Part shown: positions 1 to 64,000 of the stretch, one piece after another | How the letters are laid out: every line of letters begins with the position of its first letter | Numbering within the stretch: position 1 is the first letter of the stretch | From: Phoronis australis | Taxonomy: Eukaryota > Animalia > Phoronida | DNA: 64,000 nucleotides | Assembly (NCBI GenBank): GCA_002633005.1 | Contig: NMRA01000624.1 | Location: 173,109-237,108, forward strand | Direction: 5' to 3' | Notes under the pieces: model-generated | What the model saw: the letters and a program-made list of their open reading frames with translations, nothing else | The model's database searches: none | Told to the model about the DNA's origin: nothing | Position numbers and translations under genes: made by a program

Positions 1-461
1 CAAAAACCAGAATGTTGTCGTTATAGCCTTTAGTTAAGAAAATCACCTCCATACTATATACAAGTGCATTTTTTGGCTTGGGTGAACATACTTATTGGAT
101 GTTGTTTACATGCTTTCTAGGTCTAAAACCTCTCTTGCAGCTTGAGGACTGTCCTTTTCTAAGACTTCTGCTTCGGAAAGTTTTTGCAGAAGGTGGATTC
201 GAATTGATTTTTCAGTGCATGACAGCATTGCACCGCTGGCAGCAAAGATTGGTCTTAGTGTTTGGATGAATTCATAGTGGCCGATAGCATGTTTCTGGTC
301 GATTTGCCCAGCAGGCTAAAACTCCTGTTGTTCTCATCATTGATCCTCAGCCTGGTTATTGCCAAACTTATCTGCCATCCGACTGTCAACGGCAAAATGC
401 ATTTCCATTGAGTAGTTGAGAACTGGATTCCAGAGTGAACAGTGAAAATAATAACGAAATC

Positions 462-464
<3 letters not shown>

Positions 465-501
<37 letters not shown>
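465..501. repeat. (TA)n microsatellite
   Basis: Directly visible. Confidence 0.95.
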
Positions 502-502
<1 letters not shown>

Positions 503-689
503 TGTACGTATATAATCATGTATATAGACTTCTTTGTATTTTTTTACCCAGATCTAATGCCTCTTGGTGTTTTCTGGGTTATGTATATTCATTGTATTCT
601 GAAGATTTCATAATAAACATTAAAAAAATATGTCTAAAATGTCTTTTCATAAAAAATACATATACACTGTAAATATAGGTTAATCTGCG

Positions 690-1193
690 TTTCTGTGATT
701 CCTTTAAATATTCTGGGGTTCGTATCTGCTATTAAAATCTTTTAGATTTTTGCATCATTTTAGAAATAGTGTTTTTCAGTTGTTTAGCCCACAAAATGTG
801 GTTGCAGCCATTAAAACTAACATTCTACTGTAAGTGACCCAAGAGCAGATATACTGAGCAAAATTGATTTTACGAGCGCCATTTCTGAAATTTCAAGATG
901 GCCACCAAGATGGCCGCCAGTAAAATTTAAATTTCCTATTCATCAACCCCAGAACTGCAGGTGAAACCATAAAAAATATCATTCTCAGTGACCCAAGGGC
1001 GGATATGTTAGGCAAAATCCATTTTACCGGTGCCATTTTTGAAAAACCAAGATGGCAGCCACGATGGCCACCGAAAAATGGAATCAATTATTTTCTAATA
1101 CGTCATTCCATGAGCTTTCTAAAAATGTATAGTTTCCACTTTCCCTAAAAAATTCCAACGAATGTCAAACTTTGGACATAGTGAACCTGACTA
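690..1193. mobile_element. Academ-like DNA transposon terminus
   Basis: Ends in ...GAACCTGACTA (TAG terminus on the other strand); repeated CAAGATGGC(C/A)(A/G)CC subterminal motifs. Left boundary uncertain. Confidence 0.45.
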
Positions 1194-1629
1194 GCATGCA
1201 ATTTTTCAATGACATCCAATGCATCTTAGAGAGTGAACAAAATGCGACCAGCTTAGAGTCATTTCACCTGAAAAGTCACAATTTCCTTCAGAAAGTCAGA
1301 AAGCACCATTTTCAAGAGCAGTTTGACAGAAATGGCACCATTGGGCAAACCGTGCGTGTCCTGCCTGTTTGCTAGAGTAAAGCGATCTCATATATGTAGG
1401 TCTACTTCCAAAAAATGTTTCAAGCTCATGGGCGCTTTAATTATGGTTTATTTTGCATTACTCATTTCTATGTATACATGTAGCTTCAAGGGCCTACTTT
1501 TGTATTCATAAATTTCTCTATGCGCCACCTAATTGGTCGCCTATATCTCCTTTGTTCAGTTCAACGTGATCTCTCTCATTCAGCCACCTACCTCGTCGTC
1601 TACAAGACCTACGTTCGTTCTCTGCATAT

Positions 1630-3119
1630 TTCCCAACACCGGTAAAAGTAAGCAAACTTAAACCTCTCCTTTCAGGTTATGACTCCCTATCGACTACGGA
1701 GCTTATCAGTGGTTTCTCTTTTGGTTTCAGACTCGGCGCCTCCCCGATCTGGCAATCCAATCCCCCCATCAACCACCCATCCGTAATCCTGAAGTTACCT
1801 TTCAGAAAATGCATACTGAGGTTCAGCTGGGTCGCTATGCTGTTCCCTTCGCATCCCCTCCATTCCCCCTATTCTCTTCGTCACCCTTTTCCCTCATCCC
1901 TAAATCTCACCCTATCAATTTTCGACTCATTCATAACTTGTCATATCCATCTCGTTACTCTAACTCACTTAACTCCCTCATACCCCTTCAGTTCTCCCTA
2001 GTCCAGTACTAATCCATCACGGACGCTATCCGCCTGGTTCAACGGTTTGGGCGCCACTCCCTCCTGGCTAAGACTGACATGAAGGACGCTTTACGCATCG
2101 TACCGATGCACCCTGACGACTACCACCTCTTGGGTCTCTCCTGGGCCAACAACTTCTACTACGACAGGTGCCTGCCATTTGGCTGTGCCTCCAGCTGCAA
2201 CATCTTCGAGAAGGTCAGTTCTGCGATTCAATGGATCCTGGAAACCAAGTTGAAGGTCGNCGCCGCATTTATATCACTCTGCGACTCCCTAGGCATCCCT
2301 ATCAACCACGACCTTACAAGTCAGCCGACCACCTCCATCACCATTTATGGCATCCACCTCGACTCTGCCACCATGACTGCTTCTTTCCCACAGGACAAGG
2401 TGGACAGAGCTTCCATCCTCCTCCTCGATTTCCAGAAGCACCACAAGGTTACTCTTCGCGACGTTCAATCCCTCTTTGGTCTACTAAACTTCGCCTGCTC
2501 CGTCATCGTGCCCGGCCGCGCCTTCCTGCGCCGACTCATCAACCTCACCATTGGAATTTCGAGAACAGACCACTTCGTCATGCTCAATAAAGAAGCTAGA
2601 ACGCACCTTCGGGCTTGGTCGATCTTTCTCCGAGGCTTCAATGGGAAAATATTGTTCCCATTCGACAAGTGGACATCTTCAGACACCATCAAACTGTACT
2701 CTGATGCTGCAGGCTCCAATAGGGGTTTTTCTGCGACATTGGGAGCTTCCTGGTTTGCCTGCCCGTGGCCCGAGCACCTGCAATGCCATCACATCACCTT
2801 CAAGGAAATACTTCCTATCGTCATAGCGCTAGAGCTGTGGGGATCAAAGCTTGCCAACCACAACATCCTCTTCCTGTGTGACAGCCGTGCCGTCGTTGAC
2901 ATTATCAACAAGACCTCCTCCCGCCACATTCCCATTATGTCTCTTGTTCGTCGCTGGTCATCTCCGCTCTTACCTTTAACGTTCATTTTCGGGCAAAACA
3001 TATCCCTGGCTACACTTACATCATCGCTGATGCACTTTTTCGTTTCAACTTTCGTGACGCCTTTTGCCAGGGTTCTTGGCTCAGCCCTCATCCGACACCG
3101 ATCCCGCCGCACCTCCTGA
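1630..3119 (+). pseudogene. Ngaro reverse transcriptase / RNase H (frameshifted, contains an assembly gap)
   Basis: FRLIHNLSYP, KTDMKDALRI, DRCLPFGCASS, LYSDAAG, ITFKEILPI, FLCDSRAVV motifs; stop codon and frameshifts; N at 2260. Confidence 0.9.
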
Positions 3120-4005
3120 CAGCGTGACCAGACTGCTCCGGGCTTCCCTGCCCCCCTCCATTCTTCAGTCCTACACTCGCATCCTGCATAACCTCGCACA
3201 GTTTCACCTCTCCTCTAACAACTCTCCGCTCACCTTGCCCATTAATACCTCTTTCCTGGCCCACTGCATCTCTCATCTCTTCGAATCTGGCCTTAGTAGG
3301 TCGTATATCCAGTCCTATGTCTCTGCCCTTAGTTTTGTCCACAAGCTTGACAATCTCCCTAGCCCCACTTCCTCCTTTTTAATCAAAAAATCCCTCAAAG
3401 GTGCTTCCAATCTGTGCCCTTCTTCTGACACAGGCATGCCCATTACTTCAGCTTTGCTTCACCGCTTCTTTGACGCATACCCTTCTGCACTCCGCTCTTT
3501 CGCCGACTCGGTTCTCGCACATCCCATGTTCCTCCTAGCCTTCCATGCCTTCCTCAGAGTCGGTGAATTCACAGTCACATCCTCGCTCTCCTCCCACGTC
3601 ATACGGGGCAGCGACGTCGTCTTCCCCCCTCTGGCGATTCTGTGGTCATCCCTATGCGTACCTTCAAGCAGAGCTGGGGCCCAGTCTCACTTACGATTCC
3701 GTCCAGCCAATCTCCCCATTACCTGGTAGATGCCCTAAGCTTGTACTTGTCTACTTTTCAGCCGCCTCGAGGCCCCTTGTTCCAACACCTCAGTGCATCA
3801 CCGGTTACACGTTCCTGCTTCAACTAAATGTTAACTAAATTGGTTTCCATTGTAGGACTCGACACCAGTCTTATACGTCACATACATGTAGCTTTCGCAT
3901 TGGCGCCGCCACCTCAGCGGCCAGCCGTGGCGTCCCTGAACCGGTGATCCAGCGGATGGGGCGCTTGAAATCTGACGCACTAAAAATCACATTCGCATGT
4001 CTGCT
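3064..4005 (+). pseudogene. Ngaro tyrosine recombinase (frameshifted)
   Basis: SYVSALSFVHK, AFHAFLRVGE (catalytic Arg), H[TC]SFRIGAAT, IQRMGRLKSDA. Confidence 0.88.
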
Positions 4006-5002
4006 TTTTCCTCTTCCCCAGGCTTCCTGAACTCCCGGTGAGCCTTGTGTTGGAGCTCCCCATTTCTCTCACTTTGCTTTTCAGCCCCTCCCACTCCTCT
4101 GCGTCTGTGGTTTCAGCCCCCTAGGTCAGGTCTGTTGTTGCAGCCGACCTCCTCCCATTCACAGGTCTGTTGTTGCAGCCTGCGGCCAACGGTCTGTAGT
4201 TGCAGGCTTCAATCTCTAGTCATTTGTTCTAGTTACCTTTACTTCCATTAATTGTTGCATTTTCCTTAACGGTTCGTTATATTCTTGTTTTTTATATTCT
4301 AGTCTTTTGTATTCTAGTTTTCTATTATACCATAATTAGCACTTATATCTTATCATAGTCTCACCTTGATATTGCCCGGATTCCGCTTCCTCGGATGGGC
4401 GATGTCAGCATTCCCGTGCTGCCATTATGGCGTTTTGTCCATGCCCATCTCGCAGAGTCTTATTTAGTTTTATCTATTTACGCCATAATAAATGATAGTA
4501 TTCTCAATCCTCCTCTTGTTTTACTCTGCAACATAGCTCGTGGCGTACCCCGGGCAAAATAGATTACGATAAATTAAATTTAACTTGTTAAATGCATTCA
4601 TCGTCATTATTCTGACATTTGTCTCTTTATTTTGATATCAACCCTTAGGGATTATTTTGCACTACTCATTTCTATTTATAGCACCAAGGGCCCACTTTTG
4701 TATTCATACATTTCTCTATGCGACACCTGATTGGTCGCCCATATTTCCTTTGTTCAGTTAAACGTGGTCTCTCTCATTCAGCCACCTACTTCGTCGTCTA
4801 CAAGACCTACGATACATGTAGCTCGTGGAGTACCCCGGGCAAAATAGATTACGATAAATAATACAAAATGTGAAAATGTTATCTTTAAAAGGATAATGTA
4901 CCTGTTGTCACTAATTTTCGTTACATCTAGAATAACATTAACACAGAAATAAGAAAATGATTCAACATACAAGTTCCAAGTGAGTAAGCTGCTCTATGTA
5001 TG

Positions 5003-5034
<32 letters not shown>

Positions 5035-6105
5035 CATATATATTAAATTCTCACACCTTTTTTTCATTATTACTGTACGTAGTATAATTCTGTTTGTGAA
5101 CCATATACTGTACANTATATGTATATGAAATAAGTTAGCTTTTGAGGGATGCCAGTTGCTTGAACACAGTTTATGAGGTGAAGAACAGATACACTGTGAA
5201 TTAGCAAGAGGGATTCAACATTTGTCATGGTTCATGTTGATTTTGCAGCTCAAACCTCTAAACACAATATCTTATCTTCATTTAAGCCAACACTAAGTGT
5301 GAGTTGATTCTGTGACAACCTGGCATCTTGACGAGATATATTGAAGAATGGTTGAACTTACTCGTAAAAATTGAAAGTATATAAGTATGATATCAATGAA
5401 CAATCAAAATATGATCACATTACGTATTTAAAATTCAAAACACTGCCAAAATGTCGCGCATTATTCGTATTGTCTGGAGCGATCAAACTACGATTTGCTT
5501 TGTAGGTATTACCTTGTAAGTGTCTGTCTATTATATATTTAAAATAGTCTCCAATTGAATTTTAACATAAAAACGTACTATTTTCAAGGCACAATCATTA
5601 AGCTGTAGTGTGCAATGGTACTGAACATAAAACAGAGTTTCAAATAACCAATTATGAATTGATATACTACTGAAGATGAGAGGCTGAAATGAACGGCTGA
5701 ACGTTCCATCTTCATATATTACCTGAAAAGACAACAGTTTCTACTGAATCTCTTGTTTTGTGTACAAACCAACTTACCTGTTTAAAAGGACCATTTGCAA
5801 GAAAAGTTTATCAAGCCAGTATCAACCAGAATATATGCATACCAAGCTTCTGTTAGAGCTGTATCACACTTGAAAACCATGCTTCATAAGTGCTCTCCTG
5901 ACACAAATGCACTCTCTGAGTGCTAAACTAACTCTAACTTAGTATTTGGACATTTGAAAAGGCAGTTAAATCTTTTTATTGCAAATTCTTTGGTGTTATT
6001 ACTGGAACATGTTCAGTCATTCAAATGGGGTGATTACCTTCCTGCCGCCTTTTCAGAACTGCCAAGCCTATTTAAATTATAAATTTATTGAAGAGTTCTA
6101 TCATA

Positions 6106-6310
6106 TTTTACACGTTTGACTGCTAGCATGGAAAATTCTACACGTTTGACACGCTAGTGTGGCAATTTTTACACATTTGACACATAATGTGTCATGTTTT
6201 TACACGTTTTAAACGTTAGCGTGTCTATTTTGACACGTTTTACACGCTTTTTACACGTTTGACACATTTTTGACACGTTTAACACGCTCAAGAGTGTCAA
6301 ATGTGTAAGC
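6106..6310. repeat. Degenerate minisatellite of TTTACACGTTTGAC(AC) units, probably subterminal repeats of a DNA transposon
   Basis: Multiple recurrent ACACGTTT/ACACATTT motifs. Confidence 0.6.
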
Positions 6311-7039
6311 TTCTCATTCGGCAAAGCAGGTCAGTATACTAAAACGAATACTTCTGTTGTAATAGATAAGGCAAAGAAGTCAGGCTAAATTTCGGCAATA
6401 AAATTTGACCGTTACAAAGCAAATCATTATATGCCCTTTATTCAACTAAAGTTCAAATCTGCAGGGTTTCTTTGGGGGGATAAATGGAAACGACGTTTAG
6501 TCAAACTGTCTACCATCTACTCATTGTACCCTTGATTTAGACTAAGTTCATGTTACTTTGGGTGTACATGTATATCAAGCCTAGTAACCCCAAGAAATAT
6601 ACAGAGGAGACTTACAAATTAAAAATCGTTACTCCCTTAATTTATTCAAAGTTCAATCTACAAGAGGAAACAAACACGACTTAGGGGCATGCATTTTACA
6701 AATACAAAATACACCGTACGGTATTTTCAATTTGTAAAATTCCTGCAAAGGTACGTGTATGTAATAAAGTCAACCAGCAAGCCAACAGACTTTACTATAG
6801 ACGCACAATGAAAAGATCATCATGCAAAAGGGCCATGAATTCCTACACACACCCAGAACAAAAGACGTCAATTATGTTTAGTTCGTGTAACAAAAACAAT
6901 CAAAGGTACATATTAAGCCCAGTAACCCCAGTCTACCCTTGCTAATACCCGATATATCTTCGTCACAGAACTCTTTACCTTGATCTCTCTAAATTAAAAG
7001 ATAGCGTTAATTCAATAGCGCAACCGCATTGATAGCCGA

Positions 7040-7280
7040 TCCCACGGGGAACTAGGTCGCAAGCTTGTCGCATAGATAACGATACAGAGATGTATCCATT
7101 GTTCGCTTTGTTTGTTTACTTATAATTAAGATAATAAAAATAATCGATAACGGGCTGATTAGCTCCTCAGGTGCAATGTTTGTGTCTAACAAAGACACAA
7201 CAAAGGAAAACAATGGAAGTGTCCCCTAGGCGACAACCATACTACGCGCTTGTCGCATGGATCTCGCAAATTAAACAATA
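7040..7280. mobile_element. Degenerate MITE-like repeat with an inverted second copy at about 19990-20220
   Basis: Internal inverted repeats (ccattgttcgctttgtt / aacaaaggaaaacaatgg); the reverse complement matches 20160-20215. Confidence 0.55.
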
Positions 7281-9350
7281 CCTTGCGATATTCATACAAG
7301 GTCATGATTCTTTGTCAAAGAGCTATGTCGTTGAATCAATCTAGATTTATAAGACAGTTGTAATCCAATAGAGAAATTTGGTTAATAGCGGATAAAACTT
7401 CGTCCGGGAAGGCTTTCCTTCGATTTAGCTAGATTAGAAGAAAGCGCTATTTCGCTAACTAAAGAACGGATATGCCTTCGTCTGAGACTGAGAACTCTTT
7501 CCTTTGATCTATCTAGATTAGGAGATATTGCTACTTCAGTTTTATCTATAGATATTTCGACTGATTACGTCCACTTTGACCCGATGCCTTCATTTTTACT
7601 TGTTAAGTCCATTTTAACTCATGCAATTAATTTTCCCCCTTTTGTCATTCTTGAACCATTTTTCAATATAACATGTATTTTGAGAGGTGTTCCGCTATTA
7701 ATCGACCGTGTGCCCCAATAAAAAAAGTTTTGTTTCAATCATTCTGTTTGACTACAGCAATTACCTCGACAGGATGCAGTATGCAATAGGCACTTGCTCT
7801 ACTTTCTGTGTACATTTCTGCATTACGTTAAAGTCGTGGACAGGTGACAGATGTAAAAACACACTGCAGCATTAGCAGGGGTTTGGTATGATTACTCGGT
7901 TATTGAATAAAATTTCTGAAATGTTAAGTTACAACTAGAGAATTGTTACTGCATATCGTTGTCAACCTTTGTGCGTTATGCGGAATTCACGAGACGGCTT
8001 GACATCATGAAATGAATATCAGTCGGCATGATCTGTTGAAAGCGTCTTGTACAAGTACATGTAAATGTACATGTGCAACATTCTGCTGCTGCAATACACT
8101 ACGACATGTATATCCGTGGCAAACGAGGTAAACATGTCCACGTTACATACATTTATGTTAACAAGACATTGCATTTACATTGTTTAAAGCTTTTGCATAT
8201 AGTTTCCGGAAGAACATCCAGTAAGCACCAGCTGCAATTGAATATCTGGTACATATTCTCGTTTCAGCTGCCACAATAACCGGGAAAAGTACATGTATGT
8301 ATTTTTGTGGGTTTAATCTTATTGTTATCAACTTCATAATGTCCTACACTTGTTTCCTTGCATAGGAGTAAGTTGGTTAATTACTAAGCTATACTTTCGA
8401 ATAGTATTTTGCTGTGCCATCAAATTTTTATTAATTCCTTGGCAGTTTGTACACAGCGTGCTCGGAGACTTGATTTCGCTGTCACTTAAAACAAAGCAAT
8501 ACATGTTTTCACACCTAAAGCATATCTCTGAAATTATATTTTTATGTTGTGTGCATTAACATATAAACAGATTCCAAACCTTCGTCGTTGGTGTCGTCCT
8601 TTCCATCGATTATTAAATGTCTTCTGTCTAGATTCAAAGGTCTTCCATTTTGATGTCTATCATTACATGCCAATCATTGAGTGTGTTCATTATAAAATAT
8701 TGTATCTGTTATCGGTAAAAATGTGTCATCAATTACCAAAGACACGTCAATAATCAAACGTCAAATTATGATCTCAAACGGAGACAGTTAACGAAAGATT
8801 GGATGAAAATAGATATCAAGTAAACGTCTGAATACCAATTGAATTGCATAAGCATACTGAATATTAACGTTTATCTAAATATCGTAATACATGTATGTCC
8901 ATTTGAACCATTATTTCCAGTTTGGTGGTGGGATCCATTTTCACCCATTATGTCCCTTATAACGGTAGCAACAATAATAATAATTACATCAAACTCACAC
9001 AATTTTGATTAAAATCCATATCCAAACAATGAAAAATCAACCACGGAATTCTTCATACATATAAGTGATGGAACTTCTCAAGTAGTTTTTTCAAGACTTA
9101 AGTGAATGTGGTGCTAAGGGGATCTCGAGGCTATTTTAAGTTTGTGACAAATTTCCAATGATTTAAGGTTATTTTACTCTGAGGTGACGCTAAGGAGGCT
9201 TCGAGTAAGTGGATTTATGTGTATAGTGAATGAGATGCTACGATCAGATGACCTCGGGCAAGTTGCCACGGGGTCCAAAATGTATGACTGGGAGCGAACT
9301 CTAATTCAATGACTTTTTGGATGTACTGATCAACTGATTACGTTTTACAG

Positions 9351-9485
9351 CACCTCGACCGTGTGTAAATAAAGTCGCCACACATGTATGTGCTACTTTC
9401 GTACACTGGAAACTCTGCAATTACTTTAAAAGTTGGGCAAGTGACCACTGCGAAGCTTACTGCGGTTTTTGCGTAGGACCTATAG
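9351..9485 (+). CDS. ShK-domain exon 1: PRPCVNKVATHVCATFVHWKLCNYFKSWASDHCEAYCGFCVGPI
   Basis: ttttacag acceptor, gtaagt donor, 135 nt, phase 1-1, six Cys with terminal CxxxCxxC. Confidence 0.88.
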
Positions 9486-12400
9486 GTAAGTGTGTAAAGA
9501 TCACAAGGCTTGGGAAATGAAAATGAATCTTGATATACTGTACCTTTGTTAATATTTGAACCGATGACAAATTTAGCAGTAATCAGCCATTGCCAAGTGT
9601 TCCATACATGTATATACTAGTATTCGTTTTGTGTTAATGAAGTGTTTCCCTACATGTATTAGCCACATGCTGCTAAGTTTTACTCATTCATTTATGTAAA
9701 GGTTGGCGTTCTTTATACAGCTGCATTCCTTCTTCAGGACGCAGTAACATGCATTGTCAGTGCTACAATAATACGCGACCTTCCTTAATGACACCTCAGA
9801 TGAGATGTTCAGTCATACTCCACTTGTGCAGTAATACTTAACCAGCGCTAAGGAATAACAGGCAACTTTCCAATTCAGTGACGAAGTGTCGCAAATTAGT
9901 ACATTACTAATTGAATTGGACCTGAGCTAAACAAGCGTTTTGTCGACTCAAAACCTATGTTTAAGGATAAGGATAATTTCGAGCGGTTGTTTTTTTCTTT
10001 TAAGTGGCTGTTTGTTCGAACAGCGCAATTTTGTTTAGTCAATCTAATTGATCATATCACAATCAATTAGTGCATTATGCGTTGCATCGGCAGTGTTTAG
10101 ATGCAATAAGATGATAAATTAATAAAGATTTTGATTTAGCTTAGAGCATATTCTTGTTCCAGAATTAGGTTTATTATTCCAAAGCGATTGTTCGTCCAGC
10201 TTGTTCCGCAATAGTCCGCCATCCACATTTTAACTGCCCCGGTACTTTGCGATTTGCACTCAGCAAGTCACAATCCTCATCTATTTGATGCTGTAAATAC
10301 AAACACAACATATGCATGTTGTACGTATTTACCTAAACATCATTCAAGAATGAATAGACTCACCGGAGACAGCCCAAGGGTTATTACATTATTTCTGCGG
10401 CGAAGGATTGTGTCTCCGATGAGTTGCCAGCAATCACTGGTACGGTGCGCAGCTTTAGACGCTCTGCGGCTGGGTTAAATGAATTTTATAGGCCTAATTA
10501 TCCCCAATTCCCGAAATAGATAAATGCAACCACTGTGGTAATAACCACAAGTCTTTAGAGTGCGACAACGTGGAGAAAGAACCGACCTGCGCCAACTGCG
10601 GTGGCCCCCACCCAGCAAACCGCAGGTCCTGCAGTCACTACACTGACTACAAAACTGCAACTATAACAAAGAAGCTGTCATACGCTCAGGCTGCTAAGAG
10701 CCCATCAAACGACCTATAGGTCCTAAGACTGGCTACGACGCTCACCGAGCTGGCGGTGGGTATAATGATAACAAAACTAGGGCTAGACTTCGGAAAGGAA
10801 GAAATCAGCCAGTTGATCGTTGATTCCATCAACACCAACTACAAAACAGATCTGATTGGCTCACGGATCCTCCAGCTGGTGAACAGACTGAAAATATACA
10901 GTATCTAAAGAGACACCTCAGGTTTCCGCCATGGCTAGCCTACTACACATTAACCTCAATGGGGCGAGAGGAAAACGGCAAACTCTAATAGAGCATCTTA
11001 CCGACGAAAAAACAGACGTAGTATCCATGAAAGAAACCTGGCTGTCCGACACCATCAAATTCACAATACCTGGCTACAGCTTTGTCCGGAGAGATCGCTC
11101 CGACCGCTCGGGCGGCGGGGTGGGCATCCTTGTCAGGCAAGGAGTTGATTTCACTCCCATAGACACAAATATGCTCAGAGCTGAAGTAGTTGCGGTTGAA
11201 TGCCGCGTCAACAGAAAAACTACTGCAGTCGTGTCAATCTACAATCCTCTAGGAAGCATTGTAGACAAGTACCTATTTAGGCACTTCACGAACTCCTATA
11301 AACAGTGCATATGTATGGGCGATTTCAACTCCAAGCATCTGTTCTTCGGAAACAGAAAACTGACATAGCAGGCGAGATACTCTTCAACGCCGTATGAAAC
11401 TCAGATCTCCACCTAGTCAACGACACTGGTGAGCCCACTTACCACCAGTGGACTGGCGCACGCCGCCAGATCCAACATCGCGAAGTCTTGGACTTCATAT
11501 TCATTACCCGATCTCTACTCAGCTCAGTGCATGAATGCGAGGTTAGGACGACCTCATGAGTGACCACCTAGCGGTACACCTGAAACTAGACAACGCCAGA
11601 GGCCAGCTCGACTCCCTCCCACAAGCTTACATGCACTCATGTAAGAAAATGAATTGGCAACAATTTAAGTGGGATGTGGAGACTGACATAGAATGTACGT
11701 AGAGCCCAATCCGTACTCCAGCCGATATTGATCATGCCTCTCAAGCGTTAAGAAATGCTATAAACAACGCATTGGATAAAAACTGTACCATTGTGAAGAT
11801 ACGCCCATTCACATGGCGGTGCTCAGCAGACACACTGATGCTTATCGGGATCAAACGCAAAATCAAGCGCAAGACCCAGGTTTACCCTGACAACCCGATC
11901 TACTGTAACATCTACAATGTATTGAAAAGACGCGTCGAGAACGCTTTCAAACACGAGAAAAGGCAATCGTACATGCAATTCTGTGAGTCTCTAAATGAGG
12001 AAAGGGGTAAAGGTTTTTGGCAGGCTTTTAAGAGGATTACAGGCAGGGGCCCTCACAACCACCAGAGTGCAAAACCACTGATTCATGACAACAAAACTGC
12101 CTCCTTTAACTCAGACAAGGCCACAGTGTTTGCTACAGAATACCCACAGGATGCACGAAGGCCCGATCTTCTGCAATATGACAAAACGCCTCGTAGACTG
12201 TGCAAAGGTCCGAAAAGCACATCTGTTCAATACCCTTAACACAATTACGCAAGACTGCGGGGATGACCACGAAATGCTTTCTGAAATAAAGCCATTCGAG
12301 ATCAGGCGAAAACTTTCTAAGTGTAAGAAAAACAGCAGCCCAAGAAACGATTCCACATAACCTGGATTTGTCGTGACGACTTGATTGGGACCTCAGGGGT

Positions 12401-15400
12401 CTCACGCTCCACCGGATTATCTACACTAACTTGAAAAGGTTTCGTCCAGTCACGCGTTGTGGGTCATAAATCGAGATAATGATACCCACAGCTGACGCGA
12501 CAAGCAGAACTACTTTCGTTTACTTCATTGGTGCACTAACTGGAGAAATTTAGAATCAGACGTTTAAACAATATCCGATCGTCAACTTTATTCGGGAGAC
12601 TTAAATCTCAATGTAGTTTACGCAAAGACGATGCGCGATTTTTAGAGGTGTATTGACGATGATCAACTACGAACTTATTTGCTCTCCGTTTTAAAGTTGA
12701 TCATCGTCAATACACTTCTAAAAATCGCAAATGGTCTTTGCGCAAACTACATTGAGATTTAAGTCTCCCGAAAAAAGTTGACGATCGGATAGTGTTTAAA
12801 AGTCTAATTCTAAATTTCTCCAGTTAGTGCACCAATGAAGTAAACGAAAGTAGTTCTGCTTGTCGCGTCAGCTGTTGGTATCATTATCTCGATGTATGAC
12901 CTACAACGCGTGACTGGACAAAGCCTTTTCAAATTAGTGTAGATAAGCTGATGGAGCGTGAGACCCCGAGATCCCAATCGAGTCCTCACGACAACTCCAC
13001 GTTATGACCAAGGTTTGGGCACTGCGCTACTGGTAACTGTTCTGAAGGGGTGACGGGGCAGTTTAAAGACAACGGAAAAAAACTGTCCCGACGGGGCAGT
13101 ATAAAGACAAACATGTAGTAGCATGACAGCTGTTGCCAATAAGCCGGATTCATGCGAATCAAAATCTATGCTGACTCTATTAAGCCAGCTTCACACCTAA
13201 GATGTCAATAATACTGTTGCCATCCAGCCAGCTTCTCGTCTCCACAAGAAGAACACCACCACCACCACCAGCCTACCAGGTCCTGCCGCTCGATCCACGT
13301 TCACACCAACCACAGCAAAGACAGAAGGCGAGATCCACCGATCTTGCGAAGCTGTCCGCGGGCTTCGCCCTCATCTACTCTACTGTCTCTCTTCAATAAC
13401 ATATACCAAGCACTTCCAGAACAAGTTGTTGCATGTCAATCTGGGAGTACATAGCGTTTCTCGTTTTAACTGTGACTGTAGCACTTCCACTGGTTCTATG
13501 CATGTATGATGACATCGACACCAATAAATGCCAATATTATACCACCAACATTTTCATAAGTCAATTGGTAATATGAGCCGTAAATGCCTCTCAACAGGTC
13601 TGATCCTTTCACGTAAATCTGCGCGCATGATCGTCAAGCCGTTCACAGTCTCAGTAGATAGATAGACAGACAGATTGATGGATAGATACATGTAGATAGG
13701 TAGATAGATATATAGATAGATAGATAGATTGGTAGTTTATTTAGCCATTCATAATACAAATAGTCTTGCATCTAAGCAAGTCTTTTTCCTACTTGAGAAG
13801 AACAACATAAAGTGAAAAGAGTGGGACTTGTAGTAGTCGAAGGCAAACAACTAAACTAAGGTTTTACTAGGACTGCATGTACATGTATAATAGTCGTTGA
13901 TTACTTTAGAAATTTCAAAACAAGGCAAGGAGATTTTCAAAAGGCTAAGGAGCCGCATGCATAAAAGCCACCTCTATCTTCACGTGTAGTTAGTCAAGAA
14001 TAAACTAGGTATTCGTTTCAACAATTTATCTCACTACATGTTAGAAACATAAACCTGAGTTGAGTATCAACAATATGATTATATATCTAATTAAAATGTG
14101 TACATGTACAAGGAATAAAACTACCGATCCAATAATGGGAGAAACTAAAATAAGGTAGAGATTAAGAAAGATCGCTTAGGTAAGTAGAGGTGAAATGCTC
14201 TAGGAGCACACTGATTGCGGACCAGTAAGGTAGTCATAATCACCAACTGCAATCGTAGAAACAAATGTTTGTGCTTTAATTAATGAAAATATTATCTGGA
14301 AATAAGTTGAATTACATACCAATGAGAGCCTACCATATCATTTTGACCTCATCATGCCAGATCAAAATGTCTTAATCCCGTCCATAGGTGGCGCACTCAG
14401 GTTGCTGGGGGGCTATAACCACACTTTTCCATTGCTGTGCCGCCCATGTCATCACGATCGTAAATTGCTGTAAAATATCATTAGTTGTTGCTTTTAGCTG
14501 ACGTAAGCATAGACCTGACGACGGTTTTGAGGGCGAGACAAGCATTGGTTGACCTCAATGGATTAGGCCGGTCGACACGTCTTTGCCATGTAGCCGGTTG
14601 ATTTAGGGAAATCTAGGGGAAATAATTGTATCCATTGGTGTCAATATCAACAAACAGAACTAGTGAACGTGTTACAATACCATTTAAAACGTGTGACACA
14701 AATTACTCCCAGCTTTGCATGTTTGGAAATGTTCCCGGAGTGGCTGGTGGATGGTATTATTAAACACTTCTGTTAATAATAATACATGATTGAGCGACCA
14801 ATAAGCGTACCGATGGTTTTAATTTGATTTTCCAGGGAATGGTGAATACCATAAGACAGGAGACGTGGATGCAGTTATGAACGCAGCAAAAGTGGAAAAC
14901 AAAGCTGATTTGTTGAATCTTTCCTTGATTACAATCGCATTAGCTAACGGCGCAGCCACGATCTTTCTACGTACTCTGTAGAAACCAATTTTGTGACTTC
15001 CAATCCCAGGTTTTTAGTTCCATGTACTAATCAACAACGTATTAAATGCTGAGTCTGAATTACCAAAATAGGAAATATAATCTCTGCAATTTGAAAGCCT
15101 TCCTTCATGAGAAGACGTGGAAAAAAGAGTGTATTCTCAAGTCGTCTTTTACATGCAGGTAGTTGAGTTCAACCTATAATCAACTATACAGTACCAATGG
15201 CCTCTTCGTTTCAAACGTAGACAAGCTCTGATGGAACCTAGCTGCATTACGAAATATTTTAACAATGATCCCTGAAACGTGGCCACTTGCTCAATCTTTA
15301 GTTTACTTGAGGAAACCTGGAATTCCATGTTTATGTCCATCTTCTAACGAAGCCCATACACTGCACCTCAACCATCTGAACCATAGGCGTATCTAGGGGT

Positions 15401-18400
15401 ATCAAGGGGTCTGGATTCCCCGGTTTCCTTTGATTTCAGTGATATTGAATCTAGAATTGTTGACACGGACCCCCGCTTTCTAAAAAATCCTAAGTTGATC
15501 CGACCCCCCGCTTTTAAAATTCTCGATCCGCCCCCGTAAACAATTCTATAAAGCATGTTGCCAGCTTCAAAACATAGTCTACCTGTGTTGACCAACTGCT
15601 AAATGCATGGTGATAATACCTCCCAGTAAACATGACAGTATTGGCCCAGTACTGGATATCTGTTGCTTGATAACGCTTGTACCCTATACCGGTTTACCTT
15701 TTTGGGACACTAATGGCCGAGTACCGTCCAACGACACTAACCCAGTGAACCCTTCCCTTACCGGGTCGCCGATGTTGGCCCAATATCGCTTGACCGGTAA
15801 TCACAGACTTGAACACAAGATGGCACCCTGAGGCTTGCCCACAGGTGGGTCAGGCTTACTATTTTAACGATAAAAACGTTTAAGTTTTCTTTAAAAAATT
15901 TTCAATTTTCATAAAAATACTTAATTACCAGCAGATGTATCACAGTATAATTTCATTTTTTAAAGAAAAATTTCCACCAGATGACCCTCATGAAAATACC
16001 GCCAATTTGAAATTTCCGTTGAAGAACTCTTGAGTTGTTTAGAGATTTTCTACAGTTTGAAACCAGCGTGTGTAACAGAATAGTGAAGGATTTTCACAGT
16101 GATCTTCAGATTTCTGGTAAGTTTCATATTTGTTTACTTTGCATGCCATGCCAATGTCTTTAAGAGGATACAAAACATGATTTATACCACAGATGTTCTC
16201 TGATCGTCTCCAATACAAATTGGGTCTACATTGTACAATGTACTACAGGATATGACTCGGGATTCGCCCATTTCACTTACACAAAACAGGGGTTCAACAA
16301 ACCATGAGCAATATTTCTTTCTCCTGGTAGCATTTACGGTGTCCTGCTCCAGCCACAGCCACAAGTGTCCTCAGCTTCTGATCGTCCCCTGCGGTCCTAC
16401 ACACTACATTATAGTTCGGTGAGCAAACCGAAATACAAATTTCATCAGAAGTACTTGAAAAGAGTGTTAAATGAGAGCTTTAGACATGCCATTGATACAA
16501 GTTTTTGAAATTTTCAAATTCATGGTTGGGCGGTTCTCCAGTTATTTAAATTTCAGAGCCTCAAAAATGGCCTTTTTTAGCTAACAGCACCCTGAAATTT
16601 CAGGCCACAGAAAATGGCAAGCTTAGACAACTATAGCATGGTAATTGTTTACAATATGACAGCATTGACTTACGCATACATGTATGATTTTGGTATCGTT
16701 TGATTCCTTGCAAAGTTATCTTTCCAAAAATACACAGGGAATTTCCCTACCCCGTTCCCTTAGTATTTTATCGTGAAATTTCTTCTCGCACTATTCCCCG
16801 GTACTCGGTAGTATTTGAATGGAAGGAGTCCCCTGGCGGTCAAAAACTGAACTTATCATACGCGACTTCTGCTGATCGTCACTTTTCAGAAGTTCAAACT
16901 GACCGAGACCTGCCTACCCCCTGCCTCAGTTACGGACCCAAGGGTTCGAATTCGATCCTATAGCTACCCTAGTACGCATCTGCTAGTAAGAATCCGCGAC
17001 AAAAGCGATGGTTGTTTTTGAGGTCCGAATTGGTGAAAAGGGTATCACTTTAGACAATTTCGTGGAAAATGATCAAATGGTCAATCATTAAAAAATTAGA
17101 AAAGGTGAAATGCTGCTACTTCTCATCCATATTATGTCAGGAAAACTTTAGTGGGAATCTCGGCGCAGGCAAACACCATTCAGAATATATGATGCTGTTT
17201 CATTCATGAACAACAGGTAACGCTGACATGGCGGTGTCAACCGGGAAATAGTGCGAACCGAAATTCGAGAATAAAATACGGAAGAAACGCGGTAGGGGAA
17301 ACATTTATACATTTTTGGAAAGATAACGCTGCGAGAAATTGAACGATACCAAAATCATGTGTGTTGGCCAATGTCGTCATATTGTAAACAATTACCAATA
17401 ATATGTAGGAAACCATAGCTTACTGTGTTCCTAAAACAAGGAAGTCTTTTACAAGCAGGTTAAGAAGATGGGATCGACACCAAACTACTTGTGACAGGAC
17501 ATTTTTACCCCTGAAGCTAAACTGAAAAAGTGGTGTTTTAAAAAGAGAGCAACTTAGTACCTTGAAAATGGCAAAACACTTCAAGAAGACTCTATCCTCA
17601 AAACTGAAGTTAATTTGAATTTTTAAAATATTCTACTCTATTTTAACGAAAATATTTCACCAGTTTGAGCCACTTTGGTAATTAATAGAACATATGACCA
17701 ATTCGGTTCGAGTTTAGGTTGAACCCTGGAAAGGTCAACATGGTTCTTGATTTCGTTAAGTTCTATGCACATTTGAGTAGAAAATACTGAGCAAACCATT
17801 ATGTCTTATTATGTAGCCCAGTGAATGACCTCATTGGTGATCGAAGAACAGATAAACTCAAGTGTCTGCCAGTTTCGCGCCAGCATGACTCTATTTGACT
17901 TGTTTAAAGTATCATAACAAAGAATATTTCTGGCTAAGCAATTGAAAATAGCTCCTGAGCATCAGTTTTCATGAACCACCTGCTAGTATAGAAAAATTGA
18001 GAACATTGCGAGGCTGAGACACAGACTCTAAGGATGTGTGCATTGGGGGGGTTCCTCTTTGATTGAATATTTTGTTTATTAGCGTAACTCTTTTTAAGGC
18101 TTTCTACATAGAATTAGTTAAGTACAGAGTTTACATACCTGATCTAGGGATGAAGTGAACTTGAAAATTTGCTTCTGTAACCTGTTGCTCCCATGCAAAA
18201 GGGGTTGCTTTACTTAAGTTTGAATTCGACCTCTGAAACTGTGCTGTGGGGCTTTAAAGATGGTTATGAACTTCCATCTATTTTATATGCTCATTTTACA
18301 TGTTCTATCTCATTTTAGTTGTTTCACAACGAAACTCCAAATGCCCAAATATCACAATCCAAAACAATGCAGGCTATTGGTAATCTTGTGAAACGTAAAC

Positions 18401-21400
18401 AATCCCCTTTTTGTTGCTGTGTTTACTTCTTTGACAACATCGCTGACCTTGTGCACGCGCGGCATCATTCAATAGATGGGGCATTCAGCCTCGTCTCCAG
18501 CCTCAACATGGTGCTGATCAGTTAAAGTATTTGAGGATTGGTAATGGGAAATGAAATGTGTCAGAATTTTTACAGAAATTGCCGGAATGGCACACGTAAT
18601 TTCAAAAATTTCTGCAGTTTTCAAAATAAAACTAATGGTATATTGTAGCAATTTAGATCCAAATTATTGCAAAAATGATGTATTTTGATTCAAAAACAGG
18701 TTAATACTATTCATAAATAAGAATTGAAAAAAGCGCAACCTTTATATTCAGACAATAAGTAAAACAATGCCTTCTGTCTCACGAATGGCTGCAATGTGAA
18801 AATAATTACCATCTGACCTTGTTCAATGACGTCAAGGCATCGGTCAATCGTGCAGAAAGTAATTCCCATAACCAAGCCTCAAATGGCTAAACCCATAAGC
18901 GTTGAAAAGGTCACATCAGTGTCACAATTGTGTGTAAACACAGTGCAAAACCATCAATTGATGCTCATAAGACTTTTTGTAACACATTGTGAAGTATTTT
19001 TTAGGAATTTCAAAATGGTAACAAAATAGAAATTTTTGGAAGAAATGGAATGAATATAAAGTCGCTATTCTTCTGAAAATATTTATTACAAGAAACTGAA
19101 GTCCTACAACCAGCTCTAATACTTGTGTTAGGAAAGGATGAAACATTTATATCTTGCAGATTATACATTTCAAATAAGTTTCATGTTGGAATGGTATGCA
19201 GTGTCTAGGTAATTCTTATTATGCATAACTTATCTGGAAAATGTATAGTTGAGTCTTTGAGTTTGTACTCTAAGCTACTAAGCAGGGTTTGTTTTATTTC
19301 AGGGATTGTGATCAAGGTGCACAGTAATACTAATGCAAGCTTTATAGTAAAAGAGGCACCATGCTCCGAAACGCTGGAGACAGGGAGGGAGGGCGAAGAC
19401 TGTTTGAAGCTGCCAGTCCACTAATAAGCCTGGGACAGTTTTGTAAAAAATAATTACCGGTAGTTGCTTAGTTGTCATTTATATAATTCATAATTTTTTG
19501 TAAGTATTTTACCTGAGCAGTTTCACAGTAACAAATGTATTAAAGAACAAGAGTCTTTCCTTCATGTAAGTCGCAGCTGCACATGCAATACCCACAAACA
19601 TTAATATTCCTGCATTCGGCCTGTAAAGGCACCACAAGTGGTTCAACATTGGCACTGTACTGGTCCACCACTGTACTTTCGTCTATGTAATTTGTGTACT
19701 GGCTTAATATGAGCCCATCAAAGGCCCTGTACTGTGCCAACACAGTCTGTCAATACTGGCCCTTTACAGGGCCGAAACCGGTTATTGGTGTACTGGCCCA
19801 GTAATGGCGTGGTACTGGTCCTTTACTGGCTCGATATCGCAATCTAGTACCGGGGCCAATACGTATTTTCACATTTTTATCATTTGCTTTGTGTTATATA
19901 CTTCTTTACAATATATCTCGTATAACATTGGAGTAACCATGCCAAATGACGTCGTACGGATGTCGCAATATATTGCTTAATTTACATGTATGAGATCTAT
20001 GCGACGGGCGTGAACGTGTTGAATGGTTATCGCTTATGGAACACTTTCATTGTTTTCCTATTTGTTCGACGTAACAATACAGGTTGCTTGGATATTGCAG
20101 ATTTGGCGCATGTCAACCCGTTACCCATTAATGCTTGCTGATATATTTATGAAAAGAAAGAAAAACAAAGTGAACAATGGAAACAGCTATCTATCGATAT
20201 CTATTCGACGCGCTTGCCATATAGTTTACCTTGGGTTTATGTTTTTTAGTTAACAGTTTGTTTTTAAACGGTATTTACTGAATAAATTACATACATATAA
20301 AGTTCCTCTCACTCTCCCAAACAGTAGTTTAAATCTACCATTCACTGTTCAAAGAGCAGACAAGATGATTACACTTTTTCGGGACCGACACTTGTAACGT
20401 TGGTACATGTAGCTCTTTGATTTGATGTGGTCGCTTTATGCTTTATGTTTTTGTTTCCAAACTTGCTGAAACGACTTTTTAAGTACATAAAAGCAGAGAA
20501 AATCCAGCTTAGCTCATGGTCCGAGTCTCTGGTCCTGCAACCTAGATGGAGTCGAGTTTGTATAGCCTGCGTCTACATGTTGTGGGGCGTGGGTCGAAGG
20601 GGTCGTGTACCGTGGGTCGATGGTCGAGACGGTTGTTGGTCGAGGGGGTTGCAGGGTGCGGGGGTCGAGTGGGTCAAAGGGGTTTCAGAATAAATGAGTT
20701 TTCGACTGGAAAACAGGTGGTGTCTGCTCTTCGTGGAATTACGTGGGATGACGGCGCTACACATTCAAAACTCCGCAAACCCATACGCTTACGATAAAGC
20801 AATGAACCTTCCCCAGCTGCTTTCTCACCCAGTGGTGACTATACATCGACGAAAAAAAGCCGAACTGTTCAGATGTAACCTGCCCAACCTCTAAAAATCC
20901 TCTAATGTCCCTCCTGATCTGGACATGGCTACCTCCATTCCTTTGCAGACGTCCTGTAATGCTGCCATATAATAATGAAGTGGCCAATCACAGGTACGAC
21001 ATATTGATAACCAGATTTCTCCACTGCACACAGTTTAAACCTTGCCGTCAAAAGATATCTGTAATCTTAGTTTCATACAGTCCAAATAACTACATGTCAT
21101 AACAATCACTAAAGTGAAAAAAAATGTTTAATAAATTGCGAGGTGGTATATTCCTTAATTCTCAAAAATTTCAATGTAATTTTCAAATGTCCTGTCAATC
21201 AAATGTATCGTGTCAAACTCTTCCATGCTCTTGATTCTATTGTTGGCGTCAACTCAATTTAGCACACCTTACCTAATAATCAATTTTCATTTTAGTCTTA
21301 TGGGTCGCATCAACTTAATTTGGATATGAGTATGTTTAATAGATATAATATCCACTTTAATTTATACTGTAACAGCAAATTCTATTTTAGCTACAATACT

Positions 21401-24400
21401 CAGTAATATTGTCTCTGTGTTGATTTGTGTTTTTTAATCAGGTTTTTATACCACAGGAATTGTGTTTTGTAATTTTAATATCTGTCAGTAGTCATCTTTT
21501 TAAAAAAACATGAATCTATAAATTTTGTTGTTGTTATTGTGATTGTTAATCTGCCTGTATTTAATGTTATAGATTTGCAGGCAGAAATTGCATCACGTTT
21601 TGTTTATGTATTTTTTTCAAATGAAATCATTAGACGTCTACCAAAAAAATGACGTCACACGAGCGTCACGAAACTGTGGCAGAGGTCGTTTTTCCGAAGA
21701 TGTACGTGCACATATTTTGGATAACTCTAACAGGTTAGTCTTTTATTATACAAATATATTCAGACTAATGTGACTTAACCGAATAAGAATCAACTCGCTG
21801 CAAAATCGGTCAAAAACTGCAACGCAACACAAAAATAATGCGCAAGTCCATGCAAAATTTGCGTGCAAACGGACGAACTGGTGTTATGCGAGTACGGTAA
21901 ATTCGAAACATTGTCGACATAGTGTTGGAAAATGGCTGCCAAAAATGTCAACCTTTGCAATTTGTATATGTGCACAGCAGGACAGGGACGTTTTGGTATT
22001 GGGTACAACAAAAGCATATCCGTAAGGTGTGTTGAAATTGTGTATCAGTGCTAGAATTACCAAAGGACAAATGCGTTTAAGTTCGGCTAAGGGTTTTGAC
22101 TATCGCTTACACCTGATTACACGGCGGTAAATAATTTCCACTAATAAGACAAGTAATAACTACTGAGTCGACTCCATCTGAAGATGTGATACACAATTTC
22201 AGTAAAATTGTCTGTGTTTGTCAAGTCATTCTTCTTCAAAAAACTTCAGACCTATTGGTGTTTTAAATAATTTATTTTTCAATGTGAAACAAATTCTGAT
22301 TAATTAAATATCAACTCTTTTATTCAAATACCATTTTCCAGTTTTCTGTCCCTAATAGCACAGTGCGAGAGCGCGTTTATAGACGTCGGGCAGGATACTA
22401 TTTATTAGGATGAGATGGTCAAAATTACATTGTACATGTAGGCTCGCATAAGCACTGGAGTATTGAAACACTAAATGTTCGTGTGAGAGTTGCCTCACTA
22501 GTTATTCTAATGCATTGATTAGTTCGTGTCGTGTTTCAGCCACGACCCCTCTTGTGACCCCGACTGAAGGTAGGTGTAAATCAGTCTATTCGCCATTTTG
22601 TGTAACCGAGTTGGTGCTGGTTGTTTATTTCTTCATAGAGAAATTCCTGAAAGAATTATTTCACTGCCAAAAGTTTATGTCTTATAGATAAGTAGAGCAC
22701 ACGCCGGGGCATTTTGTTACCAACTGGGTCATACATGTAAATTAACTTGTTGTAGTGTGTTTCACACGCACCTGTATTCAGCGTTGATCTTCAGTAGTTG
22801 CAGATGAGGCTTGGGCGCCAAGTCTTGTTGTTTGAAACTGTCTGATGGGGAACTGGAAGTGTCGTAACATTGAATAGATTGTGCAGAGCGTTCTCATCTA
22901 GGTTATATAAGTCCAGACTGACCAGTCCACAATCAATCTGTTCATTGGTTTTCCACACAGTCTTCAAACTGGTAAACTTATTCTGTATTGCCTAAAACGC
23001 CCTTAGAATCACAACATAACAAATCANAGGGGGTTGCAGGGTGCGGGGGTCGAGGGTGTCAAAGGGGTTTCAGAATAAATGAGTTTTCGACTGGAAAACA
23101 GGTGGTGTCTGCTCTTCGTGGAATTACGTGAGATGACGGCGCTACACATTCAAAACTCCGCAAACCCATACGCTTACGATAAAAGCAATGAACCTTCCCC
23201 AGCTGCTTTCTCACCCAGTGGTGACTATACATCGACGAAAAAAGGCCGAACTGTTCAGATGTAACCTGCCCAACCTCTAAAAATCCTCTAATGTCCCTCC
23301 TGATCTGGACATGGCTACCTCCATTCCTTTGCAGACGTCCTGTAATGCTGCCATATAATAATGAAGTGGCCAATCACAGGTACGACATATTGGTAACCAG
23401 ATTTCTCCACTGCACACAGTTTAAACCTTGCCGTCAAAAGATATCTGTAATCTTAGTTTCATACAGTCCAAATAACTACATGTCATAACAATCACTAAAG
23501 TGAAAAAAAAATGTTTAATAAATTGCGAGGTGGTATATTCCTTAATTCTCAAAAATTTCAATGTAATTTTCAAATGTCCTGTCAATCAGATGTATCGTGT
23601 CAAACTCTTCCATGCTCTTGATTCTATTGTTGGCGTCAACTCAATTTAGCACACCTTACCTAATAATCAATTTTCATTTTAGTCTCATGGGTCGCATCAA
23701 CTTAATTTGGATATGAGTATGTTTAATAGATATAATATCCACTTTAATTTATACTGTAACAGCAAATTCTATTTTAGCTACAATACTCAGTAATATTGTC
23801 TCTGTGTTGGTATGTGTTTTTTAATCAGGTTTTTATACCACAGGAATTGTGTTTTGTAATTTTAACATCTGTCAGTAGTCATCTTTTTAAAAAAACATAA
23901 ATCTATAAATTTTGTTGTTGTTATTGTGATTGTTAATCTGCCTGTATTTAATGTTATGGATTTGCAGGCAGAAATTGCATCACGTTTTGTTTATGTATTT
24001 TTTTCAAATGAAATCATTAGACGTCTACCAAAAAAATGACGTCACACGAGCGTCACGAAACTGTGGCAGAGGTCGTTTTTCCGAAGATGTACGTGCACAT
24101 ATTTTGGATAACTCTAACAGGTTAGTCTTTTATTATACAAATATATTCAGACTCATGTGACTTAACCGAATAAGAATCAACTCGCTGCAAAACCGGTCAA
24201 AAACTGCAACGCAACACAAAAATAATGCGCAAGCCCATGCAAAATTTGCGTGCAAACGGACGAACTGGTGTTATGCGAGTACGGTAAATTCGAAACATTG
24301 TCGACATAGTGTTGAAAAATGGCTGCCAAAAATGTCAACCTTTGCAATTTGTATATGTGCACAGCAGGACAGGGACGTTTTGGTATTGGGTACAACAAAG

Positions 24401-27400
24401 GCATATCCGTAAGGTGTGTTGAAATTGTGTATCAGTGCTAGAGTTACCAAAGGACAAATGCGTTTAAGTTCGGCTAAGGGTTTTGACTATCGCTTACACC
24501 TGATTACACGGCGGTAAATAATTTCCAATAATAAGACAAGTAATAACTACTGAGTCGACTCCATCTGAAGATGTGATACACAATTTCAGTAAAATTGTCT
24601 GTGTTTGTCAAGTCATTCTTCTTCAAAAAACTTCAGACCTATTGGTGTTTTAAATAATTTATTTTTCAATGTGAAACAAATTCTGATTAATTAAATATCA
24701 ACTCTTTTATTCAAATACCATTTTCCAGTTTTCTGTCCCTAATAGCACAGTGCGAGAGCGCGTTTATAGACGTCGGGCAGGATACTATTTATTAGGATGA
24801 GATGGTCAAAATTACATTGTACATGTAGGCTCGCATAAGCACTGGAGTATTGAAACACTAAATGTTCGTGTGAGAGTTGCCTCACTAGTTATTCTAATGC
24901 ATTGATTAGTTCGTGTCGTGTTTCAGCCACGACCCCTCTTGTGACCCCGACTGAAGGTAGGTGTAAATCAGTCTATTCGCCATTTTGTGTAACCGAGTTG
25001 GTGCTGGTTGTTTATTTCTTCATAGAGAAATTCCTGAAAGAATTATTTCACTGCCAAAAGTTTATGTCTTATAGATAAGTAGAGCACACGCCGGGGCATT
25101 TTGTTACCAACTGGGTCATACATGTAAATTAACTTGTTGTAGTGTGTTTCACACGCACCTGTATTCAGCGTTGATCTTCAGTAGTTGCAGATGAGGCTTG
25201 GGCGCCAAGTCTTGTTGTTTGAAACTGTCTGATGGGGAACTGGAAGTGTCGTAACATTGAATAGATTGTGCAGAGCGTTCTCATCTAGGTTATATAAGTC
25301 CAGACTGACCAGTCCACAATCAATCTGTTCATTGGTTTTCCACACAGTCTTCAAACTGGTAAACTTATTCTGTATTGCCTAAAACGCCCTTAGAATCACA
25401 ACATAACAAATCAACTAAATATATGTACGCAACTGTCCAGAAATCATCCACATGCTAGTCTGCGTCGTTACATGTAAATGGAAATGACCTCAGATTATCT
25501 ATCGAAAAAAGTTACCCCCTTGGCTGAACACAGACTTATACTAGCGTATAAACGCGTTAAAATGTTAGAGCAACGCGATAAATTGTCACTTGCAGACAAG
25601 TCTCACGTTTAAACTGGAACGTATGCAAACTTGAATACAATTGGAACACAAATTGTTGGCCACGTTTCCTGTTCGTTCATCAAAAAATCCTCCAGATGGC
25701 AATGTAAAAAGTAACTTCCTAAAATTGCACCTAGATGGCATCACTTTACGGGGTAAGAGCACAATTGGCAGAGTTCGAGGCCACCTTTAGTTTAAACAAA
25801 TTTTCATTGTATTAACAATAAATTTTGACTTGTGACGAAAAACTGATAGCGTTTTACAGCATCCCGACCGTGTTTGGATAAACTCGAAGACTGTTCTTCT
25901 CACGGAGATGTCGACACACTCTGCACAAAGTATAAAGGGTGGTCAATTGTCAACTGCGAAGCTTACTGCGGCTTTTGCAAAAGACCGTCAACAACCACAG
26001 GTACTGTAAGTGTGAAGCGATCGTCTGGGTTCTGAATGGACAAAAGTTTCTCGAATTCTTTGGTAATGTGAACGTTTAAAGACGCTCATAGGAATAACCA
26101 GCCATAGCCGAATTCAACATGTATGCACGTACATGTATATAGAAGAAGTATACATATCCGAATTCATGCGTTTTTGTGGAAATCGTTTATTAAAGTATTT
26201 TATAATGAGGCGTATGCAGCTAAGATTCACTCGTATGTTGAGGTCGGTGTCTTGTTTGCAGGCACACCACTTGGTGAGGATGCAGAAACATACGTTGCCC
26301 GTGGAATACAATTTTTTGCGAGCAATTATTCGAAGTGATGTCTCAAATAAGATGTCTTGTTATGCGTGACGCATTTTCTACTTAAAATGCATCTACTGAG
26401 GAATAATAGGTAGCAGTACATTTCAGTAACGAACTGCAGATTGTTTAATGTTTTATGTTCGTTGAAAGAAAGAAAGCTAGTAAATTGTTAATTGAATCGG
26501 ACCTCAATAGTGTATCAACACGTTTGTTTGTCTTAAACCTGTTAATTTTACCTTCCCATTAAAACCAGGTAAAGTGGTAACACTTTTCAACTGAAATCGA
26601 CTGAGATTAAATTCAAGTTGCAGCTTGAACACGTGAATGTACATGTATGCTCTACATCTAAGACTTTTTGAACCCTTTAGCAAAAGTCTTCACACTTTTA
26701 TAACCGGCAGGCAAACGAATTTGAAAGCTTTCTGAGAAATTCCATATCACTTACAGCAATCTGGGCTCAAAATAAGGATCTTAGAAAGAAAATCAGTCAA
26801 GTGATTACACTTGTGAGGACTGCCTAAACTTTAACGCTCTGGTAATCTATATATACATGTACCTGTACGGCTACAAACGATGATAAAATTAGCATAAACC
26901 GCAGGCATAGTCCAAAGCTCACAATACTATGCTCATATTTACATGCAGAACAATGTGGTAGTGTCCAAAATCAAGAGTTTTAATGAATTTTAATTATTTG
27001 GGTATTTCGCAATTAGCCGCGTAATGCCAAGTTTTACTCGTATGTGCATTGTGGTATCTTTTGTACAAAAACATTCCTTGTTGACCATCCATCACGTTTC
27101 AGTGTCCGTGGAACACGATTTTACCCGACTCTGTGGGAGCAATCACCCGAAATGATATCTCAGACATATTACTAGACAAGCGAGTCGCCCCAGACATGGC
27201 ATGTCTGGGTCGACACACTTGCCTAGTGATATGTGCAGTATAGCACTGTAACCAATATCAAGGAGTAGGGACACCAGTCTAATTCAATAACAACATGTTG
27301 CAAATTTATTGTTTCATATTCAGTGAAAGATAAACAAGCGAGTACATTATTAATTGGACTGAACTTGAATAATCGTATAATGTTTGGAAATGTAAATCGA

Positions 27401-27712
27401 ACCGTTTGATTATTACTCAATATGAGTTCTAGATAGAAAGGTGCTGGCAATTAACAAAGGCATGTCTATGATCACACACCAAGCAAAGAATTCAAAGGGA
27501 AACAGTCAACGAAAATTCAAATCAAAACAAGTATCAATAAACGTATTCTCATCTAAGGCATAAATTCAGTGGACTGCACGATATTACAGTTTATTAATCG
27601 TCTATTCGGAGATTGTAATACGTCCAATTTGACTCACTATTTTCATTTTCATGACTATGTTCATTTTCAACATCTATGTTCATTATAACTGTATAAAAGC
27701 AATAAAGAGAGC

Positions 27713-27758
<46 letters not shown>

Positions 27759-30700
27759 TTATAAATAGCAATAGTTTTAGTTGTAGCAACAGAAACAGCA
27801 GCAGTAGCAGCAGTAGTAGTAATAAAAAACAAAAATAACTGTAACGAACTCAACAAAGATATTAATAACATTCGTTCATAGACAATGGAAAATTCAACAA
27901 TGTGTTATAAGAAATCGATATTGCCAAGAGTTTTTCGCCACCTCAGAGCCTCAAAGAAGGTGGTGGTAAGACGAGCTCGATGCTAACGTAAGTTAACACG
28001 AGTTTTCGCTGAATTGGCAATATCTTTGATCATGTAGCGCTCAACTGATGACGTTTTACAGGACCGAAACCGTGTGTGGATAAAGTAGAAAACTGTGGTT
28101 CTTACGGACACGTCAGCACACTGTGCACGAGGTATAGAAGTTGGGCAAGTGTAAACTGCGAAGCTTACTGCGGCTTTTGTATAGGACGGTCAACAGCGAC
28201 AGGTGAGTGAGAGGATATCAATTGGACTGTGCATTGAAACGGCTAGCTTTTACTGCTTTACAGGTGAGATTTAATTTAGTAATTCGTGTTCATTGCAATC
28301 ATGCTTGTGGTGGTTGGATATTGCTCTTGCGAATGGTGAAGTGAATTTCATTGAAACGCTGTAATGCATATAATTTGTGGGTTATCTGGGTGCAGAATCG
28401 ACGTCATAACATGTTGGGCACATCCATATATGCTCAGTCCTCCACCTCAGAAGCTCACGCAGAACACCTAGACTAACTGTTCCAGTAAGATGCTGATTCT
28501 GGATTTTCCGCCAGATTCCTCTTATTGTAGACTTTGATGCGGTTCTCTTGTCTACACCAAACTGTCACAATCTTTCGACTGTTTCCCCAGTTTCCTCTTC
28601 CCGCTTCTCATCCAGAGCAGTAAGCACCTTTGCCTCACCCATCTCCAAGGCTCACTCCCGCAACTTTGTCAGCCCTTTTGTTACCGACAACTCTTGCATG
28701 ACCCGGCGAAAAAATACAGACAAGGGATTCCAGGTGGGTTTTATGTGGCTCTGCTGTAGTTCGCGCAACATGCTTTGTGAGTCTGTCACAATGGCCGTCC
28801 TGTGAATTTTTGCGAGCATAGCCATCTTAAGTTTACCGCGATTATGCTGAACTTCTTGTTAAAGTTATCGGACTAATGAGTTACAGTACAGTACCCACGA
28901 GAGATACGTTCGGCGAATAGTTTACTGTGGTAGTTATTTTGGAATTTTCGGTTGAAAGAAAAGAAGTTCGCTTTGTGCACTGTTCCACCGAATCGTTATC
29001 CCAAGAATGCTGTCCATTTTCACAAGGCTTTACCGTTTCTTGTGATGGTGTAGATGTTCCGGGGCATTATTTTCTGATTCCTCGCTTCACTGCCGTGGGT
29101 TCAACCTAGATGTTTTAAGCCCTGCACACTGACGTCCAAACAGGTACATGTAACAAGAGACGTCTTCTTAGGCCCATTACTGTTTCATGCGAATAGTTCT
29201 CGTTATGTTTCACGATATCCTCTTCAATCCATTATGCTACTTTTCTCTAATAATATCGACAACCATACTTGTCGTTGTCGTCGTCCTCTCTGTCGATCAT
29301 TGTTGCGTTTCGCCACATGTCGATCTCTAAACTGCACTCATTTTCATCTCTAGCTTTTAATTCCCAATCGATGCGTGTATATATATATCAGTTCGCGGTA
29401 GAAAGGTGGTGGCAATTCACAAAGGCATGTCTATCATCAAAAATCGAATTATATCTCAAAGTAAAACAGGCAACCAACGTTGGAATAATATAGGTGTTAA
29501 TGAACATTTTCCCACTTAAGATCGAAACACCCTGAACCTCATTAATCTATTGTGTATTAACGTCTTTTGAGATAGTGTACTAGGTCTTTTTCTACATGCA
29601 TTTGTTTTCGTTTTGATGACCACGTTCATTCTAAGCCTTTCGCCCCCTATAATAATAATAACGATTAAAGTTATAACTTCTAGAAATTCAGAAAGAGTAT
29701 TTTAATATTAAAATAACATTCAAAACAATAACAATTATTTTTTACTACATTTCAAAGAATTAAACATCGCAACTTGCTTTTTCAATACTTCAGAGAAGGT
29801 GAAGGTAAGTTGAGCTCTCAGCCACCGCGGGATAACACGAGTTTTCACTGAATTAACTGTAAATTTTATAACGTAGCGATTTTCTGGTGACGTTTACAGC
29901 AGCCCGACCGTGTTTGAATAAAGCCGACAACTGTGCTTCTTACGGATCCGTCGACACACTCTGCACGAGGTATAAAAGTTGGGCAAGTGAAAACTGTGAA
30001 GCTTACTGCGGATTTTGCATAGGGCAATCAACGACAGGTAAGTGTGAGGAGATCACCTATGTTTTGAATGGAAACGGAATCTTAAATCTTCTGTTAGTTT
30101 ACACGGATAGAAGCGATAAAACATGTAAGTTTAGCAGTAACTGAAGCCATAACTAGATTTGCATGTAGGAATGCGTACCAATATCCTAATCAAGCGTTTT
30201 ATGACCATTTATTATTTGAGCGTTTCGCGATGAGAGGCATGGTTGCAAACTTTATACGTATGTGAATGTTGGTGTCCTTAATTGTAGAGGCATATTCTTT
30301 GTTGAGGATACAGGAGGATTCAGTGTCTGTGGAATTTTTGGGACTCGAGAGCTTATTTCCTAAATGATATCTCAGATTAGATGTTCTATCCAGCTTGCCT
30401 CACGTGCGCACTAATATGTAACAATTCAGTGACGTTCTGCAAAGTTTCCTTCGGTGAAAGATAAACAAACGAGTAATATATTATCAATTAAATCGGCCAT
30501 GAATAGAGCAAAAAAATTGGAAACAAAACTTAACTGAAAGTGACTGTGCCTAAAATGAAGTTGCCTATAAAACACGTGTATATGCACTTGATCTAAGTGT
30601 TTTTCCAAACCCGTTTTGCGAGACTATTGTTACTGACAGGCAAAAGACACCAATGCCGGGTTGCATGAAACAGTCCCAATTAGGGACTCAAAAAAGTTCC

Positions 30701-33700
30701 CTAAATCTTTTTCCTGTTTGCGTCTTTGTTTACCCACAGATGTAATCGTTTCCTGTCATTTAATCTTTATCATGATCTCCCCTTTTGATTAAAGACATTT
30801 TATAACAATATCAATAAAATTGAGCCCTGAATTCAATGAAAATAACTAGGCACATGGTCCTTAAGTTAGGAGTTTTGCATGAAGAGATCCCTATACATGT
30901 AAATTTTCGATAATATTGAGAATTCAACGTCCAGTTCACTCTCGATTTGTATGGAAGCCAAAACTTGACTTAGTAATGAAACTAAAACAGCATCAGAAAG
31001 GACAGTCAGTGTTTTCACAAGTCCACAAACACGCAGTGGATTTTGGGAACTTAGCCGAGTCCCAGTTTGGGACTATTTCATTCAACCGGCAACTGAGTTC
31101 CTTGCTAATTTTCATATCTGCAGATCTTACGACATTTTTTATCAAAATCAGGAGTCTACCAGAAAGGAAACCAGTCAGTCATTCAGTCAGGGTACAATGA
31201 GTGCAGTAATTTGGTGGCTCTACCATCAAGAATGTTTTACATGTACATGTATGTACACTCACACACACGCACACACACACGCACACACATACATGTACAT
31301 ATAAATGCAGATATAGTTAAGTAGTTATACGTATACAGCTACATCTACATCTACTGATACATGTTTGTGTATACATATAAACATACCCACATTCATATAT
31401 TGCTTACATACAGAGTACGTGATCTTCATGCATAAGTATTTAATGGTTGTATTATTAATATTGAAATAGAATTTAAGAAAGACATTCTTTTGTAGCTATG
31501 TTCCATATTTAGCTAACCCCTTTTTCTTCAATGATGTAATTTCACACAGCGATATTCAACATACATGTATGAGCCACAAACAATACTGTCCAACACGTAG
31601 ATACTGGCATAAACGAGATCCGGTATGGACTGATCGGCGAGTGCACGTCAGTTATGGGTAGTGGAACAGGACAATGTAATTTCCACTACGTTTCGTTTGG
31701 ACACTGTGTTGAATATATCTTCTCCAGAAGTGGAGTAATATGAGGAGTAATACTTTTTCCTGTTATATTTTTTCATCTTCATCGTGGAAGTTTTCATCTC
31801 CAACGGCCACGACATCCATTGCTTTTCACTCCTCTCCACTAATGTCACAACATAGGCCATAAACACCTTTATTGTGGCATATTGTGTTTTGCAATTTTTT
31901 GATTTTCTGCATTCCTGTGTTTTTATTACGATTTTAATTCATCATGCCTCTTTGTCGTTGTCGACGTCGTTGTTACTGACATGGCTTAAGTCGGCTTTAA
32001 ACTGTGTAACGATCAATTAATCTGAAATTACTCATACAACCGAGTTCATCATGTTGGCTTAAAAAACCATGTTTAATAGTTAAACCAGTACTGCTTTATT
32101 CGCTGTGCGGACCAGGGATCGTGTTAAATGTGCTACTGGGGCAACAGAAATTGGAATTCAGTATGAAAAATGAAACAGTGTTTGATAAGATCGCAGATGA
32201 TGTTCCCCATCCTCAATGGTTACGACTACGACGCCTGCACGTTCAATGGGTTTTTGTTGAGTCATAATTACACATTCGAAGCTTAACCGTCTACTTTTAT
32301 ATTTACATCGTCGAAGGTTGAAATTAGTCCTCCTTGCAGAATTGTGTACAGTAGGTGATGCAAACTGCGGAACCGTGTAGCTGCCCAATTGAACACACGA
32401 AGTACATGTACTGTATAACGTACACATCTTAATTCAGGTTCAACCTAGATCGGACCAGGTCTAAAGATAAACCTGATATCAGATCTGAGGAATATAAAAC
32501 TCGATGGTGAAATTGAAACTGATTTCGGTTATGTTTGAACAGGATTCAAACCAGGTTTAATTATACAACTGATTTCAATGTTAAAGCACCTTTGGGAATA
32601 AAAATTATCTCTAAAATTACTGTGAGTAAAATGTATGATTACCAACATAACCTTTCAACCACCTTTGTTTATTCGGCTGATTACGTCCACTTTGACCCGA
32701 AATTTCCATTTTCACTTGTTAGATCAATTTTGAATCCTGAAATAAATATTTACCCGTTAGGTCAAATTTGAACCATTGACATGTTCTTGGGATCAGGTTA
32801 TTTTGCGAGGTGTTTTTGTTTAATTGGCCCTATACATGTATGTATACTCAAATGGTACTATGTTTGTCATAACCGTCCTCCATGTATATAACCACAGCCC
32901 AATCAACTAATGTATTTTCCGTTACCTCGACAGCGTGTAGCTACAATGTACAAAACACACATGTGCCTATTTCAGTGCAGATCTATACACTACGTTCAAA
33001 TCGTGAACATTTTTCAGATGTAATAAAAACTTGCCGCACTTGCTCGTGTTCGGTATCATCATATGGTCATGGAATAAAAAATCCGAAATATAATTTTACG
33101 ACAACAAATGCAAAAAACGTACCGAGAGTGGCGTACATGAAGTAATATCCCACGAGGCATTATTCCGCATTTCGATACGAGGAATAATGTCGTATTTATC
33201 CCATCCGCTTCGAATTCCTAAGTTTCTTTCAGTTTTTCGCAAATTTTATGCTTCACTCTGACAGTTCACTTGGCGGATCGCGTATGTACATGTATGTACT
33301 TGCGTGTTAGGTTGAAAGTTTTCTTTAGTAAAAGAAACAGTTGTAAATGTAACGACTTGTTACTTGAAAATAGATAACAAAGATGAAAACAAGGGTAACT
33401 TTGCATTGAACTTGTAACATCGCCTGAAAATAGTTCAATAACAACAATATGTGATATTGACGACGAATCGGAGCCTGAGTTGCAGACGATATAATATATA
33501 GAAATTGAAATATAATTGTCATATAAGTAACAGTCCTGTTCCAGGTGTTACGATTGAGACCTGGTGGCACGCTAAGTGGTATTTACACTGCTACAATTGA
33601 ATTATTTTAAGCTATTTTCCGAAACATTGATGATCTAACCGGCTAACGACGTCGAGTCGACATTGACCTACATTTTGAACCTTCAGGTTCAGAGGTCAAT

Positions 33701-36700
33701 GTTGAAGTAGTGCAGGAGATGAATACGGAAAACATTATTACTTGGCCGTATTTCCTCGACAGATTCAACGCGTATCGGATAAAAATATTACTAACTCTCA
33801 ATGTCAAAATACTATGTTATGTGGACTTTAACTTTGTGATCATGAAATATCAACTAATTGGCTAGCCAGCCAGCTAGCTGTATGAAGACTGTCGTCAAAA
33901 CATCTAGGTACCATTGTGTGTATTTTTTCCGTAGACATCGGAATTGCACACAGCCAGGGTAGTTCTGCTCTACCCCCTCGCCGTGAAACTTGTATCAACA
34001 TGTAAAGCTAAAGACCGGACGGGGTACATGCAAAGTCTGGGAATCAACAGACACTCACCTTGCCCGTTGCAGCCGTTTTTAACAGTGAAAAACAATGCAA
34101 TAAACGTCATTTTTGCGAAACTCTCCGCCTTTTCTAACCATGTAAAGTATGTCGTCGTTTTGAAAACAATACGCTCGTGTTACGCGCACGCGCCATTTCC
34201 TAAATTTTTGCGACATCTCTCAGGAGATGGTGATAGCTTAGCAGCAGCAAAATTTCTTCTGAAATTCGTTTTTACGGTATCAAAATTCTAAAAACTTATA
34301 ATGAAGTGAAACCAGTTCGGATACTTTGTTGTGACATGTATGCAATCTCGTGAAACAACAACAGTTTATTGAAGAATTGGCGAAAAAAGAAACTGGTCAA
34401 TAGGTGACGCAATATTTCTTGGCGCCGAAAGCAGTCGCTAAATATCGCTCCACAATTTAGCAGCAGAATAACGGTAGAACGCCAGTTTTTCCAACACCGT
34501 TGAATAATTAAGTTTACTCAAGGAATACTGTAGTTTTTAATGACACTAATTTTGTGTCAGATTTTATCTTACCACTTTGTTACCCACATGGGTGCAAAGC
34601 TATATATTTATATACGGCTTTGTACCAAGGCTACCAACTGGCACGCTCTGTTAAAATCTCTCGTGTACATATACAATATGTGCCACGACCAGGGCCCAGG
34701 TTCTAATATTTTTACTCGAAATGGAACTAGAAATTATGTTTTCATTTTTCTGCTCTTTTTTGCGTACGCCTATCATAAGTGTCCATTCCTCTATCCTCGA
34801 GTACATAATGACTTACATGTACGTCTTAGTTGGCAGTTCATAAATCCAGCATTAAGGCTAAAAACTAGAAATTTTGAGTTTTTACTCGAGTTTGTGGTGC
34901 GAATACAAGGGTCATCAATTGCAAACTTGAACTAGAAACCCATATGCGCGAACTGCACTTATCTTGAGTTTGCACAAAAGTAGCAGAGAAATTGCCAGAA
35001 ACAATTTGGAGTTCGTTTCTAGTTCAGAGATTAGATTCCAGCTCCAGGATTTGTACTCAAGGCATTGACAACTGAAATAGTAATGTTAATATTTTAAGTA
35101 ACATGAAATTACACTTTAACTTGAATGCTTCTACATAGAGTATTTATCATAAGAAGACACGTTGATCACCCACTGTAACTCATTAGCGAGGTATGTACAC
35201 ACACGTATTATCGTTTCAGTTCCCACAACGCTACCGACAAGTACACGTGAGTATATGGAGTCACGCTTATTGCTATCAAAATCATAACATGCCTCAACTG
35301 TTTTACTGTATATTTGGTGAATTATTAAGCGATACGTGCCTCGAATTTTTGCTGTGCCACTAAATTCTTTGACAGTTTGTAAAAACGCATGTCACTCTTT
35401 TGATCTGATTGACATGGAAATTACAAAAATCTTTTATGATGAACGTATTTCGAGGGCTGCTTTTTATTGAAATTAACCGCAAAGTGATGTTGTGGTGTTT
35501 TTTTGATTTTTCGCTGCCACTTGAAGCAGAAGTTTCGGAAATTTGAAATGTTGAGTGGCCTCCTCAATCATTTTTCGACGCATGATATCCGTTTCTCATT
35601 ACAGACTTTTGTTGTTGTGATAGATAGTTCAGTAGATCTCATTTTTGACTTCATTCTTCGCTTCACCGCTGTTGGTTCACCAGCTATTGTACAGTGATGT
35701 CTTAAATCGTTTATGCCATCAATGAAACAGGTTTTCACGTCTAGAGCCCATATCTAAATTGCATGTACAATGTACGTTCTGAGAAATCCTCTGACGTCTG
35801 AGATATCTGCCTGACCCATTAGATCCATTTCTGACTACTTTGATATATTTTGTCCATTTTGATCCACAATGTTTTTTCTCGGATGTTCACAACCATCCTC
35901 GTCGTTGGCTTCATCATTTCCGTGGATCGCTTCTGTATTTCGCCACATCTCGTTCTCTCACTGGCTCTCATTTCCATCTCTGCCATTACATGCCAATTGC
36001 TATACGGTATCTGTTTGCTTCAAAAATACACTAGCACTTAAGGAAGGCGCGACTACGATCAAACATAAAATTAGAAACTCAAACAAATAATGTCAGCCCA
36101 AGGTTGAATAAAAATGAGTATTAAATAAACGTTTTCTCATCTTAGTCTTTAGTACCAAACGGAATGCATTAAAACATTGTACATTAACGCCTAATTATGC
36201 GTATAGGGGAGAACGTCCATTTTGACCAATTATTTCCAGCTTGATGACTATTTACATGTTTACCCAATGTGTCCATTATAATTGTATTAACAATAAAAAT
36301 AAAAACAATAATAATAATAATTACAACAAACTCACAACATATTATTTAATATCTATATATATACATTAAACAATCACAATTTCAACAATATATTTCTTCA
36401 TCAGCAATCCAATATTGCGAGTAGATTTGTTGTATACACTTCAGTGAAGGTGACGCAAACGTAAGCCAAAGGCCACCTTAAGTTACGACGAATTTTAATA
36501 GATTAAATTAATCTACACTAAGGTGACGTTGTGGTGGCTTCGAATAAAAGAATTTGTGTTTATAGTTAGGCTCTCGGGGTGCCCCAACGATCAGGTGACT
36601 TCGAGACAGCCACCAAAATGATCGAAATGTAATCACATAAACCAAAATGGAGCTTAATCAGTTGTTTCTATATACTTACCAACAGAACCTACTAAAATGT

Positions 36701-39700
36701 AGAATCGTGATATCCGTGTAATCAGTTGTGCATCTTTGTGACTATGTGCTTTGATTCTGAATTACTAATGAATTGTACGATTTAACGATCAACCAATGAC
36801 GTTTTGCAGCACCACGCCCGTGTGTGAATAAAATCAACAACTGTGCTAGCTACGGACCAGCCAGCTCACTCTGCCTCCTATATAAAAGTTGGGCAAGTGA
36901 AAGATGCGAAGCCTACTGCGGCTTTTGTGTACCACCGTCGACCACCACAGGTGAGGCGATCACCAGGGCTATGAATGGAAAAAGTTATCTTGAATCATAC
37001 AATAAAATATGCGGTGAGAAATAATGATATCCAAGTGCTCTATGCACGCACTATTTAGGGTCACGTGCCCATATTCGAAATAGTGAGTTGTTTATTTAAA
37101 CTATTTATAGAATAATTTTGCAATTACGGCGTATGCTCCTGTTTTGGTCATGTGCACAGGTTTATGTTCTTTGTTCAGGCACATCCCTTGTTGTGCATGT
37201 AGGAAAATGCATTGTCCGTGGAATAAAATTTCACGCAACATTTCGGAACAATTTTTCTATAGTTAGTCTCAGATAAGATGCTAATTGTCGTGACCCATTT
37301 TGGCCGTATTATGTAACTAAAAATGAGATTGCACCCTTGGCAAACCATGGAGGTGCTGCATGTTTTCAAGGGTTGACACCGACCTTATACGTGCAGTTCC
37401 ACTTACAAAAATGTTTCAGTGCCATGGACGCATTAAGTATTCTCAAATGAAAGCCACACTTTTTGATTAATGGCCATGTTTAAGTACAGTTACACCAGTA
37501 TTTACTTTGTGCCTTCTGATATCTGTGCAGTGTTTGACGAATAAGAATTTCAGATTTCTTGTTGATCAAGCTTCGCCGGCGCATTTGAAGCCGATAGCAA
37601 CGAATAAATAACAATGATCAGATCAATATAACTATATTGCACGCAGAAAACCCGCAGCAACTACATGTATGTACGTAATGATACGAAAAGGCATTGCTCC
37701 AATGTACATGCAAAAATACAGACGGCAATTACCCACTTACCTTATATGAATCAATGCCGCAAACTTCTTCAATCATAAACGATTACAGAAACTACTCAGT
37801 CTAGGGCAACTGCCTCGAATCTTCAACTAAGAAATCTCAAACAGTTGCATAATTAACGAAAACGCTTTCTGAGACACAAGGGAAATCAGTATACGAAAAT
37901 CGTTACTCCTGTTGGAATCGACACGGCATAGAGGTCAGGCCAAATTTCGGAAATAAAATTTGCCGGTTTCAAAGCAATTCATTGTGCCCTTTATTTAGCT
38001 AAAATTCAATCTGCAGGTTTTTGAGGGGAATCGACATTTAGTTCAAGTTGACTACGAACTAATAATTGTACCCGATATTTACTCTTAGTTCATATTATTT
38101 AGCCATTTTAAACAAATCAACGGTGTACTCCTATACCAACCTCAGTAACCCCAAGAAACCTTCTGAAATAAACAGAAAACATTTAAAATTAATCGTTAAC
38201 CCGTTATTTACATGTATTCAAACTTCAGTCTAGAGGAAGAATCAAACACGTCTCAAGGACATGCATTTTACAAATACAAAATACACTGTATTTTCTAATT
38301 TTAAAATCCATTTAATAAAATCAACCAGCAAGCCAGCAGACTTTACTATAGACGCACAATAGAAGATCATCCTGTAAAAGTCCCATGAATTCCTATTTAC
38401 ACCCAGAACAAAACACGTCAATTATGCTTAGTTCATATAAAAAAACAATCAATGAACCCCAGTATACCTTCGTAAAAATAAACAGAACAGTTGTCCATGA
38501 TAGCAAGTGGCAGCATATGTTAAAGAAAACAACAACGGTTTTAAGTCGACTTAACATGTTTCGGTGTCATTTATTCAAACACCATCATCAGAAGAGAGAA
38601 TGCAGTGGCCACCTAGCTAAGCCCAGGAACAAGTAATGAAGCACAGATACAGTCAGGTACAGGGAGTGACAATGAAGTAGACCAACAATGACAACCTGTG
38701 GTGCGCCAGTTGCCTATTGAGATTGGGCTTGCACCAACTGATGTGTAGAGCCTCACGAATTTTAAGCTCCTTTGTTGTTATTGCATGGTCTATTATTGCA
38801 AAGTCATGAAAATATTCACCTACAGAGTTTTTAGCCGAGTCATAGATTAGAAGCGCTATATGGCAAATATGCCCTCATCTGAAAGATATTTCCTTTGATA
38901 TATCTAGATTAGAAGATATTGCTACTTCAGTATTATCTATAGTTATTTCATCTGATTACGTCCACTTTGAATCGATGTTTTCCTTTCAACTTGTTAAGCC
39001 CATTATAACTCATGGAATCAATTTCCCCCTTTTGTCATTTTTGAACTATTATTTTATGTTTAGTGGCAATGGTCTGATATAACGTGTCCGAGTTTTGAGA
39101 ACCAGCTTTCTCCACTAAATAACGGGCATCAAACTGGTTCTCAAAATACAGGCACTGTCACGTTTTTCCCCGTGTGTGGGTGGGCGCAGGTTGTTACAGA
39201 CCGGTGCTAATAGCTTTCGGTGCGAAGATTGACCGAAGACTGGTTCGAGTTATTCCTTTATTAATCCCGACCGTACGTTCACAAGCCTACTCAAACAAAA
39301 CGTCCGAGGTAATGTGTGTTTATGCTCCAGCCAGTGCTGCGAAGCCTTGACTTGTGTTGAACTTCTGAGACACTTCCAGCAACTGTTACACTCGATTCAA
39401 TAACCTGCTGTCTCTATAGCTGGCTCTCTATTGACTATCGCTGTAACTGCTGATTCTCTTCACTGCAACTCAACTGTAGTTCTCCTGATAAACTTTCTTG
39501 AACTCACCGATTAACTGACTTGATCTTCTCTTGAACTGACTTGATCTCACTGATTTAATCTTCTTGGACTCAAGTGACTAACACAAACCCGTGCTTGTGT
39601 ATTTATAGCCTAATGCATTGTTCTAGAACTTTTCATCAATTCAAGCACATACCAGAATTTTCTGGAACCTACCCAATCATTCTACAAACATGTACTAGTC

Positions 39701-42700
39701 TCTAGAATATTCCAGACTGCATTAATCACTGTCATGCTAGAGTCTTCTAGAAAGTTCCACACTATACTGCAGTAAACAAATTACACCATCACTGTTCTGA
39801 CCTCAGTCTTCTAGAAAAGTTCCACACTATTTTGTAGTAAACAAATTACATCATCACTGTACTTAACTCAGGGGTCATGCCAATCAAACATAATAACAAA
39901 ACAAAACAATACAACTAAAAATACTGTCAGACCATATTCTGACAGGCACGTTCTGTCAGACTATTGCCTGTTTAGTATAATGTATTTTTGCAAATGACAC
40001 AAGTTTTGTCTCAATCATTCTGTTTGACGGCAGTGACTTCCTCGACAGGGTGTACATGTAGATGCAATAGACACCTGCGCCACTTTCGGTGCTGAATTCT
40101 GCATTGCGATAACATAGTGGGCAAGTGAAAGATGTAAAAACAAACTGCAGCATTAACAGAGATTTAGTACGATTACTCGGTCATTGAATGAAAGTTATGA
40201 AATGTCAAGTTAAACTATCAGAAATGTAACTGCATATCGGTGTCATTTTTTACGTTGTGCGTACTTCAACGAGATAGCTGCTCAACATGACACGAATATC
40301 AATCGGCATGATCTCAGTGTTGAAAGCGTGTCGTACACGTACAACATACATGTACTTATGTCGCAACACGCCACGACTTGTATACCCAAGACCTTGAAAA
40401 ATGTAGTGAACATGTCCACGCAAACTGTATAGGTTAAGAAGACATTGTGTTTGGATTTTAATGCTTTTACAAATAGTTTTCGGAAGAAGATACAGTAAGC
40501 ACCAGCTGTAATTAAATACTTTGGTACATACATGTATTCTGGTTTCAGTTGCTACAACGCCAACGACAAGTACATATACGTACGGGTTTTTATTCTTATT
40601 GTTATCAACTTCGTAACATTATACAATTGTTTCTTTGCATGGGATTTACATGTAGTTGGTTTATTACTAAGCGATACGTTTTAATAATAATTTGCTGTGA
40701 CATCAGTTTTTTGTTAATTCATTGACCTTTTGTACACAGCATCTCGCATTTCTCAGCTGATTGATAGGTAACTTGTATGCGGAACGTGTTTGGGGAGTTG
40801 ATTTTGTCATTTGAAACATAGCAATTCACGTTTTCACATCAAAAGCGTATCTCTGAAATTACATTTTATGCTGGGCGAGTTAACGTCTAAACGGATCCCA
40901 GATCTTCGTCGTTGGTGTCGTCATCTCCGTCGATCATTAAATTTCTTTCGTCTCGTTCTAAAAGGTTTTTCGTTTTCAAATATGTCATTACATGACAATC
41001 ATTGAGTGTATTCATTATAAAATATCTGCTACCTGTAGAAACTTGTTACCACTTACTAAAGGCATGTCAGCGGTTAAACACCAAATTAGGATCACAAAAG
41101 AAGACAGTCAACGAAGGATTGGATAAAATAAATATCAAGTAAACGGCTTCTCATCTTAGGCCCGTATGCCATATGAATTGAACTTTCTGTATATTAACGT
41201 TTATCCGGATACCGTAATATTTGTATGTCCTTTTGACACCTGTATGCCCCTTAACGGTAACAACAGTAATAATAATTACACCAAACTGACACAATTGTTA
41301 TTAAAATCCATATGCAAACAATGAAAATTCACAAAGTGTTTCTTCATAGGTGATCGATCATCTCCAGTGTTTTTTCAACACTTCAGCGAAAAACGAGTGC
41401 TTAGGGGATTTCGAGGACACCTTAAGTTTGCAACATACATGTATTTCCAATGAATTAAGGTAACCTTACCTTCAGGTGACCTAAGGAGGCTTCGAATAAG
41501 TGAATGTTATTGATGCTACAATCGGGCGACTTCGAGTAAGTCACAGCGGGCCCAAAATGTATCAGTGGAACCGAACTATAATTCAATCAATTGTTAGTGT
41601 ACCTGTACGAACAGAACTTACTAAAGCGTAGAATTTTAACACTCGTGTAACCGGTTGCGTGTATACGAGAACCTATGTTTGAATATGTGAACTTTTTCTG
41701 AATTAGCAATGAATTTTATGACGTTCTGATCACGTGATGACGTTTTACAGCACCCCGGCCGTGTGTGAATAAAGTCGATTGTGCTTCTTACGGCGAAGTC
41801 AACACACTCTGCACTGAGTACAGAGGTTGGGCGAGTGACAATTGCGAAGCTTACTGCGGCTTTTGCGTAGCACCTTCAACACTACCGACAAAAAGTAAGT
41901 TTGGATGAATCACATGGGATGTGAAATGAAAATGAATCTTGATGCCTTTGCTAGCCTATACGGTTTGAAACGGTGACAACTTTAGCAATACACAGCCATC
42001 GCCAAGTGTTCTGTATTTGCTCGTATGCGCCTGTTTTTATGAGACGTGTTTGTGGAAGTGTTTTTTCAATGAGCCACATGCTCCTAGATTTTACTCGTAT
42101 GTAAAGGTTGACGTTCTTTGTAAAAGTGCATTCCTTTTTGAGGACGCAGTAACATGCATTGTCTGTGGTACAATTTTACGCGACCTTCCTTACTGACATC
42201 TCAGATGAGATGTTCTGTCTTACTCCATTCACTTGTGCAGTAATACTTAACCAGCGCTAAGGAATAACAGGCAACTTTCCAATTCTTTGACAAACTTTTG
42301 CAAAATTAACGTTTCATATTCCTGAAGGATAAGCAAATGAATGTGTTATTAATCGAATCGAGCCTAAACTAAATGTTTAAAGTTTGGAAAACTTTGTTTG
42401 GCTCCAACAATGCAGTTAAAATTGCCATTAAAACCATTTACAATGGCAACATTTTCATATCAAAAATAACTGTGCTTGAAATTCAGTTGCAGATAAAACA
42501 AAAGTACATGTGCATGCGCTGTGTCAAAGTATTTTTAACGTTTAAACAATGTTTCAAAGTTCTTCTCACATTTGTGACTGACAAGCAATCATTTTGAGAA
42601 GCTTCATGCGAAATTTCATACGTGTAGGTATTACGGCAATCTTTGTTCAAAATCAGAATTCTATAAAGAAAGCTCACTGAGTCAGTGAGTCTGGGTGCCT

Positions 42701-45700
42701 GTGACGTAAGTTGATTGCACTATATTTAATGTATGGGCTCAAAATTATTGAAAATAGGATTCAGAAAGATATTCCTTGGTAGCTAAGGTGCATTTAGCTT
42801 ACAGTTCATTCATCAGTGATATGATTTCAAAGACTTATACATACATAACGGCGTTTTCCCATTGTCCCCAACTTGTTCGATTCTATAGCCCAATTACAAA
42901 AAGTTGGGTAGAATACCCCTGTAGCTAATATCTTACACGACTGATTAACTCCATTCTGACATTTATGATTGAGTGGTCAGCTCTCTTTTGTTCGATAATT
43001 ACTCTAATCTCCAGTAAGATCATATCTACCCTCACTGGGCTGTGCTGCTAAAATAAAAGTTAAGTTAAAACATATTTGAATATAAGCCATTAGCATTTCG
43101 GAAATTCGCGTCAAATGCTGATGATGTTTAGTTTTTGAATTGCTAAAATCGCTCAACTGCAACCAAAGTTACGACAATCTGTTCCTTCCGAATGTACCAA
43201 TTCGCTTTAGGTTTGACTGTGTTCACACGCGGTCTGTGATAAGCCTGGTAGATAATTGGCTTGCCAGTTGTCATAACAGACAAAAGACACTGTGCTTGTC
43301 AGTTAACAAAGAAGCTGCATGCAGATGTTATCACACGCTTACAACCCTCTACGCCTGGAAAATTCATTGAGCGGAAAAACGCCGTCATTTACATGTATGC
43401 TCCACAAAGAGTGAATTACAGACAAATAAATTATGCTCATGGATACTGGCGTAAACGAGATCCAGTATGAACTCACGGACAAGGGGACGTCAGTTTGTGG
43501 AAGGGGGACGAGGCGAAATTTTTATTAACGTTGGTATGGACACTGTGGTGAATATATTTTCCCCAAGTGATTTTGGTTGATGAAGAAAACTGTGTTTCAA
43601 AATATTGCATTTTCATCGTCGTCGTCGACGTCATCATTTACATGTACATGTACATCGTTGCAGTCGGTGACTATCGTTCTAATTCGGCAAATGTCCTGGA
43701 GCGGGTTAATGTTCACCTCGGCCTCAAACAATTTTTGGACGATGCTGTTTTTCTCATTTTCATCTTTCACCAAAATCCACCATTGGGTTTAGCTTGGTCG
43801 TTGTTGTTGAAAGTTGACTAGTGAAGGGTGCAAGTCAAGCGCATGTTGTTCGTGTCCCTTACGTCTAAATTCAACTGTATTACGTGTTTTATTTGCACGG
43901 TTTAAATCGACCATGGATTGCCTTTTGGCTATTTAAGCGGAAGTGGCTCAGTTGTCATTTAAAAAATAAATTTGAGAACTTCAATACATCCAGAGCTATT
44001 ATCAAGGACTTCTGGGTAACGCTCTCCGTTTTACGTTGCGTAATACCGTTTCCGAGGTATTTGAGATGCTACGGAGGCTTCTCATTTGTTGGTTGATTCC
44101 TCACTTCACTGTCTTTGGTTAACTTTATTTATTCGTTTGTACAACCAACTACTCATATGCTAACATCTACCTACTGTCATGTCTGTCCTCGCCCATTACA
44201 ATAGGTCAATTTTTGAGTTATGTCTGCCCTCTTGATACATTTAGTCCACTTTCACCCATTATATCCACACTTTCTCACGATGTTCACAACCATTCTCGTC
44301 TTTGGCGTCTTTATTTCCGTAGATCATCTTTTTATTCCGCCACCTGTCACTCTTCCATGTTCTTTCGTCTTTGCCATCACAAGTCAGTCTATGCCTGTAA
44401 ATATTACAGAATATCCGTTCGCGGTAAAAATGTGCTAGTATTAAACAAAGACTTGTCTGCGATCAAGCATCATTTCATGAACACAAACAAAGACATTCAA
44501 CTGAAAAGTAAATAAAAATAAATTTCAGCTGACGTAAACGTTTTCTTATCTTAGGCTTGAATTCCAATAGCGAAGCTGCAGCCGAAATGGTTCAGCGATT
44601 GCGCATGCCCGGATATTAGTCAGCCAGGTACATGTATGAGGATTGGCCAATCAGTGAACTTGATACACAGCTCATTGGATCGGATTTACTACATTTGCAT
44701 TAATATGTGGCAAATCCTAATTGTTATCTGCCATTATTTAAAGGAAAGCAATCAATACATTTTTGTTCTTCACGAAACAAGTAATAATTGTGGCTTATCG
44801 GTAGTTGTTCAAAACTTGCCTTATTTTGACTGAACATTTTTCACGAACTTGTTAAATTACACATTCCTTACAAATTCACCAGTTTAACTCGACTTTATTG
44901 CGTGTTAAATATTTTTCAACTTCTAGGTTTTACAACTGACGCAATTTGTATTCCAAAAGGTGCGCTCTCTTGTCTTTACGTGGTTTTTGCACGCAGGTAT
45001 GACTTGGCGGTCCTGGAAGAATTTAATCTCCAAAATTCCGACACGAATTTAAGATTTCCGCAAGGTCAAAATATTTATCATTATAGTTTAGACTAGTTGA
45101 GCTCTATTACTTATAAAGGGATGGAACATAGTAGACACGGAATACAGAACAGAGAATCGGCGGTTAAGGAGTATGATAACCACCTTCCTCTTAGGGTTGT
45201 GTGAAAAATCATCATCTTTTCTTCCGGAAACACATGTGTGTTTATTTTTTGGCACGGCTGCTATCATTCCCATCCAATAAACAGTAGCTGTATTCGTTGG
45301 CAAGGAGTGCTGCCACTTTGATCTCCATTTTCACCTCCCCCCTCCAGACGCAGTATCAAAGTGCAGAATGCCAGGTCTTTTGAGTTTTGTCAAGCAAAAC
45401 ATCTTTCTTCACAACCTCCTGTCAATTGTGGAGTGCTTGTTGTTTCTTCTTCCAGAGTAAATATTGGAAGACAGTTTCCAAGATAGGTTTTTTTGTCTTT
45501 CAAAATCATTAATACTTCATGCGGCGAGGTAGCGGCAAATTTTTAAACTGTCCTATGCTCCAGCTACATGTGTACATGTACCGGAGTCTTTGATCCATTT
45601 TTTACTAAGTTCTTGATCTGGGAGAATTCGTTGTTAGGTAATTTTTTTATGTCATTTGCTGTTATAAATGGAACCAGGCACGCAACCCGTATAACCGTGA

Positions 45701-48700
45701 CCGTTCCTCCCCGCGTTCGCTTGGTGAAATATTTTTTTCACTGAATGATGCCTGCATAATCACAATGCAACAGTTTGGCCCTTTTCTAATATGAAAGGGC
45801 TGCAACTCCACTCATTAAGCTGCGTTTGTTCTGACCCAACATTGCCTTTTTGACCAATTAGTTCCAGTTTGATCAAGTCATCCACTTTCACCCATTATTC
45901 TCATTATAATCAACATAATAATAATGCCACGACCTCAGAGTAATAATCGTAATAACCACAACAGATTCAACAAAAATGGCATTAAAGGAGATTGCCACCC
46001 GATTTAGTTAGCCTTTTTACCGTCTTAATCGTTCCACATCGCCTCTTATACGGTCGACCTCATCTTGCCGAGAGGTGTCGTCTTAACCTGTGATACAGGT
46101 CTCAAACGACGAAGCGACGTCAGTGGTTCGTCTGCAGAGTGAATGCCGCTATATTGCGGTGCATCGTTCCCGCTTGTCCGAAGTATGAAGCTGCGAAGGA
46201 AGCTTGTATATCGTTTTTTCGACTTCCTGGAGAGCCCGAAATGCTTAGAAATAAACTCGCGGTAGTGAAGAATGAAAGGTATGCTCTGAATAGCAAGTAT
46301 GAGGACGTGAAACATCTCCATGTCTGCAGCCGGTATTTCGTCGACAGTGATTTCTCTGACGAATTCCGGCCTACCAATTAACATTCCATACATGTACGTT
46401 CCGTTGCCTGTGCATGTACATGGCGCCTCTCCAGTATTCCTTGATCAGTGTATTCGGGTTCGAACTGATAGCCTGTGAAACCTAACGATCAGACCCGTGA
46501 AGTCTCCGTCGCCTGAGCTCTTGACAAAGTCTGTCTCATTAAATACAATTTGTAATTGGAGTGTTCGTGAGTGCAAATGTTTTGAGAAGCCAGCAGTGAA
46601 TGTAAACCACTAGTTAACGGCTTTTGATGCCGGCAACAAAGTAAGGTAATGACCGGGCACCGAGGCGATGTGAGCGCATGCTACTTCAGTGGTTGCTGAC
46701 AGAAAGCTGTTGTGAAACAATTACTCAATTTTATATGCTATGGTTTCATGTGAGCGGAATCTTTATTTAGAAATACAAATACATTATTCAAATCATACTG
46801 TACAACATTTGCCCTGACGGTCTGTGGAACGGGAACCCGACATCGCGGCCTCCGAAAAGTAAGAATATTTTCAGTTTCGTGGCTAATTCACTTAAATAAT
46901 TACGTGCACATTATTTCTTTTGCTCACTATTATACACTGTAATCTTTTCGTGACTAGAGGTTTAGTTTCCAACTCAAGCTGGTTTATGTTCATGTCAGTC
47001 CCGGCGGCCGCTACGGGCCTGATCGGGCTCCGAGCCACTGGCCGGGATAACCAGCGTTTTGTGTGTTTAGAATTCCATAAAATGCAAGTATAGCAACACA
47101 GATCTAGTTTCCCCTGTCTGTATTTCACGGAAGAATACTTCGAGTTTATCTTCGAACAGACCCAAACTCTTCAGTGCTACGGACCTTGGTAAATTGGCCT
47201 GCCAAACTTTGTAGGCTACAAAGTGTCGAAATACCAGTAAATCCGTAACAGCGAAATAAAACAACACGTTTTTATAAGAACTCGGTCTATTTTTAAGGGT
47301 TTTACATTGAAGTTTTATGATTTATTGGTGTTAAACGATGAATTCAAGCGATAAGCTGACACCAGTAACCCTTGTTGTGAAATGCTGAACAGACTGCATG
47401 TGAAACCAATTACGTCATTGGATAATTTCAACACTTCCGTCTGCCGTCAGGTGACAGGTAGCGCAACCGAGCGTGCCGTTGTCGAGCAGAACTACTCGAT
47501 CTAAATTGATACAAAATAGGTTGTTTTTTGGGTGGCTCTCTCCTCTAACATTGCCATACACAATGGCAGGTACAATACTAAATTCATGCTGTTAATAAGT
47601 AATTGGTGTTTCCAACACATCAGAGATCATGTGGTGCTACTGTTGAGCTCCAGGACGCCTTGAGTTGCGATGACTTTTCAATGAAATTAAGGTAACCTTA
47701 CACTGAGGTGATACTAAAGTGGCTTCGAGTTAACGGATTTTTGGTATTGTGAATAAAATGCGGGTAAGGTAACTTGAACTGAAATAAGTTACATTCGAGT
47801 TAGTCCCCATGAACCCACAATCTAATCACTCGAAGGCAATAAATAGCTGCTGTAGGCTTTTCTCTACCATCGCTTTCACTTACTTGGACGTGTGCTTGCG
47901 GCATTAAAATAGTTTTATTTTGAATTAACCATAACTTGAATGGGTAACGAGCAAATGATGACGTTTCATAGGATCGCGACCGTGTGTGGACTTAAAAGAC
48001 AACTGTGATGCTTACCCAGATGATATGTGCACCAATCACTTGTATAAAGGTTTTGCGAGAACCAATTGCGAAGCTTTCTGCGGCTTTTGTATAGGGCCGT
48101 CGACAACGACGGGTAAGTATGAGGCGAAAACCTGGGCTCTGAATGGAAAAAGAAATTGAACTAGGTTTAAAGACAACTTGCGTTTCAGGGCCACACTGCC
48201 TCAACATGTCCAATTATACCCGATATGTCCATTTAACTTGCATGTACTGTATTCTGCCCATGTTCACTAATGAGGAGATTGTTGTGCAATCGTCTCGTCT
48301 GCTCTTCAGTGAATTGCAAAGTGCGAGGAAACCACAGTTATTTCACCAGAAAAAATAAACTGTCAACTAAAAAGTATTTCAATGTTGTACAGTATGGATA
48401 TTATTGTAAAGGAGTATACAATAAAAAGCAAGTAATAAAAATATGAAATTATGTACATTCACGTTAACGTTCTCTCTTCCCAAGTGCTATTCAAGACCAT
48501 CGGCATTCTCACGCCACTTTCTGTTTTCAATCACCAGACTTCAGCCAGGGCAGACTCGCCTGTAGGTTTGTCTTATGGGAAAGTCGCCCAGCGACGTAAT
48601 AAGATTATGAAATATGTAAAAAGCGCACAGACACCTCTATTGCCACAGGTCGTGGGTCAAGGGTTTCGTGGGTCGTGGGTAGAGGGGGTGGAGGGGTGTG

Positions 48701-51700
48701 GGGGTCGAAGGGGTTTCAGTACAATCCCGAATGAGGCACATTCTAAACCATGAAATTTTAGCCCGTTATGTCGACTTCAAACCTGTGATTAAGGATAAGG
48801 TATATTTCGCACGTTTAAAGCGGCTGTGTGTTTGAATAGTACAAATGTTTTGTTTAGTAATTCTACGTCATCATAGCACAATCAATTAGTGTATTTTTCA
48901 TTGCATAGACAGTGTTTAAATGCAATACGATGATAAATTAATCAGCAGTTTTAATTAACTGAGGACATGTTTTTGTTCCAGAATTCACACCTCCAAAAAG
49001 AAGTAAGTATCTCGATTCACTCTTACTTTATTACAACATAAATCTTCTATTGTTTCATTGCACGTGAATAAACAGGATTATACCTTCTAGGAATTTTTCG
49101 TCGCACTCAGCATGTCACAATTCCCATCCGACTGATACGATGAATACACAAACCACTTTTGCTGTGCGTATTTCTTTAACGTCGTTGTCTCACTAAAATC
49201 CGTCGCAAATTGACACGGTGGCACTTAGTTTTTGTACTGTATGTTTTCACCTTAATGAGTCGGCTGTTTATGACCTATCTTGCCCATTTTGAACCACTAT
49301 TATTGTTTTCATCCATCATTTCCAATTACTCCAGGGAAATCCATTTTAACCCGTTAAGTAGTGGCCCATGAGAGGACCAGCCAACCACCGACAAAGTGGA
49401 AATCAGCCGATTTGCACCAAAGTTGTCGCATAGGTAGTCTTTACGGAGATTCAGTGGTAAAAATACTTTTTAAAATACCTGTGTCCCAACGGAGATATAT
49501 GTTATAGCTATGTTGAACCAGTCTTTTCACACCCAAAATCTGTGGATTTTGAACTTTCTATTTGTTCCTCGGAGGAAAAATTAAATATTTATTTAATTTT
49601 GTTTAGTAATGCTGGTGGATATAGTGTCGTGAAAGAAAACAATGGTTTGTCACCAATAGTAATTTCAGCACACTACCCACAAGGCCGTTTCGTACCTACC
49701 GTATGTTATTTATATTACTACAGTGAGGATTATGAAACTTGCCATAAATACTGCCAAAGGAGGAGAGATTTATCATATAAAAAACTTTCACTCAACAGCC
49801 AGTCCTCGATTTTTTGCAAGAAATTGTTTTGGGACTTCTTCTTTCTGATGGCCGTGCACCTTTCAAATCATCGATGACCCCCTTGCTCCCAACGTATCAG
49901 ATACGGTGCATGGCTCTTTTTGCACAAAACATAGATTATGCTTACCCTAATGGAAGCGTTAATACTAAATTTCTCAAATTGTATCAGCTACAGAATCAGA
50001 CACAGTATCAGATACAGCATCAGACACGGTATCGGATACACCATCTGATACAGTACCAGATGCAGTGTCGGATGCAGTATTAGTACGTATCATATACAAT
50101 GTATCTGTACTAAAAAGCTATTATGCGTACCCTAATGGAAGCGGCAAAACTTAATTGTTGTCCAATCCTTTGTATAGCTGACACCTGTTGTTGCATTCGA
50201 CAGATATTGTCTCGCATTCGACATAACCAACAGCAACCATAAGTTTGGCGTAAATGGATGGAACATTTGAACCCCTGACAAAATATCTCCGATAGATCAG
50301 CTCCGGTTACTGTAATTCTACAATTGTTGTAATCATAAATAATTTAAGGTTTTACAATTCGGCTTTCATCAAAGGCGAATCCATAAAGGATCATGTTCTC
50401 ATGTTTTTAATATGCTGCTGTCCCACATAATAGATTACGCATACCCTAATAATAACGAATTAGTAACATACTGAATTCCAAGGTATAGCGAGTCACTTAA
50501 CAACTAACATAAAATCATATGCCTAATCAGTAACTGAAATACTGAAAGAAAAATCTTACCTGCTCATACAAAAAATGCTAACGCCAACATACATGTACAT
50601 GTATTTATACAAAAGATTTCGATTAGGACTGACTACCAACTACAGTATAGCCGGATAAACTACAAGTGTACTAACTCTATTTCTGCGTAAGTTTATTTCT
50701 ATTAAATAAAAAACGTGAGAATTAGTAGGCAATAGAATTGGCTGCGTTAAACAGTAATTATATTTGTACAGCCTCCACCATGACGTTTAGTTCACATAAC
50801 CTTAGCGCAGTCCTATGTTTAGTGTTGAGGCAGAAACAAACTCGATTGAGAGGCTGCGTGTGAACTCTTCGGAGCACAGTTCCCATTGGGCGGGGCTTTT
50901 TCGAATACGACCATTTCCTCTTATCTTGTATTCGTTGCTAATTGGGATGATTCACAGGAGGCTCTTAAATTTCATATTCATCAATCTTTCTGTGCGAAAT
51001 ATTCTTGAATGCAAAAACACCTTCGTAAAGTTAACGCTGTCATTCGGGTTCTATTTTGAACGAATGACCTTTGTCTTGTTCAAAGTCTATTAACAATTGT
51101 GGACCGAGATATTTTGCCATAGCGTGATTGTCGACTATTAAGTCTACTGTAACTCAAAATATCCACTTTCGAAGACGGGATCTTCATTCCATTTACCATA
51201 TCAGTCAACACGTCCAGTAGAGGGTCAGCCTCAGGCGAAATGACCGACACACTGGGTGATTTTTCATATTGGCGCTCTCTAGATTACCGAGAGCACGAAA
51301 ATGACTTCCGATTGATTCAGGTTTGGTGGACAGGAATTCGATTACTACATAGGGGTTCATAAATATAGATACAGATGAAAAGATTCCAATGTGAGTCATA
51401 ATCATTGCTTGATGAGTTGAAGTACACTGATTCATTTTAACTTGTTTGGCACCGGCTGGGATCTCCCGCTTTATTAGCTGCAGCCACTGACTTTGTAGCG
51501 GATACATTTTTGCAGCACGTAATTTTCCAGCACTGTAATAGAGGAAAAGGGGTTATGAGCGAACTATGTACGAGGTTGAAACCTTTCGTCCGCATTACAC
51601 AAGTTATGTAGGTGGTGCTGACCATCTGTCCAACAAAGACCTGATCGCCGTCTGCCCAATCGTTGAATTTCAAAATATCGCAGTTATATCGAAAGTCAGA

Positions 51701-54700
51701 TATCGAATGCATAAATCATAGATCTGCTGGTGGGTTGGACTCTACCACTTCAATTTGACGTCCCAGTCTCGAAAAACCAAAGTAAACGTCCCGTTTCTGT
51801 GTACCGCTGGCGTATATCGCTTTGTTTGCGCTGTTCAGCCTACAGCTGTTTTCTTCGACTTTTACCTGCACTGCTTTTAGTCTTTCGCATTTTTCACAGG
51901 AGTGCAGAAAACCTGTCACTATTGTTCGGCGCATGCCTGTATATGTAACACAATCTAAAGAGTTGGCATTTGCTTTGCAAAAAAATAATAATACATTAGC
52001 ATTCAACTAGAGATACTTCGTCAGGAATCTGCCAGGCACTGCCAATGTTGTACTTTAAAGTGTCGCAACAAAGGGTGCTTCTTTGTCGAATTTTGCCGGC
52101 CGTCTAATGTGACGTTATTGCCCGCGTGGGTCATTAAGTAATTACGAATACATTGTGCAGTACTATTGTTGTAGCAAGTTCAAAACCCTTCATGGTGGAA
52201 CACTTCTGAAGATTTTGTCAGAAGTTAGCCAAAATTGTAAGGGATTTTAGGAGACATGAAATATATATATATATATATATATATATATTGCATCGCGTTT
52301 TTGTGCGCAGAAACTTTGTCTACTATCCCATTCGTCAATACACGAAGTAACTTTGGATCTTCTTGATTCTACACTATAACACAGGATATCTGCACAGCAA
52401 ACAGTATCTCTAAATAATTTGGGCTAATCGGGGGGCATTAAGCGGATGATTTTATTGTGTGTATGCTCCATTTTGTCTTTTTTCAAATACAGCTGCAGTA
52501 CCTCTTCCTCAGAGACCGGCTGGCGATTGCAAGGACAAATTCAAATACCACTTTTCCGGCAAACATTCAGCTTGCTTTGCAAGATCTTCGAAACACAAAG
52601 CCATCACAGGTAAATTTTGAACTGAGAATAGTCTGTTGGTCACTTTCACAATGGCTTAAGTGCCGTATTCATCCACACTGCACTGTGTTGGACACCTGTT
52701 CCATTCCACCTAAACCTAATATTAATGCCATGACCCAAACTGCTGGACATTTTTCATCCTTTGTTAATGGTGTTTGTCAAATTGGTCAACCTTTGTTATC
52801 CTAAGCTAATGACGTTTCATCAAACTGATCGACATTTATCACCATAAGCTTTGACGTTTTGCTAAATTGGTCGACGTTTGTCATCCTAAGCTAATGACTT
52901 TTCGTCAAACTGATCAACGTTTGTCAACCTAGGCTAATTGCTTTTCGTCAATTGATAGATATTGGTCATGCTATGCTAATGACATTTCGCCAACTTGATC
53001 GACCTTTTTCATCATATGCTAATGTTTTTTCGTTGCTTGATAGCAAGCTGCAAAGTCAGTGGACCAGTATTTTCCTTTTTAGAACTGCGAGTTAGCGATC
53101 CTAGATATACTGTATATATATACATGTACATGTATATACAAGAACACCGAGTACCAAATGGAAATTTTCGTTGATTTTATACAAGCAGAACGTTCACCGG
53201 TGTTCAATAGGTCTCATCCACTTTAAAACAGTCACAAGCCTGCTTCCTCCGCTGCTCGAACTGTAGACTAAACATATAAGCTCGCCCCCTTTTCATGAAA
53301 TACCTATTAGCTTCGTCACCCACCACATGCTGTTTGCAATAAACCCTGGTCATGCAACTTCTACGGGAAGACAGAAACATTTCCACCCATTCGCTGCACT
53401 TTCCTGCAATAGCTCTTCATTCTCAAGTAGTTTCCTCTCGTAATCATCCTGCACCTTAAGTCTCCCACTGAACAGTTAACTCAATTAGGATCAGTACCTA
53501 CTTGCTTTCTTACAACACTATGTCTTGTCTCAACTGGGTGACAGTTACAACAACATGGGCGGCGCAGCACTGAGAAAATAGGGGCTAAAGCAACCCCCCA
53601 TCCCCGTATGGTACGTCCCCCATGGACAATGAGTGAGGAACAAGATGAATTCCATTTATTACAAGACGTTGTCTTAATCAAACATTTTTTGACATAGTGG
53701 CACAAGTTCATTTGCCAATGGTATGTTTACATTTGCTGTACTTGATGTTTAGCTGTGTAAATGTAGAAACAGTTCCTGGAGTTTTGACACTCTTTGCTAA
53801 AAAAGTTCTTTTTCATGTTTTTTTTTTCATTTCTCAGGAGTCAGCGATAAAAACAAGAAACTTATAGTATCTCTGCACAACAAAGTACGTTCCGAAGTGT
53901 CCGATGCCAAATTCATGCTGAAAATGGTGAGAAGAACCGGTAGAAAATTTGAAACCTGTGCGCTTGTGCTTTGAAGCAATTGCATGCACGCATAAAATAC
54001 ACATGTACACTGTACGTCTACATGTACACTGACGTCACTGTTTCACGGTATATTTATATTTGCCTTTAAACTTCACTTGAAATCTAAATTATGAGTAATA
54101 TATTCATTGTTACGGTTTCAATGTTAATTTTACATGTATGGAGCACTGAATGTACTAAATTGGTAGTCCAAGCTGAAGTCATGAGAGCTCTAAAGTGCCT
54201 TCTCCTTACCCTAAAACTGGATGTTATGTCAAAGTATCAAAGAGCAATCGCTCTACTTAATCGCAAGAATGTGTCTATTCTAAAGCAATTGCTTAAAAAA
54301 AACTATTCTTGTGTGCCCAGTTGTATTATATATAATTTAATCGCGAAAACTCAGGGAGGTCACTTTAAATGTACCGTAATAAGCTTGTGTACTTCTATAT
54401 AGAGATGGGACGATGAAGTAGCTATGGTGGCACAACGATGGGCGGAAGTATGTAAATTTGCTCATGACAGCGATCGGTCGATACCAGGTAAATCTTTATT
54501 CAACAAAATAATTAGAAAGTTAAATATAGTTTGCCCAGAAAGCGATTCATGTATACATGCATCTATTAGGTAGATTCATTGTGTCCAGGTAGTGTGTTCA
54601 CCGGTACGATTGAATGCTTGAAACTTAATTCCACATACTGCGCTACGTTTACTTTCATTGTTTTGCTTATGTTTCGTGATTCTCTGGCATTGTTCTTTGA

Positions 54701-57700
54701 CACGGCAGATTGGATTGAGCTATAACACTGGCCGAGATGGCGTTCATTGACTACTTGTTTGAAGGGGAAGTCCCAGAGGTCCAACATTGGGCTTTTTACG
54801 TTTGATTGAATAATTATACGGTCGATTAATTTTGAAGCTTTTGGACGGGCTGCACGCGATTTCCAAACAGCGCGTTTAAGAACCGTACCTTCAACTGTCA
54901 AAATACGAACATATCTGGTTATAAATAAGGCGATTTCCGTTAACGTGCTGTGTAGGTTTCACGCAAATGGCTTTGGATTTTGTTTTAAAAGAAAATACGA
55001 TTTTTTACATGACGCTAGATTGGAAGTCCCGGATGTTGATGGATGACTGCTAGGAGTTACCCAATTTCTGTCTTGATAAATGAGTTGCGCCTACAGTATA
55101 CAGTGGCTCAGTAAACATGTGGGATGTCAAATTTATCCACAAAGACGTTTTCATACATAACGCATTGTTGGGACTTTTTATGTTTTAGGTCGCTTCTATG
55201 TTGGCCAAAACATTGCATATTACTCGGTGCGTAGTACCAATTGGCCATTTATAATAAAACTCTGGGCAGACGAGAAACAGTATTATACGCACGGCGATAA
55301 GTGGAATGAAACATTTGGACATTACACACAGGTCAGTCTATTGAACATCCACCGTGCACCTTCCCTACGCTAAACGTCCAATTAAATACATGTACATGTA
55401 ACACACACGCATAACAGCAGTTGGAAAACGCATCTTGCATTTGCTGTTCTTTTGTCTTGCACCACATACATGTATGTACATGTAGTTGCAGCTAAACCCC
55501 ACGCGGCGTCTGATTAACGACGGTTCGCTTTCGCACAGGACCCTTTCGTATTAGTAAAAGTCTATGGTTTAGCCACCGGTCTGTTTATGGTATCGGAATA
55601 GTAAGCTAAAAAGTAAGCGCCGCTGATCCCTACAAGTTTCATTTCCTTAAGACTTGTTATATCAGATACTCTAGTGGGGTGATATAAAAAGGTTGGTAAA
55701 GCAACGACACATCAATTACAACTATGGAGGACTGCGGTTTCAAAATTAAGACAAGTTCAAATCCAACCTGTACTAAATTAAACCAATTTAAACGTTAATA
55801 TGCTGTTTTGTCCGGTAATTAGACTCAAACGTATAAGGGTGGTCTCGGATTAACGTGCGACACTCGAATACCCCTGTCTTTGCCCACAACGTGGTAATAT
55901 CCGTAGAGCACTCCGCTCGTGTTCGCACAATTGAGCTCCACGAGTTCTTTATCTTTGTCGTATTCTTTACGAGTTTTTTCTCGGTTACGTTACTCTATTC
56001 GTCCTTTCAATGCCAACGAAGTATCACTGATGTGCTCAGAAATGACACTCTGGCCGGAGAAAGTTGAATAAACTTAGATACCGTGGACGGGTTAATTTCT
56101 TTGCTTTCCCGTCTTCAATTAACGAAAAGCAAATGCGGAGCAAATTCATCGGGCTCATTTGGAATCGAAATAATCCGCTTCCTTGAAAACTCTTTCCATT
56201 TTCCGGTACTTTTAAAAATGTTGAAATCGAAAATATTCCCGCTGCAATAAATTTCGACGGTTTCCGACATAACCTCAATGTAAAAATGTGCCTGACGTTT
56301 AAAACGAGGCGGTTGATTACTCCCCCCCCCCGGGCAAAAGAGACTTCTATTGCTGTGGAAGCCGGGTTGTCCCTATTACAATAATATGGAATCGTGTTAT
56401 TAATTTCGAGGAAGATAGACACATCTAGTACTCTCAAGTTTAGATTAAATATCCACGATTGTTGTGAATGTAAATTATTTACAATTATGTGAAATGATAT
56501 TATCAGGAAAACTGCATTTCACATGAAACATATTTTGAGCTACGGAAAATTTTCATTTGCATATGAACACTGTGGTCTCTTTTTAGTCCTCTTGAAATGC
56601 GTGCACACATGTAGTTGGAATAGTTAAATTACCACTTTCTTCTAAATGTCACCGTATCTAGAATTTTTACTGAAAATTTGTACCAAAAGGCACCAAAGAT
56701 CCAATTAATTCATAGAATTTCATAGTTTTGGATAAATGCCTTACTAAACTCATCACAGCAACTCTACAGGGTTTATATTATAAAACTTCCGTTGCCTTGA
56801 TAGTGTACAAATCTTTCGTGAAACATTGAAAATATTCGTCTGCTGGTTTAATTTGATGTTACTATTATATTCTTTTCATTTCGCATTTTGCAACATTATT
56901 GTTTTTAGAAATAAAAAATATATTTAAAACCTATCGAGTATGCAAAATGATAAGTATATATGATTTAAATTATTTATGGTTTGCTTCTGCTATTATCAAT
57001 CAAATCAAGAAATGATGAAGGGTTTCCTTATCATGTGACTCTTATGCAATTCAGTTGAAAAACGGTGGAGTTGTGAAAAGTTTTAGTAATAGTTTTAACT
57101 ATAAAAAATCCAAAAGAATAGCCAAAACCGAGCACTCGATTGCATACAAATGTCACGCATGCGTTTGGGCAACCTCTACAGCGTGAGATCGAAGCTGGTA
57201 TTCCAGAGCTGGAGTTCTGTGCTATTGCATTACCAAGATTCAAACACTTACTAAAACAATTCGTCAACGGGTAACATGAACAGAAGATTAACACAGAAAA
57301 TTGACTTTTTATCGCCTTCTGTAGGGTATTACTTTTTGCGAGGAATTCATTTTCAGACACCTTGAAATTTAAAAAATCGTAAATTGTGGTACACGGTATA
57401 CCAGTTTATTTTAGTCAGTGTTAAGCTGTAGCAATCGTGGCAATCCCTCTACTCCGCACAACATGGATTACATTATAGACTATATTTCTTGGTAAGAGGG
57501 CCTGTTGACGATAGCAGGATCTACAGTACTACAACCTTATTGACGTCAGCTAAGAGGTGCCCTGAAACGGACTCAATTTGTATTAGCACTCGAAGATTTT
57601 TACATTGCAGATGGTGACTGCTGGGACCTATTTGATAGGATGTGGCGAAGCCATCTGCGAAGGCATTGGCCATTACTATGTGTGTAACTATGCACCCGGG

Positions 57701-58584
57701 TAAGTCACTTCGTTTCTACCGAATTATAGGCACATGTTTGTTACTCAGAAGAGCAGCTTCAGTGTTACAGTTCAAAGAAGTTATTGTAAGAAGGCACTAA
57801 TCACGATTTGCTATGATTGACAGCGCTCATTAAAAATGACAAGGACCTCTCCCTTTCTTCAAATGGAAACTAGGACTTGAACTTCACAAGGCAGCCAACG
57901 GTTGCCAGGTTGGGACAAAGACAACCTTTTAGAAAATGACACATTAAAAGCTTGACTCTGACTTTTTGATTAAACAATGGCGGGGGTAACAAGTTTTGGG
58001 TGCACTACACCTTCAGAGACTTTATGTAAAGAATCCAGCAAATACGTGGGTAAAATTGGAATAGAATTGTTAAACTGCCAAAACCATCATGTGAACAAAT
58101 AGTTACCAGTTATTAACCGCTGTTGGCAAAGGCAGGCAATGTCCCTTGCCGTTAACTCCGATGGCATCGAACTTGAGTGTTCCAGTGTCTTTAAATCGAC
58201 ATGACTCTTTACTTCATAGTTAACCTACGCTCTTCACTTTGAATCAAGACCGAATTAAGAGTTCCCAATGAAACTTCGGCAACACCGAAGCTTCGGAGCC
58301 AGTGGGAAAGTCCTTATTTTTACGGCTTCCGTTGGAGAAGAATATACTGTCAAATGTGTAGCTTGTTGGCGTAAATTGGCAAATACCATGTCAAGATGGT
58401 GAGGATGTGACACACTGTTTGCGGGAGTGTGTATGAATTTGCGTTGTAAGACCAAAATTCATTTGTTTTGATACAATGTAAGTAGTCGTGCTTGTCGATT
58501 GTAGAGGAATGTCTAGATATCCTTACCCTAAAGGAATTCTGGGAACTGCTTGCCCGGCCTTCATCGACAACAACAACCTATGCG
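9351..58584 (+). CDS. Multi-exon gene (incomplete at both ends): 7 tandem ShK-like domains + CAP/SCP (CRISP-like) domain + partial hinge. Exons 9351-9485, 25860-26000, 28062-28202, 29900-30037, 36810-36950, 41751-41894, 47972-48112, 52493-52609, 53838-53926, 54403-54487, 55189-55331, 57611-57699, 58505-58584
   Basis: Every exon has canonical AG/GT ends and the phases chain correctly; the spliced 1584 nt is open. It carries ShK C..C..C..CEAYCGFC motifs and CAP motifs LHNKVR, GQNIA, GHYTQ and VCNYAPG. Joining the ShK and CAP exons into one transcript is inferred from phase compatibility. Confidence 0.8.
10340..12355 (+). mobile_element. Non-LTR retrotransposon fragment (I/Jockey-group-like): ORF1 zinc knuckles + ORF2 AP endonuclease, truncated before RT
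   Basis: CNHCGNNHKSLEC and CANCGGPHPANRRSC knuckles at about 10525-10632; ORF 10931 has NLNG, ETWL, RRDR..GGGV, SIYNP and GDFNSKH; ends at SSPRND, the usual SPGxD position before RT. Confidence 0.88.
12356..13006. mobile_element. 651-bp near-perfect palindromic (foldback/MITE) element
   Basis: Arms 12356-12668 and 12695-13006 are reverse complements with a 26-nt loop; termini CATAAC...GTTATG. Confidence 0.9.
13655..13730. repeat. (TAGA)n microsatellite, imperfect
   Basis: Directly visible. Confidence 0.9.
15386..15537. mobile_element. Short hAT-like MITE
   Basis: Terminal inverted GGCGTATCTAG ... CTCGATCCGCC, with G-rich and C-rich halves. Confidence 0.5.
15622..19870. mobile_element. Non-autonomous CACTA/EnSpm-like (CCCAG-terminus) element with nested insertions
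   Basis: Left CCCAGTAAACA...GTATTGGCCCAGTACTGG; right GTACCGGGGCCAATAC with many TACTGGCCC-like subterminal motifs; right end degenerate. Confidence 0.45.
16639..17397. mobile_element. MITE with about 160-bp terminal inverted repeats
   Basis: TGGTAATTGTTTACAATATGAC...CCCGGT (16639-16802) is inverted at 17240-17397. Confidence 0.75.
20643..25413. repeat. About 2.39-kb tandem duplication (20643-23026 / 23028-25413) around a single N, probably an assembly artefact
   Basis: Near-identical copies abut exactly at the N at 23027 and differ by scattered SNPs and small indels. Confidence 0.9.
25860..26000 (+). CDS. ShK-domain exon 2: SRPCLDKLEDCSSHGDVDTLCTKYKGWSIVNCEAYCGFCKRPSTTT
   Basis: ttttacag acceptor, in-frame gtactg donor, 141 nt, phase 1-1. 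Confidence 0.85.
27713..27758. repeat. (AAT)n microsatellite
   Basis: Directly visible. Confidence 0.95.
28062..28202 (+). CDS. ShK-domain exon 3: PKPCVDKVENCGSYGHVSTLCTRYRSWASVNCEAYCGFCIGRSTAT
   Basis: ttttacag acceptor, gtgagt donor, 141 nt, phase 1-1. Confidence 0.9.
28330..28830 (-). mobile_element. 3' fragment of an RNase H-containing LINE
   Basis: Minus strand reads TAIVTDSQSML and, after a frameshift, PGHARVVGNKRADKVA, the RNase H DS and PGH..GNE.AD motifs. Confidence 0.75.
29900..30037 (+). CDS. ShK-domain exon 4: ARPCLNKADNCASYGSVDTLCTRYKSWASENCEAYCGFCIGQSTT
   Basis: tttacag acceptor, gtaagt donor, 138 nt; lies within ORF 29887..30144. Confidence 0.9.
30655..31090. mobile_element. 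PIF/Harbinger-like MITE
   Basis: TIRs GCCGGGTTGCATGAAACAGTCCCAA / TTGGGACTATTTCATTCAACCGGC. Confidence 0.75.
36810..36950 (+). CDS. ShK-domain exon 5: PRPCVNKINNCASYGPASSLCLLYKSWASERCEAYCGFCVPPSTTT
   Basis: ttttgcag acceptor, gtgagg donor, 141 nt; overlaps ORF 36824..37024. Confidence 0.9.
38490..38830 (-). mobile_element. Penelope-like element 3' fragment (GIY-YIG endonuclease tail + pseudo-LTR)
   Basis: Minus strand reads DFAIIDHAITTKELKIREALHISWCKPNLNRQL, followed by a hammerhead core. Confidence 0.8.
38550..38594 (-). ncRNA. Minimal type I hammerhead ribozyme of a Penelope-like element
   Basis: Minus strand CTT-CTGATGA-T-GGTGT-(loop)-ACACC-GAAA-CATG-TT-AAG: intact core, 5-bp stem II, palindromic ACATGT stem III, 3-bp stem I. 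Confidence 0.75.
39065..39968. mobile_element. Small MITE (GG termini, 8-bp TSD TGTTTAGT; Merlin- or hAT-type) interrupted by a solo LTR
   Basis: TIRs GGCAATGGTCTGA.../...TCAGACTATTGCC; TSD at 39057-39064 and 39969-39976. Confidence 0.85.
39156..39944 (-). mobile_element. Solo LTR (789 bp)
   Basis: TGTCA...TGACA termini, 5-bp TSD GGCAC (39151-39155, 39945-39949); minus-strand TATAAATA at about 39600 and AATAAA at about 39257. Confidence 0.88.
41751..41894 (+). CDS. ShK-domain exon 6: PRPCVNKVDCASYGEVNTLCTEYRGWASDNCEAYCGFCVAPSTLPTK
   Basis: ttttacag acceptor, gtaagt donor, 144 nt, phase 1-1. Confidence 0.9.
44567..47490. mobile_element. DNA transposon relic with two divergently oriented THAP-domain pseudogenes
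   Basis: + strand ORF 46139-46381 (CIVPAC..FFRLP..VCSRYF..SDF); - strand 45450-45710 (YTGCVPG..NSK..KKWI..KKTYLGNCLPIF). Boundaries approximate. Confidence 0.6.
46139..46381 (+). pseudogene. THAP zinc-finger domain remnant
   Basis: C..P.C, FFRLP and VCS.(H>Y)F...DF; the conserved Trp and His are lost. Confidence 0.75.
47972..48112 (+). CDS. ShK-domain exon 7 (divergent): SRPCVDLKDNCDAYPDDMCTNHLYKGFARTNCEAFCGFCIGPSTTT
   Basis: tttcatag acceptor, gtaagt donor, 141 nt, phase 1-1. Confidence 0.88.
49980..50082. repeat. 12-bp minisatellite (CAGATACAGTAT consensus), about 8 units
   Basis: Directly visible. Confidence 0.8.
52493..52609 (+). CDS. Pre-CAP exon: AVPLPQRPAGDCKDKFKYHFSGKHSACFARSSKHKAIT
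   Basis: Polypyrimidine tract + tacag, gtaaat donor, 117 nt, phase 1-1; C...HxAC resembles the N-terminal extension of invertebrate CAP proteins. Confidence 0.75.
52770..53030. repeat. About 43-bp degenerate tandem repeat (AAGCTAATGAC...AAACTGATCGAC)
   Basis: About six imperfect units. Confidence 0.75.
53838..53926 (+). CDS. CAP exon: VSDKNKKLIVSLHNKVRSEVSDAKFMLKM
   Basis: Long T tract + ctcag, gtgaga donor; HNxxR motif followed by A..MLKM. Confidence 0.9.
54403..54487 (+). CDS. CAP exon: RWDDEVAMVAQRWAEVCKFAHDSDRSIP
   Basis: tatag acceptor, gtaaat donor; WD.E.A..AQ.WA..C...H motif. Confidence 0.92.
55189..55331 (+). CDS. CAP exon: RFYVGQNIAYYSVRSTNWPFIIKLWADEKQYYTHGDKWNETFGHYTQ
   Basis: ttttag acceptor, gtcagt donor; GQN, W.DE and GHYTQ (CAP signature 1). 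Confidence 0.93.
57611..57699 (+). CDS. CAP exon: MVTAGTYLIGCGEAICEGIGHYYVCNYAPG
   Basis: ttgcag acceptor, gtaagt donor; IGCG and YYVCNYAPG (CAP signature 2). Confidence 0.93.
58505..58584 (+). CDS. CAP C-terminus/hinge exon: GMSRYPYPKGILGTACPAFIDNNNLC
   Basis: ttgtag acceptor, gtaagg donor, phase 2 in and phase 1 out; PY..G...CP.....NLC hinge pattern. Confidence 0.85.
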
Positions 58585-60313
58585 GTAAGGATTGGATTAA
58601 GCATAGATTGCCAATGAGAACGGTTTCACTGTTTTTTATGCGTCCACATCTCTGTGTTACTACCGGCGTCCGGCCTCCGCAGCTATATCTGCAGCTAAGC
58701 CACTCACAGGATCTTGATGAGATTCACCAGATGTGTACCTAAGAAGCTGTCGACGAATGATAAGCCATAGTCCCAGCTCTCCTATCTTTAACCTCCGTGG
58801 CTACTTTCTGGGGGCAACGGGAGCTTTGCATTAAACACCTCTGCAAATGTTAAAAAATTCCCAAGAATACACTTGTACGTTTAGTAAGAACTTTAATTTA
58901 AAAATTGGAAAAAAATAGCTTCATCCACCAAATGTCAGTGCAAAATTATCAGAACAGACATTCAAATGCCACGAAAATATTGTGTCCGTACCCTTCCCAA
59001 GTAGTCTGCTTGATGGAAGCATTCATCAGCGGACTTCCAGCTGATGTTATCCTGTTGGCTTGGCTTACGTCTTTACAGCTACTACATGTCTATATTGGAT
59101 AATATTAATTATTGGATGGGTGTGCAAGTAACAGACATTTACAAAGGTACACTCTTTCACAGTGCTACAAAAGATAGCACTGTGGAATATTGTTTATCAT
59201 GTGAAATCAACGTCATAACATTCTGGAAAACTCTTTCAGTTTGCTTTTACAAAGTTTAGCGACCACCTTCGACTTAATTAGTTGCAATTTATTAAAACGG
59301 GCAGTGATCGAAATAAGCAAAATCATGGGAACCCCAATACCGTGGCTAAGCCCAAACAATACAGTGCACGGAAGGCATTTGCAAGTTGGCGATATAATCG
59401 ATAAACTTCCGACCAAGCATGCGCATTGAACCCCACAACGGAATTCCGCGTGTCGTTCATCATATCTCCACTGGGCAATTTTCAGTATAGGGGCGCTGTG
59501 TCAGAGGGTATTACCACGGGCCAAAGCTCATAAACCAGCAGGCAGCAACTGGGAATAAGGAGAGCCAAGTCAAGTGGCCAGCGTGTCATCAAACTGATAC
59601 AATACATGTATTCCTGAATGATTTTGTGTTTCGCAAGCAGCAGTTTTGGGAAAGCTAGGACTCTGCTGAAACTATGAATTACTGAATGAGTGTGCGACTT
59701 CAATCGATTGGCAAGATGTCTGCCCCTTGTTGCATTCGTATCTCATATTCTGCTCAAATTTCTGAGCTAGACATTTCACATATTACTTTGCTTGCGTTCA
59801 CTGATGCTATGACCTACATGTATGCTAGGGCCTAGCCGAAATGTAGCGAAAGTCACGTGTTCTCATTCGAAATACACGGCAATATCACACGTAATCTCGC
59901 AAAGTCTTGCTTTTAGCGAGGTTCTAGCGTCACTGAAGGGATGCTGGTCCAACTAAAGCTGCTGCACACAAACGTATCAACACTGAAAGCAAGTGAAGTA
60001 TCGTTGCTAGCATGCCCCCCATTTCATGAAGTGGGTAAAAAGGTCCACCTCACAGAAAAAACTCCGAAAAGTAGAAAACGATATAAAAGTCCAATAAAAC
60101 GGCAAGAACTGCCAAAACTCAGCCAACGCACAATTTGTGGCTCTGAACGTACCACATGAATGTTAATAAATGTCCATATCCTCATAAACTCGAACCCCCT
60201 CTCCCAATTTTGGCTGGGTGCGCGCATGCTTCTATCACAAACACTGTTACAGACACGGATGTAACAAAAAATAAAAGAGTTCTTAAAAAAAAGAAAAAAA
60301 ACAAGTTGATAAA

Positions 60314-61219
60314 TACGATGGCCCGAAAGTATCATCGCAACTTTAGTTTAAATATTTTTTCATTTTTCATTTTCCACCTAGCTGGAAATAATTCAACCTT
60401 GGTGGAAACTATTTTCACCTGGGTGCAAACTATTTTCACCTGGGTGCAAACTATTTTCCCCCGGGTGGAAACTATTTCAACTTAGGTGGAAATTATTTTC
60501 ACCTGGGTGGAAACTATTTTCACCTGGGTGGAAACTATTTTCACCTGGGTGGAAACTATTTTCACCCGGGTGGAAACTAATTCGACCTAGGTGGAAATTA
60601 TTTTCACCTGTGTAGAAATTATTTTCACCTGGGTGGAAACTATTTGAACCTAGGTGGAAACTATTTTCACCCGGGAGGAAACTATTTTCACATGGGTGGA
60701 AACTATTTCAACCTATGTGGAAACTATTTTCACCTGGGTGGAAATTATTTCAAACTAGGTGAAAACTATTTTCACCCGGGTGGAAACTATTTCAACCTAG
60801 GTGGAAATTATTTTCGCCTGGGTGGAAATTGTTTTCACCCAGGTGGAAATTATTTTCACCTGGGTCCGAACTATTTCGACCGAGGTGGAAATTATTTTCA
60901 CCTGGGTGGAAATTATTCTCACCCGGCTGGAAATTATTTTCCCCCGGCTGGAAATTATTTCAACCTAGGTGGAAATTGTTTTCACCCGGGTGAAAATAGT
61001 ATTCACCTAGGTTGAAATAATTTCCACGCAGGTGAAGATAGTTTCCACCCGTGTGAAAATAGTTTCCACCCGAATGAAAATAGTTTCCACCTAGGTTGAA
61101 ATAGTTTCCACCCAGGTGAAAATAATTTCCACCTAGGTTGAAATATTTCTTCCTAGGTGGAAAAGGAAAAATAGAAAATTAATAAGCTAAAATAGCGATG
61201 ATACTTTCGGGCCACCGTA
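60314..61219. mobile_element. IS3EU-like non-autonomous foldback element filled with 21-bp repeats
   Basis: TIRs TACGATGGCCCGAAAGTATCATCGC / GCGATGATACTTTCGGGCCACCGTA, 6-bp TSD GATAAA, internal CACCTGGGTGGAAACTATTTT array. Confidence 0.85.
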
Positions 61220-61889
61220 GATAAAGGATATATGTTGAACACATTAGAAAATTAATGAGATTGTCACTGTCTCTTACATGTAACAGTGTTCAAAGAAATC
61301 TACCTTACTGTATGTGTCTTGCCACCATAATGAATCATTTTCCACAATCAAATTCAATCACAGGGAAACTTCAAGAAAAAGAAAGGTTGAAAACCTCTCC
61401 CAGTTCCAAATATTCAATAATAAATGGGTCTGGCTACCTATTCTTAATTCGTTATTTATGGTAAATAATCTTTAGTTTAGGCCAGAGAAAAAAATCTTAC
61501 TTGATAATTTTGCAGTACTAGCTGTCGCAATCTAAAAGGTACTGTTAGTAGTTTTTCCTGCACGTGAGTGAACTGCTAAGCCTATTTTCAGCCTCTTTTA
61601 TGTGAAAACATGAGCATTGTTTAAAATTTGGGAAATATAAAAAATGGAAATATTGCCCGTGCTCTGTAATTCATAAATGTCGAAAATTCAAATGTTGTTC
61701 AGATTTCAGTATCTCACAATTTTGAAGATTCTTGGATTGGAGAATTTTTAGCGTAGTAACATTTTTACAATTCCAATTATGTGCTATTTAAAACAGGGAG
61801 CGTCAAAAGAAATTTAGCTCTACGGTAAATAAGACGCTATTCAATTTCAAACAAAAATACACGTATTGCCAACATGACCATTCATTTAT

Positions 61890-62963
61890 TTTCAGATGGG
61901 CTGAACTATAGTATTAAGGATGATAAAAATGTTTCTATGTTTCAAATTGTTTGAAGGCAACTGTACAGTGCAATCAATGCTAGTAATGATGCTTATTTTG
62001 CTGAACACTTAGATAATATGAAATTTCACCTGTTGGTCACACTGTGGGCTAAAGTGAAAAGCATTTTGGTTATGTGTTTCAGTTAAAAGGATTACTGTAA
62101 CAAGGTGTTTAGATGAAACGGCATTCAGGTTGACAACGATTTGCTATTTCCGGTACGGTGCACGCTTGCAGACATACATGTATTTTTTAAAGTTTACCAT
62201 TAAAGTTGGGCTCGACATTTGTGTTTCCTGGTCAACTCAAGGAAGACATTGAACTATTTGTATGTAAGATACACTGTATAAGGCGACTGATTATCAACAG
62301 TTAACAAAGCACGCTACCACATATTCAGGTTGAAATTTGTAATGAAATCATCTCTGCCTCCTAATCATGATTGTTTGCTGTTACATGCTAAAAGAGCAAA
62401 CTACCACTTTGCCATTTACAAACGAGCCTTGCAACAGCATGTCAGTGCACCATCTTCAGTTGGTAATGGGTGGCTTTTGGAACAGGGTAGTCAGAAGTTC
62501 CACTGGATGACTTTGTCTAGAAAATGTTATTGGACAGTGTATAGGAAGTGGGAAAATGTGCTCTTGTTTGAAGTTGGGAATTCCATAATTACTGTCGAGA
62601 TTATGTAAACACGGTGTTTCAAGAAACATCTTTTGATGACAATAATGATGATATAAATGATGATGGAGTGGATGAAAATAACATAAGTGTGGGCTATATT
62701 GTTAAAGAACTTGATTTTTGGTAGCCTGATAGAAAGAAACATTTTATCGTGCTGGTAACTATCGATGAAGTCAGATTTTTGAGGTCACATTTCTCGAAAA
62801 CGTGCAAGACAAACCTTGGGATTATTTAAATTATAGTGCTTAATGACATTAAAGCACCAAAAATATCTTGCCCTCAAAAAAGTAACCACGGAAGTATATT
62901 TCTAAGCTTCTTAGAGTCCAAGGACAATGGCATATGACGGCGAATTTAGGACCACTCCGACTA
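61890..62963 (+). mobile_element. Academ-like transposon 3' fragment
   Basis: ORF 62330 has LPP..D.L.LH.KRANY..AI...A....P....GW, typical of Academ XPG-adjacent C-termini; ends ...GGACCACTCCGACTA. Left boundary approximate. Confidence 0.65.
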
Positions 62964-64000
62964 TCGATGTGCCCTTAGTGGTAATTTTAGTTTTTTTACG
63001 CTTACCTTTGTATCTTCTGAAGACCTCAGCGGATTTCCAAAAAAAATTAACTGTTGGTTAGGTATTAGTGAGATGGCGCTATCTTCCTGTTTGCGGGTGG
63101 ATTCGAGGTACTTTTCGCCACGGGGTGGCTAATTTTACTGTTTTAGTTTGCTAATCTATCAACCAAACCGCTCAGGTAATGATTGGGAAATTTGACTATT
63201 TGTTTTACTTTGAACAGGATGGCTGAGGATGACCTTCCGACTTCGGCTACTGCGGTGCCTCTTAGGGGCAGTTTTGTTTGTTTTTGGACCCATGACTGTA
63301 ACTCCCGGCTACTAAACGCTCTACTGGATTTTTACTAAATTTTGCCATCCGGCGTATTTATACGAAGTTGAACACGGACGACGACAATTTTCGGACGAAT
63401 CGAACTGCAGGTGTGCCCCCTAGTGGCAATTTTTAATATGGAAAATAGGCATCTATTAGTGGGGTAACGTTATTCTCCGGTCTTCGGTTTGATGCGTGGT
63501 ATTTTGTGCCACCTAGAGGCCATTTTTACTGCTCTCAAGTATGTTGGCGTCTATCTTCTGTCAACATAACCATTCTAAGGATTGTTGTGGAAATTGGCAT
63601 AATACTATATGTTCCCTAATATAAAGAAGAGGACTGATAATGGTTCATACTATAAATGTGTTTAAAAGTTCAAAGCTTTGTTATTTTTAATCCAAATTTT
63701 CCAGCCAGTTTCTGTTTTGTTCTACATTGCGAAATTCTTCGCAAAACATCATACTCTATTTCACTGTGTTAGTTTATCTTTTGTTTGTTTTAAGCACTCT
63801 TTGGGCTTTGTCTGTTTACTCGACCGAACGTTTGAAATTTTACACACAACATGTGTCTCACGATTACCTGAAACTCAAAGCTTGAAGTCGAACACAGGGT
63901 GGCGCCAGAAGTTGCGCGGTTATGTCAATGTTTTCGTAAAGAACGACCTGAAGTGGATCACCCCTTTCTCGCAACAATCTACATTTTCCATTTTCTATGG

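Follow-up and report, generated by a model that had tools for sequence, protein, structure and literature searches.

The window, by which we mean the whole stretch of 64,000 nucleotides of Phoronis australis DNA that was analyzed, holds a real and expressed gene in which an array of ShK exons precedes a CAP domain. On balance we favor a reading in which one transcription unit splices tandem ShK exons, via a 21-nt micro-exon, in front of an oyster-type, probably type II CAP part, and the product is likely secreted and left uncut as a beads-on-a-string multivalent binder in mucus or the extracellular matrix. Coordinates are collected in Table 1.

In two of the three raw-read runs, stranded RNA reads span the splice joints from ShK6 to ShK7 and onward from ShK7 to the CAP exons, all on the plus strand; the array and CAP are therefore parts of one gene. 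This is the arrangement put forward in a preliminary description made from the sequence, and the separate ShK and CAP genes that it had named as the alternative did not materialize. The two sides of its direct 48112 to 52493 junction are indeed connected, but in two steps, the reads among the joints listed running from 48112 to 48982 and from 49002 to 52493 through the 21-nt micro-exon (each joint is listed individually, at a likeness of 90% and with a shorter side of 22-23 letters). Reads were compared over 41000-60300; in 1-41000 read support is limited to the letters joining ShK4 to 35220, where six reads in X1 match exactly a 37-letter stretch composed of the ShK4 end and the 35220-35246 micro-exon. 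Both micro-exons (35220-35246 and 48982-49002) had been missed in the preliminary description. Five AATAAA hexamers lie between ShK7 and CAP; a polyA site separating the two was considered and rejected, as the reads splice across.

Table 1. Features of the ShK-CAP locus, in window positions
Feature	Position	Strand	Evidence
Decayed ShK copy A	7758..7890 (approximate ends)	+	stops/frameshifts, about 3/6 Cys
Candidate 27-nt linker micro-exon upstream of ShK1	8268..8294	+	copy of 35220 micro-exon; weak donor; sequence only
ShK1 exon, phase 1-1	9351..9485	+	Pfam ShK E 0.013; predicted exon
2386-bp direct duplication, 99.1%	20643..25413	.	around single N at 23027
Candidate 30-nt Thr/Pro linker micro-exon	22540..22569	+	sequence only; second copy 24927-24956 inside assembly duplication
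ShK2 exon	25860..26000	+	Pfam ShK E 0.18
ShK3 exon	28062..28202	+	Pfam ShK E 1.4e-4, passes cut-off
ShK4 exon	29900..30037	+	Pfam ShK E 7.7e-4; 3' end spliced to 35220 in reads
Decayed ShK copy B, weakest of three	32925..33065 (approximate ends)	+	collinearity with copies A and C
27-nt Pro/Thr/Ser linker micro-exon after ShK4	35220..35246	+	reads
ShK5 exon	36810..36950	+	Pfam ShK E 0.0025
Decayed ShK copy C	40036..40175 (approximate ends)	+	nhmmer E 3.4e-5
Linker micro-exon copy, GT donor lost	40549..40575	+	sequence
ShK6 exon	41751..41894	+	Pfam ShK match; ShK6-ShK7 joint in 18+14 reads
ShK7 exon	47972..48112	+	Pfam ShK E 1.5e-6, passes cut-off; read joints
21-nt micro-exon, array-to-CAP link, Lys-Arg end	48982..49002	+	joints in 10+20 and 12+12 reads
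CAP exon 1: Pro-rich spacer and two-Cys N-terminal extension	52493..52609	+	exon check, reads, oyster alignment
CAP exon 2	53838..53926	+	exon check, reads, oyster alignment
CAP exon 3	54403..54487	+	exon check, reads; PDB 2vzn E 2.2e-5, 1qnx E 7.4e-5
CAP exon 4 (GQN ... GHYTQ)	55189..55331	+	exon check, reads, homologue matches
CAP exon 5	57611..57699	+	exon check, reads, PDB and oyster alignments
Hinge exon, two Cys, phase-1 donor end	58505..58584	+	exon check, reads, oyster alignment

A renewed check of the sequence reproduced the 13-exon frame described earlier, with intact splice sites (AG/GT exon ends, GT..AG introns), compatible phases and 1584 nt giving 528 open codons with no stop; with the 21-nt and 27-nt micro-exons added, the frame reaches 544 codons if ShK1 is counted. 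Both gene ends are missing from the exon model. Two pattern scans over 1-52500 yielded weak candidates and no convincing signal-peptide exon; this exon may lie upstream of the window, and secretion is thus argued from the family. Because the donor at the end of the hinge exon is open, in phase 1, the gene continues, the CAP part probably extending beyond 58584. A scan of 58585-64000 found no exon to match it for EGF-like or ShK-like modules and no C-terminal module up to 64000; such modules may sit beyond the window.

All seven ShK exons cover positions 1-37 of the Pfam ShK model (PF01549), with E values from 1.5e-6 to 0.18, two of them passing the curated cut-off, and all carry the ShKT pattern of six Cys with a C-x3-C-x2-C ending over about 37 residues. 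In the ShK fold the six are paired C1-C6, C2-C4 and C3-C5. The 42 ShK cysteines that had been described as intact are all there in these seven exons, but three further ShK copies have decayed. Similarly, of the claim of at least seven ShK domains, the seven exons stand and may or may not be united in one transcript; ShK1 is doubtful as a member and may be part of another, partial copy. AlphaFold predicts three short helices for ShK1 at a mean pLDDT of 55.7 (low confidence), and a fold search with this model returned one uninformative row at Z 2.0; against PDB sequences, the ShK alignment had no matches at E 1 and ShK7 had chance matches only.

The repeats both arise and disappear, as the three decayed intronic copies indicate, of which copy B on its own fell short of the shuffled control (88 versus a maximum of 89 of 200). 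The ShK units are 60-84% alike, introns included, and the exons have diverged to a dS of about 0.6 with every Cys retained, all six Cys columns being invariant. Mean dN/dS over 21 ShK exon pairs is 0.50, and 0.62 at non-Cys sites, and in a neutral simulation six Cys and no stop were retained in 0.35% of trials per exon; the mean and the simulation use a star tree and are rough. Together the mean dN/dS and the simulation exclude chance retention of the array, and the purifying selection proposed earlier holds for the Cys scaffold.

By alignment, the CAP part is collinear with the oyster Tex31-like (type II) CAPs, unlike vertebrate CRISPs. All six CAP-side exons align in order to residues 23-213 of 359 in the oyster protein P0020, weakly for exon 2 and the hinge (scores 26 and 30), and exon 4 is 43-45% identical to its molluscan type II counterparts and has a tblastn E of 6e-10. 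A search whose query profile contained an oyster-like fragment gave 5 hits from 8 candidates; the nearest were four proteins of oysters, one of which bears the name Tex31-like. With the molluscan type II CAPs (the Conus Tex31/Mr30 clade, Cumia CreCAP-ShK type II and oyster P0018-P0021) the Phoronis protein shares a two-Cys N-terminal extension, RF..GQN, GHYTQ and a two-Cys hinge. The Cumia type II proteins likewise have a low-complexity spacer before CAP (PMC6409789, excerpt). Exon by exon, the scan with PF00188 reached at best 13.6 bits against a gathering score of 21.1, the exons being scanned singly. The CAP exons also match Ves v 5 (1qnx) consecutively and in order at 84-109, 112-164 and 165-196, exon 3 alone being individually significant. 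At the positions that we take to be those of the His-Glu-Glu-His tetrad, the residues here are His, Gln, Glu and His, the Gln being common to Ves v 5 and the oyster CAPs. Searching for homologues with only CAP exon 4 as query yielded no matches, a representative-sequence search gave three, two of them spurious, and Atlas look-ups with P0018 and P0012 led to clusters of CAP-only or ShK-without-CAP proteins, which serve as leads only.

Vertebrate CRISPs, the comparator chosen in the preliminary description, have four Cys in the hinge and, C-terminal to it, one ShK-like domain. Vertebrate and snake-venom CRISPs do share the CAP core, with weak exon matches to natrin, pseudechetoxin and pseudecin chains, but the Phoronis hinge has two Cys, unlike that of a vertebrate-type CRISP, and the best PDB matches of CAP exon 3 are antigen-5 allergens, not CRISPs. 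The oyster type II CAPs with their two-Cys hinge replace CRISPs as the probable nearest relatives.

In type II CAPs, EGF-like and ShK-like modules follow the CAP domain and none precedes it, whereas in Phoronis at least ShK4-ShK7 stand in front. Because these relatives have further Cys-rich modules after the hinge, addition in front is more likely than the reversal of layout that had been suggested, although the array does precede CAP. CAP combined with ShK is common, with more than 600 proteins (PMC6409789, excerpt), and the molluscan type I, nemertean and Glycera proteins likewise combine CAP with one to four canonical ShK domains. Their order is the opposite of that in Phoronis: an excerpt of PMC4986456 has the nemertean ShK "always downstream" of CAP, one of PMC4202326 has CAP upstream of ShK in Glycera, and in Cumia ShK is C-terminal (PMC6409789, excerpt). 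No ShK-before-CAP protein appeared in the article texts covered by the literature searches or among the protein matches. In the salmon louse LsLGA, ShK is also N-terminal to a secreted effector, but the partner is astacin, not CAP (PMC10828956, excerpt). The ShK profile search returned 14 proteins (P0001-P0014) of multi-ShK, mucin-like, ADAMTS or VWA type, with lophotrochozoans among the hosts, and none of the 14 has CAP. Lophotrochozoan multi-ShK proteins and NEP3, U-GRTX-Esi4 and multiShKL likewise have ShK modules in tandem that match the Phoronis ones in sequence type and are joined by Ser/Thr/Pro linkers.

The best reading of these likenesses is a lineage-specific product of exon shuffling. 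A single ShK exon of phase 1-1, of the generic type seen in lophotrochozoan multi-ShK proteins, would have been inserted upstream of the CAP exons at a phase-1 position and then amplified by unequal crossing-over. The Ser/Thr/Pro linkers may be O-glycosylated spacers, the repeats could supply avidity for a putative cell-surface or microbial ligand, and CAP may serve as an anchor in lipid or membrane, a function for which we follow PMC6409789 (excerpt); the lone Lys-Arg between array and CAP may permit release of the whole chain in one piece. Mucin and ShKT modules are combined in Toxocara mucins (PMC5763927, excerpt), and an octocoral three-ShK protein without cleavage sites remains multidomain (PMC11896702, excerpt).

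A multivalent toxin of defense or predation, with its array freed at the micro-exon Lys-Arg or kept attached, an ion channel as target and CAP as membrane anchor, is the best placed of the other explanations but unlikely. The Lys-Arg is placed exactly between array and CAP, expression in two of three runs suggests tissue restriction, and the non-Cys dN/dS would fit loose constraint or diversification. At the second position before the aromatic, 7/7 repeats have a basic residue, versus 4/17 comparable homologous domains; this also fits, but is not an independent count because the repeats share an ancestor. The repeats themselves are neutral to acidic (net charge -3 to +1), and at what is presumably the dyad-lysine place relative to the fourth Cys all seven have Ser or Gly before the conserved aromatic, so that the Lys-Tyr dyad is absent; together with the lack of cleavage sites between repeats, this argues against release as separate channel toxins. 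Moreover, joints are covered by just 9-20 reads among 11-13 million records, and the closest relatives are from non-venomous oysters. The dyad is a feature of sea-anemone type 1 K+ channel toxins, and channel activity is possible despite loss of its lysine (PMC6409789, excerpt). Vampire snail, bloodworm and nemertean CAP-ShK transcripts reportedly come from venom or toxin contexts, and the Cumia genes are specific to the salivary gland (PMC6409789, excerpt), which also speaks for a toxin.

Somewhat less likely again, and speculative, is a first ShK(n)-CAP class in which up to seven non-canonical ShK modules on a type II CAP, released in one piece at the micro-exon Lys-Arg, would form a multivalent ion-channel ligand in defense or feeding, the CAP domain of the precursor being flanked on either side by ShK-like modules.

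Repeat birth-and-death, as seen here, is typical of gamete-recognition proteins, and by analogy with mammalian CRISPs the product could be a reproductive protein of gamete coat or seminal fluid, which we regard as improbable. One of the three runs has no array or CAP reads save two at the last joint, which would fit, but mean dN/dS is below 1. CAP proteins do function in reproduction, but the oyster type II relatives are mantle-specific (both PMC6409789, excerpt).

A recent chimeric duplicate heading to decay, or read-through from an ShK gene into a CAP gene, with a paralogue doing the work of the family, is quite improbable. The paralogous CAP transcript is the more abundant (34+20 versus 12+11 reads at the same joint), and this expressed close paralogue may contribute some joint reads; the conserved Trp after GHYTQ is replaced in the Phoronis CAP, and the locus harbors dead ShK copies as well as a dead micro-exon. 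The frame is nevertheless open throughout, the repeats have kept all Cys despite their divergence, and the similar read counts at the joints from ShK6 to the hinge exon are as expected for one constitutive mRNA. A NEP3-like polyprotein cut into single ShK peptides, suggested in the preliminary description, has one exon per module and a flexible linker each in its favor, and NEP3 precursors are processed (PMC11896702, excerpt), but it is the least credible reading, as the sole dibasic KR/RR site between repeats is Lys-Arg-Pro, a single Arg/Lys before the first Cys is likewise followed by Pro, and no two repeats of the array are thus separated by a usable dibasic site.

With ShK following CAP elsewhere in the literature cited, the RNA-supported array in front means that the two modules came together a further time, independently and in the opposite order, and the locus preserves the joining process in its symmetric exons, duplicated units, linker micro-exons and dead copies. 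The single scaffold carries six or seven natural, related ShK variants that can be used to probe what non-toxin ShK domains bind, and micro-exons cause gene callers to miss or split proteins of this ShK(n)-CAP kind. The 2386-bp duplication between ShK1 and ShK2 is likely the overlap of two contigs.

The gene is real and expressed, and its unusual order of modules is drawn from two well-known promiscuous domains. Seven ShK and six CAP-side exons have AG/GT ends and fitting phases and add up to 1584 nt, or 528 codons, without a stop, which verifies the 13-exon open frame of the preliminary description. A six-frame scan of the window gives exactly seven intact ShK-like exons, all on the + strand and of phase 1-1, each with the six cysteines previously reported as intact; the Pfam ShK profile is matched over its full length in all seven and above its curated cut-off in two. 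The hinge exon carries a phase-1 donor at its 3′ end, from which the gene probably continues beyond the exons found; scans of 1-52500 found no convincing signal exon.

Three raw RNA runs bearing the same species label (X1, X2 and X3) were mapped to 41000-60300 at 90% likeness. Stranded joints in X1 and X2 lead from ShK6 to ShK7, through a 21-nt micro-exon (48982-49002) and on into CAP, and the ShK and CAP exons are therefore one transcription unit, in which the joints among ShK1-ShK4 and from ShK5 to ShK6 are predicted from the sequence. The single expressed gene proposed earlier is thus supported, with the amendment that reads pass through the micro-exon instead of joining 48112 directly to 52493. 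This micro-exon preserves the reading frame and has Lys-Arg at its end. Joints were listed one by one, with a short side of 22-23 letters since the micro-exon itself is that short. The joint 55331>57611 is not among the 15 rows listed out of 38, although both of its exons have stranded depth; X3 contributes only two reads, at 57699>58505. A further micro-exon lies at 35220-35246, where six X1 reads contain, exactly, 37 letters made up of the end of ShK4 and the micro-exon, from which the transcript would go on to ShK5 or ShK6. Intronic repeats at 42300-43600, 45500-48000 and 59700-60300 have heavy two-strand RNA coverage, which stems from copies elsewhere in the genome.

Splice joints from + strand RNA in two runs; counts may include reads from a paralogue
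Joint	Exons joined	Strand	Reads, X1	Reads, X2
41894>47972	ShK6 to ShK7	+	18	14
48112>48982	ShK7 to micro-exon	+	10	20
49002>52493	micro-exon to CAP exon 1	+	12	12
52609>53838	CAP exons 1 to 2	+	13	11
53926>54403	CAP exons 2 to 3	+	9	12
54487>55189	CAP exons 3 to 4	+	12	11
57699>58505	CAP exon 5 to hinge	+	20	11

Consecutive CAP exons correspond to successive stretches of Ves v 5. Among full proteins the nearest relatives are four oyster CAPs (five hits among eight candidates, a sample biased by an oyster-like fragment in the search profile), which displace the vertebrate CRISPs initially chosen as comparator; the oyster proteins and this gene share a two-Cys hinge. All six CAP-side exons are collinear with residues 23-213 of one of these oyster proteins (P0020, 359 residues), including its two-Cys N-terminal extension and two-Cys hinge. 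After the hinge the oyster proteins go on with further Cys-rich modules, and three of the four have a hydrophobic tail at the end. The Trp after GHYTQ is replaced in Phoronis australis; oyster type II genes show mantle-specific expression (PMC6409789). Over the last bases of CAP exon 3 (54460-54487), 34 + 20 reads carry nine differences in 26 letters, against 12 + 11 exact ones, a sign of an expressed, closely related paralogue or of a highly divergent allele. A degenerate tandem repeat of ∼85-bp period (52736-53043) lies in the intron between CAP exons 1 and 2.

The ShK profile matched 14 of 500 candidates, namely multi-ShK, mucin-like, ADAMTS and VWA proteins, none with a CAP domain. Published text describes over 600 CAP proteins with ShKT whose Cys-rich regions are C-terminal (PMC6409789), CAP always upstream of ShK in nemerteans (PMC4986456) and ShKT downstream of CAP in Glycera (PMC4202326); other layouts, none with ShK ahead of CAP in the portions concerned, appear in PMC5763927, PMC10893224, bioRxiv 2020.05.28.121442 and PMC10828956. 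No ShK-before-CAP protein was found in the literature searched, and the novelty of the order is probable.

Among the 21 ShK exon pairs mean dS is 0.59 and dN 0.29 (ratio 0.50, or 0.62 once Cys columns are removed), and in neutral simulation six cysteines and an open frame survive in 0.35% of trials per exon. The ShK scaffold is therefore under selection, as had been suggested, with loops fairly free to change. Three decayed copies (∼7.76, 32.93 and 40.04 kb; the second weak when taken alone) form their own clade (support 100/99), carry stops and frameshifts and, in rough alignments, keep two or three of six Cys codons; they are an internal control for the loss of cysteines without selection. 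The exons belong to units that were duplicated together with their introns, which retain 60-84% likeness, and the array would have begun with the insertion of a symmetric exon and grown by unequal crossing-over. The ShK6 linker end (41871-41894) differs from the 35220-35246 micro-exon at four of 20 positions, which hints that linker micro-exons may derive from ShK exon ends via an internal acceptor. A linker micro-exon copy at 40549 has lost its donor.

Seven ShK exons are intact, as described, and the odds that ShK1 belongs to the gene are about even. The 3.5 kb before ShK1 align collinearly with the ShK6 unit, as does 9936-10344, downstream, with the intron holding the functional 48982 micro-exon, whose copy here is degenerate; by collinearity ShK1 looks like a copy of an array's 3′ end. 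Transposons and an assembly join separate it from ShK2, 16 kb away, and it accounts for the two top dN/dS values (1.18 and 0.95). In favor of membership, its six cysteines and splice sites are kept, which neutral drift manages in only 2-13% of trials. The join (N at 23027) falls inside a 2386-bp duplication of 99.1% identity (20643-25413), likely the unremoved overlap of two contigs, that doubles a candidate Thr/Pro micro-exon (22540-22569), which may be the true upstream neighbor of ShK2. Just 3′ of ShK1, 10892-12239 contains pieces of LINE-like elements, in which an endonuclease domain is recognized (Pfam Exo_endo_phos, E 8.9e-7).

Beyond the observed architecture, expression and selection, we infer a role, and lean toward an uncut chain that would be secreted and glycosylated and would bind a surface ligand by avidity, with CAP as anchor, in mucus or matrix. 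The repeats have net charges of -3 to +1 and Ser/Thr/Pro linkers. Ser or Gly precedes the conserved aromatic, at the expected site of the Lys-Tyr dyad, and a basic residue two places ahead of the aromatic is kept in all seven. Dyad loss is still compatible with channel activity (PMC6409789), and a multivalent toxin set free by cleavage at the Lys-Arg of the 48982-49002 micro-exon is an unlikely reading. A reproductive protein seems improbable, and a decaying chimera, set beside the selected scaffold and the stranded joints, very improbable. Least credible is the polyprotein of single ShK peptides envisaged at first, as no usable dibasic site lies between the repeats; a three-ShK protein left uncut and a processed NEP3 are both described in PMC11896702.

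Elsewhere in the window, 1683-4000 is a GC-rich degenerate retroelement whose reverse-transcriptase-like ORF (2013-3119; Pfam RVT_thumb, E 0.0017) is followed by one that, without a Pfam match, resembles a tyrosine recombinase, an order suggesting a DIRS/Ngaro-type element. At 60371-61163, a ∼790-bp array of a 21-bp unit, its end part the reverse complement of its start, is flanked by similar sequences at ∼60315 and ∼61200; in the + frame it can be read as an ORF of GGNYF-type repeats, and the array is probably non-coding, a repeat carried within a transposon.
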